A DNA stretch of 64,000 nt, from the NCBI GenBank assembly GCA_964019335.1, contig OZ025736.1, positions 344,492 through 408,491 of the forward strand, given 5' to 3'. Below the pieces are notes generated by a model. The model was not told the DNA's origin and made no database searches. It saw nothing but the letters and a program-made list of their open reading frames with translations. The translations under genes and the position numbers were made by a program. Positions 1 through 64,000 of this stretch are shown here, in pieces (position 1 is the first letter of the stretch; every line of letters starts with the position of its first letter). This DNA comes from Diplonema japonicum. Lineage: Eukaryota; Protista; Euglenozoa: Diplonemea.

Positions 1-593
1 TTTCTGAGACGCCATGCATCAGGTTTTTTTCTTTTCTTTTAGTTGCCTTTGTGTTTTTTTTTATTTGGGGGGGGAGAGGTTGTAATATTAAAAGGGGGGG
101 AATAGAAATTTTTGTGGTGGTTTGGTGGAGATATTTAAGAAAAAAAAGAGAGCGCGTTTGTTTTTTCCCGGGGGGGGGGGTTTCTTTGAGATGAATGAAA
201 AAAAGCCGGGGGGGGGGGGGGGGGGGGGTTTGGCCTAAAAAATGAGTAAACCCTAAGAAGCCGGGGTCAAAAAAAAAAGAGACATTTAAGGGTACCTGCG
301 GTATGTGACAGGACGCCTGAAAAAATTCACTATGATTGGAACGAAGTGGTTAGCATCGGCCCGCGAGAAAAAAAAAAGATGAAAGAAGCAGGGGGGGGGG
401 GGGGGAATGCAAATTAGTCACTGGTAAACTCGAATGCAAGCACGTGCAACCTTTTGCATATGAGCAGTGAAAACTGAAGAAAGAGGTGGGTGTGCTACCA
501 TGAGTCAGTCATTACTGTCGGGCAGTACACCCCAACCCCAGTGTGAGGTGTTTACTGCAGGGTCCGGTGGCTAGAGCGCCCCCTTTGCAGCAA

Positions 594-745
594 CCCTGGC
601 CCGACATTTTAAAAAGGCCAGCCAACACCTTCCTTTAACTTGTGCTCAGGTGTCACCAACATGAGGGAAACAACTCGCTAGAGGGGAGGTGCCGTTACCC
701 ACCTTGGACTTGCGCCTGAATGCCCAAAAGTCTTGCTGCCCCTTT
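594..745 (+). repeat. Dispersed structured repeat family A, copy 1
   Basis: CCCTGGC...CTCGCTAGAGGGGAGGTGCCGTTACCCACCT...GTCTTGCTGCCCCTTT, shared with 17931-18017 and 45228-45296. Confidence 0.7.
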
Positions 746-1387
746 TCAAAAATGTTAACTTTTTTTTTTTTTTGTCGTTGTTTTTTTTTTCTTCTCCTCG
801 ATAAAAAGTCACAGAAATAAAAGGGAAAATATCTCGAGTAAGCCTCAAAAGGGCAATCGTTGTTAAAGGATGCGAGAAAAAAAGCGTGAGGGAAGCATTA
901 AAACGGCGGTTCCAAGAACAGCTGTGTAGACGAACGGAAAAGAACGAGACAAATAGAGAACCGGCGACACCATCCTTGTAACAGACTACCTCACCATTAT
1001 TGGCTTCCTGCTCAGCAGCAGCTCATTCGCAGCCATCAGCCACATGAACACGTAAGGTAACCACCTGATGCATATCCACCCCGTACACCAGGGTATACCA
1101 CACAGGTTCTGCAACAGAAATTTCAACTATATAGGAGGGCCGCCTTGCATGTCCTTGATCTGTTCTTTAAAGCGTTCCTGAAGGGGTGAATAGCATGGGC
1201 GAATAATAAAGACATAAAGTCATAAAAAAAGGGGGGGGGAAGAAGATTTTTTTTTGTTTTTTCGCTCGCTCTGCGAACGACTCTGCCTCGATAAAGTCTC
1301 AGAAAAAAAAAGTTCACACTTGCGGTTTTTTTTTTTTTTTTTCCCCCCTTCTTTTTTTTGTTTTTTATTTTCTTAAATGCCGCGAAG

Positions 1388-1426
<39 letters not shown>

Positions 1427-1525
1427 AAAAAAAAAAAAACACATGAAGAGATTTATCGTTTCTTCGTTCATTTCTTTAAAAAAGATCCCTGGCGGAATCG
1501 GATAGGAAAGAAAAAAAAAAAAAAA

Positions 1526-3505
1526 TCACTCGCCTTTCACCCCCGCGGCCGTGTCTTCCGGTCCGGACTTCACCCTGCTTGAACAAATCTGTCTGTGTGC
1601 CAGTTCAAGGTCGTCTGGGACCCTGCCGACGAAATTAGTAACCGCCGCAACAACCTTACTGATGGGCTTTGCAGGAGGCACACCTTCCTTGGCCTCGGGT
1701 GATACCTCACCATCGGTGCTTTTTCTGTCTTTATGCGGGATAAGGTTAGAGGGAAGAACCAAAACGGCAGCTCCCACAGCGGCTATGTAGAGACGGACGG
1801 AAAACAGCGAGACAACGAAAATAACACACGACGACAAAATCGCAATCAGAACGAGCAGAATGGTAGCGATTCCGCTGACCACGGGATCCTCGTAACTGAA
1901 GAGCGAGGAGCCCTTCGAGAGCATCGTGGCGGCCCTGCCCACAGGATTGTGCATTTTCGCCGCAGATTTCAACGCCCCTGAAATATTGTTCAACTTCGTC
2001 CACAACGTGGGCTTCTTGAAGGGGTTATTCTCCTCATACAATATAACCTCACGAGGGATACGTGTTTTGCTCAACAGCAGCCCGTTGGCAACCAAAAACA
2101 CCGCAACGACATAAGGCACTTGATACATGTGAAGAGCATACGATAGAATACACCACACCGGCACTGCACCCGCTGCATAAACACCATTCTGCCACAGAAA
2201 TTTCAGTAATGTAGGAGGACCGCGTTCCGTGTTGAACCTCGCCGCACTGTCCTTCAACCTGAAAACCTCATCGCCCGTTGGCTGCGGTGTTTTAAAAACG
2301 GCAGCAGTGAGATACGCCTTGGGAACCAACCCCATCACTGGCGCTTCTGAAGGGGTGTACGACAGTGTAACATGGATAAGACCTAACGGACGTTTTGGGT
2401 CGTGCATCCCGAGCTGTTCCGTTACCTTGGAACATCCTCTGAAAGGTTTCGGTTGTTCAGCATTGTACCCCATCGCCTCTGGCTCCCCGCACGGGAGGAG
2501 GTCGATCCAAAACTCGTTCTTTGAACCTGCTTTCAATGACGTTAACGGGATTGCCCCACGGCCTAGCGGTTGCTTCACCGCAGCAATGCCTGATACATCA
2601 TATGCACAGAAGTACAGAGATGATGTTGGGTCGGTGCAGGGTAGTTCGTAGGTAGCTTCGGATTCACCCCATTTAGGGTTGTGGGTCTGTGCTTTACCAA
2701 TGGTTTTGATGTAAGATCCAGTGAGGTAGAACTCTAAATGTGGGTTTGGGGTACCCATGTCGCCGGCCCAGCCTGAAAGTCCACGGCATTCGTGGAGACG
2801 GAGCGAGATTGTTCCGCACTTAGGTGTTGTTGTGTTAAGCAAAATTACGTCTTTTGTGTTGTTTCTGAGGTCAGAGTGCACGTTTCCTCTGAGGGTCTTC
2901 ATGCGACGTTGGACAGCTTTACCAAGGTACCATCCTGTGATTTTGACACCGTTTCGTGTCGCGCATTCGTTGCAGCATCTTTGTTCCGTGGCGTATCCAG
3001 GTGTGCTGAGAGATTGCCCGCTGCATGGACCGCAGACAGGGAGATGGCACGTCCTGCAGTGGTGGCGAAGGTTGAATGCGTTGAAATCCTTTTCACATAA
3101 AGCGCACTCAGTCTCCTCCTTGTCGATGTCTGGGGGAGGGATGTACTCACCGCTCTTGGGGCCTCGGTAGACCCTCACCCATCGCCGCTGCCTCACGAAG
3201 TCCCTTAACGTTTTCGTGCTGTGAAACTTTGAGAGGTTAAAATCTATAGCGTACTTCCATGGTTCTTCTGTCCACTCCCCTACCCATTCCCCATTGGGGA
3301 TGGGCACTTCCAAGCCTTCTTTCTTCATGGGCCCTGACCCATACATATCGGTCCAAGATGGACGGTCGCCTGGAAGCCACGGGGCCTTCCACCCCTTTAA
3401 AGGAATCAATCTTTGATTCTCGCAAACAAAAATCTTGTATGTCTCGAAAGATGAGGATGAAGGCGACATTGGTTCAGCGGCCTGCTGGGCTTCTTCGGTG
3501 GACAT
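1526..3505 (-). CDS. DysF + FYVE + C2 + transmembrane/PRT_C protein (MCTP-like membrane tether), 659 aa, no introns needed
   Basis: DysF-type motifs ENQR...W..GDRPSWTD...RQRRWVR; FYVE CxxC...RHHCRxC...CxxC...CxxC; C2-like segment (LRLHECRGL...NPKWGE...YDVS...LGRGAIPL); two hydrophobic blocks and MCTP-like tail (FSYEDP, FVGRVPDD). Confidence 0.75.
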   Translation of the reverse strand: MSTEEAQQAAEPMSPSSSSFETYKIFVCENQRLIPLKGWKAPWLPGDRPSWTDMYGSGPMKKEGLEVPIPNGEWVGEWTEEPWKYAIDFNLSKFHSTKTLRDFVRQRRWVRVYRGPKSGEYIPPPDIDKEETECALCEKDFNAFNLRHHCRTCHLPVCGPCSGQSLSTPGYATEQRCCNECATRNGVKITGWYLGKAVQRRMKTLRGNVHSDLRNNTKDVILLNTTTPKCGTISLRLHECRGLSGWAGDMGTPNPHLEFYLTGSYIKTIGKAQTHNPKWGESEATYELPCTDPTSSLYFCAYDVSGIAAVKQPLGRGAIPLTSLKAGSKNEFWIDLLPCGEPEAMGYNAEQPKPFRGCSKVTEQLGMHDPKRPLGLIHVTLSYTPSEAPVMGLVPKAYLTAAVFKTPQPTGDEVFRLKDSAARFNTERGPPTLLKFLWQNGVYAAGAVPVWCILSYALHMYQVPYVVAVFLVANGLLLSKTRIPREVILYEENNPFKKPTLWTKLNNISGALKSAAKMHNPVGRAATMLSKGSSLFSYEDPVVSGIATILLVLIAILSSCVIFVVSLFSVRLYIAAVGAAVLVLPSNLIPHKDRKSTDGEVSPEAKEGVPPAKPISKVVAAVTNFVGRVPDDLELAHRQICSSRVKSGPEDTAAGVKGE

Positions 3506-3761
3506 TTTTTTTTTTTTTTTTTTTTTTTTCTTTTCCCCCTCCCCCTTCGTTTTCTTTTGACGGGTTTACACAATTTGTTTACGGTTCTTACGTACATAAA
3601 AAAAAAAAAATAATAATAATAAAATAAAAGGTCAAGTGTACTGTCGTTGTCAATAAAAAAAAAATCTTCAAGAAATTAAACTTGAAAAACATGCAAGACT
3701 TTCTCTCTACCAATGAAGGTAGAGATTATCAAAAAAAAGGGAACCTTCTCCCCCCTCCCTC

Positions 3762-6436
3762 CTATTTGTTTGCCATCATGGCCTCCCAGTCCACCCCGTC
3801 GAAGAAACGGTGTGCCTTTAATTTGTCAAGCCCCTGCAACCTTACCTCAGGATCCCTCTCCAAGAGGTTGCGGCACATATCCATTGCTGCCTCCGACATC
3901 GGCTCATCGAACACCAACTCTTTTCGCTGTTTTTTTTTTTTTTTTTTTTTTTTTTAAACCCATAACACTCCAAGGCGCAAATATTGTCGTTTTGAAAAAT
4001 CGTTTTTTTCTCTAAGTACTTTTTCGTCCCCACGACCCCTGGATCTCCAAGAACGACTATAGTGAGGAGTTATTTTCAACTGCAATTAATGCTGCGCTGC
4101 ATCACTTTACCTTGTTATCCACCCACCAAGTGGGTCCCAAATCCGAGTAGATAGGCTAAAAACGCAAAATAACGGGTGTGCATACTGTGCCCAAATTGTT
4201 CCCAAAAAACGCAAAGGTAAAGCCAAAACAGCTACGGACGAGGTCCAACCTTCATGGGTAAGGGAGTTGGTACCCATAGAGACCATAAAATAGGCCAGTG
4301 GGGAGAAAAAAAGCTGTCCCGTGGTACGCAGAAACCTGACGACGCAAAATGGTTATTCCTTCGGTTTTTTTATAAGAAGTTAACAGACGTCATCCAAGAA
4401 GAGACAAACAGGCAAAAGGACGCTGAGATTGATAAAATTTCGACCCAAGACTCCACCGCTTACTCGGATTGGGCATTGCGATGGGTTTACGGCGTGCCCA
4501 GAATCAGCAGTCGTATTGGTCCACAGGACCCATGAAAATCCCCCTTTTCAGTAACACGATGCCCAGGAGACGCTACCAGGAAATCAAAAGTAGCCTCCGC
4601 TTCACTCACACAGAAGAGTCAAACGGTGATGTGTTGTGAAGATACGGGGGTTTCTGGACAGAATTGGTGACAAGTGGGCAAAAGCAGCAGTGCCAGGAAA
4701 ATATTTAAGCATTGACGAGACACTCGTACCTTCACGGGGCAATTGGGGGCTGCGGGTCTACTGTCCTTTCAAGCGTAAAAGATATGGCATAAAAATCTAC
4801 TGCCTAAACTGCGCGAGCACGGGTTATCTTTTGCGTTTCACATCCACGCCACCAAAATCGAGGGGCACGCACTTGAAGATTTCAGTGTTGTGGAAAAAGC
4901 GGGGCTGGGGTTAACAGAGCCTTTGCGGGGAAATGACAACACGGTAGTTTGCGATAGCTACTTTTCGACTGTGGGTCTGGCCGAAGCCCTGCTGTGAGGG
5001 GCTTGCATTTCGTTGGGTGTTGCGGACTCTTCTGGTGGGCCCTAGAAGTGACAATAGTTAACTGCCATGCACTTCAAATAAAATATGGTTCAGGGATGCC
5101 AAAGAGATACACAACCCTGGCTGCTTTTAAAGAGCGCTTTCGAGAGAGCCTAATTGATGGGCCCAACGTTGCAAAAACACCACTCCCGGCACCCAACTAG
5201 TGGTGCACACACACCCGATACCCCAGATTACACCAAACGTGACCGCTAGCCACTCAAAGGGGGCACCTCCAGGGTCTGCAGGTTGAAAGGATGCACAAAA
5301 CGCACAATCTACAAATGCTACACCTGAAACCAACACCTCTGTCCAAATAAGTGCTTTTTTCGTACCACTCTTCCATCACCCCAAAAAGGCCTCTTGACGA
5401 TTTCGAGGCCGATATTCCACCCGCAAATAGGCACTTCTCTCGGTCTGAGACATCTGAGGGCCTGATGCTGCCTTTTTTGTCCCAGGATGCTCAATTTACA
5501 CCCCCCCGTGCACAACCCATTTTGACATGGTCGTTTTTGAGCACCCTACGGCCATTCAACTCTTCATCCCCTTTGTATTTTTATTAATTTTTGAACTTTT
5601 TTTTAAATTTTCCTGGTCCAAAAAACCCGTTTTACCTGCAAACGGGGGTTGAATGCTGCCATTTTTCCCCTCAGATTATGAAAAGGAGCAAAAAAGGGAC
5701 CCCTATGTAGATAGGCCCCGGAGTGTTATGGGTTAAACTCAAAAAACCACGCATACCAATATTAACTCGCACATCTCGTTCAGACTCATTGAATAGAATG
5801 GCGGCAAGCCGCTTATCATCTCGTAAAGGAATATGCCCAAAGTCCACCTGTTGAAGTTTCTTTCATGTGTGTGCGTAGGGCGTACCAGTCCACAGCTTTA
5901 CCACGACCTTCACCAGTTAACAGCTCAGGTGCAAGATACTCAAGTGTGTAGTAGTCATCTTCCTGTGGCTTTGCCAAACCAAAATCGGTGATGTAACAGT
6001 TGCCTTCATTGTCAAGGACACAGTCGTCCAATTTGAGGCCTTCATAGATAATGCCCAAGGAGTGCATGTAATCAATGGCAAGGGCAATTTGGGCGGTGAA
6101 GTGGCGGGCTCGTCCTTCTGTGAATTTCTTTTCCTTCTGTAGGTGGGAAAAGACGCTACCACCGGTGAGGAAGTCAGGGATGAGGTACAGCTTGTCTTCC
6201 GTTTGTAACACGAAGTGCAGCTTCACGATGTAACGATGGCTGAGCCGTCTAAGGATGTCCTTCGCTGCTGGGATGACGTCCTTGTTGTTCATGACCTGCA
6301 TGGCGTAGGTCACACCGGTGTCTTTCTTCGTGACCTTCATCACCTTCCCAAAGGAGCTTTTTCCCTCCACGCAGAGCGGTTCGAAATCTTCCAAACCTAC
6401 GTTACTTGGTTTCCCACCGCATTTTTGAGGCGCCAT
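3762..6436 (-). CDS. AGC-family (SGK/Akt/S6K-like) pseudokinase; exons 6436-5886, 5847-5757, 3926-3762 (268 aa); possibly a pseudogene
   Basis: Splicing GT-AG introns 5885-5848 (38 nt) and 5756-3927 restores AVDW|WTLGIFLYEMISGLPPFY...LIL|RKELVF...LLERDPEVRL...KAHRFFDGVDW. DFG and EYLAPE are present; the catalytic motifs are degenerate. Confidence 0.8.
3959..5732 (+). mobile_element. piggyBac-superfamily DNA transposon relic (internally deleted, frameshifted) inside intron 2 of the pseudokinase
   Basis: Perfect 13-bp TIRs CCCATAACACTCC (3959-3971) and GGAGTGTTATGGG (5720-5732), flanked on both sides by TTAAA; contains broken transposase fragments. Confidence 0.9.
4254..5370 (+). pseudogene. 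Fragmented piggyBac transposase
   Basis: PGKYLSIDETLVPSRG...YCPFKRKRYGIKIYCL...TGYLLRF (first catalytic Asp region), VVCDSYFST (second Asp), TMPRRRYQEIKSSLRF and a Cys-rich C-terminus, spread over several frames. Confidence 0.85.
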
Positions 6437-6854
6437 GACCTCCCTTTTTTTTTTTAATTTTTCTTTTACCCCGTGGGGAAAAGGAAAAAAACAAGGGAAA
6501 ATCAAGAAAGGCTGGAGAAAAAAAAAAAAAAAGAAAAGAAAAAGGGTAGGGGAAAGGCACAAAGAAAAATAATAAAACTAGTACTTTTTTCGCTACAACA
6601 TGCACACACACAAACTCTCCTTTTCTCTTTTTTTTTTTAAAACCCCCCCAACACCAAGAAAAAAATAACCACCGAAATAAGAAGGAAAAAAAAAGGTAAG
6701 AGAAGAAAAAAAACCCCCCCTCTCTCTTTTTTTGTTGTTATGTCACAGAATGAAAAAAAAACCCCCCCCTTTCCTGAGAGGGTGAGATGGTTACACTTCT
6801 ATTAATTTTTTTATCCCCCCCCTCGTGTAAAAAAAAAAATAATCTTGCATCCCA

Positions 6855-8426
6855 TCATCGAGGGGGGATGCTAGATGCAGAGGGTCTAGACGCGATGTGC
6901 CTCCTTTGAGGGGGTTCAGCGTGGCCGTTATGCGGGGTAAGGTCCGGGTCCGGGGTTTTCTTTGGAGACCATATCTGGAGGATGCCATTGCTGCATGTGG
7001 TGGCAATTGCGGAGTTGGGGAGGAATGCCGCACCTAGCAACGGTGCCCCTGCATGAAGCCTCTCTAATACAACATCAGCATCCACCTCAGGCACAGCGTA
7101 TCGTGTTTTCCAAGTAGGTGCCGGTGTTACCGACGTACCACCGTCACCTTCACTGGGAACAGAACTCGCAGCATCTGACAGTTGAACCTGTGTTGGGGAC
7201 AGCGTGGGAGAAGCTTCAAGTTCCCCTGCCAACCCTTTGGCATCAACGTCCCAAAGGTACAACCTTCCATCTAAACAAGCGCTTGTTACAGTCACACCCC
7301 CGTCTGAAGCACGAATTGTGCTAGCAAAGACATCTGATACCCAGTTCTGCGGGCCCACTAGATACGCAAGTCGAGCGAAACCCACTGAAGAGTAGAATGC
7401 AACTGTGTCGTCTTGAGCACCGACTGCCAGAAATCTCCCGCAGGGCGTCCAAGAACAGCATGTTGCAGCGCCGAATCTGGTTGCTAGCTTTGCAACTACT
7501 TTGAATCTTGAGGTGTCCACAATATAGCAGTGTCCGTCTCTACCCGCTGCGGCTATCTTATCATTGACAGCGGAGCCTGATTGTGGGATGGACATGTGAA
7601 GGATGGCTTGTGTCGACAATCGCAAGCACAGAACAGGGTTGCACCCCGGTTTATTTTTCTTAACGCTTGGAAGTTTCTCATCCTCGTCGTACTTCAACGC
7701 TTCAACTGTTTGGTTTGCAGTGCAGTGCTTGTACACAGCACCCGATAGATGCCCGGAAAGAAACGTTGTGTACCCCGGCAACCATAGGAGAGATGAAACC
7801 CCGCATTCCTCACCGGGAGAGGACCGCTTCACCTTTTCACGTGTTGGCGGTGAGGTCACCCTTAACGTGAAACTGCCAGTTGGGAGGTTGTAAAGTAAAA
7901 TATCACCGGATATGAAACCAAAAAGAATGTCGAAGTTAGAGCTGATCGTGTGGGTGAGAAGAAGGGAAGAGAAATGGATCTGCGCAAGCGACGTCGGATC
8001 ACTACGCCTGTCCAGCTGTGTTATGGACACAGAGGAACTGACCACATTATCATGGTTTGAAACCGCTGTAACAAGCGGTGCTTGCGAAGGTGAGTAGTTT
8101 TTGGGTCGAAACGAGCACCTCAGAACGAGGTCTGTTGCCTGCCACGGGCGTTTTTTTGAAGAAGAGTAAAGTACGCTTCCTACCATTCCCACTGCGCTGC
8201 TGGCTTCCCTCTCTGAAGGCGAGAATGTTAGATCTGGGTTTCCCTCTGCCCAACTCAAGTGGCTGCTTGGTAAATCCTGGCTTTTCTGCCTCCTTACCGA
8301 AGATTCGTCATCCATGAAGAGGCCCAACTCATATCGAACTTTACCGCCTGCCACGCCCACAACCTCCCCAGGTAGGTTAAACCCCGTAACCCGGCGGTGG
8401 AGGTAGCTCGTTTCATTTGCACGCAT
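6855..8426 (-). CDS. WD40 protein of the WDR20/DMWD/CreC family
   Basis: GRDGHCYIVD...FGAATCCSWTPCGRFLAVGAQDDTVAFYS...QNWVSDV matches the WDR20 pattern; further WD ends (LYLWD, LQIW). Confidence 0.7.
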   Translation of the reverse strand: MRANETSYLHRRVTGFNLPGEVVGVAGGKVRYELGLFMDDESSVRRQKSQDLPSSHLSWAEGNPDLTFSPSEREASSAVGMVGSVLYSSSKKRPWQATDLVLRCSFRPKNYSPSQAPLVTAVSNHDNVVSSSVSITQLDRRSDPTSLAQIHFSSLLLTHTISSNFDILFGFISGDILLYNLPTGSFTLRVTSPPTREKVKRSSPGEECGVSSLLWLPGYTTFLSGHLSGAVYKHCTANQTVEALKYDEDEKLPSVKKNKPGCNPVLCLRLSTQAILHMSIPQSGSAVNDKIAAAGRDGHCYIVDTSRFKVVAKLATRFGAATCCSWTPCGRFLAVGAQDDTVAFYSSVGFARLAYLVGPQNWVSDVFASTIRASDGGVTVTSACLDGRLYLWDVDAKGLAGELEASPTLSPTQVQLSDAASSVPSEGDGGTSVTPAPTWKTRYAVPEVDADVVLERLHAGAPLLGAAFLPNSAIATTCSNGILQIWSPKKTPDPDLTPHNGHAEPPQRRHIASRPSASSIPPR

Positions 8427-8486
8427 TGTTGAGAAGTTATATATGTATTTTTTTTTTTTTTATATATGTTATTGCATATGGGTGTG

Positions 8487-8519
<33 letters not shown>

Positions 8520-9168
8520 AGGAATTGTTTTTTTCTTTGGAGGGGGGGTTTTTTTTTTCTTTTTAAGGTTTTTGTCAATGGCATAGCAGCTAGGTGTTTG
8601 AGGCTTGCTTTTTTTTTTTTGCTCCAAAAATGTTGGTCAATGGAATATGGTTTATTAATTATTACTAATAATAAAAAAAGAGAAGAGGGGGGGGGGATGA
8701 AAATAGAAGAGGAATATTTTTTTTTTTTGCAGTTTTTCCTTTTTAGGGGTTGTTTTTTTTCTAAAAAAAAAAAAAAAGAGAAAAAAAAATGAAGGGGAAA
8801 AAAAAATAAAAGAAAGAATTATGGAGTTCTCTTTTTTTTTTTCATTTCCTTTTTTTTTTTTTTTTTTGGTTGCATTGTTTTAAAATAACTGAAAGGAAGA
8901 AGAGGGGGAAAAAAAAAAGAAAAAAAACCAATGCTCTTTGCTTTTCAAGAAAATCTATTTGCGACAACAAGAATAAAACAACTAACGGAAAGGGGAGGGG
9001 GGGACGTGCTAGCCAACAACCCACCAAAGAAGAGAACGAAGAAGACTGAGAGAGAAGAAGTTTTAAAAAAAATTTTTTTCCTCGCTGTGTGAAAAGGGGG
9101 GCACACAAAACTCCCAACAGTTAAATTTCATGTGACAGAGGGAGCATTAGAAAGTGGTAAAGTAAGCA

Positions 9169-9202
<34 letters not shown>

Positions 9203-9720
9203 CACCTTTCGTCGTTTTAACTCATTCTTGCTGCCCCTATGGCCGCTTTCAAGACCTGGGTCAGCGTTTCGAGGAGGTGAAATAAAATATTTATGAGTTA
9301 AAGGAAATCTTTGTGAGACAACCCTTTATTCTCATCCACTACCTGCGCCCTTCTTTCTCTTGCCCATTGCTCCTTCAACACTCTTAGGGGGTGCTTGGTC
9401 TTCAGTGATGTAAATGTCCCCTCCTATTCCACCAGATCCCTGCCTTCGCACTCTCGATGGATTGCAGTGAGTGTACCCTCGAAATAAAATATAAAATAAA
9501 TAAAAGTAAGTACTGATCAGACGGTTAGAAGGAATAATAAAAAAAAAATTAAGTTGGCAAAAAAAAAAAGAGGATATAATTATCAGGGCTTTGGTTGTTG
9601 CGCTTTTTCAAATTTTCGCATCGCAACGAAGGAACAAAAAAAAAGAAAAAAAGAATACCCCCCCCTTTTTATCTTTTTTTCTTTTAAAAATTTAATTTTT
9701 TTTTAAAACTTTTTTTTAAA

Positions 9721-9755
<35 letters not shown>

Positions 9756-9801
9756 GATGATTTAAAGGAAGCCGGTGGGGGCACCCTGCACAAGCACCAT
9801 T

Positions 9802-9839
9802 TACTTGATTACAGGGGGCGCACCTCGGCCTAGCTGTAG
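9802..9839. repeat. Repeat family B (second copy at 35208-35245)
   Basis: TACTT(G/A)AT(T/A)ACAGG(G/A)GGCGCACCTCGGCC(T/G)AGCTGTAG, 34/38 identical. Confidence 0.75.
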
Positions 9840-9945
9840 CTTCTTCTGCGTTCCGCGTCGTGTCCTTAATGCGTGCGGTAAATAAAAAAAAAAAAAAAAA
9901 AACTTAACCCCTCCCTTCCCATGTACTCTTCACAGAGAAGCAGAG

Positions 9946-12900
9946 TTAGAACAATTTATCTCCTGCAGGGTCCTTCGCGCTTCCAAGCAAATAAAGAATT
10001 GACAGGGTGAAGCAGACACAGAGGCCTACAGTAATGGCCCACAGCAGCCGAGTGTTCCAGTTTCGAAGAACGGTCACGGGACCGAGGAAGAGGAGGTAGC
10101 AGGGAAAGATGCACAGACTGTGGAAAGATGAGATCAGCGTTACCATGATCATTATCTCTGCGATCCGGCGGTAGACCAAAATTTCACAGAGAAGGATAAC
10201 ACAGCTCGCCAGCAGAATGGTGCTGCAGGACACAGCCACCGGAACCCCCGTCCGCTGCAAGGCACCCGCAACTGCGGCCTCCCTTGTTGTCTCTCTTGCG
10301 AGTAGGCTTGATTGTGTAGCATGTATGTACTCCAAGTACCCCTCCATGATATGGATAGTGTACTCTGCAGCAATGCCCACCAGAAACGTTAGGCCAACCT
10401 GATTTTTTTTTTCTTTTTTTTTTTTTTGAACTATACCTGCTCCGGGGGTCCCAGTTCCCACCCCGCTAGTTTCATATATGACATTGTCAGGACCACGATT
10501 CCCATTCCAGACAGAGACGCCAGCACCTTTTTTTTTTTTTTTTTTCTTTTTTTTTTCTCTCCCATACCATCAATAACAAAGAACATGAAAAGACAATCGC
10601 GATCGCGGCGAACGCAGAACCACCCAAACCGATAGCATAAAGAGTACCGCTTCTTGCTTGTTGCTGCGAGAAAATTGGAACAGGATAATTTAAAAAAAAA
10701 AAATAAAAATAAAAAAAAAAAAAAATACCTCTGTAAAGTACTCAATCCACAAGGGAGACCATTGGAAAGGGCCTCCAAGAAGACCTGCTTTCCCTGAGTC
10801 GATATTTGTCACAGTCTTCATATAGTTCTCCCACCGATCGTACGTAGAGCGGACGTTGTTGCGCTGCTGGACGTCAGCAGGCAGCTTGAACCGAAGCCGT
10901 ACCCAAGCAACCCTGAAGGGGTTGGTTACATCCTGAAGATATGAGGGATCGGAAGTTGTGAAGCCTATGTAGTCCGATTTCTGCTTTTTCACGACAAACT
11001 GGTACAGTATCCAGTCGACCCAGGGTTCCATGCAAGGGAAGCGCAGCAGCCTTATCTCTTCGTTCGTACCTCCTTTGTACAGCTCTTCTTGACACCTCTC
11101 GCCACATTCTTTCATCATCTTTGGCAGTTGTGTGTCTCTGTAGACCACTACCACGTGTGACGCCAAGTACTGCGTCCAGTCATACATTACACATTCTCTG
11201 TGCGATTGGTCTACATACTTGAGACCATCTGCGTTATTCAGCATTCTGTTGCATCTGTCATTCAGCCACGCTTGAGAGTACCTAAAATCGAAGTCCTCTG
11301 CCCTTGGTATGCTCCCAGACATGAGGGTCGATGTGCCGTCCTGGAAAAAGGAGGATGTGTGGGTGTGTGTGTTTTTGTTGTAATACTTCGTTGTAGGCCC
11401 ATGTGTCTTCCTTTATGTTGGCGCCTGACTGTGGCTTCAAACCGGCAACGATTTCGACCTGCGTGTGGGAGAAGTTTGAGGTTTTAAAAAAAAAGGGGGG
11501 AGTGGGTGGGTACCATAAGCGGTTTCTCTATGTCGTCGCCTTCGGGGAACTCACACTCGCAATTCCCCGTGCCCCCGCACTCCCCGCAGGAGTCCGCCGG
11601 GACGCCGTCGTCGCACCCCAAACAGTTGTTGTTGAGGTACCCCGTCGAGTTGATGGTACTGAACATGTTGGTGCACACACCGCAATTATCCCTCCACTGT
11701 TTTTGTTTTGTTTTGTTTTGATTTGTTTTTTTGTTGTACCTTGAAGTGAGTGTCTGTAGCAGAGACCCCGTCGCATCCTAGGATTTCGCCTTGATTGTTG
11801 CAGGAAACGTGGCCAGCGGCGATAAGCTGTTGGGGGATCGAGGCGGGGAAGATGCAAATATCGCACTTGTCACCTCCCCAGTTCCCGAAGCATCTCTTCC
11901 CGGTCCCTGCACCGCAGAACTTGTACTTGTCGGGGACGTCTTCGTCGGCCGCGCCCTTAAGGCTGAGAGGGTAGGGCAGAGGGCAGTGCGAGTGTTCTCG
12001 GCATGTTTCGGGGCAGGTTGAACAGTCGTCACCCCCCCACACCCCACCGACGCATATGCATGCCACGGATCGCGGGTCGGACACTGTGTCGAGCTCAGGA
12101 CAGATTCCGGAGTTGGAACACGAATTCAGCTCGCAGTTCTTTCCGCCCCAGCACCCGATGCACACGCACTCCCCGTCGACTTTCTTGCCCCTCTTGTTGC
12201 AGTCTAGTTCCCACCTGCAGAACAAGCCGTCTTCGAAATCAGGGTCGCACACACATTCGCCGGTGGCATGATCTAGCTCACCGTGGTCGCATTTGCTTCG
12301 CTGCTTATGCGTGCAGTTGAGGCCGACACCCGCAATGCTCTCCACCCCGCGTGGGATGGAGTAGGTCGAGGTGTTTGTTGTGTTCTCGTCGGACTCGTAT
12401 TTGAACCTGTCACACATCGTGCACATGCACCGCCCCTCGTCTTGTGTAGGTGCGAATGTCGGGTCAGTGCTGCACTTGCACCCGCAGTCATCGGTGCCGT
12501 TCGATGCGTTGCCGCCGACTTGGCAGTCGTTGCTGCACAGCTGTGTGCCGTCAGGCCAGGTCTTCAGCTCATCGATGTCGGTAGGGATGAAGCCCTCCGC
12601 GCATACCCCGCAGTCGCCCGACTTGTGGAGTATTGGGTCGTATTCCTCACCCGGTGTGTGCGCCCAGAACCCTAGGTTGTAGCTGCTGTGGCACACGCAC
12701 TCTCCAGTTATGGGATCGCACGTGCCCCTTTCCTGCCTACATGTCTGAATGGTGCACATCACGTTGCAGTTCGCCTTGTACCCCGCGGTCCCCGGTGTCC
12801 CTAAAGGTCTCGGGAAGTGCTCTTTCTTTGCGTTATCCTTACCTTCCAAGAAGCACAGGTTGCAGTTGCCATGTTTAGGCTTTGTGGCACACATTGCAGA

Positions 12901-15900
12901 CTCGTCTTTGCATTTGTTCTTCACCGGGACAAGGGAGAGGCCACACCCGGTGCCTGTCTTGACGTAGACCGTTGTGCCCTCAGAGCCGGGAAGGTAGCAG
13001 GTCCCACAGTCGTCATAAACCCAGCCTGCGGTGTAGTTGGTGTTGACCGCGCCGCAGGGCTTAGCTTGGTCTACACAGTAGCCCTCTGACCATCTGCAGG
13101 GGTTGCTCTCGCAGGTTGTTTTCACCGTGTGCACCATGCAGTTAGACTGCTGCCCCACGCAATCCACGCATTGGTTGCCGCCACCGCAGATACCACATGT
13201 GTCCATTTGGTTGAACATCTGTTTCCCGCAGGTCTCGTAGGCTTGCTTGTCGCTAGACAACTGCGTCCCGTGTGGATTCCCTTTCCCGAATGGCGCTGGG
13301 AAGTCAGTGTACGGCCTGTGGAACGGACCGCAGTAGTCGCAACTTCCTTTGATGGGGAACTGCTCCCTGACCTCCTTGAACTTCTCGTAAGTGCTTTGGT
13401 AGTCGAGCAAACGCGGCGCTTCCGGGCTGGCTTCCAACTGTGACAGCACCAAGATGATGAACAGCAAAAGCTTTAACGCGTACCCTAGCAAGATGAACGG
13501 GTACGCCGCTCCTAGAAAAGGCGTGTACACATTGTAGAAAAACCTCTCTAGTACGGTATAGCCTTCGTGCTTCTCACGCTTGCCCATGATGCGGCGGTCT
13601 TTTTCTTCGCGGGTCTCCCCCACACGCTTCCCGAACCTTCCGAACCTCCTCTTGACTTGCCCCCTGCGGGTCCACCAGTCGGACACCAACGTGCAGCAGT
13701 TGGTAAGGTTGCTCCACCAAGTGGTTTTCGTGTTTTGTTGCTTTGTGTTTACCTCAGGCGCGTTGCCCAACGGTACCTCTCTGAACGTCTCGTCGTTGTT
13801 GCGGTTGCTGTTGTCTTGTTCGCCCGCCTGGGCGGCGTTGCCCTCGGCCACGGGGAGTGGGTCCACTTCCTCAGCGGTGATAGTATCATCCCTTGCGGCT
13901 TCCTCAGGCATGTCCCACTCGATGCCGCTTGTGACGTGTCGCACCTCGTCGTTCGACTCTGCGATTATCTGCGCGATCATCGGCAGCTTCTTCACACAGT
14001 CAAGCTTCCTCTGCGAAGAGGGATCGACGAAGAGGTCCTCGCCAAGGTAGGTCGAGACGTGCATGTTCTTGCTCTCCTCATCCCAGTGCTGTCTGTACCT
14101 GTCTCTGTATGTGGCCATGTCCACTGCTCCTTCAAATGTGTCAGTCTGAGCTGGCAGTGTGAGGCTCTTTGCTATTCCGGTCTCCAAAGCCGTGTAGGGA
14201 ACGGGGATCTGGATGATGCTGCTGTAGGGCTGCTTCCTGCGGCACCGTTGCGGGCGGGTCATGGCACCCGAGAACTGCTCGAACGTGGCCTCCTGCTCGG
14301 CGGCGATCTCTTCAGTGGTCTTCTGTTTCTTCGGGCGGAGCTTTGCTTGTAGCTTCCCGAAACGTCCACCTGCTTCGCCAAACATAACCTTCAGCTTGTC
14401 CGCGTCTGTCTCCGTTGCAGGAGCAGGGAGAGGAGGCTCTTCGATGGCTGTGTACATGGTGGGGACGTTGTTCGTTTTCCTGCTAATTAAGTCGAAAGCA
14501 CGGAGCGTCTGGCGAAGGATGGGCGGGTGCACAAGATGGCGGCGGCGAAGCAAGATCTCCTTCCTGCGTTGCGTGTTACGCCTACGGCGCGACACATGGT
14601 AGTGATGAAGGATCAAGACACACGGGAAGAAGGTGAGAAACATGTAAATATTAATTAGCATAAGCCACAGCATGAATACACCGTTGTCCCGAATTGCGGG
14701 GACGGGTGAGATGGCGTTCATGATGAACGCGACGCCTGCGGTGATGTGGGAAATGGTCACGCCCGCACCGGCTTTTCTGAAACAGAAAGCAAGGCGCTGG
14801 GGAACGTTCAAGGTGTTCTTCCTCCCGTTGGTCTCCATAAACGCAGACTGCCGAAACGTGTTAAAAAACACCATGACCCCGTTGAGGCTTACAGTCATCA
14901 GCACATAAAACGAGAGCAGTGTGAGTAACGACAACGGTTTGTCCTTAGTTTTTATATGTATGAATGTCCCGGAGAAGTACGTCAAAGTAAGTTGAAATAT
15001 AGCCATCGTTGCTATAAAGAAGGAATGGGTGTAGAACCAACACGCTCCGAGCACTATCATGACAGCCATGAACACGTACCAGAAGTCCTTGTCCATTGCC
15101 TCGTCTAGCTTTGATTCTAAGATACCATCACCGCCAAATGTGACTTGAAGATTCGGCGGGATATGAGTAAGCCACAGCCTCTCCAAATTACTCTTTGACG
15201 GTGTAGGGTTGCCGTCGGCAACAGCGGAGACAACTGCGTCCAAATATGCTGTTAGAAAGCTGTAAAATCTGTTGAGGTGCTTTTGAGCCTCCGATTTCGA
15301 CGTTATCTCCTTCCCGTCAACGACGAACGGACGGCCGATTATAATCTGAGAACGCAGGAGTAGTGATGTCGATGCAGAACTCCCGTCTTTGTTTTGGTAC
15401 GCATCTGTGAACCAGTTCCACGAAGGATTTTGGCTGAAAAGCTTCAGAACGTCCTCTTCGTGTGTTTGAAACACGTCAGGGTCGACCCGTTGATCAGCTG
15501 GACCGTCGAGCGTTTTATAATGAAAATCCCAGAACAATCTCCAAGGACTTCCTGCTATCGTGTCGGACTTAATATCCCCAGGGAAATAATATTGTGCGAA
15601 TGACGTAAACGGCGTGCAGGGTCTGTTGTCAACAAGGGTTGAAACTCCGTTCTTTCGGGTGCTTTTGTAGCAGACTCCCCAGAATAACGGGAGTATCCGG
15701 ATTCGCTGCTCAACTTGTTTTATGAAACGGAGGTAGTCCTCGCGTTGCAAAAGGTTGAACTCTTCCCGGAACGATTTTGCCTTCTCCTCGGAGTTCGCGC
15801 ACTCCCGGAGCTTGTCCTGATCCCGGACTTTAATTTTAAATTGAAGATCAACACGTTTCCAAGGAAGCCCTTGGCTTGACACCGAACTTACTTCAGAGTC

Positions 15901-16296
15901 TAAACCGGATTCCTCATTGTACGCGTATACTTCTAAAATTCTGTCCCAGTCTGTACTTGCAGCTTCGACAACATCCCGCTTGCGTACAGTTGAATGGTCT
16001 GAAATTTCAAAACTCTCGAGGAGGGTGTCAAAGTCCATTACATCACTGCTGAAGAGGCTCACGCAAGTTAGGAAGAATGGGATGACGCTGAAGACTAATA
16101 TGCAGATAGTTGGGTAGCTGGCGATGAGGGTTGTATAGGCGTATGTGGGGTATCTTTTACCGATGACCGGTGTCGGCCGTTGTGGTAGCCCTCGAGACGA
16201 CGACGCCCCCCCCGTTGCCACTCCTTGCCCTGGTGCTCCCACCGGCGCTACCTGCCCTTTTTTATTCATCCTACCCAAACTCCCTACCTGCCCCAT
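9946..16296 (-). CDS. Dispatched/Patched-family (RND, sterol-sensing domain) protein with a large Cys-rich/EGF insert; exons 16296-11740, 11696-11514, 11458-11387, 11340-10729, 10663-10568, 10526-10437, 10398-9946 (2020 aa)
   Basis: SSD-like TM cluster (RLAFCFRKAGAGVTISHITAGVAF...SPVPAIRDNGVF); second TM cluster (GWELG...VGIAAEYTIHIMEGYL...ALQRTGVPV). Six phase-0 GT-AG introns give one continuous frame. Confidence 0.8.
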
Positions 16297-16493
16297 TTTT
16301 TTTCTTTTTTTTTTTAAAAAGAATTATTTAGTGTAAAAACGGCGGTTGGGATCGCTGGGGGGGGGGGGGGGGGGAGAGGGGGGGAAGGGGGGATTCTTTT
16401 TTATATTAATTGTCCCTTCTTCTTCTTTTTTTTTTAATTCTTCTTCTTTTTTTCTTCCCCCCGCCCGGGCCCCCGCCCCTCTCCCCACCTCCT

Positions 16494-16525
<32 letters not shown>

Positions 16526-16771
16526 GTTTTGGTGTGTTGATTTTTTTTTTTAATGCGAGTATTGGGTGGGGAGGATAAATAAGAGAATAAGAAAAAAAAA
16601 TTATTAAAATAATGGAAAAAAAAAATGTGAAGATTCAGATGGGGGGGGGGGGGGGGGGATGGGTGGGATAACAGAAAAAATTATCATCTCATAGTGAAAC
16701 CCCTGTCACAAAAGAACAATAAAAAAAACCAACAATAAAACATCATCAAAAAAAAAAAAAAAAAAAAAAAA

Positions 16772-17476
16772 GAGATGAGATAAAGGAGGTTCCTGTTTTG
16801 GAACGTCCCCCTTGTCTCTACTTATCTACCCCTTTCTCCCTTCTGGGGCCTCGGCCTTTCTTTCTTTTTTGGCTGTGTTGCCTTTCTCAAAATATCCTCC
16901 CTTTCTTCTTGCCACTTTCTGCCCAGTTTCTTAAGGTCCTTCTTGGTTTTCTCTGATGCAAAAACTGGCCTTCTGTTCCATCCCAGACTCTTCTTCGCAC
17001 CTATGGTTCTAAGCGCGTGGTTCTTCTGGCTCTCCGCTGGGAAGATCCGCTTGCCTCTGACCTTCTTCTGTATACGTGCCGTGTCCCACCCCTCTTGGAT
17101 TCTTTCCAGGAGGCCGTGGAAACTCCGCGCTTTCTTCTGTATCATGTCTAGATCACCCTTCTTCCCCGTGATCGGCTCGACGCCCAGCGTCTTCTCGAAG
17201 TCTAGTACGAGTTCCATTGTGGTGACTGTCGTCTTCCTCGGTCCATCGTACCACTTCAGCTTTCTGTGCCACTTGACGATGTCTTCACCGTGCTTCATCA
17301 TCAGGCTCCCGCTCACATGCTTCCTCAGCTCCTTCCATTCAGGTGGCGCATGAGCGTTTCCTTCCGTTATCTGTTCCCAGGGGTGGGTCGTGTACGTTTC
17401 TAGCATTCTCTTGTCCTGGAGAAGCTGGTCTCGTTTTGCCACCACTTCCAGCAAGTAGTACTGCGTCTTCCTCAGC

Positions 17477-17477
<1 letters not shown>
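16772..17477 (-). mobile_element. Probable 5'-truncated non-LTR retrotransposon 3' fragment (ORF end at 16822)
   Basis: Open frame begins abruptly at a poly(T) tract with no genuine start codon; K/R/E-rich composition unlike host genes; W..L.W...ELVLDFE segment resembles C-terminal regions of protist LINE ORFs (from memory); short 3' UTR hairpin GGACGTTCC/GGAACCTCC; homopolymer tracts on both sides. Confidence 0.45.
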
Positions 17478-17526
<49 letters not shown>

Positions 17527-17930
17527 AGAGAAACGGACGTAGACCACGGTCTTTTTAGCGTCTTGCTAGCGACAAGTAAGAAGACAAAACCAAGCTATCG
17601 AATACTTATGACGGTGAAGACAGAAAAAAAAAAAAAAAAGAAAAAGAAAGAAAGGGTTAAAACTGTGAGGATGGATTACTCGTCTTTACGTTAGTAATGC
17701 ACCTCATCACCTTGCCTTTCCTCAAAATACCCTGGGGTTCCCTCTCACAAAAAAAAAAAAAAAATCGATCTCTTAACGTCAATGTGACACAAGTTAAACG
17801 GCGCTCAGTAACGACGCAGTCGCTTCCAAGTACATGGTTGGGGGGGGGGGGGGGGGGGTGGCCCCATCCTGTTTTGAAAGGTCGGTCTGTGCCTAGGGTG
17901 ACGACAAGTCTCCCTGCAGAGCACCTGTCA

Positions 17931-18017
17931 CCCTGGCACAAACTTCCCTGAAATGACTCGCTTAAGGGGAGGTGTCGTTACGCACCTAGACCCAGCCAAA
18001 GGTCTTGCTGCCCCTTT
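17931..18017 (+). repeat. Repeat family A, copy 2
   Basis: CCCTGGC...CTCGCTTAAGGGGAGGTGTCGTTACGCACCTAGACC...GGTCTTGCTGCCCCTTT. Confidence 0.7.
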
Positions 18018-18468
18018 GAAAGAACGGAAAAACGCAAGAATTGAATTCCATCATTATTTTCATTTTATATTTTCTTCCCTCTTTTCGCACAAAAAAAAAA
18101 AATGTGGAGCTAGCTCATGTGATTTATTATTTCAGTTGCGTTTTTTTACTTTTTTACTTTTTTTTTTTTTTTTTTTTTGTGCTCCCGTTTGTCGGGATTT
18201 CGGGGGTGGTGGGTGGAACAGGTGACAGGTTTCCTTTTTTTTGTTCTTTCATGGAAAGAAAAACAAAAAAAATAACACCGTTTGAATAATAATGTAATAT
18301 AATAATATAAAAAAACCCCCCCTCCCCCCCCCCCTTTTTTTTTAATATCAACCAGAACCCTTGCCATCGCAGGGAACGTTAAAAAAAAACCCTTTCTTTT
18401 TTCTTTGAATTTTGATTCTTTCTTTTTCTATTCAAATTCCCTTTTTTCTTTCATGTATTTTGTGGCAA

Positions 18469-18500
<32 letters not shown>

Positions 18501-19046
18501 TGTAGCTTTGGCTGTTTGTTTTCCTGCATTCAGGATATAACTAATCCTGGACGGGCTTTATTTCTCGAGAAACCTTTCCCGTTCGCTTTTTTGCAGCTGT
18601 ACATGAAAGCGTTTCTGCTTGTGCTGTTCAAGGCAAAACGGGAGGGGGAAAAAAAGAAAAGAAAAAGCGATGCTTTTAGGGAAACCCCACTACTTGCGGA
18701 CCTTCGCTTTCGTCCAAAAGGGGTTCCACTCGTGTATCTTCCCGATTCGTTTTTTTGATCTTTCGTGCTTTTCTGTTTCTACGTCCTTGCGTCACTCCTA
18801 GTGCTCTGCGTGTGCGGCGCCTGCGGGGAAGAAGGGGGGGGACCTTCCCGCTGATAAAAAGAGATTTTACATGTTACAAAACCACATTTTATATTGCTAG
18901 ACTTTCTGTTTTTTTTTTTTTTTTACTTCTAAGAAATGGGGTGTATCTCTCTTCTTTTTCTCCCCCCTCCAACTTTTTCTGTGAAAAAAAAAAAAGACAC
19001 TCAGACCCTTTAAACCACAAGGGTATTACAACATAAGTAAAGGACC

Positions 19047-19082
<36 letters not shown>

Positions 19083-19129
19083 AAGTGAAACCATTCTGTT
19101 GAGTAATTCTAAATATCCAAAACTTTTTT

Positions 19130-20491
19130 TTACAATTCATCCTGTCCATGTCCGGTGCTATCCAGACCCGAGTACCCCGTGCTATCCAAACCCGAATACC
19201 CTGTGCTGTCAAGACCGGAGAGCGAGGAGTAAGAAACACTGTTTGAACGAGAGGCGATTTTGCGAGAGGCGGACAAACGCCGTTTCCTGAGCATGGACTT
19301 GACCTTCACCATGAGGACCACCTTGTTCACGGCGGTCGTGATTTCTGTTTCCGTGACGTTAATAGGAGAGAAGTCCCTAGAACAGGCACCCCTGCCTGCT
19401 AGGTAGGGATGCGCCAGCACCTCATCAAGCTTAATCCGCGCAAAGGGGTCTTTGTTCAACAGTCTTTTGAGCAGCTCAGCAATTTCGCTTTCTTCCTCTT
19501 CATCGTCTCTTCCAAAAAGGTTGTCACGGTGTACAGACAGAGTGATCCGTCCTATATTGGAACCCTTGAAAGGCAGCTCCCCGTATTTTAAACAAAACAG
19601 TGTCACCCCTAGTGCCCACACATCAACCGCGAAAGGATCGATTTTTACATCTGTTGAGGTACCGAGGGCTTCCGGGGGTGAGAAAGCGGGGGTCCCGTTC
19701 CCCCGGAGCTCTTGGTGGTGGATGAAGCTTGAGACGCCGAAATCCGCTATTTTTATACGCCCGTCTGAAGATTCTAAAAGATTGTCCGGTTTGAGATCTT
19801 TGTGGAGAACACCTTGCGCGTGGAGATATTGAAGACCGCCTGCCACGTCTGCGAGAAGTCTTTTGAGTTTTTTGTCGGGAAGCGGTGATTTGTCGAGTTT
19901 TCCGGAGGCGAGGAGTGACGCCACGGGGCCGTTTTCGACATGGTCTAGAACAAGGTAAACCTTCTCTGAGGTCTCATCATCAATGACTTCGTGTAGGCGA
20001 ACAAGGTTCGGGTGGTTGAGCTTCTTCATGATCGCGATTTCTCGCTTGTACTTTGCCTTGACCCTCGATTTCTGCATGATTTTAATGGCAACTGGATCAC
20101 CTGTATCGTCGTTGTAGGCTAGTTTAACCTTTCCGTAGGCGCCCTGCCCTATGTCGGAAATGACCAGGTATTGGTTGATGCTTTTGTTGCCTTCTTCGTC
20201 CCTTATTACTTCTACAGAGGTTGTTTCTCTCACGAAATGGGGGGGTAGTCGTGCAGCGGGTGAACCTGGAGGCGATGACGGAGACGAAGAACCTTCCGTT
20301 TCGAACCCTGACGATGCTGTTGAGGAGGATCTGAGGTAGTCACGGCTTTGGTTCACGGTTCGTCGCTCTTCCTGCTTCTTGGAAGAGGAGCAGCAGCCTG
20401 TGGTGGCGTAGGCCACCGCAGCGCCCAGTGCCGTTCCCGCTGCCAGAGTGTACTTATATCCGTCCATTTTATGTTGTGGGCTTTCTCCCAT
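19130..20491 (-). CDS. CaMKK-like Ser/Thr kinase with N-terminal hydrophobic anchor
   Basis: INQY...IGQGAYGKVKLA, VAIK, HKDLKPDN, DFG, GTPAFSPPE, DVWALGVTL; CaMKK-type basic tail VVLMVKVKSMLRKRR. Confidence 0.85.
   Translation of the reverse strand: MGESPQHKMDGYKYTLAAGTALGAAVAYATTGCCSSSKKQEERRTVNQSRDYLRSSSTASSGFETEGSSSPSSPPGSPAARLPPHFVRETTSVEVIRDEEGNKSINQYLVISDIGQGAYGKVKLAYNDDTGDPVAIKIMQKSRVKAKYKREIAIMKKLNHPNLVRLHEVIDDETSEKVYLVLDHVENGPVASLLASGKLDKSPLPDKKLKRLLADVAGGLQYLHAQGVLHKDLKPDNLLESSDGRIKIADFGVSSFIHHQELRGNGTPAFSPPEALGTSTDVKIDPFAVDVWALGVTLFCLKYGELPFKGSNIGRITLSVHRDNLFGRDDEEEESEIAELLKRLLNKDPFARIKLDEVLAHPYLAGRGACSRDFSPINVTETEITTAVNKVVLMVKVKSMLRKRRLSASRKIASRSNSVSYSSLSGLDSTGYSGLDSTGYSGLDSTGHGQDEL
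19155..19220 (-). repeat. 24-bp coding tandem repeat (about 3 copies, YSGLDSTG)
   Basis: Units start at 19155, 19179 and 19203 on the + strand. Confidence 0.85.
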
Positions 20492-21313
20492 CGTTTTTTT
20501 TTTTTTTTTGTTTTTCTACTTTTTTCCCCCCCTTCTCCCCCCCCCCGCTCTACCCCCTTGGTTTTTTTTTTTTTTTTTTCTCCCCAGGGTCCTCTTATAT
20601 CGTGATTAAAAAGAAGAAGAAAAAAGGAGGGGGGGGGGAAAGAAAATATGAGTGAGGAAAATAATAAAAAAAAAAACATTAAAAAAAAAAAAACAGGAGG
20701 GTTTTTGGTGAGAGGGTCATCAACACTTTTTTTTTATGGATTTTCTTTTTTTTTGTTCTTGATAAAGTAAAGTAAACGCAGGGAGTGAGGGGGGTAATAT
20801 ATAAAAAAAAGAAATGAAGTTGGACAGAAAGGAGGAAGGTTGGGGGGGGGGGGGGGTAAAGAGGAAAAAAAGAGGGGGTAACGAGGGAAAAAACAAAAGA
20901 AAAATATTTTTCTTCTCATGATTTGTCATTGATAAAAACGCGGGTGGAAAAATAAAATAAAAAATAATTGTGAACAAAAAAATGAAAAAAGGGGGGTTGC
21001 TGAAAAAAAGTATTCTTTTTCGGTATAAAATCGAGAGGAAGAAGAGAAAAGGGGGGAGGGAGAAAAGAAAAAGAAAAAGGGGGAAAAAAAAATGAAATGT
21101 ATGTAACTATGTGTGGTGCCGCAAGTAAAAATAAAAATTATTTCTTTTTTTTTTGTACACGGAAAAAAAAAAAAAAAAAAAAAAAGCAAATCTCCCCTCC
21201 CTTTTTTTTTCCTCTTGAAATGATCTTGCACAAATACACTATTTTCACCCCCTCTTTTTTTTTTCCTTTTTTTTTCTCTCTCTTTTTTTTTTAAAGTCTT
21301 ATTTATTTGCGGG

Positions 21314-21346
<33 letters not shown>

Positions 21347-21354
21347 CCCCCTTT

Positions 21355-22187
21355 CTATTCCTTCTTGCTCTTCTTCGACTTCTTAGCCGGCTTTTCATCG
21401 ACGTCCTCGGCCTTACGTTTCTTCTCCTTCTTCTCCTTCTTTTCCTTCTTCTCCTTCTTGGGCTTGTCCTGTGTTAAAAAAAAAAAAAAATGATTTTTTT
21501 TTTTTAACACAAAAAAAAAAAAAAAAAAAAAAAAACACACCTCCACAAAAACGAGCGGCTCAGCCTTTGAAGCATCAGCATCGGCCTGCTTCTCCTCCCT
21601 GTTGTAGGTCTCGTCTCCCTTCTTGTCGGTTTTGGTCTTCTTGCGAAGACCGAATCCAACAGACCCATCAAGGGACATGAGTCTGGCCTCAACCCTCTCT
21701 CTGTAGGCGTTACCAGCCTCAGCAGAAGCAGTAGTGTCCTGGTTGAAGGAGTCGATCCTTGCTGCGAGGGACGTCTTGGCAGCAAGCACACGGGCCATCT
21801 TACCCTTGTGCTCCTTCTGCGCCTGCCCGATAAGGGAGGTGTTGAAGATGAGACCGTACTTAGGGGTTGCCTCACGCGCCTTCAGGGCCTTGAAAAGTGC
21901 CTTTTCGGCACCGAGCAACTGAACGGTAGAGGCAGGGTGCTTGGCAAGCTGGAGCAGCGATCCCGCCTTTGACACCAAACGAGCTCCAACAAGCTCGCCA
22001 ACCATGGCAGTCAGGTTGGGCGCGATGGCCTGCATCCTGTGGCGGAGGTACTCACCAAGCTGCTCCCTGTAGTCTTGCATCTCAACAGACTCCCTTGCAA
22101 GCTTGGTCACATTGTCAATGTCATCAGTAGAGATGTCAGAACCCATCGACACGGCGGCAACCTATTTTTTTTTTTTTTTTTCTTTCC

Positions 22188-22218
<31 letters not shown>

Positions 22219-22932
22219 ATAAACACCTCCTTAAGGGTCGCTTCGGTTTCTTCGTCAAGGATGTCTGAGAGGTCTGCGGACATGATGCCCTTTCTGGTTT
22301 TGCAGTCACGGACCACCTTTGCGTAGGCGATGTTGTCCTTGACAATCTTCTGCATTTCAGGGAAGTGCCAGCCGTACCATTCCTTGACCCGCATGACGTA
22401 GGTGTTGAGCTCCTTGTCGAGGTCGTCCATGAGAGCGATGGCCTGGATGATCATAAGATCGATCTTGTCAGGGGAGAACTTCAGTTTGTACCTTGCAAGG
22501 TTGTGCGCGAGGGCGAGGGACGCCTGGTTGTTGGTGGTCTCACTCACACTGTCCACGAGCTCCTTGATCTGGTGGCTGACAGTTCGAAGGACTTCGTTCA
22601 CCTCGTCACCGTGAACACAGGGGATCTCCACCTTTTCCTTGATAGACTTTCCAAGTTTCACATCCCACACTGCAAGCTCGTCTTTGATCCCCTTACCCAC
22701 ATAGTTCTTTTTCAAAAATTTCTCCAGACCCTTCGAGCAGGTACCGTCCACCAGTGCAGTCACGCTCTCCAGCGCCTCTTTCGTGTCCTGTAAAAAAAAG
22801 ATTTTTTTATTTTTTTTTTTTAAAGTTGCGTACCCTGAACGGCTTGAACGCGGCAAGCTTGAATTTACCCTTATCAGGGTTCACCACCTTCAGAAGGGCG
22901 TACCCGGTGGGCAGTTCGTAAAGGGCGTGCAT
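21355..22932 (-). CDS. NOP58: Nucleolar protein 58 (box C/D snoRNP); exons 22932-22834, 22787-22227, 22161-21541, 21468-21355 (464 aa)
   Basis: LAHNLARYKLKFSPDKIDLMIIQAI...KELNTYVMRVKEWYGWHFPE; PASTVQLLGAEKALF; TPKYGLIF; KKE tail; three phase-0 introns. Confidence 0.93.
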
Positions 22933-25339
22933 TTTTCTATATTTTTTTTTTCCCTTTTTTTTTTCGCGGGGTGGGGGTGGACCTTTTTTTTTTTTTATAT
23001 TTAAATTTTGAATTCCCCCACTCAGGTAGAAAGAAAAAAAAAAGAAAAAAAAGGAAAAAAAAAGGGGGTTGTGGGAAACGAGAAGAGGAATTTCTTTTTT
23101 TTTCTTTTTCATTCTGGGGAAAAGGGAAAAAAAGGGGGGGGGGGAAGCAGGGATATGTGGGCAGACAAAGAAAAATGGGAGGGGAGGGGTGAAACTATGT
23201 GCGCAGAGGGAAAAAGGCAAAAAAAAAAAAGTTTTAAAGAAAACAACGCAAAATGTTTTTAAGGACGAAGTCCTATTTTTTTTTGTGGACAGTTTAAAAA
23301 AAAAAAAAAGTTTTTTTTTTCCCTTTTGGGTCTGTGTGCTATTCTCCACCGCTGTGGCCCTCTACCAAAACTATCTTCCTTAGCCGTCGGTACTCTTTCC
23401 TTTGGCGATTGCTTTCAAAATTCTAAAGAAAAAAAAAAAAGAAAAATAATAATAGCTTCAGAAGAATCATGGATCAACTAATAAGAAAAAAAAATTCAAC
23501 TAATGATGGGGGAAAGCATCGATAGCAGTCCAACCAAATAAAAAACAAGGGGGGGGGAGAGAAAAAAAAGTAGCAGGAATAAATAATCTTCTTCTTCTTT
23601 TCTTTAGATGTAAAGAAAAGAAAAATGGGAAAAGGGGATGGTAACTGGGGAAGCACCTGTACTAGGTGCATATAGGCACTGCCTAAAACAAAGGGGGGGG
23701 GGGGGGGGGGGGGGCGTGGGACGATAAGGGAAGATAAACGTGAAAAGGGGAAGTATTTTCTTTTTTTCATTTTTCTTCTCATGCATTCGTTCCTAGTGGA
23801 TAAAAAACACAGCTTTTTTTTTTTTTTTTTTTTTTTTGTAGGGGAGAGAGGGGAAAGTGGGGAGGGTATGAAATCCAAAAATTCATTATGGGCTTCTTAA
23901 ATGCGTTATTTTGAACAATTCTGTTTTTTTTTTTCCTTTTTCCTCCTTTTTTTTCTTCTTCCTTCTTTTTCGTGTATTTCCGACCGTAATTTTTCTCATT
24001 CACATCCTCGACCATCATTCCGGCCCCTTTTACTATTATTTTTCAAACACATTACTTCTTCCTTTTTTTTTTCCCCCCTCTTTTTTTTTTTTTTTTTAAT
24101 TTATTTCACTGGGGAGAAAGTGGAAATTAAAAAAAAAAATTCTCTCCCCCCGTTTTCTTTTTTTTTTTTTTTTTTTTTTTTGCAGGCGGGACGTGTTTAT
24201 AAAACGCAGTTCGTCCTAATGCCCTGCAGCTCACCAGTCAAGGGAGAAAAAAAAATAATATTTCTTTGCCTCCCTTACGAGTTTGAGACAGTCAAGTTAA
24301 CACAATTTCACACTTTTCTGGAAACTTTTTTCCCCCGTTCCCTTTCTGTCCAGCTCCAACAGGGAGGTTTACTTCGTTTGATTATAGGTGGTGAGGTGGG
24401 GGGGGGGGGGGGAGCGCCAGAACGACAGGGAAAGGGGAAAGAAAAAAAAAGAAACAAAAAGAGAAAGAAATCTTCTTCGCTAGTTTTTTTTTTTTTTGCT
24501 AAAATGTTTCCTTTCTCTCCTTTGTGGCTTGAATGTAAAAAAAAAAAAAACAGTAAGGAGAAAGAACACGAAGAACAGGTAAAAATTTAAAGTAAAATGG
24601 GTCGGGGTGGGGTGGTGTGCAACGTCCTCCCTCCCTTTTTTTATTCTCTCTCTTTCTTTTTTCTCCTCCATACAGCCCGCAAAAGAAGTCTCATAGCACC
24701 CACCGGATTATAGGTTGTTAGGGGTAAAAAGCCTATGCACTTTTTTTTTCTTTCTTTTTTTCTTTCTTTCTTTCTTTCTGTCTTCTTTCCACTCCTTATC
24801 AATAAAACAAGAGAGATAAAAAAAAATTAAAAAAGAAACATGTGACACACAACAAAGATAGGCACCACAGCGTGTGCAAAGAAGCAAACAGCCGGTAGGG
24901 AAGGGAGAGGGGGTGATGGTCCACCCCTTTGCAGGAGCAAATATTGGTAGAGGGACAGGGGGAGGGGGAATCATGGCATAAGCAATAAAATACTATCAGC
25001 TTCACCTTTTTCAAACCCCGAAGGGGTGGGATCCTTCTCTTTTTTTCATTTTTTTTTTCCATTTTTTTTTCATCTTTTTCCCGTCCCCCCCCCTGTTTCT
25101 TTTCTGGGGGTAAAAAAAAAAAAAGTGCCTCGTTTATTGGGGGGGAAAAAAAGGCACGAAATAAAAAAAAAAAATATAAAAAAAAACTGAAAGTATTGCA
25201 GTAACCTAAACATGGGGTGAGGAGGGAGGAAGGGAGGGGGGGGGGGGGGGGGGAGATACGAAAAAAGAGAAATACAACAGCGCGGGACTTAAAGTTCATC
25301 TTGACGTGGTTCCCTCCACCGCTTCAACCCTGTTTCACA

Positions 25340-25410
25340 GTTTCAGTCCACCTTCCAGCCTAACCCCAGGACTCTGAGGTGGCCTCACGAAACGCCAGGG
25401 TGGCAGCAAG
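25340..25410 (-). repeat. Repeat family A-related copy
   Basis: Minus strand reads CTTGCTGCCACCCTGGCG...GGCCACCTCAGAGTCCTGGGG...GACTGAAAC. Confidence 0.45.
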
Positions 25411-26109
25411 GTAGACGGTTGATTGCCTAGAAAAGACTGAGAGTGAGCCAGATATTTTCTTTTAAGGCAAACAAGTAGTTTAGTGCAGTTGTTTCCTCCA
25501 ATTTTTTTTTTTTTTGTGCGAACTGCCATTTTTCTTTTTTTTTTTCCCTTTTTTTTTTTAAAGCCTCCCCCGGGGTTTTGTTTCATGCAGGTTTTAGTCC
25601 GTGCTTATGTGGCATGACCCGACCGGTTAACTTTAAAAAAATCTCTATTTTTTTTGTTGGAAAGAAAAGAAATAGGAGAGAAAAAAAAAAAAAGAACACT
25701 CAACCTCCCTTTCACAAGAAACGAAGCCAAGCGCCCTATTCTCTTTTTCGTTTTCTTTTTTTTTTTTCATCTTTTTTTAACCGCCCAGGCCTGACAAATA
25801 AAAGATAGGGGTGGGAGAAAAAAAGAAAAAACCGAAACAAAAGCGCGAGGGGATAAGTAGTTTTAAAAAAGAAAAAAAAAAACTAAAAATTAAAAAAAAA
25901 AAAGGTAAGAAGAAAAAAAAAAGTGCACACAGTAAGAAGAATTTAGGGGGTGGGGAGGTGAGTGATAAAGGGTGGGGGAATAAAAAAAAAAAAAAAAAAA
26001 GGAAAGACTAATTGTCATTCTTGAAGGGGAATAAAGAAAAAAAAATATCACTATGATTGGAGGGGAAGAGGGAGAGAGAATATTTGTCCAGATGACCCGC
26101 CGCAAAAAA

Positions 26110-26622
26110 AAAAAATAACTATTTATTGCCAACAAATAATGAGTCATTATTTAACTCGAGTTCCCGAATTTTTTGCACGAGGGCCCGCAGGGCCCGAGTG
26201 CAAAAAAACGGGTAACGAGTGTTAAATAATGGCTCATTTGGCGGCAAGTAAGTCGTTTTATTTCACTCTTCGTCATTTGAGTCACTCACTCTTCACTGCT
26301 TTCACTGCTGTTTTTTTTCACGCAGGTCAGCCTTTTTGGGGAGTTTCCTAAGGTAATATGGGGTTGCTATTTCGCCGTGGCATTTAAAGGGAAAGTAAGG
26401 CACTTATTCCCACTTTTAAGGGCTGGAATGGCCTCAGATGGCCAAAAATAGTCAAAATCCCACCCCAAAAAAATTTTTCAAGGGGTTGGGTGCATTTTTT
26501 TCCACGGCCTAGTTAAATAATGGCGATTTCGCGTTAAATAATGGCCGTTTCGCGTTAAATAATGGCCATTTCGCGTTAAATAATGAGGCCCCTAGTGAGT
26601 GAAGAAAATGACGAAGAGTGAA
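26110..26622. mobile_element. Non-autonomous foldback/MITE-like element: long imperfect palindrome, a second inverted-repeat pair and a 21-bp tandem array
   Basis: Palindrome centred on GGGCCC-gca-GGGCCC (26181-26195) with ~70-bp imperfect arms; TTCACTCTTCGTCATTT (26262-26278) is inverted to 26606-26622; three copies of GTTAAATAATGGC..TTTCGC at 26512-26574. Confidence 0.6.
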
Positions 26623-26671
26623 GAAAAAAAAAAGAAAAAAAAAAAAAAAAAAAAAAAAAAAACACTGTTTT

Positions 26672-29600
26672 CTACTCATCACAATCGCCTTTTGTTGAGC
26701 TACCTCTCAATAGACTCCCCCACGCTTCACAAGTTCTAGCAGTGATGTCAAGCCGGGAAGCCAAGACAGGCTTGTGTTCCACAGAATCCACAGAATCTAG
26801 AACCTCAGGGTCCACGAACCTGCTAGCCAGCTCACCTGCCTTTTCCATTAACCGGTTGAGCTCAGACAAAACAGTCCTTGCTTGGGGGGTCTGATCAAGA
26901 ATTTCGGTGGTGAGCCTTTTTTTTTTTTTTTTTTCCCCCTTCAGAAAAAAAAAATACCACAATTTGTACAAAGCGCCCAGCGCCTTCATCTGGAAATGCC
27001 TGCATTTTCTCTGCTTCGCAAGGTTGAATGAAGCGATCAGTTTGCTCTCCGCAGTGGTATATACCCTCGCTTCCAAGGGCTCGACCCCTGGTTCGACCAA
27101 CGACGCTGCAGCATCTCTGTCTTCTTTCAAGACCTTAATCATCAGAATCGCCTGCAGCCTCATGAGTTCTGGAGCAAACTGCATATCCGACACAGACCCC
27201 TTCAAGTAGTCTATGTACGGCATAGGGCTACACCCACTGTCAACAACTGCTTCTAGCAACGCGCAACGCAGCAGCTGCAACGACCCAAATGCCTTCGTGA
27301 GGGTCCTCAACGGGTCCATCGCCTGGTCAGGGGAACCCTTTGCGATTGCAATGAAAAAGTTAGCCAATGTTACGCTTAGACTGTCACCTATCTGCCGGGC
27401 CATGTCCAGTGCATTCTCAGCATATCGTGTCACGGCCGAAAAATTCTTCAAAAGCACGTGGTACTGGCATGCAAGCGCATTGACCCTTGGCTGCGACACA
27501 CCCTTTGTCTTATTCCCTGCGTACGTTTTCGCTGCATCCTCCACGTCCTCCGCTTGGCTGTAATTCCCCATAACGATGTATGCGATCTTTAAAGCGACGA
27601 GGAGGTCCGGTTGGGGCATCCCGCTGCTCATCCCGCAGAAGAACGTGGACAGCTTCTGGGAACTAAACTGCGCGTTATCCAGCGACTTGCACCTTTCCAG
27701 CGTGTCTTTTATGATTTCTATCATGTCGCTGTTTCTGTCGCCGCAGCATTGATACACCTGTACAGTGGTGCAGGAGCCTAGAACGGCTTCGATCTCTCCG
27801 CCAGCTTCGGCTGTCATGGCGTCAAGGGATTTTAAGGACATCAGTGCCTCTGCGATGCGGTCTTGGTTGGCGAGCTCTGTGCACTTCCCGCACGTTGCCC
27901 GGTACGTTGTTTCCCAGGTAGAGTCGGTGAAGGATTCTAGTTTTACCGCCAAGACTTGTTCGTGGAGTCTGAGGCAGTATTCTGGAGTGTATCGAGCCCG
28001 TGCCTTGTAGACAGGTTGCAAGAGTTCCGATAAGATGGCCATTTCTAGTTCAGCTGTCTCGGTGGCGTCGTCGCATTTTCTGTTTCGAAGAGGGATGAAT
28101 TCGTGGGCTGTGGAGTAGCTTGATGCGGATGATAGGTAGTCGCCGCAGGTATGAAGCCATTTCCCGTGTTTTCTCAAGCACCATATTGCCCTGTCGAGGT
28201 CTTCCGGTGTGCATTGTTCTTCAGCGCTCTTCACGTACGCGCTCCAGTGGCGTGCGAGCTGCGCCATCGTTCCGTTTTGGTCTTGGGTGTCCTGTGCCTC
28301 GTCGCTCTCCGAGTTCGCGATGATCAGTTTCCCTTCGATCCAATCCGCCAGTTGCTTGTGCATAGTTATCTTCTGTTCGTGCAGCACCATTCCGTACGCC
28401 TCCTCTTGCACCACTTTATCGGCGAATCTATAAGTATTCTCCGAACCTTGTGCGTGGTCTACTTGCTGGTCCAGGAAAATTCTCTGCGAGAAAAAAAAAA
28501 AAGAAAAATCTTTTTTCCTCCCTCTCTTTTTCTTTTTTCCATACTTGTTCAACGAGTTTCAGCACCGCGTGTAGAATAACGTTCTTGGACTTGCTCACAG
28601 GGAAGATCTCGTGAAGGGAGTTCAAGGTGAACTGTGGGTTGTGTTTTGATTTTTTTTTTTTTTCTCGCTTGTTGGGAAATGTACACACCTTCATCCCCAC
28701 CACGCTGGAGCACTTCACGACAAGCTGTTGCGTAGCCTGCAGCCTGTCGATAGTTGACCTGTTTATGTTTTTTTTTTTTTAATATAAATACTCCCCCTCT
28801 CATCGACTTACACACCTCACGTAGTTGATCATCGACTTCGGAACGAGCAGGTTGAGGCCCTCATCGTTCCCCATAAAGTGAAGCTTCCCGTTTGTAAGAC
28901 CGAGCTTAGATTGAGCCGTCCCGTTCTTAGAGACAAGGATGTCCCTTATGGCGTTGGAGAGGCCGACCAAGAGGTACACTCTACCTGACCGTGAGTTTTG
29001 GTACACGTAGGAAGACACAGCGGGCTCAAGCTGAGTAATCTCAGGGATGTCAGGGTGCGACTGCAGCTGTCTATTGAGCAGGGTGATCAGAAGCTCAGAT
29101 GACTGTGCTTCGGTCAAGGGCTTCAAAGTTATGATAGTTGTGGACTGTGTGTACTCCCTCAATTTAATCCAAATACTCGCTTCTTGTTTGTAAGTAAGCT
29201 CCGCGTTTGTCTCCAGTGGCCGCTGCGTGCACACCACCATGATCTGTGACTGTTTGTCCTTCGACTCTGCCAGCTGAAGTAACAGTTCCAACGACGGGAT
29301 ATCATGACAGTTCTGCATGCTGTCGAGCAAGATGAAAAGCGGTTGTTGCTGCGAGTGGTACTTCAGTATAATGTGGAGCATCGACGTTGTTGTCTTTGCC
29401 TTTATAGAGGTAGAGATGTCGCTTAGAGAAGGTGGTTCTCTGAAGGTTGTTTTGAGGATTGGGTTTAAAAGCGCTAGGAAACACTCCAGTTCCAACTGGA
29501 GGTACCCGAACTCCATCCAGTCGTCCATGCGCGCGAGGATTTCAAGATGGGCGCGCAGATGTTTTGCTTTGGAAACCCCGGGCTGCATGTTTCCAAGAAG

Positions 29601-31706
29601 CAGCTGTGTGAAGATCGGTTCCCAAACATGAAACGCGGTGTCCGACGCGGTGTCAGCTGTGCTCTCAAGAACGGTCCCTGGTACGATACCCTTCTCCACG
29701 GGTATTGCGCAGTGTCGCGTTAGGTATGATTTTCCCATACCGCCTTCACCATAGACTAGAACAACGCGGGTTTTAACAGTTCCAGCAGCGTCGGAAACGA
29801 CATCGTCGCGGACCTCTTCGAGGAGCTTGAGCTCCTGGGCACGGCCAATCATGACAAGAGTCCGTTCTTCATCGTCGCCTTCAGATTCTTCACCGTCCTC
29901 TCCTTGTGCGCGTTGATACGCGGCGAAATCGCGACGGCCCTTGAAAAGCTTCATCGGGACGTACAACTGTATAGGTGAGTCCGATCCTCTGACAGAACGT
30001 TGTTCCAGGGACGTGTCATATAATGTGTTTTTCTTCGTCAGGTTGAACGTGGCTGGATCGACGAGAATCTTCGACCACACGTTGGAAGACCCTTTTTCCG
30101 GGGTTGACGAGTTTGATTCCCGTCTGTTGTTCACAACCTCTTCATTGTGGACGCCTTCACACATTGTCATCAACCTCGCTCCAAGATTCACCGCTGAACC
30201 CATGATCGTGTAATCACGTCGGGTCAGGGAACCGATCGAACCCACAAATGTTTCACCAGTTGTGACGCCTATGGAAATCCCGATGCCGAGCTGTTCGCAT
30301 CTTTCTCTGATTTCCAATGCGGATTTGATAGCACGGCTTGAATCGTCCGTGTGTTGCGGGATGCCGTAGGTTACAATTATGGAGCATCCTTTTTCATCGA
30401 CAAGACAGTTCGCAATACACCCTTCCGCTGTGTACACAATGTTCTGAATCGATCTGATCATCTGGTGGATTGATGAGAATGCGGTGTCGGCGGTACCGGT
30501 TATGTTCTCGCTGAGCTGTTCCCAGTTGTTGACCCCCATGAACAACATCGACAGAACCCTCGTTTCAGAAATAGAGTGCTGGCCTTCTTCAAGCTTCGCC
30601 TGCACAAACGAATCGATGAAACCTTTCACACCGCGATCCATCGCTGTTGTCAAAATTATAGGCGCTAATGGTGTCCCAGCTGGTATCGTCGCACTGGGTT
30701 TCATCGCCATGAGATAGCCTTCCTTGTCTTTTTCACCTATCATCTGCCCGGAATATATATTTGTGGTGCCGGTTTTTTCAACGCATTCCATGGCTTCTTT
30801 GGAGATCACGATCTGACCCTCTTGGGATAAGGGCATGGTGACTGCTAGCTGGTCGAAAACTCTTCCAAACACAACACGACGCCAGAAATCGCCGCTTCCT
30901 CCGACGGTCATGGTTTTGACTTCCGACGCGCCGATGCCGATGTGGACGCCGATCTCTCTGTCCATTTCGCCTGGTGCGTCTTTTGACACTCTTGCTACGT
31001 ATGATGGAAACCTGTGTCGGATCTGCATTGCACAGCTTAATGCCTGAACGGTCAGTGTAGCAAGCGACGAGCTGCAGTATTGAGACCCGAACAACACGAT
31101 AAGAGCATCGCCTGCAAATTTTTCCACAGCACCACCGTACTCTGTTACAACGTCAATTAGCTGTGTGAAGTACCCGTTGATGTACGACGCCAGAAGCTCC
31201 ACACCGAGCATGTTGGGTAGCTTTGACAGGGATTCACTGAGCGCTGTGAAACCTGAAATGTCTACCATCATCACCACTCCTTGAAATGATGAAAATTCGG
31301 GGGTTGAAATGGGTGAGCTGTCTACTTGGAAATGCTTCAGAACCGGCCATGGTACATAAGGTGTCAGCGCATCTGCGAAGGGGCTCGGTTGTTGCAGTTT
31401 TTTCAGAAACGCTTTTCTTCGCTCGCCGCCCTTAACCTTCACCTTTTTGTCGACGTCAGTCTGGTTTCCTTGGGCGTCGGGTTGGAACCTGCCTTTGCTT
31501 TTCTTCTTGTATTTGTCTTTGCTGCTCTTTTTCCTTCGTTCCTTCCCAGACCCCGTGCCGCTTGGGTTCGAGGATTTTTGCACTTCCTGTTTAACCTCTT
31601 TTTTTTCTTTCTCCCCAGTGCGTTCCTCTCCCTTTTTTTGTGATTTGTGCTTATCCTCAGACTGCGGCTGAGTCTTTGCTGTGCCTGAACTCGCGGCGCA
31701 ACCCAT
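26672..31706 (-). CDS. Soluble adenylyl cyclase (ADCY10/sAC)-like protein: two class III cyclase domains, STAND P-loop, helical repeats; exons 31706-28816, 28758-28689, 28631-28545, 28483-26958, 26915-26672 (1605 aa)
   Basis: VDISGFTALSE, EKFAGDAL, DEKG, DYTIMGSAVNLGARLM, Walker A GEGGMGKS; splicing restores STIDRL...VVKCSSVVG; N-terminal MGC acylation motif. Confidence 0.85.
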
Positions 31707-33046
31707 TTTTTTTTTTCAAAAAGAATTCGAAAAAAGACGGGGGGGAGGGAGGGAAAAAGGGTTTATGGAACTACCCCCTTAACCTTTTTTTCTTTCTTTT
31801 TTTTTTCCCCCCCTTCCTCTCCCGCCCTCCTTTTTTTTTTTTTTCTTCCTTTCCCACCTCCCGCCCTCCTGTTGTTTTTTTTTTTTTTCTTCTTCTAAAA
31901 TGGAACAAAAAAAAAAAACATGTATAGGGGAAAATAATAGGGATAACAAAACTATCGAACCAAGTAGGACCCAAATCAAAGAACCGTGGGGGGGGTATAA
32001 AAAGGGGATATTTTGGAGGCGGGGGGAAAGGAGGGGGGTAAAAAAAAAGAAGAGAAATAGAACGAAAAAAGTGTGAAAGAAAATGGAGAAAAAAAAAGGG
32101 AGTCAATTGAAAAAGTGTGCGGAATATGAAAAAAAAAAAAAAAAAAAAAAAACAGCTTTCTTTTTCCCTTCTTCTTTTTCTCTTTTTTAGACTGTCTTGG
32201 GGGGCTTTATACTTTGGGCCTGGATTCTCCATTTCATTCTTTCTTTCCCCTTTTTTTTTCCCCATGTAGCTGGGCCCGAGGCGCGCGTCTGAACGCAATT
32301 TTCTACCAACTGCATTAACAGCGCTAATGAAACCGGAAGAAAATGCCTTACGTGTTTAATAATGTGAAAAAGAAAGAGGGGTAATTTCTTTTTTCTGGGG
32401 GGGGGAGAGAGAAAGGCAAACTTTAGTTATTGTGTATAACAAAAATATTTCTCTGCTTCTTCTTTTTTTTTTCTTTGAAAAATTACCCCCCCCGTCCCTA
32501 CCAACCTTGCTCAACCCTTTTTTCTTGGGGGGGGTAGAGGGGGTGTCAAAACAAGAAATGACAAAAAAAATAGAGAGGGAGAGAGGGGGGATTTCTTTTT
32601 TCTTTTTTTTTCCCACCACCCTTTTTTTTTGTTTATAATGGACTCCCCGACCGAAAAGAAGAGGAAGGGGGGGGAGGAAAAAATGAATTTCTTTCCACGA
32701 CGATTTATTTCGTCTTTTTTTTTTTTTAAAGCGCAACAACTCCCCCAACATTTTGTCTACTTGATCTACAGGGAGGGTGACCTCCATACCCATTCCCATA
32801 CCACGATGCCAGTATTCTTTTTTTTTTTTTTTTTTTCTTGCTGATAATCTTCCGTTTTCCTTCGCACACATCTGGTTGCACCATTTCTTGCCATGTTTCC
32901 TTTGGCAAGGATGCCCCCCCCCCTCCCCGTTTTTTCTTTTCCTTCTTTTTTTTTTTTTCGCTTCGTTCTTCGCCATCGCCACGGGGAACAAACGGGCCTA
33001 GTTACATAAAAAAAAAATATGGGTGAAACTTGTTGTTGTTTATTTT

Positions 33047-33085
<39 letters not shown>

Positions 33086-33584
33086 AAGAACGAGTATTTG
33101 ACTTGTCTAAACAAAAGGGGAACGTTGGCAACGTGTTTCGGGTTGACAAACTTCTCCAGGTTTTACCCGGCACGTACAAACAACGGCCAGTTCCTCTTTT
33201 TTAAAAGAGGTAAAATGAAGTACATCCTTGCTCGGCTCAAAAGAATATAACAAGTTTAGAAAATTCTCAACCCGGAGAGAGGGAGAGAAAAGGGGGGGGG
33301 GGGGGGGATGGGGAAAAATAGCTTTCTTTTTTGCACCCCCCCCATCAGTAGCGACTTTAACCGTTCTTTTTTTTTCTTATTCCATCAAAGTTAACAACTC
33401 AAATAGAATAAGGAAAAAATAGAATGCACCCTCCCCCCCGTTTTTTTTTTAACACACTTTTTTAAATATAAATTCTGCCCCACACTTTTTTTTTTTTTTA
33501 ATATAAAGTTTTTTTTTTCTTTTTTTTTTTCGTTCTTCCCCCCCCCCCACCACACTTTCAAAAAAAAAAAAAAAATAGAGGACC

Positions 33585-34628
33585 TTAGTTTTTTTCCCAA
33601 TTTTTTAAGTGTGCATCCAGTTCGTCCTCTGTCATCGCGTGGACCCCTTCGTTGGGGCCTGGTCGTGCTTTACCTTCTTCCTGTTCTTCCTCCTCTTCTT
33701 CTTCTTCCTCTTCAGTCGACGATTTTTCAAAGTCCGACCTGGGCAACGTGAGGTTCGGCTGCGTTTTGGCAAACAACGAGTATGAAGCCGGCTCTTCCTG
33801 TTCCTCCCCGACTGGCGAGGTAGAGGTCCCTTGGTACGTAGACGCCAGACCGGTAGCCTCATAAGAGTCGGATAAAGGACTGGTAGGTTCTTCAGCCTCT
33901 TTCTGCATAGGGCTGATAGGAGCAGTCTCAGAAGGCGTATGCGGGGTAGGCGACATAAGTGGAGGCGGCTCTGCACTTGATGTAGGTGACACCTGCGCAA
34001 GGTTCTTCGACGTCATAGGCCGGCCTTTGTTTGTGATACCCGGTTCGATAAGACCGTATTTACTACCGCCCTCAGACATTGCAAGGTGACCAATGTCTTC
34101 TTCCGGAAACCAGTTTCGCCACGTTGAAGGTCCGCCAGGTGCGGATTTGACAGATGCGAGGAGAAGGATTGCATCGTTGTCGTCTGTGTTGTCATCGGCT
34201 GGGTTTTCCTCGGGTGGCTTTTCCTTTTCAGCTTTCTTTTTGAACACGTGGAGCATGTGGCATGTATCTGCTTTTTCGCAATGGCCGTGTAAGAAGTAGC
34301 TGCATCTTGGGACAGGCATGGGCAGCTTCCATTTAGCTAAGCATGTTCTGCATTGAAGGATTTTTGCGTGTCTTCGAGTTCTTACGTCATCCCAAGCGTT
34401 GTGGTCGCAGGGCCTGACCATCTCGGGGGGTGCCCGTCCGTTCTTTACCATCTGGTCCACTTCATCGTCGTCGTCTTTCTGTACCGCTGCTGGGGGGCCT
34501 CTGTTTCCTTTGTACCCTCCCTTCTTCCCCTTTTTGCCGCCTTTGAACCCTTTCCCTTTCCCTTTACCCTTTCCAAATGAAGGTCCATGACCTTTTCCCT
34601 CTCCCTTAGAATGCGACACGGCAGACAT
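33585..34628 (-). CDS. CCCH zinc-finger protein with KG-rich N-terminus and an extra Cys/His module
   Basis: C-x7-C-x5-C-x3-H (CSYFLHGHCEKADTCHMLH), preceded by RPCDHNAWD...CRTC; KGKGKGKG repeats. Confidence 0.7.
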   Translation of the reverse strand: MSAVSHSKGEGKGHGPSFGKGKGKGKGFKGGKKGKKGGYKGNRGPPAAVQKDDDDEVDQMVKNGRAPPEMVRPCDHNAWDDVRTRRHAKILQCRTCLAKWKLPMPVPRCSYFLHGHCEKADTCHMLHVFKKKAEKEKPPEENPADDNTDDNDAILLLASVKSAPGGPSTWRNWFPEEDIGHLAMSEGGSKYGLIEPGITNKGRPMTSKNLAQVSPTSSAEPPPLMSPTPHTPSETAPISPMQKEAEEPTSPLSDSYEATGLASTYQGTSTSPVGEEQEEPASYSLFAKTQPNLTLPRSDFEKSSTEEEEEEEEEEQEEGKARPGPNEGVHAMTEDELDAHLKNWEKN

Positions 34629-35705
34629 TTTATGTATATGGGTTAGGGAGCGTGTAGAGGGGGGGAGGGGGAGGGGGTGGGGTGGGTTGGGGGACCCCCT
34701 TTTTTTTTTTTTCCCCGAAAAAAAAAGAAGAAAAAAAAAAAAAAAAAAAAAAGCGGAGAGGGGGAGAGGTCAGGAAAAGAATAAAAAAATAAAAAAGCAG
34801 GATCATATAATTTTATACTGTATGGAACTGGAGGTTTTTCTTTTTCGTTTATCTTTCTTTGGGGGGGGGGGGGGGGGGGTTGAGCTTTTTTTTTGGTTTC
34901 TCTTTTTTTTTTTTTGAGTGCCTGAAGCTCCAGGAAAACTGTGGGGAAAAGGAAGGGGAGGGAAAAAAAAAACACAAAGGATCCACCAAATATAATAAAA
35001 GAAGGGGATGAATATTAAAAAAAAAAAAGAATTTCTTTTTTTTTTTTCCACGTCACACATCGCCAACTACTCTCTTCCCCCCTCCCCCTTTTTTTTCTCT
35101 TTTTTTTTCTTCTTCTTCATAGTGATTGTGATTGAGCAGAAGGTCAGAGAGGAGATAAGAAAAAAATAATATAAAAGATAAAGGGGGCCAGTGTTGGCGG
35201 CGCCCTGTACTTAATAACAGGAGGCGCACCTCGGCCGAGCTGTAGATTCGAGGAAGCTACTTTCTCTCAATTCAACTTTCAAAGAAAAGGCGATTTTGTG
35301 TGCAATAAAGTTTTGAAACTTGTCATTCCGTCTGGAGAGGGAGGAGGGAGGGGGTTCGCACTTAATGAGTACCGTACTTTCATATATTCTTTTTTTTTTT
35401 TTTTTTGCGAAGGTATTTATTTATTTCTTTACTTGCTTCCTCCTGTACCTGCACATCCAAAGAACAAAAGAGGGGAAAAAAGAAGTGAGAAAAAAAAACA
35501 AAACAAAAAAAGGGAGACGATAGTTTCCCCCCCCCCTTTTTTCTTTTCTTTATATTTTTTTACATGGGGACGATAGGTAGTCCCCCCCTTTTTTTTCTTT
35601 GTTTTTTTTTTTTTTTTTTCTTCTCACCATACTGGGAGAATTACTTTTTAGGGATTAAAACGTGAAAACGCTTTTCTTTTTTTTTTTTTTTTTTTTTTTT
35701 AAATA

Positions 35706-35793
35706 CTGTAAAACGAAAAACTCCCGGACGGAAAAATGTCCGAGTTTTTTTGGCGTCCGGGAATTTTTCCGTCCGACATTATTCGTTTTACAG
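35706..35793. mobile_element. 88-bp MITE with TA target-site duplication (Tc1/mariner-pogo type)
   Basis: TA|CTGTAAAACGAA ... TTCGTTTTACAG|TA, with an inner inverted pair CGGACGGAAAAAT / ATTTTTCCGTCCG. Confidence 0.75.
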
Positions 35794-35841
35794 TACTAAT
35801 ATAAAACATCCTCCCAGAAGAAAAAAAAAAAAATTCCTCCA

Positions 35842-36294
35842 TCAAGACATGACACAACAGTACTTAGATGGGGGGGTTAATTTATCTACAATCTCAGGTG
35901 CATCGTCAGCAGTGATACCCAAAGAGGGATCTATGTGGTGGAAGTGCAGAGGTGGCAGATCCAACGGCGCATCGTCGACAGCGACCCACTTCACAAGGTT
36001 GCATTGCTTCACATAAGCTAATACCTCATCCTCCCGGGTAGTACCAAGCACAGGGGTGCAACCAACATGGGATGGAAGCCCACATTTTAAGAGTTTCTCG
36101 CGTATTTCCTGTTCAGAGGTTCCCCGCCAGCTTGTAGATAACACGATTTGTGCATCCAGCGTTTTCACCAAAAATTTTAAAATGCTCACGGCACTTTCCA
36201 ACCAGAACTCGGTGGCGTCCGCCCTGTCCTCTTCAAGAGGACGCATCACACCATCGATGTCGAGAAATATCGTGGCACCCGGTCCCACGGACAT
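35842..36294 (-). CDS. Capless HAD hydrolase of the Swiss-Army-Knife RNA-repair type, with C-terminal CaaX
   Basis: IFLDIDGV (motif I), IVLSTSWR (motif II), WVAVDD (motif IV); ends CCVMS. Confidence 0.75.
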   Translation of the reverse strand: MSVGPGATIFLDIDGVMRPLEEDRADATEFWLESAVSILKFLVKTLDAQIVLSTSWRGTSEQEIREKLLKCGLPSHVGCTPVLGTTREDEVLAYVKQCNLVKWVAVDDAPLDLPPLHFHHIDPSLGITADDAPEIVDKLTPPSKYCCVMS

Positions 36295-36398
36295 TCATTT
36301 CCTGGAAAACGGTGTATTTTTTTTTTTTTTTTTTTTTTATTTCCCGACAAAAAAAAAAAAAAAAAAATTCTTTTTTTGGAGAAAATTGGAAAAAATTC

Positions 36399-38165
36399 TC
36401 ATAAACCGTATGCCCTCGAGTAGTAGTTTCGCCGTCCATCTCTCTTCGTTCCTTTTTTAAGCGGGGGGAGCGTCGGGCTCTTCATTGCATCGAACACAGC
36501 GTTGGACAGCTCTTGGTACACAACGCCAACAGGTTCCGGTTGGGGTACTGAGGTGAGACTGTAAGCCTTCCGTAGTTTCAAATGCTCAATCTCTTGTTGA
36601 ACCTCCTTAAGACGCAGGGTGAGCTGTTTTTGACGAGATCGAAGATGTGCACCGGGAGGGGTAGCGGGCCGTGCCCTTGCAGGCTGTTTCGGTGTTAAAA
36701 CTGAAAAGTTCACGGGGCCCTTTTTCTTCGGTTTCACCCCGAAGTAGTGCAGATTGTGTAGAACGTTTCCAACGTCAAGCACAGCTCCCAATCTTAAAAG
36801 GACACTTCTCCTTTCCTTCGCGTCTTCGGGAAGGCCGTGTTCAACACCGCCAAACCATATTTTCCCCTTCCGGACTTCGGTTTTATCGATGTCCTTTACC
36901 TTGCCGTGTGTTAGAAGCTGTGCTTTACCGGGTACTACTTTGATTTCTATGTTCCGAGAGGGGCCGGTTTTTGTGGTGTATTTCACAGTAAACACAACTT
37001 GCTTTGTTGCCGAAGTGTCTTTTGCTAGGTCGTCCTTCTTGCGACGCTTTGCCGCCTCAGAGCTGCTGATGAGCTTCGGAAGCTCGCTTGCATTCACTTC
37101 TTTTTTATCGTATCTTTCAAGAAGTGTGAAGACCTTGTTGTACAGTTCGTCAGTCCATTGTTTCGTGCCTTGTTTCAAGACACCCCCTCGGCTCGGAGTC
37201 ATGTTGAGCAGACGGATTTCTTCTGGCGTGGTTTTTACAAAATCGGGAGGGGTGTCCCCCCGCAGCTCGGCTTGTCTTGCCGCGGTTGTTTTCAACTTCG
37301 CCACCCGGAGCAGTTCTTGTTCCAACTGCGTGACATCATTCACATGCTTTGCCCATTGCTGTGTTGTGCTGCGGGGTGATGGCGACGCTGTTTCCCTTAA
37401 AGGAGACAGTGCACGTTCAGCTTCCATAGCAGTGCGTCCTCTTGACGCTGATTTGTCGGCCTTTAGCAACCGGTCGATTTCTTTCTCAAAATGTTCGGTT
37501 TTCTTCTGGATGTCCTTGCTTGTTTTGTGGGTTATCACGGCCTCTTCCGCGGTTTTCAACTCCTCCAGAATCTGTAGCTTTGCAGATGGGTCTGTTTCTT
37601 TCGCTGCCTTTTCCCTCAAGGACGCTGCGGCGGCGATGAGCGCAGCTTTTGTTTTTCGAATTTCGTTTAGTTCTGTGCTGACGTGGTCCAGCTGTTTTCT
37701 GTTCGCTTCTTCTTGCTTGATACGGTGGGTGTGTTCTTCCATCATTTGCTGTCGTGAGTATTTTGCGCGTATTGATTTGAGCTCTTGTTTCTGTCCTGTC
37801 TCATGAAGTTGTCGGGTTTTTGTGTTTTTTCGCTGTGAGATTTCAGCCCTCCAGCCTCTTATTCTTCGTTCCTCGTCTCTGGTCAGTTTTACGCATGTTG
37901 TTTGCTCCGTCTTGTTGAGATCCCTTTCCATGTTTTCCAGTTTTTCGTGCAAGTTGAGGACGTCCTCGCCCAGTTCTTGGTGCGCTCCTACGTTGCCGTC
38001 TTCCTTTGCAACGCGCATTTTTTCGGTTTTGTCTCTTATCTCTGTCTTGACCGCCTTCACCTCCTCGCGATAGGTCTTTCTCCTTTCTCTCCGCTCCTCT
38101 TCATATTTCTCGACAAGTTTCTCCTTCTCCAATGCCTTGCACAGAAATTCCTTGTCACTCACCAT
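36399..38165 (-). CDS. Coiled-coil hypothetical protein (588 aa)
   Basis: Long open frame with E/K/R-rich helical N-terminal half; acceptor-like TTCTCACCACAG just upstream. Confidence 0.7.
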   Translation of the reverse strand: MVSDKEFLCKALEKEKLVEKYEEERRERRKTYREEVKAVKTEIRDKTEKMRVAKEDGNVGAHQELGEDVLNLHEKLENMERDLNKTEQTTCVKLTRDEERRIRGWRAEISQRKNTKTRQLHETGQKQELKSIRAKYSRQQMMEEHTHRIKQEEANRKQLDHVSTELNEIRKTKAALIAAAASLREKAAKETDPSAKLQILEELKTAEEAVITHKTSKDIQKKTEHFEKEIDRLLKADKSASRGRTAMEAERALSPLRETASPSPRSTTQQWAKHVNDVTQLEQELLRVAKLKTTAARQAELRGDTPPDFVKTTPEEIRLLNMTPSRGGVLKQGTKQWTDELYNKVFTLLERYDKKEVNASELPKLISSSEAAKRRKKDDLAKDTSATKQVVFTVKYTTKTGPSRNIEIKVVPGKAQLLTHGKVKDIDKTEVRKGKIWFGGVEHGLPEDAKERRSVLLRLGAVLDVGNVLHNLHYFGVKPKKKGPVNFSVLTPKQPARARPATPPGAHLRSRQKQLTLRLKEVQQEIEHLKLRKAYSLTSVPQPEPVGVVYQELSNAVFDAMKSPTLPPLKKGTKRDGRRNYYSRAYGL

Positions 38166-38209
38166 AATTTCATCTACCTGTGGTGAGAATCGAGGTTTTT
38201 TAGAAGAAG

Positions 38210-38243
<34 letters not shown>

Positions 38244-38299
38244 CGACGCGTTTGAAAAAGCATCTGGGAGAAGAATGAAAAAAAAAAAAAAAAAAAAAA

Positions 38300-40016
38300 G
38301 GGAAAAACACCATTCACGGTAAGCAAATAACTTTTTTCCACCGTTTCCTTAAACCTAAAATTTGTTTTCCACCAAGTACGGTAACCTGTAACTTTTTTCC
38401 ACCAAGTACGGTAACCACAACTTTTTTTCCACCGTTACTGTAATCATCATGTTATCATCAAGTTTTTCCCTTATGCAACTACAAACTTTTTTTCCACCAA
38501 ACACGGTAACCTGTATCATTTTTATGCCTGATTAGGGTTTATCATAAAATGTAGTATGAGGTGCAAAAATAATGATGGCATGGCAAAATTAAAGGAAAAA
38601 GACCCCAGGCGGGAGGGGAGGGGGAAGGGGGGGGACTACCCTGAAGGCTGGGTCTTCAACTGGGAAAGAACTTCGAGGAGTAACTGGGACTGAACCCCAC
38701 CAGTTGAGAAATGGGGGTTCCTGAAGGTTGCAGCATTGTGCCCAATCTTTCTGCATTTGCTGCACATATTCTTCCCCTCCCCCTCACTCCGCTTCCTCTT
38801 CGCCGGCCTGCCTATTTGTGACTTTGTCACGAAGGGGGGCGAGGGGTGGAGGAGTACATCAGACGCCATGCAGAGACCTTGAGAGGTCTGACGTGCCTTT
38901 TGAAACCTTTCGGGCCACAGCGCAGATGTGGACACAAGGTATACCCAACACCTGCAGCTCACAGCAAGTGCACCCAATTCTCCCATGTGCCCATTCTGCG
39001 TACTTAGCGGAATTGATTTCCCTTACGTCAAAAACAGCCTCTTCCAGGTCGCTGACGTCGTGGGCGCACCACAACTTGGAGCGGTTGTACGCCTTCCCTA
39101 CCTTCTCGGCAGAGTCGGGTATTCGATCTTCCGTGGAGGTGATCATTTTCGCGTCCCTAAGGCGGATCCACTCATACAAGAAAGGATGTTTAGGCCACGT
39201 GCCTCACGCAAAACCTGGGAAAGTAAGGTACGAAATTTGATACCTTGTTGTGGCTCTCGACAAAATTCGTCGAACAGTCCCCGAAGGTGCAGACTGGAAC
39301 ATGTGTGCCCAGTGCTCCAAGGGCTCAGCCAATAAGTACTTGAGCACGGCTTTGCCCATTTGAGTGTTCTCAACCTTTCTTTTGTTTCAAACGGGCAAAA
39401 GTTAAAATACCTCGTCTCTGGCTTTCTTGAAGTTATCTTGCGAAATAGCTTTCAGAAAAGGTTCTTCCCATTGGTTCTGAACCCCGGTTGGGCCTGCACG
39501 TTCCCCCCAAGGTGCACACAGCACCTACCGATGTGGCAGTCCTTGGACTCCTTCTTGAGGACCTTTTCGGGGCCTTTCTGCAGGTATTCTTACTTTGCCC
39601 ATCTTGAAATGAGAAAAAAAAAAGGTTGCAAATACTCGAAAATACAAAAAAAAGATCCAAAATTTTCGAAAAACTAAAAATGGGAACAATAGAAAGGTTT
39701 CATGGGAAAGTGTAAAAAAAGTTCTGGGTTACCGCGAATGGTGGGAAAAAAGTTTTGGGTTTCCATACTTGGTGGAAAAAAAGTTATGGGTTTCCGTACT
39801 TGGTGGGAAAAAAGTTCTAGTTACCGTACTTGGTGGAAAAAAAGTTGTGGGTTACCGTGGATGGTGGAAAAAAAGTTCCTACATGGTTTAGTGGAAATAA
39901 GATTAGGTTACCAGTGGAAACTTTATTAAAAAAAACCGTTTTGGTGGAAAAAAAAGTTATGATTACCGTACTTGGTGGAAAAAAGTTATTTGCTTACCGT
40001 GAACGGTGTTTTTCTC
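38300..40016 (-). mobile_element. Mutator/MULE DNA transposon relic inserted in a poly(A) tract
   Basis: 43-bp TIRs G(G/A)GAAAAACACC(A/G)TTCACGGTAAGCAAATAACTTTTTTCCACC with 2 mismatches; subterminal TTTTTTCCACCAAGTACGGTAACC repeats inverted at the two ends; A-runs on both flanks. Confidence 0.88.
38636..39610 (-). pseudogene. Frameshifted MULE transposase fragments
   Basis: SWIM finger CTCCELQVLGIPCVH, GRPAKRKR and zinc knuckle CSKCRKIGHN in different frames. Confidence 0.75.
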
Positions 40017-40082
40017 AAAAAAAAAAAAAAAGCTTTTTTTTTTTTTGTTCCGTTAATAGATAATTTCTGTGACTTCTCGTTT

Positions 40083-41066
40083 TCACACCAAGGTCTGCGA
40101 GCTATACTGTGTGAACAGTCTGTCGATATCCAGAGGGTCTCCGGAGATGCTCTCGGGCTCCTTCTTACTGCCGTTGGTTTCTTGGGGTTGCTGCGTGAGG
40201 AGTTGTTGGGAATACGCAATTTCCTCCTCGCGAAGCCGTTTTCTTGTGGACGCCATGTCTTTTTTCACTTTTTTCCGCTCGTACTGTTCCCTGTCTCGCA
40301 TCATCTTTTTGGAGTGGAGGACTAAAGCAGTCCATGAGAGAGGCTCCGCACAGGACGGGCACGGAGGGTTGTTCTTGGGGATGACAGATTTTTCCGATTC
40401 AGGCCCGGTGTTGAGGGAGAAATACCTCGCAAAACACGGTGGGTGCGAAATAAGCGTGCAGCTGGAGGCGGAGCAAAGAAGCGTCTCTTGAGAGGGAACC
40501 TTGCCCTCGCAAAAATAACAGATTTCCGTTAGTTTTTCAAAAGCCTCGTCTTGCTGAGATGTGTACACTCTGTGCTTGTTCAGAGTGTCCCACGAACCGT
40601 ACTCAAAGAGGAGCTGGTCAGGGTGCGAAGGGAGGGAAGCGTGTTTTTTCACAGCCTTTTCAGATAGCCTCTCGAACCGATCCTGCAGGAACACGTGAAG
40701 TGTCAGACTAAGCCCAGCCCACGGGGGGCACAGCAACAAGTGTCTTAAGATGGCTATTTTATCTGCTACGTGTAGGAGGTTTCCCTTCATCCCTTCAACG
40801 CGGTCTCGTAGAACCTTTGCCTTTTTCGGGTTCTGCCACGCCCACTCGAATTGCAACGCCGTGATTTTCGCGGGAAATCCGTGCACGCAGAACACCATTC
40901 TCCACGGGCGCTTGCGTCTTGTTTGTGCTGCTCCGTTCGGCAGCTCACCGTTGTGCTGCTTTATCCTCGTCTCAGGGTTGCACGTGAATCCGATATAGCT
41001 GAATTCCGGCCATTTAGGGTTCTCGCACTCTAGACAGTACACCGCGTAGAACCCTGCATCAGACAT
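40083..41066 (-). CDS. SLX1: Structure-specific endonuclease subunit SLX1 (GIY-YIG plus RING-like domain)
   Basis: FYAVYCL...YIGFTCNPETRIKQHNG...RKRPWRMV...GFP....ALQFEWAWQNP; C-terminal Cys/His cluster. Start taken at MSDAGF after a CAG acceptor. Confidence 0.9.
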   Translation of the reverse strand: MSDAGFYAVYCLECENPKWPEFSYIGFTCNPETRIKQHNGELPNGAAQTRRKRPWRMVFCVHGFPAKITALQFEWAWQNPKKAKVLRDRVEGMKGNLLHVADKIAILRHLLLCPPWAGLSLTLHVFLQDRFERLSEKAVKKHASLPSHPDQLLFEYGSWDTLNKHRVYTSQQDEAFEKLTEICYFCEGKVPSQETLLCSASSCTLISHPPCFARYFSLNTGPESEKSVIPKNNPPCPSCAEPLSWTALVLHSKKMMRDREQYERKKVKKDMASTRKRLREEEIAYSQQLLTQQPQETNGSKKEPESISGDPLDIDRLFTQYSSQTLV

Positions 41067-41146
41067 CCTGTCGGGGGGGGGGGGGGGGGGGGGGGGGGGT
41101 GGACAAACATAAAAAAAAAGAAAAAAAAAATTCCTCCCTTTTTTCA

Positions 41147-42031
41147 TCAACGTGTTCCAAGAGAGACCAAATCAGCGACGCCCTCAGACACATAAGTAGG
41201 TTTGGCGTCTGATCCATCGACATCGCACTCCTTCTGAAACCCCGTGAGGACAAGCAAGGTGTCGATCCCAGCAGCTTGCCCAAAACGGATGTCAGTGTCA
41301 ATCCTGTCGCCGACCATCAGGGTGGTCGCGGGGGAAATAGACGGGAAGGCTTTCTCGATGATGGAGAACAAGAGCGGGTTGGGTTTACCGCAAACAGCGG
41401 ATGGAGGTTGGGTGGTGTTCGCAGTAATGGCAGCTGAGAGAGCAGCGGCCTCAGGCATCGCCTTACCATTGATAGGGATCACAGCGTCCGGGTTGGTTAG
41501 GACATGGAGGGGGTAAGTACCGTCTGGTTTCGCAGTGCGAAGATGTACAATTGCACGGGCGAGCTTTACCATTGAAAAACCAAAGTCCATTCCCACTACT
41601 ACAGCGTCTACTGGGCCAACATCTTTGCCAGCCTCCTCGTCTGGGTTGTAAATTTTGTCAGATGGGTCAGATGTAACTTCTGCTACTTTTTCCAGTTCGT
41701 TTTGAAGTCCGTTTTGACCGATCATGTAAATTTTTTTCACGGATCCCAGGCTTTCCAGGTATTTTGCTGTCGCGTAGCCTGATGAGAAGACCTCTTCTTC
41801 CTTCACGGTGATGCCCATCTTCGCAAACTTTGCGACGTACTCTGACCTGTCCTTCGTGCTGTTGTTCGACACGAAAAGGACGCGCTTCCCCGTGTCCTGC
41901 AGCTCCTTGATCGCCTCCTTAACCCCCTCCAACGGAGCGGCACCACACCATATGACTCCGTCACAGTCAAACAGAAACGTTTCGTACTTTGCGAGGAGCT
42001 CCTTGGCTGCCTCGGTGGTTGTGATCTTCAT
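41147..42031 (-). CDS. HAD IIA phosphoglycolate/4-nitrophenyl phosphatase (PGP/Pho13-like), 294 aa
   Basis: FLFDCDGVIW, FVSNNSTK, TNPD, CGKP, MVGDRIDTDIRFG, LLVLTG. Confidence 0.9.
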   Translation of the reverse strand: MKITTTEAAKELLAKYETFLFDCDGVIWCGAAPLEGVKEAIKELQDTGKRVLFVSNNSTKDRSEYVAKFAKMGITVKEEEVFSSGYATAKYLESLGSVKKIYMIGQNGLQNELEKVAEVTSDPSDKIYNPDEEAGKDVGPVDAVVVGMDFGFSMVKLARAIVHLRTAKPDGTYPLHVLTNPDAVIPINGKAMPEAAALSAAITANTTQPPSAVCGKPNPLLFSIIEKAFPSISPATTLMVGDRIDTDIRFGQAAGIDTLLVLTGFQKECDVDGSDAKPTYVSEGVADLVSLGTR

Positions 42032-42064
<33 letters not shown>

Positions 42065-42563
42065 CCTTTTTTTTTTTTTTCCCGACATATTTTTTTTTTG
42101 AAAAATAGAAAGAAAGAAAGAGAGAAAAATATCATTACGTTCTGTGTGAAGAGGGGAGAGAGAAAAAAAAAAAAAATTCTTTTTCTCTTTTTTTAAAAAT
42201 TGGGATAAAGCGCTCCATATTCGCTAAGTGACCCGCCCTATGTCCCAAAGGGGTTATAGGGGGCTATAGGGGAAAAAATGTCAAAAATGCCCAAAGGTTC
42301 ATTGAATTCTTTTTTTTCAAAAAATCCATGTGTCGAACATGAAAGAACGGTGAGTTCCAAGGAAGTTCCAAAAAGATTTTTCCAAAAAAAAAAAATATTG
42401 GGGGCCAACCAAAATGACCTTGGAAGTCGCCATTTTGGGTTTTGGCCATTTTTGCCAAACTTTTGCAACTGGGCACTTTTCCCTTTGAAAACATGGTTAA
42501 CAGGGTTCGATCCCAGAAGCCAGCATCTTCCTGACCAGTAGTTCAGCCGAAAATATTTTCGAA

Positions 42564-42632
42564 GGCATAGTAGTCTAGTTGGGGGGGCTTTGCCCTGTAC
42601 CTAGGCGAAGCGGGTTCAAACCCCACTCCAGC
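42564..42632 (+). pseudogene. Degenerate tRNA-like cassette
   Basis: A box TAGTCTAGTTGG (42571), stem TTGCC-CTGTACCTA-GGCGA, B box GGTTCAAACCC (42613). Confidence 0.4.
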
Positions 42633-42807
42633 GGATTTTTTAAGGCTCACCACAGGGGACTTATTCTGTGTTTATTCATCACAGTGTTGATGGGCTGAGG
42701 CGCGGCGTGAGTGCGTATCGCGGAGGACATCTGGTGTGGAAAGAAGGGACCTACTCCACTCACTATGCAGGATGCCTGAGTAAAGATGGGGGGTCAGAGT
42801 TTTGAAT

Positions 42808-42890
42808 TCCTGTGTGGTAGAGTGGTTACTGTGCTCACCTGTCAGGCCCCCTTGTTCCAGGAGTCGCGGGTTCGAATCCCGACGCAGTGC
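42808..42890 (+). pseudogene. tRNA-Asp(GTC)-like pseudogene / Pol III cassette
   Basis: TCCTGTG-TGGTAGAGTGG (A box)...CT-GTC-A...GGGTTCGAATCCC (B box)-GACGCAG followed by T6; anticodon stem broken or interrupted. Confidence 0.55.
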
Positions 42891-43173
42891 TTTTTTCATC
42901 AGGGTTCGAACCCCACTTGTGCTGTGTTTTTTCCACCGGAGCTGCTTCATTTTGTATAGTACAAAGTAAGGCAAATCACCAAAAAAAATCTTATTACAAA
43001 AAAAAATTCCATATGTCGAACATTGGGCTCCGGACGCAAATAAATCCATTCCAGCCCTAGAAAAAGAAATTAGAAATTTTTTTAGCTCTTCAAAATGCGG
43101 GTTCTGGTGGGTCACTTAGCGAATATAGAGCGTAAAAAAAGAAAAAGAATTCTTAAAAAAAAAATAAAAAAAA

Positions 43174-44037
43174 TCAACCACCATGTTGGCGCAAGAATGC
43201 CGCGGTGGTTTTGTGCCCGTTGCTCGATGCTACCTCGCGCGGGGTCAATCCCTTGTTGTTCTTAACACGAGGGTCTTGCTGGTACTCCCCGACCAAGGCC
43301 CTCACAACATCGATAAAACCGTTCCGCGAGGCCCCAAAGAGCGCCGTCCAGCCATCATTGCTCACCACACCAGGGTCCTGCCCACACTCATCAATCAGAT
43401 ACTTTAAAATATCCAGATGCCCGCTACGTGCCGCCCCGTAAAGTGGTGTCCAACCATCCCTGCTACGTGTACCGGGGTCTTGATTATGGACATCAACGAA
43501 ATATTTCACAATCTGTAAGTGCCCGTTTCGAGCACCTCCATATATTGGGGTGTACCCCTCGAAGCTTGGGACGCCTGGGTTTTGATTTTTGTCATCAATG
43601 AGATATTTAACGATGTTTAAATGGCCGCTTCGCGAGGCGGCGTAAAGAGGAGTCCAGCCATCGCAACTTACCACACCGGGGTCTTGATTGTATTTGTCTA
43701 TCAATAGCTTCACCATGTCAATATGTCCGTTCCGTGCTGCTGTGTAAAGTGGTGTGTAACCGTTGTTATCACCTGTGGCAGGGTTTTGCTTGTGGATGTC
43801 TGCTAGAAAAACAACTATTTCCGCATTGTTCGCAGCGGCGGCTGTGTGCAGAACTGTGCGGCCGTCCTTGTTCACCGCACCTGGATCAAGGCCGAACTCA
43901 CTTATAAGCCGTTTCATGTCTGACAGACCCCCATCTGAGGCTGCACGGTGGATCGTAAGTCTTCCTTCTTCTTCTGTTAGTGCTTCCGTGGGAAGGTCTA
44001 ACCGACGCCTCTTGCTCTGGGGTTGTTCTGCGGCCAT
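43174..44037 (-). CDS. Ankyrin-repeat protein (about 7-8 repeats) with N-terminal NLS-like KRRRL
   Basis: Repeated G(Y/W)TPLY.A.R.GH..IVKYLID units with 34-aa period. Confidence 0.9.
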   Translation of the reverse strand: MAAEQPQSKRRRLDLPTEALTEEEGRLTIHRAASDGGLSDMKRLISEFGLDPGAVNKDGRTVLHTAAAANNAEIVVFLADIHKQNPATGDNNGYTPLYTAARNGHIDMVKLLIDKYNQDPGVVSCDGWTPLYAASRSGHLNIVKYLIDDKNQNPGVPSFEGYTPIYGGARNGHLQIVKYFVDVHNQDPGTRSRDGWTPLYGAARSGHLDILKYLIDECGQDPGVVSNDGWTALFGASRNGFIDVVRALVGEYQQDPRVKNNKGLTPREVASSNGHKTTAAFLRQHGG

Positions 44038-45227
44038 ATTTTTTTTTTTTCCCCCGCTTTTTTTTTTTTTTTTTTTTTTTGTTTTTTTGATTTTTTTCCC
44101 CCAGATTTGAAGGGTAAGCTTGAAGGGAGAACATAATAATAGTTTGCTTAAAAAAGAAAAGAAAAAAAAGAAATGTGGAGGTGAGAGACAATGAGGGAGA
44201 GAGAATGTTCTGTGTGGGGTGGGAGGAGGGGGGCATGGTGATCGAAGTTGAACTTAGATAGCGCCGATAGGGAGGGGGTTTTTTTTTATTTTATTTTTTA
44301 AAAAGTTAATTAAAATGCAATATGGGGTTTCTTTTTTTCTTTTTTTCTTTTTTCTTTTCCCCCTTCCCAGATCCCCCTCGATTCATTCGGGTTTGCGGGG
44401 TTTTCAAAAGGAACCGAAAAAAACCTTTCCAGAGATCGACAATGCCTCTGAGAGACCCGCCCACCGACAAACCTTTCACCTTTTTTTTTTTTTTTTTTTT
44501 TTTTTAAATTCTTCTCATCTCAAATAGAGCAATACAGTAAACCACTTAATTTTACCTTATCCCCATCGCATTTTCTCTCTCTTTTCTTTGCATGAATTAA
44601 AAAAAAAAAAGGTTTACAACAGCCACCCCCCCTTTTTAAATTCATTTATTTTTTCCCCTTCTTTTTTCTCTCTCGCCGATATGTTCTCTCGTACTTGACC
44701 CCTTGCCCGACAGGCTGCTTGGTGCAACCCAAAGGTATTTGTCTCCAGACTTGGGAAAGACTAGAAGGATTGGGAGCCTGGGGGGGGGGGGGGGGGAGTT
44801 TTTTTTGGTTTTTTCTTTTTTTTTTCTCCTTCTCTCTTTTCTTTAAAAGAAAAAGAAAGAATGGATAGGGGCAAAAAAAAAATAAGGCGGACTACCCATA
44901 CTTTTTTCTTCTGCATCCCCCCCCCCTCTTTTTTCTTTCTCCCCATAGACGAACTCGTTCTTGACAACTTGTTCCCCTATATAAAAGTATACAAATTAAC
45001 AGTTTTTTTTTTTTTTTTTTTTTTTTTTAAACATTGTTTTTTTTTTTTTTTCTTTCCGTCACGGATGTTAAAATAAATTGTAAATCAACAAAATGCGGTT
45101 CGAGTTTCCTTTTTTTTTTCCCCCCCTCCCTTCAATCACCCCAAAGTGTACCATAAAGTACAACGTAAACGGAAAGTGTTTGCAGAACACCTATCTAATG
45201 CCTATGCCCTTGGTGACAGTGGCACGG

Positions 45228-45296
45228 CCTGGGGACTGAAACATGACGTCTCGTACAAGGGAGGTGTCGTCACGCACCCTAGCTGACCGAAGGTCT
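45228..45296 (+). repeat. Repeat family A, copy 3
   Basis: CCTGGGGACTGAAAC...CTCGTACAAGGGAGGTGTCGTCACGCACC...GACCGAAGGTCT. Confidence 0.65.
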
Positions 45297-45393
45297 TTTT
45301 TTTTTTTTTTTTGCTGCACTCAAAAAAAAAGGGGATTTAAAAAAAATAAAACAAACAATTTTCTTCTTTCACCCCCCCCCCCCCCCCCCCCCT

Positions 45394-45467
45394 TCAAACA
45401 GGATCATCATCGGCAACCGTGGGAAGAGGAATCCGGTGGCCTCCGGGCATAGCACGAGCCATTTTCT

Positions 45468-45503
<36 letters not shown>

Positions 45504-46521
45504 CCCCCAAAAAACACACCTTGACCATAGGAATATCGGGGTCGGGTATGTTGTAAATGCATGTCCCAGCAGTCACAACAGCAGCACCAAGAATGAAGTG
45601 GGGCGTCGGTGTGAACCCCCACACAAGCGCCGCATACACCCCGGACACAATGATCGCCACACCCGTGGCAAACCCCTTCAATATGTTATCCGCATACTTA
45701 ACCACAACCGCCACGAGAATTCCACCACCGGCATGGATGAACACAAGGACCCAGGTGGTAGCGGTGTACCCAGTAAACAAACTGAAAGACTTGTAAGGAA
45801 TACCGTCTACCGCCGCCATTGAAAAACAAGCGAGAACTAACGAAAAGATCCCAAGTTGAATGTTCCGTTCCGCGATAGAAGGAGGGGTCCCTTTGAGTAT
45901 CTTCTCAAAGTATACAGATGCAAAGGCGGACGATGTCCCCGAGACGACACAGCTCACAATTCCAACCAGGGTGTTTTGTTTTTCCACAGACGCGACCTTT
46001 TCTGTCCCTTGTCCCTGAGACGACAGGATGATACCTAAGGTCAACAATAGTACTGAAGACCATTGAACGCACGACAGGTACCTTTCCAACAACCAAACTG
46101 AAAATATGGCCGCTAGTAATAGCTTCACCTGGGATAAGAGCTGGAACATCATGGCATCTAAGTTTGACAGGGACACGAAAAGCAGGTAGTTTTGCAGGGT
46201 GAACAGGGCAGCTGGGACAGATAATTTCACAGTTTCCAAGCAGAACACAACGTGGTACAGCCTTTCCCGGAAGTGTGTGCCTTGTCCGTTGAGCAGCAGT
46301 TCGTACCACATCGCCACCAGGCAGAACAGCATTTTCACGATTTCCGCCATTAGAATTAACGAGGAGGATTTGTATAATGTGCCTTTGTTTTGTGCCCGTG
46401 ACCACCTCGTCATCAGCACCAGGACCGCGTTTTGAACAACCAGGACCAGAAGTGACAAGTACCCTGCATTTATCGGGCCGTATCCTGGTATTTTCACCTT
46501 GACCTTGGTCGGATCTACCAT
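45394..46521 (-). CDS. SLC35A-type nucleotide-sugar transporter; 54-nt intron at 45519-45466; start uncertain (46521 or 46569)
   Basis: LVVQNA, VPAALFTLQNYL, QVKLL, SVYFEKILK, RNIQL, GGILVAVVVKYADNILKGFAT. Confidence 0.88.
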
Positions 46522-46760
46522 GTGTTTCCCTTCACACTTTTTTGTTTCCTTTCGTTTCGTCCCTTCCATGTACGTGTTAGGGGAGAAGAGGGGGTGATTT
46601 ACCGCCCTCTTTCCTTTTCTCTCTCTCCCCCCTCCTTTTTTATTTTGAGATTTTTGAAGTGGACGGGGGGGGGAAGAAAAAAAATAGAAGAGCAACGGGG
46701 AGAATGGGGGTGTAGGAAGATAAAATTTTAAAAAAAAAAAAAGAAATCCGGGGGGATGGG

Positions 46761-46793
<33 letters not shown>

Positions 46794-47689
46794 AGAGAAG
46801 GGAAAAAAAAAGAGGGGAGACTGGTGTTTTACTTTTTTTTGTCTACTCCCATCGTGATTTTCTTTCTTTCTTTTTTTTTTTTTCTTTTTTTTTTTTCTCG
46901 TGGCGGAACATACTGGGTGTATGGGATCAAGGGGGGTAAATAAAAAAATTTACAACAGCTTTCATGAATGGGGTGTGTGGGTGTAGGGGAGGGAATGACT
47001 AAAAGAAGAAGAAAAAAAAGAGAAAACAAGAAAGGGGAAAAAAAAAGGGGGGGCAGGGGGTTCGCGGAAGATCGCGAACCCAGGAAAGAAGTGGTCGAGA
47101 GTCGGACAAGAGATGAAACGGAACAGAAAGAAAAAAAATACACCTCCTCTCTTCCCTCTCCCTCTTGTCGTCCGTTTTCTTTTCTTTTTTTTTTTTTTCC
47201 TTCTCGTTTTTCTTCTTTTTTTTCCTTTTCACATGAACAAAAGAAATGGGGGTGGGGGAAAAAAAAAAAACAAAATTTAAAAAATAAATGAAAAGGGAGG
47301 AAGTTTTTTTTTCAGAATAAGAAAGGGGCACAAAAAAAGGGGGGGGAGGGAAAAACAAAACGTCAAAAATCGAGTTCTTTTTTTTTTCCCCGAAAGGGGG
47401 AGGGGAAAATTGAGAGGGGTATCAAATACAATAGTGGTGACGAGACGGTATCAAGGGAATTTTTTTTTTTTTTTTCCTTTTTCTTTTTTTTTTCCCCCGT
47501 TTTTCTTCCATAAAAAAAAAAAAAAACTATAGGGAAATACAAAGGGGGTATGGAGAAACAGAAAGAAAAATCGAAAAACAAAAAAAAAAAAGAAAAGATC
47601 TAAGAAAGAGGCTTGCGGATGCTGGTGATGGGTGAATGCTGCGCCTGTTATTTATTGTTCCCCCCCCACCCTCCTTTTTTTACCCCCCC

Positions 47690-49590
47690 CTAGCATACAG
47701 AGAGAGGGCTTCCGAACTGACGACGGGGAGAGTTGGATCTCATTCTATCAGGGGAAACTCCAACATGTGCAATGGGGCTGGCAGCAGCTGTACTGTACTG
47801 TAGAGACCTAGGGGAGGCGACTCCCCTTGTGCCAGTGTGGCGCACGCTGAACGCGCCCGCCTCGTCCCTCAACATGGCTTCCTTCTGCTCCAAGTTGTCC
47901 CTCTGCTCCCTCAGCCTCACCTCCTGGTCGATCAAAGGTGCTTCTTCTGCCTGAACCTTAGCACGTGCAGCAGCGTGTTCCATGTTCTCCTGCTCCAGCG
48001 ACCTGCACATGGCCTCCTGTGCCTCCACTGCCCTCACAGATTCCACTTCGATGGTCTTCTTTGCTGCCTCTTTTTCCCTGCAGATCAAAAGCTCCTGCTC
48101 TTCCCTTTCCTTCTGCACCTTCTGGTGCGCCGTCGCCTCCCTCGCGCCAAGGTGCGCCGCGGTGCAGTCCCTCTCCCTGTCCTGCGCCCTTGCAAGGTCA
48201 CCCTTCGCCAACGCTACACGCTCCGCAGCCATCTGAACATCCCTCGTGGCCTCGGCGCTGATCATCGCCGCCTGCTGCTCCACACCCTGCGAGTTCGCAA
48301 GGTCGCTGCGTGCCCTGTTGGTGTTGGCACGCTGTGCCTCCACCTCCCTTTGCTGCTCCATCAGGAGGCGCTCGATCTCGCGCAGCCTCTCCTCGCTCAA
48401 CGCCTGCTCGGACTCCTGCTGCCTCAGCCTGAGCTCCGCAGCCTCCATCTCCCTCTGCGCCTCCACGTGCTGGAGCTGCTTCGCCCTCTCGTTGTCCCTT
48501 GCCGCCTGCTCCTCAGCGCACCTCCCAGCAACCTCCGCCCTAGCACGCTCCGTCTCCAGTCTCGAGGCGTCCAAGATTGCCAGTGCTTCGCGCTCCTTGG
48601 CCTCTGCCTCGGCCACAGCCTGGACCTGAGCCGCCAACCTGCCCTCCTGTGCTGCTGTCTCAGCAGCAGCCTGGGCAGTGGCAGCACGGGCATCGATCTC
48701 TCTCGCCCTGAGGGACTCGAGGAGCCTCCTTGCGGCCTCGATGCCCTCCTTCTGCCTGACGTCCTGCCAGTACTCCCTCGCCCTGTAGTGCATGGCGTCG
48801 AGCAAGGTGGGGTATCTCTCGCAGAACCTCTGGAACTCGGGGTACGACACGCTGCCGTCACGGTTGGTATCCGCCTTGACGAAGAGGTCGCCGATGGTGT
48901 TGGGGCTGAACTCGAACTGCAGGTTTGTGAGGAAGGCTTGGAATTCGGACATGTCGATGGCGCGGATCTTCCTGGCGTCCATCTCGTCAAACACCATCGA
49001 CACCTTCTCCTCGTGGGAGGCGTCGGCACCGGACCTCAGGAGGATGTGGGCAGAGGCGGTGGTGGGCGTGGGGACGATGATGGGTGCCACTGGCACGTGG
49101 GCGAGGGACGCGGCAGACGCAGAGCGGTGAGGCGACACACCAGCTGCGATCAAAGCAGACGCAGAAGCGGAGGAAGGGGCGCTGTTTTTTTTTTTTTTTT
49201 TTTTTTTTCTTCTAGAACTCCCATACCGAACAGCAGGGGGGAGCTTGCTCTGCACCTCCCTATGCCAAGCAGTTTCCGGCTGGAACACGTAGATTTGACT
49301 GAAGTCCTGCAGCTGAGTGCTGCTCAGAAGGTCCACCCACAGCTCAACCTTTTTTTTTTCTTTTTCCCCCCCGCCCTTGTGATCCCTCATACCCTCTCAT
49401 CAAAAATCTGCATCCTATCAATGGCGAAGGTGCTTGGGCACCCAGCAGGAGCTCTGGCTGTGAAGTCGGACCCGAACACCTGCTCCACTTTGCGGTGCAA
49501 ATCGGGGATCGTTGGCTGGGCAAGGAATTCCACCTCGTAATTGGTTTTCGTGCCATGAATGTCGGCTGCAATAAGGAGCGTGAAGACCAT
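47690..49590 (-). CDS. BILBO1: BILBO1-like flagellar pocket collar protein (N-terminal ubiquitin-like domain, EF-hands, coiled coil); exons 49590-49393, 49348-49227, 49181-47690 (603 aa)
   Basis: AADIHGTKTNYEVEF...P....L...VEQVF...QIFDER|VELWVDL.....L....QIYVFQ matches the kinetoplastid BILBO1 NTD pattern; EF loop DTNRDGSVSYPEF; YPTLLDAMHYR; long coiled coil. Could be a paralogue. Confidence 0.8.
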
Positions 49591-49984
49591 TTTTATTTTA
49601 TTTTATTTTCTTTTTTTTTTTTCTCTTTTTTCCTCCTTCTTTTTCTTGCCTCTATTTAGCACTATGAAAAGAAATATTAAAAAAAAAAGAACAGGCGAGT
49701 TACTTTCTGTGTTGTGCGCAACTTGGTCACAAACTTTTTTTCCCCCTCCTAATAAAGAGATTTATTTGCAACGCTGCCAGCATTCTTTTTTTTTCCTTCT
49801 TCTTCTTTCTTTCCTTTTTTTTTGATAAACTACAATAACAAGCGGTTCTGTTCATCATAAAAAAAAAGAGGGGGTAATAATGTTGTTTCGTTGGTTCATG
49901 CGTAAGTAGTTACAAAATAAAAAAAAATCCCCCCTCCATGTCTTAAACAAAACATTCAATACTTTTTTTTTCTCTCTCTCCTTG

Positions 49985-50026
<42 letters not shown>

Positions 50027-50365
50027 CACGAACTGTTTGAAATTTATTTTTCTTCTTCTTTTATTTTTCCTGTGCTCAAATGTGGGGCAAAAGTCGTAAT
50101 GCAAAGCAAAGAAATATATGTGAGTAAAGGAAGTCTTTCCCCTTGTAAAGAATATATATTTTTTTTTGTATCTCTAGGGCCGTTTCAATCGGCCGTTTCA
50201 ATTTTGAATAGAGAGGAAGAGAAAAAAAAAGATGTCCTTGAAGGGAACCTGCAGTATATGACAGGATCGCCTATAAAAAAGAAACTCAGCATCACTGCAA
50301 CAAAGGAGAAGTCCATCGCGCAAGAGTGAAGAAAAAGAAAAACAAAGCCAGCGTGACGGGTGGAA

Positions 50366-50400
<35 letters not shown>

Positions 50401-50731
50401 AAAGTACAAAGGACAAGCCCCCCGCTAGAGGACCGCCCTATGGGAGGAAAAAAAAGATTATTTCTCCGCAGAGCGCACTTTGAGTGCAAACCTCTACAAC
50501 ACATAAAAAGGAAAAGTGATAAAAACTGAGCCTTCTATCGGTACTGGGAAGGGGAAGGGGATGGGGGGCGAAGTATAATTTTAAAAAATATATATTTTTT
50601 TGTTTTTCCCCCTCCTATCCCTCTCCCCCCCACCCCATTCCCATAAAATCCACAGAACGCACTTTGAGTGCTGCCTCTTGAACGTGGATTGAGGCCAAAA
50701 AGAAAAAAAAAAAATCCTCCCAGGGCTGATA

Positions 50732-52678
50732 TTAGTTTTCCTCACTCTCCTGTTGTGTGTGCCACATGGATGCGTACAGGCCGTTTTTAGCGAGAAGCTC
50801 CTCGTGCGTGCCGTATTCAAAAACATTTCCTTCCTTCAGCACGAGAACCTTGTCACAGCCGCTGACCGTTGACAGCCTGTGCGCGATGATCACGGAGGTC
50901 AAAGGTGTCTCGGTTGTGCTTCTTAAAGCAAGCATAGCCTTTTCCTCAGTGCGTGAGTCGAGCGCTGAAGTTGCCTCGTCAGCAAGAAGAATAGGCGCGT
51001 TACGAAGCAGGCATCTGGCGATGGCAACTCGTTGCTTCTCCCCGCCTGACAGCTTCAACCCCCTTTCGCCCACCTTGGTGTCGTAGCCATCACTGAAGTT
51101 TCGGACAGAGTTGTGCAGATCGGCTTTCTTAGCCGCCTCAATGCACTGCTCGTCGGTTGCGGTGAGATCACCGTACCTTAGATTGTACATCAGTGTTTCA
51201 TTGAACAAAACGGTGTCCTGCGGGATGACCCCCATGTGTTTCCGAAGGGATTCCACGTTCACCTTGTTGATGTCCTGCCCGTCGACAAGGATCGTCCCGG
51301 ACTCTGGTGTGAAGAACCTGAAGACAAGCCTCAAAATTGTTGATTTCCCACATCCAGACGGTCCCACGATGCCGAGGGAGTTCCCTGCCGGGATGGTGAA
51401 CGACACCCCGCGCAACATCTTCTGGTCCGCTTTGTAGTTGAAAACAACATCTCGGAACTCAATCTCGCCTCCTTTGTACACAAGGTCGGGAAGACCACTT
51501 TCCTCGGGCTCGCCTTCGTTAAGAAGCTTAAAGAGGGACTCCATATCAGTCATTGCAGCCTGTAGTTCACGATACACCGTACCAAGGAAGTTCAAAGGAA
51601 CTGATAGTTGCATGAGAAGTGCGTTGACAAGAACAAGGTCGCCTAGTGTCATGAGACCGGCTTGGACGCGAACGACGGACATTGCCATTGTGACGGAGAG
51701 GGCGATGGTGAAGATGAACTGTTGTCCGAAGTTGAGGCCGGAGAGGGACTGCTGGGTGACAACTGCTTGCTTCTCGTACCTCTTGAGGAGTGTCTCGTAC
51801 CTGCTCACCTCGTATTTTTCGTTTTGAAAATACTTAACCGTCTCATAATTGAGCAAACTGTCCACCATCGATGTCGATGCTTCCTGGTCGGACTTGTTCA
51901 TCTCCTTGCGGACTCCAATCCGCCACGCGGACAGTTTGAACGTGAACACTGAATAAGCTACAACCGCAGATACAGCAGTAACGCTGAAGGGCAACCCAGC
52001 TTCACGATATAACACAGCGCTGACCAACACCAATTCCAATGCGGTGGGAATGATGTGGAAAAGAGCGAAGTTGAGCAATCGATCGACAGCGCGGGTTCCG
52101 CGGTCGATTTGTCTTGACAGAGCGCCAGTCTGTCTGTTCAGATGGAACTTCAGAGGGAGTGAGTGAAGATGCGCAGCAACACGAACGCCCATTTTCCTCA
52201 TCGCAGCGTTGACGACTGAAGCAAACAAGAATCCCCTTGCTTCTTGTGTTAGATACTGTAACGCTCGGAAGAGAGAATGAGCGATGACCAATCCCATAAC
52301 TGTCGTCCCAAACGGGTTGAACGCTTGTGAAAGAATCGCCGGATCCGTTGCCAGCGAGTCGACGATTCCTTTGAACCAGTAAGGTACACCGATTCCCAGA
52401 AGTTTTGTCCCGAAAACGCAGCCCACAGCGACGCCAACTTGGAGCTTTAAACGGACTTCTCCTTTTGACGGCCATACGCCTCTTATCATTTGCATTATTA
52501 AATCGGAGCTTGTTGGTTTGGCCTTTTTCTTGCTTGTTGATGATGCTGCTGCGATCTTTTTGCACCACCTTGCCTGTCTTCCCACCACGTTCGTTTTGTT
52601 GACATTCAGTGCTGAGCAGTACATTACGTCTCTTCTCATGCCGCTGAAGCTGAGCACCATGCCTGTGTGGCGAAGCAT
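50732..52678 (-). CDS. ATM1: Mitochondrial ABC half-transporter ATM1/ABCB7
   Basis: FHLNRQTGALSRQIDRG, DSLLNYETVKYF, PLNFLGTVYRE, GPSGCGKST, LSGGEKQRVAIAR, DEATSALD; basic presequence. Confidence 0.92.
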   Translation of the reverse strand: MLRHTGMVLSFSGMRRDVMYCSALNVNKTNVVGRQARWCKKIAAASSTSKKKAKPTSSDLIMQMIRGVWPSKGEVRLKLQVGVAVGCVFGTKLLGIGVPYWFKGIVDSLATDPAILSQAFNPFGTTVMGLVIAHSLFRALQYLTQEARGFLFASVVNAAMRKMGVRVAAHLHSLPLKFHLNRQTGALSRQIDRGTRAVDRLLNFALFHIIPTALELVLVSAVLYREAGLPFSVTAVSAVVAYSVFTFKLSAWRIGVRKEMNKSDQEASTSMVDSLLNYETVKYFQNEKYEVSRYETLLKRYEKQAVVTQQSLSGLNFGQQFIFTIALSVTMAMSVVRVQAGLMTLGDLVLVNALLMQLSVPLNFLGTVYRELQAAMTDMESLFKLLNEGEPEESGLPDLVYKGGEIEFRDVVFNYKADQKMLRGVSFTIPAGNSLGIVGPSGCGKSTILRLVFRFFTPESGTILVDGQDINKVNVESLRKHMGVIPQDTVLFNETLMYNLRYGDLTATDEQCIEAAKKADLHNSVRNFSDGYDTKVGERGLKLSGGEKQRVAIARCLLRNAPILLADEATSALDSRTEEKAMLALRSTTETPLTSVIIAHRLSTVSGCDKVLVLKEGNVFEYGTHEELLAKNGLYASMWHTQQESEEN

Positions 52679-52699
52679 TTTTTTTTTTTTTCCCCTCGC

Positions 52700-52711
52700 C
52701 TGTGGTGAGAA
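52700..52711 (-). promoter_or_regulatory. Putative trans-splice acceptor TTCTCACCACAG (identical 12-mer at 38189-38178)
   Basis: The same 12-mer ending in AG lies 21 nt upstream of the ATM1 ATG and 12 nt upstream of the 38165 ATG, with no obvious upstream cis-donor exon. Confidence 0.5.
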
Positions 52712-53393
52712 AATGAGATGTTTTTTTTTTAAGTGGGGAAATAAGTCGTTTTTTTTTGGGGGGGGGAAGGAAAAGAAAGAAATTTTGTTTTTTTTTTATA
52801 CTGTTCATGTTTTTAAAGAATTTTTTTTTGGGGGCTCGCCTCCCTCTTTTTAATAAAAGTGATTTGTTTATCTTGTTTTTTTCCCCCCCCCTTTTTTTTC
52901 TTAAATTAACTCATGTCATTGCACAGTTGTCTTCCCCTTCCCCAACCCAATTTTCTTTTGATAAAACTAACGATGAAAGGAAGAAAGAAAAAAAAAAGAG
53001 AAAAAAAAAACTCACAGGGGGAGCAATAAAAGATTTCTAGCATTTTCTTTTTTTCTTCCCTCCCCCCCCTCCCTCCCATCATGTTGGAGGGTTTGATCAA
53101 GGAGAGACAATTTCTATTTTTCAATCCCTCCCTTTTTTTTTCTTTTCTTTTTTTTTCCCTTCTTTTTTTTTTCTGTTCTAAACGGTGCATAGCAGGGAAC
53201 TACGCCGGAGCAAGGAGAAAAAAAAAACCACAATAGACAGTGGTTTGAAATATCCCTGTGGGTCTTTTTCTCCTGAAAAGGGGCTTGAATGCAAAATAAC
53301 AAAGGCCATGTTTAAGGGCATCCTTCAATAATATGCCACGCTAGAAGGTGCACAGGAACGGAGGGGAAAGCATTGAACACCCAAAAAACTTTG

Positions 53394-53425
53394 AAGGGAA
53401 CCTGCAGTATGTGACAGGATCGCCT
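53394..53425. repeat. Repeat family C (other copies at 288-318 and 50241-50272)
   Basis: AAGGG(A/T)ACCTGC(A/G)GTAT(G/A)TGACAGGA(T)CGCCT in three places. Confidence 0.75.
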
Positions 53426-53665
53426 AAAAAAACTTTTTTTCGATGAAGATTCAGTGTGCAGGGGGGGGGGGGGGGGGGGGTGCTCACTATAGTGGCACAA
53501 AAAAAACGTTTCCCCCTTCCCATATTTCCGTTTTGTTAATGCCCCCCCCCCCCCCCCCCCAGAAAAACTAGAGGGGCGCCAATACGTAAGAAAAAAAACT
53601 CGATAAAATTTTAGTGTGCATGGGGGTGCTCACTGTTCAGGTAGAAATCACAAAAAAAGAAAAAA

Positions 53666-53724
53666 AATATATGAGTTAAAGGAAGTCTTTGTGAGACGCC
53701 CCCTTGTTCTCATGCTCTACCTGC
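53666..53724. repeat. Repeat family D (other copies at 9286-9345 and partially 50113-50147)
   Basis: TATGAGTTAAAGGAA(G/A)TCTTTGTGAGAC...TTCTCAT...CTACCTGC. Confidence 0.7.
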
Positions 53725-53851
53725 ATCTATCCCCCTTCAGCAGCGGTTGAAAAAAAAGGAAACGTTTGGAAGAAAATAAAAACACGGTTTTCTTTTTTTT
53801 TTTTTTTCATATTATTTTTTTTTTTTTCCTCTTCTCTCCCCTTACCCATTT

Positions 53852-55696
53852 TCACTCTGCATGAGGGTCCACTTCGTTCACATTGACCCGACGGGTGCCC
53901 GGGTTTCCCTCTTCCGAATCCTCTGCATCCTCATCCTTCGCCGTCACAGCCACATAGCTAAGCGACTTTGCAAAGAACGAATAATATACAAGCACGGCCG
54001 TGACCACCAACAGCACACCGGCCCCAACGAGGAGGAAAGTATAAAGGCTTTTCCATGATGACGATGATTCGGAGGAGTGGGTTGGGACGCACCGTCCTGA
54101 ACCATGGATACCAGCATCGCACTGAGTCCCACCCTTACACCTGCACACCCTGTCGCAGTTAACACCAAAGGACACGTTGTTGGTGCAATACTTGCAGCTC
54201 CCCGTTCCGGAAATCCCAGTGTCGCAAACTCCCTCAACACAAGAACAAGGCAGGCACGACGCGCTATATGTTCTCGTACTGCACCGGCAGGAACCGTTGT
54301 GGTAAGGACCGTCATAACATGCTCCTTGTGAGCCTCCTCCATGGACGCAAGGGCATTTTTTGTTGCATGCGGGGCCAGCCCATCCTTGCTGGCAAGCACT
54401 GCATTTGCTGTCGTTGATGTTCGATGCGTTGAACGAGACGAGGACAGGCGATTCACCTTGTTGCCAGTTTGCACAACCGGGCGCGGAGGGGTTCTCCCCT
54501 GTACAGGACTTCACCGAAGCAACCCATACCCCGAGACCTGCTTTACACGTTGGGTCAAAGCCGTCAACAGCCATCTCCCGCAACACCATGTCAACATTCG
54601 TATCGATCTCAGAATGGTATGTTATGTCTGTTGTTCCCGAAAACCCTACCAGTAAGAAGGTTACGAACACACGCTGCAAGGGGTGCACAGTTTCGGAATT
54701 GTGCGCGACGACAAGATTGAACCCGGGGGTCGAACACGATGAAGGAACAGGTTTCATAACCCACTGTCTGTCGACACCTCCTGGCAGCTCAGTCACGATA
54801 CGCTGCTCCGGGTTTTCATCGCAAATAGTATGCACGGCCGCGTTGACAAGAATGGCGAGAAACACCCTGGTTACGTTGTCCGCTGTGATGTGAAGCGGTG
54901 TGATGCTTATGATATCAGGTATCGCTTGCATGTCGCCAGGTGTTCTGTGCCATATTAAAGAAACGTTCCACAATGGTGTGGATGACACACCGGACGTCCA
55001 GTCAAGCTTCACTATCCAACCGTGTTCCGCGTTTTCCGATTGCGCGGCGAGGTACACAAAATCCCCTACAACCGCAATGGCAGATCTGTGTCGTTGCTGT
55101 CCTGTCCATTTCCAATATGTGACGTCGAATCCTGTGTTAACGATGTCCAAGCCTGTCTCGGCATCGATGTCTTCTAGGAGTAGAGTTTCGTCCTTGTCCC
55201 CGCAGTACCCAGAGGAGGTGACACGGTCAGGTGATTCTCTGTATGCGATAGACTGTCGGAACATAAGCCAGTTCAACCCTGCGACGCACATTGTGAAGTT
55301 TTCCGGTACCCCTGAACGGTTCCATTCCACCGTGCCTTCCGGGAGTGAGATTGCTTCTATAGCGCCGATACCGCCTATGTACGCACGGGTCTTCGATGTG
55401 TCCATTGTACCCGTCACGATGATGGAACCTTCTGGTGTTGACAGCGTGCGGTTGCTTATAGTTGTGTTGCGTTCTGAGTTGGTTAAAAAGTAGTATGCTT
55501 GTGTTACGCATGAGCCTGCTCCGGCGACTATGTCTGTGTTTGTCTTTCCAAGCCATGTAGGGACGCACACGGACTGTTTTATTTCCCACTCGCCTGTCCA
55601 TAGTGCTGTTGGGCCTTTCTTACACTGTCCTTGCTCGTTGTCCACAGCCACCCCAATAACCCCGCTTAATAACAGCGGGAGGAATATTTTTCGCAT
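53852..55696 (-). CDS. Type I membrane protein: signal peptide, beta-rich ectodomain, EGF-like repeats, single TM helix
   Basis: MRKIFLPLLLSGVIGVA signal; C.CV.G.C..G..G.GSC repeats; TM LYTFLLVGAGVLLVVTAVLVYY. Confidence 0.8.
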   Translation of the reverse strand: MRKIFLPLLLSGVIGVAVDNEQGQCKKGPTALWTGEWEIKQSVCVPTWLGKTNTDIVAGAGSCVTQAYYFLTNSERNTTISNRTLSTPEGSIIVTGTMDTSKTRAYIGGIGAIEAISLPEGTVEWNRSGVPENFTMCVAGLNWLMFRQSIAYRESPDRVTSSGYCGDKDETLLLEDIDAETGLDIVNTGFDVTYWKWTGQQRHRSAIAVVGDFVYLAAQSENAEHGWIVKLDWTSGVSSTPLWNVSLIWHRTPGDMQAIPDIISITPLHITADNVTRVFLAILVNAAVHTICDENPEQRIVTELPGGVDRQWVMKPVPSSCSTPGFNLVVAHNSETVHPLQRVFVTFLLVGFSGTTDITYHSEIDTNVDMVLREMAVDGFDPTCKAGLGVWVASVKSCTGENPSAPGCANWQQGESPVLVSFNASNINDSKCSACQQGWAGPACNKKCPCVHGGGSQGACYDGPYHNGSCRCSTRTYSASCLPCSCVEGVCDTGISGTGSCKYCTNNVSFGVNCDRVCRCKGGTQCDAGIHGSGRCVPTHSSESSSSWKSLYTFLLVGAGVLLVVTAVLVYYSFFAKSLSYVAVTAKDEDAEDSEEGNPGTRRVNVNEVDPHAE

Positions 55697-56038
55697 TTTT
55701 TTTTTGTTGGTCCCCCACCCTCCCGCTCCTTTTTTTTTTGTTCGTTTTTTTTTGTTTGAAGGAAAAGGGGGGGGAGTTTATAATGAAACACGGTCATGGG
55801 GAGGGGTTTTTTTGAGGGGGTACAAAATAACAAGCATAATAAAATGGAGGAACAAAAAAATAGAAAGGGGGGGAGAAATCATTGCGTGTGGAGTCATAAA
55901 CAGAGGGATCAAAATAAAAGGTAGGAGGGGGGGGGGGGGGGGGGGGAAGGGAGAAGCACGGGAAGCAATACAACACAAGTTATAAACAAAGGGGGAAACA
56001 AAAAAAGAAAACAAAACAAAAAACAATAAAAAGAAATT

Positions 56039-58674
56039 CTAACACCACAAGTGCGACGCCTTGTCTTCAGCTCTTCGGGGGGTTTTCGCCCACCCCAGAG
56101 CCTCATGCCTGGAAAAGGATCGCTGCGAGTGCGCTGCGGTTAGCAACTGCCGGTCCTGTACTTTTTTTTTCTTTTTTTTCTTTTTCTCCTCCCCCTTGTA
56201 TACCTCAGAAATATCACGTGACCCCGCAGGGCCATCAACTTGCACTGGGAGCGCCGCCATCTAGTTTAAAATATTTTCATTAAATCATCTCATCATACCG
56301 ATGACGGCTCTCTGTAATTAGTGTGGGAAGAGGAGGTGCTTCTCGGGGGGGACCGGGGATGTCCGATCGGAGTAAGCGGACGAGGCGGCGTGGCAGCTTG
56401 TGACGGACACGACAAGTTGGGAGCAGGGGCGGGGGCATCCATCCCAGCCCTATGCCTCGGAGGCGTCTGATGGCCGTACGACTGGATTAACGGTTCCTGT
56501 GCCTGCGACATCTGATGTTGCTGTTGTTCCCTCTGTGGCTCAGCCGGCTGTACTGCTTCATACGCGGCCCTGTTGTCCTCCATGCTGCTGCTGCTGTCGC
56601 TGCTAGCATCTTCTCTGCCTTGCGATGCTGCAGGCGTGTGGTCCACCGCTCGCACCAGAGTCGAGACCGGTGTGGCGGACCTCATGACATCTGCCCTTTC
56701 AGCAGGCGCCAACGGTGCAACCGGTCGCGACAACGACGCTGACACAGGTGAGAGCGGTGCCGCTGGCTGCAACGCCATCATCGGTGCTGCTGGCTGCGAG
56801 GTCATCATCGGCGTTTGTTGTGATGTTACCATCGGTGTAGGCGCGATGCTTGGAGTGGGCATGGCCGCAGGCACAAGGCTAGGCGACCGAGGAGGAGACG
56901 GGGGTGTGGGGAGAGCACGGGAACGGAACTCGCTCTTGGTGTGCACATGCGGGGACGAGGTTCTTGTCCTGCTTGCTAGCCTGTTTCTGGCCGGTTCTCC
57001 GAGATGCTCGGCAGGTACGCTTGTGAGAGAACCCCCATGGTAGCCAGGTACGCTGTACCCGCCCTCCCTGACTGGGGTAGGGTTGTAAACAGTGCTCATA
57101 TTGGCGGGAAGGATGCCCGGCATACCCCCAGGGCCTTGTGCAGGGGGTCCTTGTGCGCCTTGTCCCATGACGTAAACCACTACGGTCCTTGCGTCGCCCT
57201 GCCCGTCGGTGCCGCCGACCTGTATGACGTTCCCGTTGGGTTCCGAGCCGATGCTGACACCGTGCACAACGGTGGTCCCGCTGGCAGGGACGATGTGCGT
57301 GGTGCGCTGGACGCTGCTGGGGGCGTCGGAGTGCCTCGCAGGAGATGCTGTTAGTTCATATGCCCTGGCTTCACTTCTTGCCTCAGTTTGCGGAGTCTCC
57401 GTCCTGCCCATCACTCTATCCCCTTTCTCGGGCGAGGGCGACGCAACTCTGCGAGATGGTGACAGCTGCGCTGCCATGCTGTGTTCAGGGGGCTGGGGCT
57501 TCACGGTGGTGGAAGACCACCCGGTTTCTATGTCTAACTTAAAAACAGACTTTTCGGAGAAGAGAGGTACGTAGGCGCAGCCTTTGTGCCAGACCATCGG
57601 CTGGCCTGAGTGGGGAGGGGGTTGGAGCGTGCTGCGCTTGGCGATTTGCTTCCAGCGGCCTTTTTTGAGGTTGAAAATCCAGGAGTCGGAGTAGCGGGTG
57701 GGCGGGTTCCCCACCTCACCCCCGCAGATGACCATGCTGCGGTCGCCGTCCATGGCGGCAGCGCAGTGCATGATCCGCCGCTTAGGGGCGGCGTACGAGG
57801 AGAAGGTTTTGGAAGAGGAAGCCAGACTGCTACTGCGGGATGGGTTGGGGATACGCTCGATGCGATTCTCGGGGAACCAACCTTCCTCACCACCGTCAAC
57901 ACGTCCCTTGACCCAACCAGGGTTCGACCTCGGCCCTGTGGACTCGGGGGCCATCATGATCAAATCATTCTTGGCCAGCTGGATCTGCAAAGGCTCGTAC
58001 GGTTCAAAGTCGTACACCGCCCTTGCCATGGCGACAGGCTGCGACGACGACATCGAAAAAGACCGCCACTCCTGGTGCTTGAAGCTGAACACCCAGATCT
58101 GATCAGACTCTGTGTCCTCGCCTATAGTAATCCCACCGTACACCAGTAGATTCTTACTACAAGCCACCATGGAGTGCCCCCACAGCGGACCGGGGGATGG
58201 TGCAATATCGACACGTGACCATATCAGAGAATGCAGGTTGAGGACATACATCGATGACTCTTGGGTGGTGTCCTCGCGGGCGGGTGTTACAAAGCCTCCA
58301 GACATGTAGATGCTGTTGTTGTAGATAGCCGATGCGTGGTTGCATCTGGAGGCGGGGAGGTCGCCTGTTGTGGTTGATGCGGCCCATTCTCCGGTCGCCA
58401 GGTTTAAGGCAGGGAGGATTACCTCGTCAGCTCCGCCTTCTTGAGTCAGCCCATGGACGATGTACATAACGTCATCGAACTCGTGTGCTGTGTGGAAGCA
58501 CCTCGGGCTCGGGACCACCCCTCGGGCCATCATCTTGTTCAGTTCCCCCTTCCCTTCGGCTTCCATGTACCACACGTCTGTCAGCATTTTCTTGTCTTTA
58601 TCCCGACCGCCATATATTATTATCTTCCCGTCGTAGACGACTGCCGAGTGGCCCTGCACGGGTAGCGTCTCCAT
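56039..58674 (-). CDS. Kelch-repeat protein with inserted SH3 and Pro-rich tail; exons 58674-56299, 56260-56204, then 56155-56039 (alternative acceptor at 56161)
   Basis: Kelch blades (GHSAV..IIIYGG, PRCFHTA, SRCNHAS..YMSGG, WGHSM..VYGG); SH3 ARAVYDF...GWVKG...GWFPEN. The 3' exons are less certain. Confidence 0.75.
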
Positions 58675-59123
58675 GATCGTTTTGATTGTGTTATTTTTTT
58701 GGGTCCACCGCCACCCTGTCCTGTTTTGTTTTTCCTTTGAGGGGCAGTTGAATACACTTAATGAGATTGAAGAAGAAAAAAAAAAACTAGTTTGGCGCTC
58801 CTTTTGTTTGTGCGCACGAGCGGAATTTTACCTAATAAAATAGCTCATTACGCTGCCATCAACTAGTTTTTAGTCTCGACAATAATATTGTTAAAACAAA
58901 AAAAAGCTGTACAAAAAGGAAAGAAAATATGGAAAATCACAATTTACTGATTCCCCGTGTACAAAAAAGAAAAAAGAAAAAAAAAAATACATTTTTAATT
59001 TTAAAAAAAGGGATCTCCTCTCCCCCCATTTTTTTTTTTTTTTTTTTTTCAACGCTTCTCTGCAACTGCGTACGCGGCGGCGATTGGGGACTGTTTTTTT
59101 TCTTTCCCCCCTTCCCTTTCCCC

Positions 59124-61721
59124 TCATTGTGCACATACATGCCGGTAGATATGCTCCCCTAGCGCATCCGTCACCCTTTTCATGTTCACCTCACGCGACT
59201 GTTGGTGCTGGAGCTGCTGAGAGAGCAACTTCTGAGCAAGCGGCGAACCTGGTGAGCGAGAAGAGGGCAGCTCCGAGACGGGAAGAGTGGGAGACTGCGA
59301 CACAGAAGAGAGACAGGACCTTGCAGCGGCCGAAGGGTCGTGCTTATTAAGCATCGTATCAAGGTCTCCACGGGTGGCTGAGATTTCATACTGCAGGGCA
59401 CGCAGGGTTGTGTGGTGCTCTCCCTCAGTGACAACACTGGGCGCCCTTCTCGGAGACCTGGATTGGGAGTACTGCCTACGGATAGTGTTGTACTGTCTAA
59501 GCACGTCTATCTCGTTATGAGTAGTCTCCATTTGGATTTTCAAGGGCGAAACACTCTTCGCAGGTGACTTAGCAACCCCTGCCCAGTAATCGACATTGGG
59601 TGTCGAACCAGGTGGGATAGGGGTAAACCTTCCAACACAAGAAGTCGACATAGGCGAGACTTGTCCTTCATCGTCCCATCCCTCGTCGCGTATCTCCAGG
59701 TCGTCTGTTGACGCTATTGAGGTCTGTGGGGTTAGTGGTGCGATTTTTAAATCAGGTTGCTGTGTGATGTCGGACAGGGCTGACGGTGTTTCCGGTCTTG
59801 GCAGACCCTTCAGCTCCATTCTCAAGAAATCGTTGTCGGCGCGGAGCCCGGAGATCTCCAAGCGAAGGGTTTCCACCTCGCACTCCAGGGTTTTCGAGGG
59901 TTTTTTGGCTGTTTTTTCAGCGGTGAGCTCCCTTCGTAGCTGTTCTAAAGTGGTGTTCAGAATGCTTTTCTCGTCTTGCAGGTTTGAGATGTCATGGCGC
60001 AGCACGTCCACGTCGTTCAGCTGATGTTTGAGGTGCGCGACCCTTTCATTGTGGAGCTGCTCGATGTGCATTAGATCGGTTCGGAGAACCTCGTTGTCGC
60101 CTCGCAACGATGTGTTTGTTGCGGCTTCTGTCTCGACGTACACGCGGAGAGCTGTCAGCTGAGCTGTCAGCCCACGGATTGTTCGCATCGCTGCAGGATC
60201 GGCGACGACGCCAGATTCTTTGTCTTGTTCTACTGGTGTGTATGCTTCCTCGTCCAGCGTGGCCACCATCTTCCTTCGTTCCTCCATGAGCCTGTCTAGT
60301 TCGGTTTGCAGATGGGATGCTTTTTCTGTTCCTTCGGATTTGGTGAGGTTTTTGTTGAGTTGTACAACGCGTTCGTACTCGCCCCGCATGCCCTCGGCCT
60401 GCCGCTTGCCGTCTTCAATGCGGACCATCAGTTCTGTGATCTGCGCGTCGTAGTCCTTGTGCGCGCCCATGTGTTTCCCCCGTAGAGATTCGTATTTGTG
60501 TCGCAGCGTTTTGTTTTGTTCGGTTGCCGCTGCTAGCTCGCGTTGCATGGCTGATTTGTTTTGCAGGAGTCTGTGCCTGTCCGCACGGAGGTCTTCCACA
60601 TCCTTCGCCAACGATGTCAGCTTCCGTATGCTCAGTTCTTCTTCCGAGGAACGGTCCCCCAGAGCGGTCTTGTGCCCTTCGATCTCGTCCTCGTACGTTG
60701 CGATGCGCGCGTTGAGCTTCGCAACGTCTTTTTTAAGCGCGAGGTTTTCCTGTTTGAGGATTTCTTGAAGCTTCGTGTTGTCCTTTTTGGAGGCGTCGGC
60801 GAGCTGTTGCTTGAGGTCGGTGATCTGCCGTTCCTGACGTGCGGCGAGGGCTTCCTTTTCGTTTGCGAGCTGTTTGGCACGGTTCACCTCTGTTCGAAGC
60901 TTGCTAGCGTCTTCGGCTAACTTATTTAGTTCTTCTGCGTCATATTCCACACGGACTTCACGCTCTTCTTCCATGTTTCGGATGTCGGCTTGAAGCTGCT
61001 GTAGTTGTATGCTCAGACCCCCCGCCACGCTGTCCTGCACGGTTGTGCTCGATCGAAGGCTGCTGAGCTCCTTGATGAGGTCCATGTTGCATTGGTTTGC
61101 CACGCTAGATAGTACGCCCGCCTTCGCCTCGATCGACTCTTGCGCGGTTTCAAAGAAGTTCTCAGCAGCCATCATGAACTTGTTGCGCAGCTCCTGCATC
61201 CCGTAGACCTCCTTTTCGTAAGCCTTGGACTTTGCCTTTGCAAACTTCCGTTTCGTGTGCTGCAGGTCTTCTAGTATCTTCTGGCCAAGCCCGACTGAAT
61301 ATAATACGTCCTGTTCACGGGATCGGAGCTTTTCTTTAAGACTGTCGATGGTAGTTCCGGAGGGAGATGGAGTGTTGTTGTTGCGTGCCTTGAGCTCTTC
61401 TAGTCGTGTCTGGTAGTCTTCCTTCGAACCGCGGTGTTTGGAAACAACGGTGGCAGGGGGTTGCTGCCGTGTGTTTGACGCAACGGGTGGAGGGAGCGGA
61501 GCGGTTTGGGAAGATGTCCAGTCGAGTACCTTACCCTCCTCACCCTTCACGGTGGTCACTGTTCTTATGTCGACCTCACGACGGCCGCCCGTTCCTTTTG
61601 GTGTGAATGTGGAATCCTCCACCACCTCCATGTAACCATCTCCTGCTGACTTACGAATCTGGATGTTCGGCGTACTAGGTGTGTCATCCCAATCCGACTC
61701 CGGATCATGGTGATGCGACAT
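59124..61721 (-). CDS. Long coiled-coil protein (865 aa)
   Basis: Heptad-rich central region with S/P/T-rich termini. Confidence 0.8.
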   Translation of the reverse strand: MSHHHDPESDWDDTPSTPNIQIRKSAGDGYMEVVEDSTFTPKGTGGRREVDIRTVTTVKGEEGKVLDWTSSQTAPLPPPVASNTRQQPPATVVSKHRGSKEDYQTRLEELKARNNNTPSPSGTTIDSLKEKLRSREQDVLYSVGLGQKILEDLQHTKRKFAKAKSKAYEKEVYGMQELRNKFMMAAENFFETAQESIEAKAGVLSSVANQCNMDLIKELSSLRSSTTVQDSVAGGLSIQLQQLQADIRNMEEEREVRVEYDAEELNKLAEDASKLRTEVNRAKQLANEKEALAARQERQITDLKQQLADASKKDNTKLQEILKQENLALKKDVAKLNARIATYEDEIEGHKTALGDRSSEEELSIRKLTSLAKDVEDLRADRHRLLQNKSAMQRELAAATEQNKTLRHKYESLRGKHMGAHKDYDAQITELMVRIEDGKRQAEGMRGEYERVVQLNKNLTKSEGTEKASHLQTELDRLMEERRKMVATLDEEAYTPVEQDKESGVVADPAAMRTIRGLTAQLTALRVYVETEAATNTSLRGDNEVLRTDLMHIEQLHNERVAHLKHQLNDVDVLRHDISNLQDEKSILNTTLEQLRRELTAEKTAKKPSKTLECEVETLRLEISGLRADNDFLRMELKGLPRPETPSALSDITQQPDLKIAPLTPQTSIASTDDLEIRDEGWDDEGQVSPMSTSCVGRFTPIPPGSTPNVDYWAGVAKSPAKSVSPLKIQMETTHNEIDVLRQYNTIRRQYSQSRSPRRAPSVVTEGEHHTTLRALQYEISATRGDLDTMLNKHDPSAAARSCLSSVSQSPTLPVSELPSSRSPGSPLAQKLLSQQLQHQQSREVNMKRVTDALGEHIYRHVCAQ

Positions 61722-61786
61722 CTCCAGTGCCGCCTGTTGTGATCTTTTTTCTTTTTCTTTTTTTTTTTCTCTTAGTTTTTTTATAC

Positions 61787-61817
<31 letters not shown>

Positions 61818-61818
61818 G

Positions 61819-62643
61819 TCAATCTATGTTTATGAACCTGACGAGAACGCTTCCGCATCCATGTGCGGCTTCTATTACATTGTCGACAGTGAAGACGCTT
61901 CGTCCGGCTGCGTGTGTGAGGGTTTGTCCTATGTACTTTGACAAGCCGTGAAGATCGGAAGGAGACTCCGGATGGACCGAGACAAGCTTCATCGTTTCAT
62001 CGTCCAGATGCATGCCTAGCGGTTCGTTGGGATCACGGCGGATAACAACGACGGGTGAGGGGACACCATTGGGCGTCGTTGTTGGGGTGTTGAGCTGTTC
62101 TCTGATAAAGGATGAAGAGATGGGCCCTGAAGGGGTGGGTGGCTTAATGGTTTCGATTAACCATTTTAAAAGCTCGGTTTTGGCTGGGTGGTTTTTCACC
62201 CAGAGGGTGAACTCCTTCATGGTGACCTCCGTCTTACCGTAAACTAATGCTGAGATAATAATATGCCCTTCTGTGGTTTTGTAGAATACGTCCTTCAGGA
62301 CTTTGCAGCACACTGGGGTGGAACCGGTTACTGATAAGAAGAGTTTGGCTATTTTATCGCTCTCGGCATCGTCAGCCACCTTGTCTTCCCACACTGGGTC
62401 CTTGTTCAAACCCTCTAGAGATGCCTCGATGGGTGCAATGGGAACGCTGACTGTGTTTTTACATCCTGCACAGGACACTCCGAGGCCTATTCTGGTTTTG
62501 AGTACAGCACCACAGCCGTCGCATTTTACCCATTTCTCTCCCGGGGCGTCTGGCTTTATGTCGCACCCACATTTTAAACAGGCCTTATCCGCCTCACTAT
62601 TCCACTCGCTGCATGACGGACACAGCCAAAATTTTGCATCCAT
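61819..62643 (-). CDS. RanBP2-type zinc finger + zinc ribbon + PDZ-like domain protein (274 aa)
   Basis: W.C..C...N......C..C; CDGC...CAGC; C-terminal IRRDPNEPLGM...VSVHPESPS PDZ-like pattern. Confidence 0.65.
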   Translation of the reverse strand: MDAKFWLCPSCSEWNSEADKACLKCGCDIKPDAPGEKWVKCDGCGAVLKTRIGLGVSCAGCKNTVSVPIAPIEASLEGLNKDPVWEDKVADDAESDKIAKLFLSVTGSTPVCCKVLKDVFYKTTEGHIIISALVYGKTEVTMKEFTLWVKNHPAKTELLKWLIETIKPPTPSGPISSSFIREQLNTPTTTPNGVPSPVVVIRRDPNEPLGMHLDDETMKLVSVHPESPSDLHGLSKYIGQTLTHAAGRSVFTVDNVIEAAHGCGSVLVRFINID

Positions 62644-63155
62644 CCTTTTTTTTTTTTTTTTTTTTCGAAAAAAAAAAAATGAAAAAAAAAAGAACTTAAG
62701 AGAACGAGGGGCTGGGGGAAATAAAAAAAAAAAGAGAGGGCGAGAAAAAGAAAAGATTTTCATGGGAGGGGAGGGGGGATATCTATACTCTTTTTTATTT
62801 TTTCAAATGGGGGGGGAAAGCCTCCCTTTTTTTTCCTCCCCTCCCTCCGTTTTGTGAAAAAAAATGGAAGAAAAAAAAAACAGGGTAGTTTATTATATGT
62901 ATTTTTCTCCCCCCCCCCGCTTTCCCTTTTTTAGTAAAGAAAAAAAAATGTCACATTTTTGTTATGTTTTTTGTTCAAAAAGAAAAGGGAGAAAAAAAAA
63001 ATAACGGGCATTTTCTTTTCTTCTGGCGCCGCTTTGTTTTTTTTTTTCTTTTTTTTCCCCGAGGGGACAGGACAACTAACAAGTGTATCTATTAAAAAAA
63101 AAAAAGAAAAAAAAGGGGGGTGGAAAAAAAAACACTTACTTTTTCTCATTATATC

Positions 63156-63353
63156 CTAGCGTGTTGGCTGTGCTGAGGGGGTGTCCCCTTCTTCAATTCC
63201 TGCCTGCTGCATGAGATCACCAATACTCTTTTCCAGATCATCAATTCTTCCACCCATTTCATCAATTCTGTTGACTATGGCATCTGCCATCTCTTGGAAT
63301 CTCCCCTGCATCTGCTGAAGCAAGTTCTGAACGAAAACAGTCAATTCCTATGT

Positions 63354-63390
<37 letters not shown>

Positions 63391-63449
63391 CCTTCCCTTA
63401 CCTGCGTCCCCTGCGGTGCCGCCCCAGAAGGTGCTGCTTTACCACTCAT
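63156..63449 (-). CDS. HSBP1: Heat shock factor-binding protein 1; intron 63401-63348
   Basis: ELTVFVQNLLQQMQGRFQEMADAIVNRIDEMGGRIDDLEKSIGDLMQQAG. Confidence 0.92.
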
Positions 63450-64000
63450 TTTCTTTTGTCCCCCCTTTTTTTTGTTTTCCTTTTACTTTTACTTTTTAAC
63501 ACCCCTTAAAGCAAATGCGAGAAAAAGAAAAGAAGGATAAGGAGAAAAAAAATAATAATAAAAAGGAAAAAAACTATGTAGGCGTTGGTGGTTTTTATTC
63601 TTTTTTTTTCATCTCTCTCTCTCTTCTTCTCTCCCTTTTCCATTCGCTTTCTGCACTTTTTTTTCTTTTCTTTTTTTTCTTGTCCCCCCCGTTCCCTCCA
63701 ATTCTTTCTATTTTTAATCTCGAATTCTGTGCTAAGAACATAGAAAAAAAAGAAAAAAAAAACTTTGGGAAAAACAACGTTTTCAGTACAACTTTACACC
63801 GTTTTCCAGTAATTCCCTAAGTTCCACATATCCCCACTGATTTACTTACACTTTTGGGTTTAAAAAAAAAAAAAAGACAAAACAAGGGGAACGAGAGAGA
63901 GGTAATCACCACCAACTCAACCCATCCCTCGCCACCCAGGAACATAAGGCGCGGGTTCCGAATCTTTCTCTAAGACCGCTTTTTACAATTAGGAACACGG

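What the first reader, a model, noticed from the sequence alone, without database searches (positions are those of the whole stretch)
3927..63401. Short introns with poly(A) instead of polypyrimidine acceptors; acceptor choice fits a length ruler plus first-AG scanning
Seen: 21 GT-AG introns, most of them required to restore conserved protein sequence; all but one are 38-72 nt. About 13 end in A-tracts: 3927-5756, 10399-10436, 10527-10567, 11697-11739, 22162-22226, 26916-26957, 28632-28688, 28759-28815, 45466-45519, 49182-49226, 49349-49392, 56156-56203, 63348-63401. Three use an AAG acceptor (10527, 26916, 49349). Every AG at +35 or earlier is skipped (e.g. +24 in 10399-10436, +33 in 49349-49392, +35 in 28484-28544), three introns are exactly 38 nt, and the AG used is the first one past that point. 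Exceptions: NOP58 intron 2, the ambiguous Kelch intron 2, and the kinase intron, which fits only in its reconstructed pre-insertion form. Established: U2AF65/U2AF35 normally read a pyrimidine tract plus YAG. Inference: this spliceosome defines 3' ends by distance from a GTRY donor and AG scanning, with any of the many As serving as branch point, largely without a pyrimidine tract.
Basis: partly seen in the sequence, partly recalled or inferred. Interest (0 to 1): 0.82.

Follow-up and report, generated by a model that had tools for sequence, protein, structure and literature searches.

The report
Tiny A-rich introns, no length ruler
The window holds real, very short introns of the marine protist Diplonema japonicum, many with runs of A where other organisms have a pyrimidine tract; this oddity is already published, and the proposed "length ruler plus first AG" rule for choosing the intron end fails on further introns of the same genome.

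Summary
The introns are real. Two more are supported by protein homology and 3 were not tested. The genome is very probably Diplonema japonicum.

The A-rich 3' ends are already in print (Thakur et al. 2025, RNA 31:1826). That paper reports a median intron length of 41 nt, GTATG donors, CAG acceptors, A as the most abundant base in the "PPT", few branch motifs, and U2AF1/2 present. First readers of this scan noted the same feature in at least 8 other windows of this genome, and one follow-up exists.

The ruler idea does not hold as a mechanism. In 33 supported introns, 29 obey "first AG at or after +36". However, a 32-nt intron uses an AG at +32, while AGs at +33 and +35 are skipped in other introns. 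Three of the four introns of 65 nt or more skip later AGs: NOP58, eEF2, and a 1830-nt kinase intron.

What does hold: no AG occurs in the last 10 nt (0 of 288 positions, 14.1 expected). YAG is used in 28 of 33 acceptors but appears in only 6 of 51 skipped AGs.

Only 14 of 33 tails are A-rich; 8 are pyrimidine-rich. U2 snRNA keeps a canonical branch-pairing box.

Verdict: ordinary U2-type splicing of near-minimal introns. Low novelty.

The parts
49349..49392 (-). 44-nt GT-AG intron, A/G-rich tail, AAG acceptor; AAG at +33 skipped
   Evidence: Exact junction from spliced protein P0001
49182..49226 (-). 45-nt intron with a 24-nt A run and CAG acceptor
   Evidence: Exact junction from P0001
47645..47698 (-).
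   Evidence: Exact junction from P0001
28759..28815 (-). 57-nt intron, A-run tail, CAG acceptor
   Evidence: Exact junction from P0018
28632..28688 (-). 57-nt intron, A/C-rich tail
   Evidence: Exact junction from P0018
28484..28544 (-). 61-nt intron with a conventional T-rich tract (18 T in -25..-4); AAG at +35 skipped
   Evidence: Exact junction from P0018
26916..26957 (-). 42-nt intron, A18 run, AAG acceptor
   Evidence: Exact junction from P0018
11697..11739 (-). 43-nt intron, A/C-rich, no internal AG
   Evidence: Exact blocks and junction from P0138
11459..11513 (-).
   Evidence: Exact junction from P0138
11341..11386 (-). 46-nt intron with a C/T-rich tract and CCAG acceptor
   Evidence: Exact junction from P0138
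10664..10728 (-). 65-nt intron, T-rich throughout, no internal AG
   Evidence: Exact junction from P0138
10527..10567 (-). 41-nt intron, A-run, AAG acceptor
   Evidence: Exact junction from P0138
10399..10436 (-). 38-nt intron, A-run; AAG at +24 skipped
   Evidence: Exact junction from P0138
22162..22226 (-). 65-nt NOP58 intron (T run, then A run, TAG acceptor); AAG at +45 skipped, so it breaks the first-AG rule
   Evidence: Alignment to a solved NOP58 chain ends at the donor. Pfam Nop coordinates run 1-63 then 68-226. Frame check; AG positions
22788..22833 (-). 46-nt first intron of NOP58: A run followed by T8, then ACAG
   Evidence: Reading of the N-terminal exon, and the start of the solved-chain alignment
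5848..5885 (-). 38-nt intron in a protein kinase gene, mixed composition
   Evidence: Joins ...AVDW to WTLGIFLYEM across a split Trp codon; kinase subdomain continuity. That this is the AGC subdomain IX motif is recalled
3927..5756 (-). 1830-nt kinase intron holding an insertion with inverted-repeat ends; ends in A26-CAG; 98 AG dinucleotides in all
   Evidence: Flanking exons carry successive kinase subdomains. AG count. No transcript evidence
45466..45519 (-). Listed 54-nt candidate intron near the 3' end of a nucleotide-sugar transporter gene; A30 run
   Evidence: Frame check only; not verified
56156..56203 (-). Listed 48-nt candidate intron downstream of the Kelch gene
   Evidence: Weak frame support only; not verified
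63348..63401 (-). Listed 54-nt candidate intron, A29 run
   Evidence: Frame check only; not verified

Best explanation
These are ordinary U2-type GT-AG spliceosomal introns of Diplonema japonicum that have shrunk close to the minimum workable size (32-77 nt here, median 46). Their interior is filled with the homopolymer runs that fill all non-coding DNA of this genome. About 40-60% have A-rich tails and the rest have mixed or pyrimidine-rich tails.

The 3' end is chosen as in other eukaryotes. A branch adenosine lies some 11-35 nt upstream, probably inside the A-rich stretch (inferred). After it, the first good acceptor is used: preferably CAG, and never within about 10 nt of another upstream AG. 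Purine-AG sites inside the tract are poor competitors.

The apparent 'ruler at +36' is a by-product of three things: the compact length distribution, a steric minimum length, and this AG-free zone.

Shown here: the junctions, the composition, the AG statistics, a canonical U2 snRNA, and a U2AF65-like gene. Inferred: the branch position and the order of events.
For: 1. JUNCTIONS. 13 of 13 examined with spliced public proteins are exact GT-AG. Twenty more are supported by homology.

2. AG-FREE ZONE. In the last 10 nt there are 0 AGs in 288 positions against 14.1 expected (P = 7e-7). The nearest skipped AG lies 11 nt from the acceptor.

3. BASE BEFORE THE AG. For used acceptors it is C 27, A 5, T 1. 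For the 51 skipped AGs it is A 30, G 15, T 4, C 2. Fisher P = 1e-11. Every skipped AG at +28 or later is AAG or GAG (on the first 25 introns).

4. NO FIXED THRESHOLD. +32 is used in one intron; +33 and +35 are skipped in others.

5. LONG INTRONS. Three of the 4 introns of 65 nt or more skip AGs beyond +36.

6. MACHINERY. U2 snRNA matches Rfam U2 at 139-141 bits with an intact GUAGUA box, and there are at least 7 full-score copies. The best solved-structure relatives of a C19 gene are U2AF65 RRM2 and UHM.

7. PRINT. Published RNA-seq gives 10,131 introns, 98.3% GT-AG, median 41 nt, GTATG donors, CAG acceptors, A most abundant in the PPT, and U2AF1/2 present (Thakur et al. 2025; Results and Discussion read).

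8. BACKGROUND. A and T runs of 10 nt or more are about equally common outside the supported introns on the sense strand (95 A, 89 T).
Against: - No branch point has been mapped, and YTRAY occurs in only 2 of 33 introns. The branch-anchored part is therefore inference from other organisms.
- U2's GUAGUA box cannot pair well with a pure A run, so how U2 docks is unexplained.
- In the transcript-exact subset the zone beyond +36 is free of AG (0 of 73 positions, 4.85 expected, P = 0.008). Some constraint therefore reaches further than 10 nt.
- Two of the four rule violations (the kinase 1830-nt intron and NOP58) rest on homology, not transcripts.
- The 20 non-transcript introns came from conserved genes I chose (eEF2, CCT, proteasome), not from a random sample.
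- Within the window alone, A runs are not significantly enriched over T runs in introns (12 against 5 inside, 95 against 89 outside, P = 0.20). The A preference therefore rests mainly on position-specific composition and on the published logo.
Confidence: 0.78

Rival explanations
1. The spliceosome measures about 36 nt from a GTRY donor and takes the first AG after that point, without needing a tract or a branch motif.
For: 29 of 33 supported introns obey it, including 13 of 13 transcript-exact ones. No AG lies between +36 and the acceptor in those 13 (0 of 73 positions, 4.85 expected, P = 0.008). A well-placed T5-ACAG at +21 seems to be ignored in a predicted 41-nt intron (unverified).
Against: An AG at +32 is used in the CCT-eta intron, where exon ends map to residues 448 and 449 of one solved chain. 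AGs at +33 and +35 are skipped in other introns. The eEF2 intron skips +39 and +43, with exon ends at residues 783 and 784. NOP58 skips +45. The 1830-nt kinase intron has 96 AGs beyond +36. Over the whole set, depletion beyond +36 is weak (3 observed, 7.6 expected, P = 0.055).
Confidence: 0.06
2. The A tract is a true signal. It functionally replaces the pyrimidine tract and is read by a retuned U2AF65 or by another A-binding factor. It may also keep cis acceptors distinct from the pyrimidine-rich spliced-leader acceptors.
For: A is 52.9% of positions -25..-4 in 33 introns, and the most abundant PPT base in 10,131 published introns. The 1830-nt intron still ends in A26-CAG and must be found among 98 AGs. 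In the alignment to human U2AF65 RRM2, the query differs at both RNP motifs. An earlier follow-up of this scan reported U/C-rich tracts at leader acceptors (not tested here).
Against: 8 of 33 introns have plain pyrimidine tails and 11 are mixed, sometimes within the same gene (three A-type and three C/T-type in one gene). A runs of the same kind are common outside introns, including directly before start codons. No binding data exist. I could not compare U2AF65 with species that have C-rich tracts.
Confidence: 0.25
3. The A runs are neutral filler. A genome-wide tendency to grow homopolymer runs fills every non-coding stretch, and selection only removes what harms splicing, such as competing YAGs or strong structure.
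For: The window has 107 A runs and 94 T runs of 10 nt or more on the sense strand, and only 12 and 5 of them lie in supported introns. Introns also hold T, C and G runs. Run-level A:T enrichment in introns is not significant (P = 0.20).
Against: The published logo from 10,131 introns shows a position-specific A preference. A runs usually abut the acceptor. A runs are the context where one A-to-G change creates an AG, yet the last 10 nt are AG-free.
Confidence: 0.3

Closest known systems
Diplonema japonicum introns as described by Thakur et al. 2025 (RNA 31:1826, PMC12621601)
   Same: Same organism and same features: GT-AG, median about 41 nt, (G)/GTATG donor, CAG acceptor, A as the most abundant base in the 'PPT', few YTRAY motifs, U2AF1/2 and all snRNAs present (Results and Discussion read).
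   Different: In the sections I read, that paper proposes no rule for acceptor choice and gives no minimum length in the main text. The supplementary length plots and logos were not seen. Here the junctions are tied to a chromosome-level assembly, and the ruler idea is tested.
Branch-anchored 3' splice-site choice with an AG exclusion zone (Gooding et al. 2006, Genome Biol 7:R1, PMC1431707: search listing and start of abstract seen). The scanning-and-competition model and the ranking CAG/UAG over AAG over GAG are recalled from Smith and co-workers and come from no call.
   Same: An AG-free stretch lies in front of the acceptor. The first good AG after it is used. YAG is preferred over RAG. AGs further upstream are tolerated.
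   Different: Here the zone is short (at least 10 nt), the tract is often A instead of pyrimidine, and no branch motif is visible.
Very short, length-constrained introns of ciliates and of chlorarachniophyte nucleomorphs (recalled, no call)
   Same: Introns sit near a steric minimum, with few internal signals.
   Different: Those have very narrow length peaks. Here lengths spread from 32 to 77 nt and a 1830-nt intron coexists, so length itself is not the signal.
Non-conventional introns of euglenids and hemistasiid diplonemids
   Same: Same phylum, and unusual intron features.
   Different: Those lack GT-AG and have base-paired ends. All 33 introns here are GT-AG.

Membership tests
U2-type (major) GT-AG spliceosomal introns | GT at the 5' end and AG at the 3' end | tested here: met
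   33 of 33 supported introns. For the 13 exact ones, GT-AG was the only canonical pair among the boundary shifts that reproduce the protein.
U2-type (major) GT-AG spliceosomal introns | Removal reproduces the mature coding sequence | tested here: met
   13 junctions match spliced public proteins in exact blocks. eEF2 and CCT-eta exon ends map to adjacent residues of solved chains.
U2-type (major) GT-AG spliceosomal introns | U2 snRNA with a branch-pairing box | tested here: met
   Rfam U2 at 139-141 bits with GUAGUA intact.
U2-type (major) GT-AG spliceosomal introns | Branch motif (yUnAy) upstream of the acceptor | tested here: not met
   YTRAY in 2 of 33 introns; YTNAY in 4 of the first 25. 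The published figure is 13.9%.
U2-type (major) GT-AG spliceosomal introns | Polypyrimidine tract before the acceptor | tested here: inconclusive
   Tails are pyrimidine-rich in 8, mixed in 11 and A-rich in 14 of 33.
U2-type (major) GT-AG spliceosomal introns | YAG acceptor | tested here: met
   28 of 33 (27 CAG, 1 TAG); 5 are AAG.
U2-type (major) GT-AG spliceosomal introns | U2AF large subunit and SF1 genes present | tested here: inconclusive
   A U2AF_lg-like gene matches in three pieces on C19, each below the curated cut-off. Its best solved relatives are U2AF65 RRM2 and UHM. The SF1-HH Pfam model gave no hit, but the control rang nowhere, so that result is uninformative. U2AF1/2 are reported in print.
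Length-measured tiny introns (fixed ruler from the donor) | One distance threshold separates skipped AGs from used AGs | tested here: not met
   +32 is used; +33, +35, +39, +43 and +45 are skipped.
Length-measured tiny introns (fixed ruler from the donor) | Narrow length distribution without long members | tested here: not met
   Lengths are 32-77 nt plus one of 1830 nt among 33 introns.
U12-type introns | RTATCCTT-type donor | tested here: not met
   Donor 5-mers are GTATG 16, GTGTG 5, GTATT 5 and others; none is GTATC. The U12 donor motif itself is recalled.
Euglenid/hemistasiid non-conventional introns | No conserved GT-AG; intron ends base-paired | tested here: not met
   All 33 are GT-AG. 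End pairing was not tested.

The most novel reading that the evidence does not exclude
In D. japonicum the A run is a genuine, selected 3' splice signal. It would be read by a U2AF65 whose RRM2 has lost the usual RNP residues, or by a separate A-binding factor, and branch formation would occur on any A of the tract without U2 base-pairing. Cis introns would then be kept chemically distinct from the pyrimidine-marked spliced-leader acceptors in a cell where both reactions compete on every transcript.
Probability: 0.2. Interest if true: 0.7.

Novelty: already known. Interest (0 to 1): 0.27.

Why it matters
If the A tract were a real signal, it would show that a conserved spliceosome can swap its pyrimidine-tract requirement for a purine one. 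It would also offer a natural system for asking how cis- and trans-splicing are kept apart. As it stands, the oddity itself is published. This check mainly removes an attractive but wrong mechanism (a donor-anchored ruler) and replaces it with testable numbers: a 10-nt AG-free zone, a YAG preference, and a minimum length of 32 nt or less.

Tried and rejected
AB INITIO INTRON CALLING. I tried this on the window plus 200 kb of the genome, to get an unbiased test of the rule.
- An open-frame and codon-score caller gave 1256 candidate pairs, which is far too noisy.
- Donor-anchored 'valid AG' tests with codon or hexamer scores were either as noisy on the antisense control or left only 15 loci, many of them decoy donors.
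- A dynamic-programming parser recovered at most 6 of the 13 exact introns.
- A scan of the threshold L, asking whether the frame after the first AG at or beyond L stays open, was flat and had no power.
None of these is used as evidence. Predicted introns seen are mentioned only as unverified.

MIS-CALLED ACCEPTOR. In one search I first took some C/T-rich ...CAG sites upstream of ATG codons for spliced-leader acceptors. One of them (before the ATG at 11322) is in fact the acceptor of cis intron 11341-11386. I therefore make no claim about leader acceptors.

GENE MODEL. The gene at 9949-11412 is not separate. It is the 3' part of the 2020-aa sterol-sensing-domain gene.

A/T RUN ENRICHMENT. Enrichment of A over T runs in introns within the window was not significant (P = 0.20).

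LENGTH BY TAIL TYPE. Length did not differ between A-type and pyrimidine-type introns in the full set (P = 0.49).

ROWS DROPPED.
- The C63 CCT junction, because the HMM pieces overlap by 24 positions.
- The C104 189-to-195 junction, which is either one 113-nt intron or two introns around a 21-nt exon.
- The C14 and C19 two-intron junctions, and L043 75-to-106.
- For L044 I took the GTATG donor rather than the GTTCC solution; the acceptor is the same either way.

JOINED STEP LEFT OUT.

SUPPLEMENTS. I did not ask for supplementary files. Thakur et al.'s Supplemental Fig. S3A (length distributions), Fig. S4 (branch and MEME logos) and Data S1 (snRNAs) may already show the minimum length and the U2 sequence.

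Full report
WHAT THE WINDOW IS.
The 64-kb window is eukaryotic nuclear DNA with nearly every gene on the minus strand. The genes include a FYVE/C2 protein, kinases, NOP58, an adenylate cyclase, an ABC transporter and a Kelch protein.

Earlier notes of this scan name the organism as very probably Diplonema japonicum. The assembly has 62.5 Mb in 132 contigs. The published D. japonicum YPF1604 assembly has 62.30 Mb and 118 pseudomolecules (PMC13598402, abstract seen). The best named relative of one window protein is a Diplonema papillatum protein at 79% identity.

CHECKING THE INTRONS.
I searched single exons only and left the joined step out. Three public spliced proteins match the window in exact blocks:
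- P0001, 615 aa, a Trinity/EukProt transcript model;
- P0018, 1605 aa, also Trinity/EukProt;
- P0138, 2020 aa, source not named.

For each pair of successive blocks I listed every boundary pair that reproduces the protein. In all 13 cases exactly one pair was GT-AG. Four are additional: 47645-47698, 11459-11513, 11341-11386 and 10664-10728.

Homology supports four more window introns:
- The NOP58 65-nt intron at 22162-22226. The alignment to a solved NOP58 chain ends at the donor, and the Pfam coordinates are continuous.
- A 46-nt first NOP58 intron at 22788-22833.
- A 38-nt kinase intron at 5848-5885.
- The 1830-nt kinase intron at 3927-5756. Its flanking exons carry successive kinase subdomains, and it holds an insertion with inverted-repeat ends.

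Three listed introns (45466-45519, 56156-56203, 63348-63401) got only a frame check.

WHAT IS ALREADY IN PRINT.
Thakur et al. 2025 (RNA 31:1826; I read Results and Discussion) mapped 10,131 RNA-seq-supported introns in D. japonicum. They report:
- 98.33% GT-AG and a median length of 41 nt;
- a (G)/GTATG donor and a CAG acceptor;
- YTRAY in 13.9% of introns;
[quoted passage not shown] So the core observation is known. A full-text search for 'Diplonema japonicum' plus 'intron' found 7 papers, 5 of them listed; none of the listed titles other than this one concerns nuclear splicing. In the sections I read there is no rule for acceptor choice.

First readers of this scan noted the same A-filled introns in at least 8 other windows of this genome. 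One follow-up judged the cis/trans contrast real but half published.

TESTING THE RULER.
The window offers few introns long enough to test the rule, so I added introns from other parts of the same genome, taken from conserved genes where exon ends can be placed on solved protein chains or on profile coordinates:
- eEF2: a 77-nt intron whose exon ends map to residues 783 and 784 of one chain, and a 47-nt intron.
- A CCT-eta gene: introns of 37, 40, 43 and 32 nt. For the 32-nt intron the exon ends map to residues 448 and 449 of one chain.
- Two more CCT genes: introns of 55 and 53 nt.
- Proteasome subunit genes: eight introns of 38-56 nt. Each is the only GT-AG solution, or the only one with a consensus donor, within 2 profile positions.

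Together that makes 33 supported introns. These extra genes were chosen for conservation, not at random.

RESULTS (CALL 85 UNLESS STATED).
- Lengths are 32-77 nt plus one of 1830 nt, with a median of 46.
- 'First AG at or beyond +36' holds for 29 of 33.
- The four failures are informative:
  - The 32-nt CCT-eta intron uses an AG at +32, whereas AGs at +33 (49349-49392) and +35 (28484-28544) are skipped in transcript-exact introns. No single distance threshold can be right.
  - NOP58 skips an AAG at +45.
  - eEF2 skips AAGs at +39 and +43.
  - The kinase intron holds 96 AGs beyond +36.
- Three of the four introns of 65 nt or more break the rule.
- The last 10 nt before the acceptor contain 0 AGs in 288 positions (14.1 expected, P = 7e-7).
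- The zone beyond +36 and more than 10 nt from the acceptor contains 3 AGs in 155 positions (7.6 expected, P = 0.055).
- In the 13 transcript-exact introns alone that zone has 0 of 73 positions (4.85 expected, P = 0.008). This is why the rule looked so good inside the window.
- Skipped AGs come as close as 11 nt to the acceptor.
- The base before the AG separates used from skipped sites. Used: C 27, A 5, T 1. Skipped: A 30, G 15, T 4, C 2 (P = 1e-11). Among the first 25 introns, every skipped AG at +28 or later is AAG or GAG.

COMPOSITION.
- Positions -25..-4 are 52.9% A, 21.1% T, 19.0% C and 7.0% G.
- By my cut-offs, 14 tails are A-rich, 8 pyrimidine-rich and 11 mixed.
- One gene (9949-16296) has three A-type and three C/T-type introns.
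- Proteasome introns are often T-rich.
- Runs of 8 nt or more in the last 40 nt: A in 18 introns, T in 10, C in 2.
- The window's sense strand has 107 A runs and 94 T runs of 10 nt or more. Only 12 and 5 of them lie in supported introns, which is not a significant enrichment (P = 0.20).
- The A preference is therefore real in position-specific terms and in the published logo. It is not exclusive, and homopolymer runs are a property of all non-coding DNA here.

MACHINERY.
- U2 snRNA genes (at least 7 full-score copies) match Rfam U2 at 139-141 bits, and the branch-pairing GUAGUA box is intact.
- A gene on contig C19 matches the U2AF large-subunit model in three pieces. Its best solved-structure relatives are human U2AF65 RRM2 and UHM.
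- In that alignment the query differs from the human chain at both RNP motifs of RRM2. Whether this changes specificity, or is shared by diplonemids with C-rich tracts, I could not test.
- The SF1-HH Pfam model gave no hit, but its control rang nowhere, so this says nothing.

READING.
The introns are ordinary U2-type introns near the minimum size. Three things explain acceptor choice better than a donor-anchored ruler:
- a short AG-free zone in front of the acceptor;
- a strong YAG preference;
- tolerance of upstream purine-AGs.

This is the general branch-anchored picture. The AG exclusion zone is from Gooding et al. 2006 (listing and start of abstract seen). The scanning-and-competition ranking is recalled. 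That the branch lies in the A-rich stretch is inference; nobody has mapped it.

The ruler is a good heuristic (88% of introns) because most introns are under 62 nt. The more novel possibility remains open but untested: that the A run is a selected signal read by an altered factor, possibly to keep cis acceptors distinct from spliced-leader acceptors.

LIMITS.
- Only 13 junctions rest on spliced public proteins; the rest rest on homology.
- My ab initio attempts had no power.
- Supplements of the key paper were not seen.

Noticed in passing
window, minus-strand start codons at 3505, 16296, 20491, 31706, 42088, 44037, 52678, 55696: Many start codons are directly preceded by a sense-strand poly(A) run. 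Ten of 163 A runs of 8 nt or more end within 3 nt of an ATG that opens at least 100 codons, against 0 of 33 C runs, 0 of 20 G runs and 1 of 157 T runs. This looks like a poly(A) leader in the 5' UTR.
   Followed up: partly
window 3927-5756 (minus strand): The long kinase intron is a short A-type intron into which an element of about 1.8 kb with roughly 20-nt inverted-repeat ends has inserted. The gene's exons still read through cleanly.
   Followed up: partly
L025 (G000:C19:431548-435201), ORF 1516-2667: The U2AF65-like protein differs from human U2AF65 at both RNP motifs of RRM2 in the tool alignment. It also has a long insert between RRM2 and the C-terminal UHM.
   Followed up: partly
L002 (G000:C12:799470-802662): A U2 snRNA gene (1501-1693) lies about 0.8 kb upstream of an SRP RNA gene (2468-2772) on the same strand.
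   Followed up: no
L033 (G000:C104, CCT gene, between profile positions 189 and 195): This is either one 113-nt intron or two introns around a possible 21-nt micro-exon. A T19 run followed by AG sits at +34 from the first donor.
   Followed up: no
window 9949-16296 (minus strand): A 2020-aa sterol-sensing-domain protein gene carries all six of its introns in the last 500 codons or so; the first 1519 codons are intron-free.
   Followed up: no
window 26675-31706 (minus strand): This is an adenylate cyclase plus AAA_16 ATPase gene of 1605 aa. Its closest non-diplonemid relatives in the search are mainly bacterial class-3 cyclase/TPR proteins, plus a few other eukaryotes, at roughly 23-32% identity.
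   Followed up: no
L010 (G000:C12:220001-230000), sense positions 846-922: The eEF2 intron contains a run of ten AAT repeats before its ACAG acceptor.
   Followed up: no
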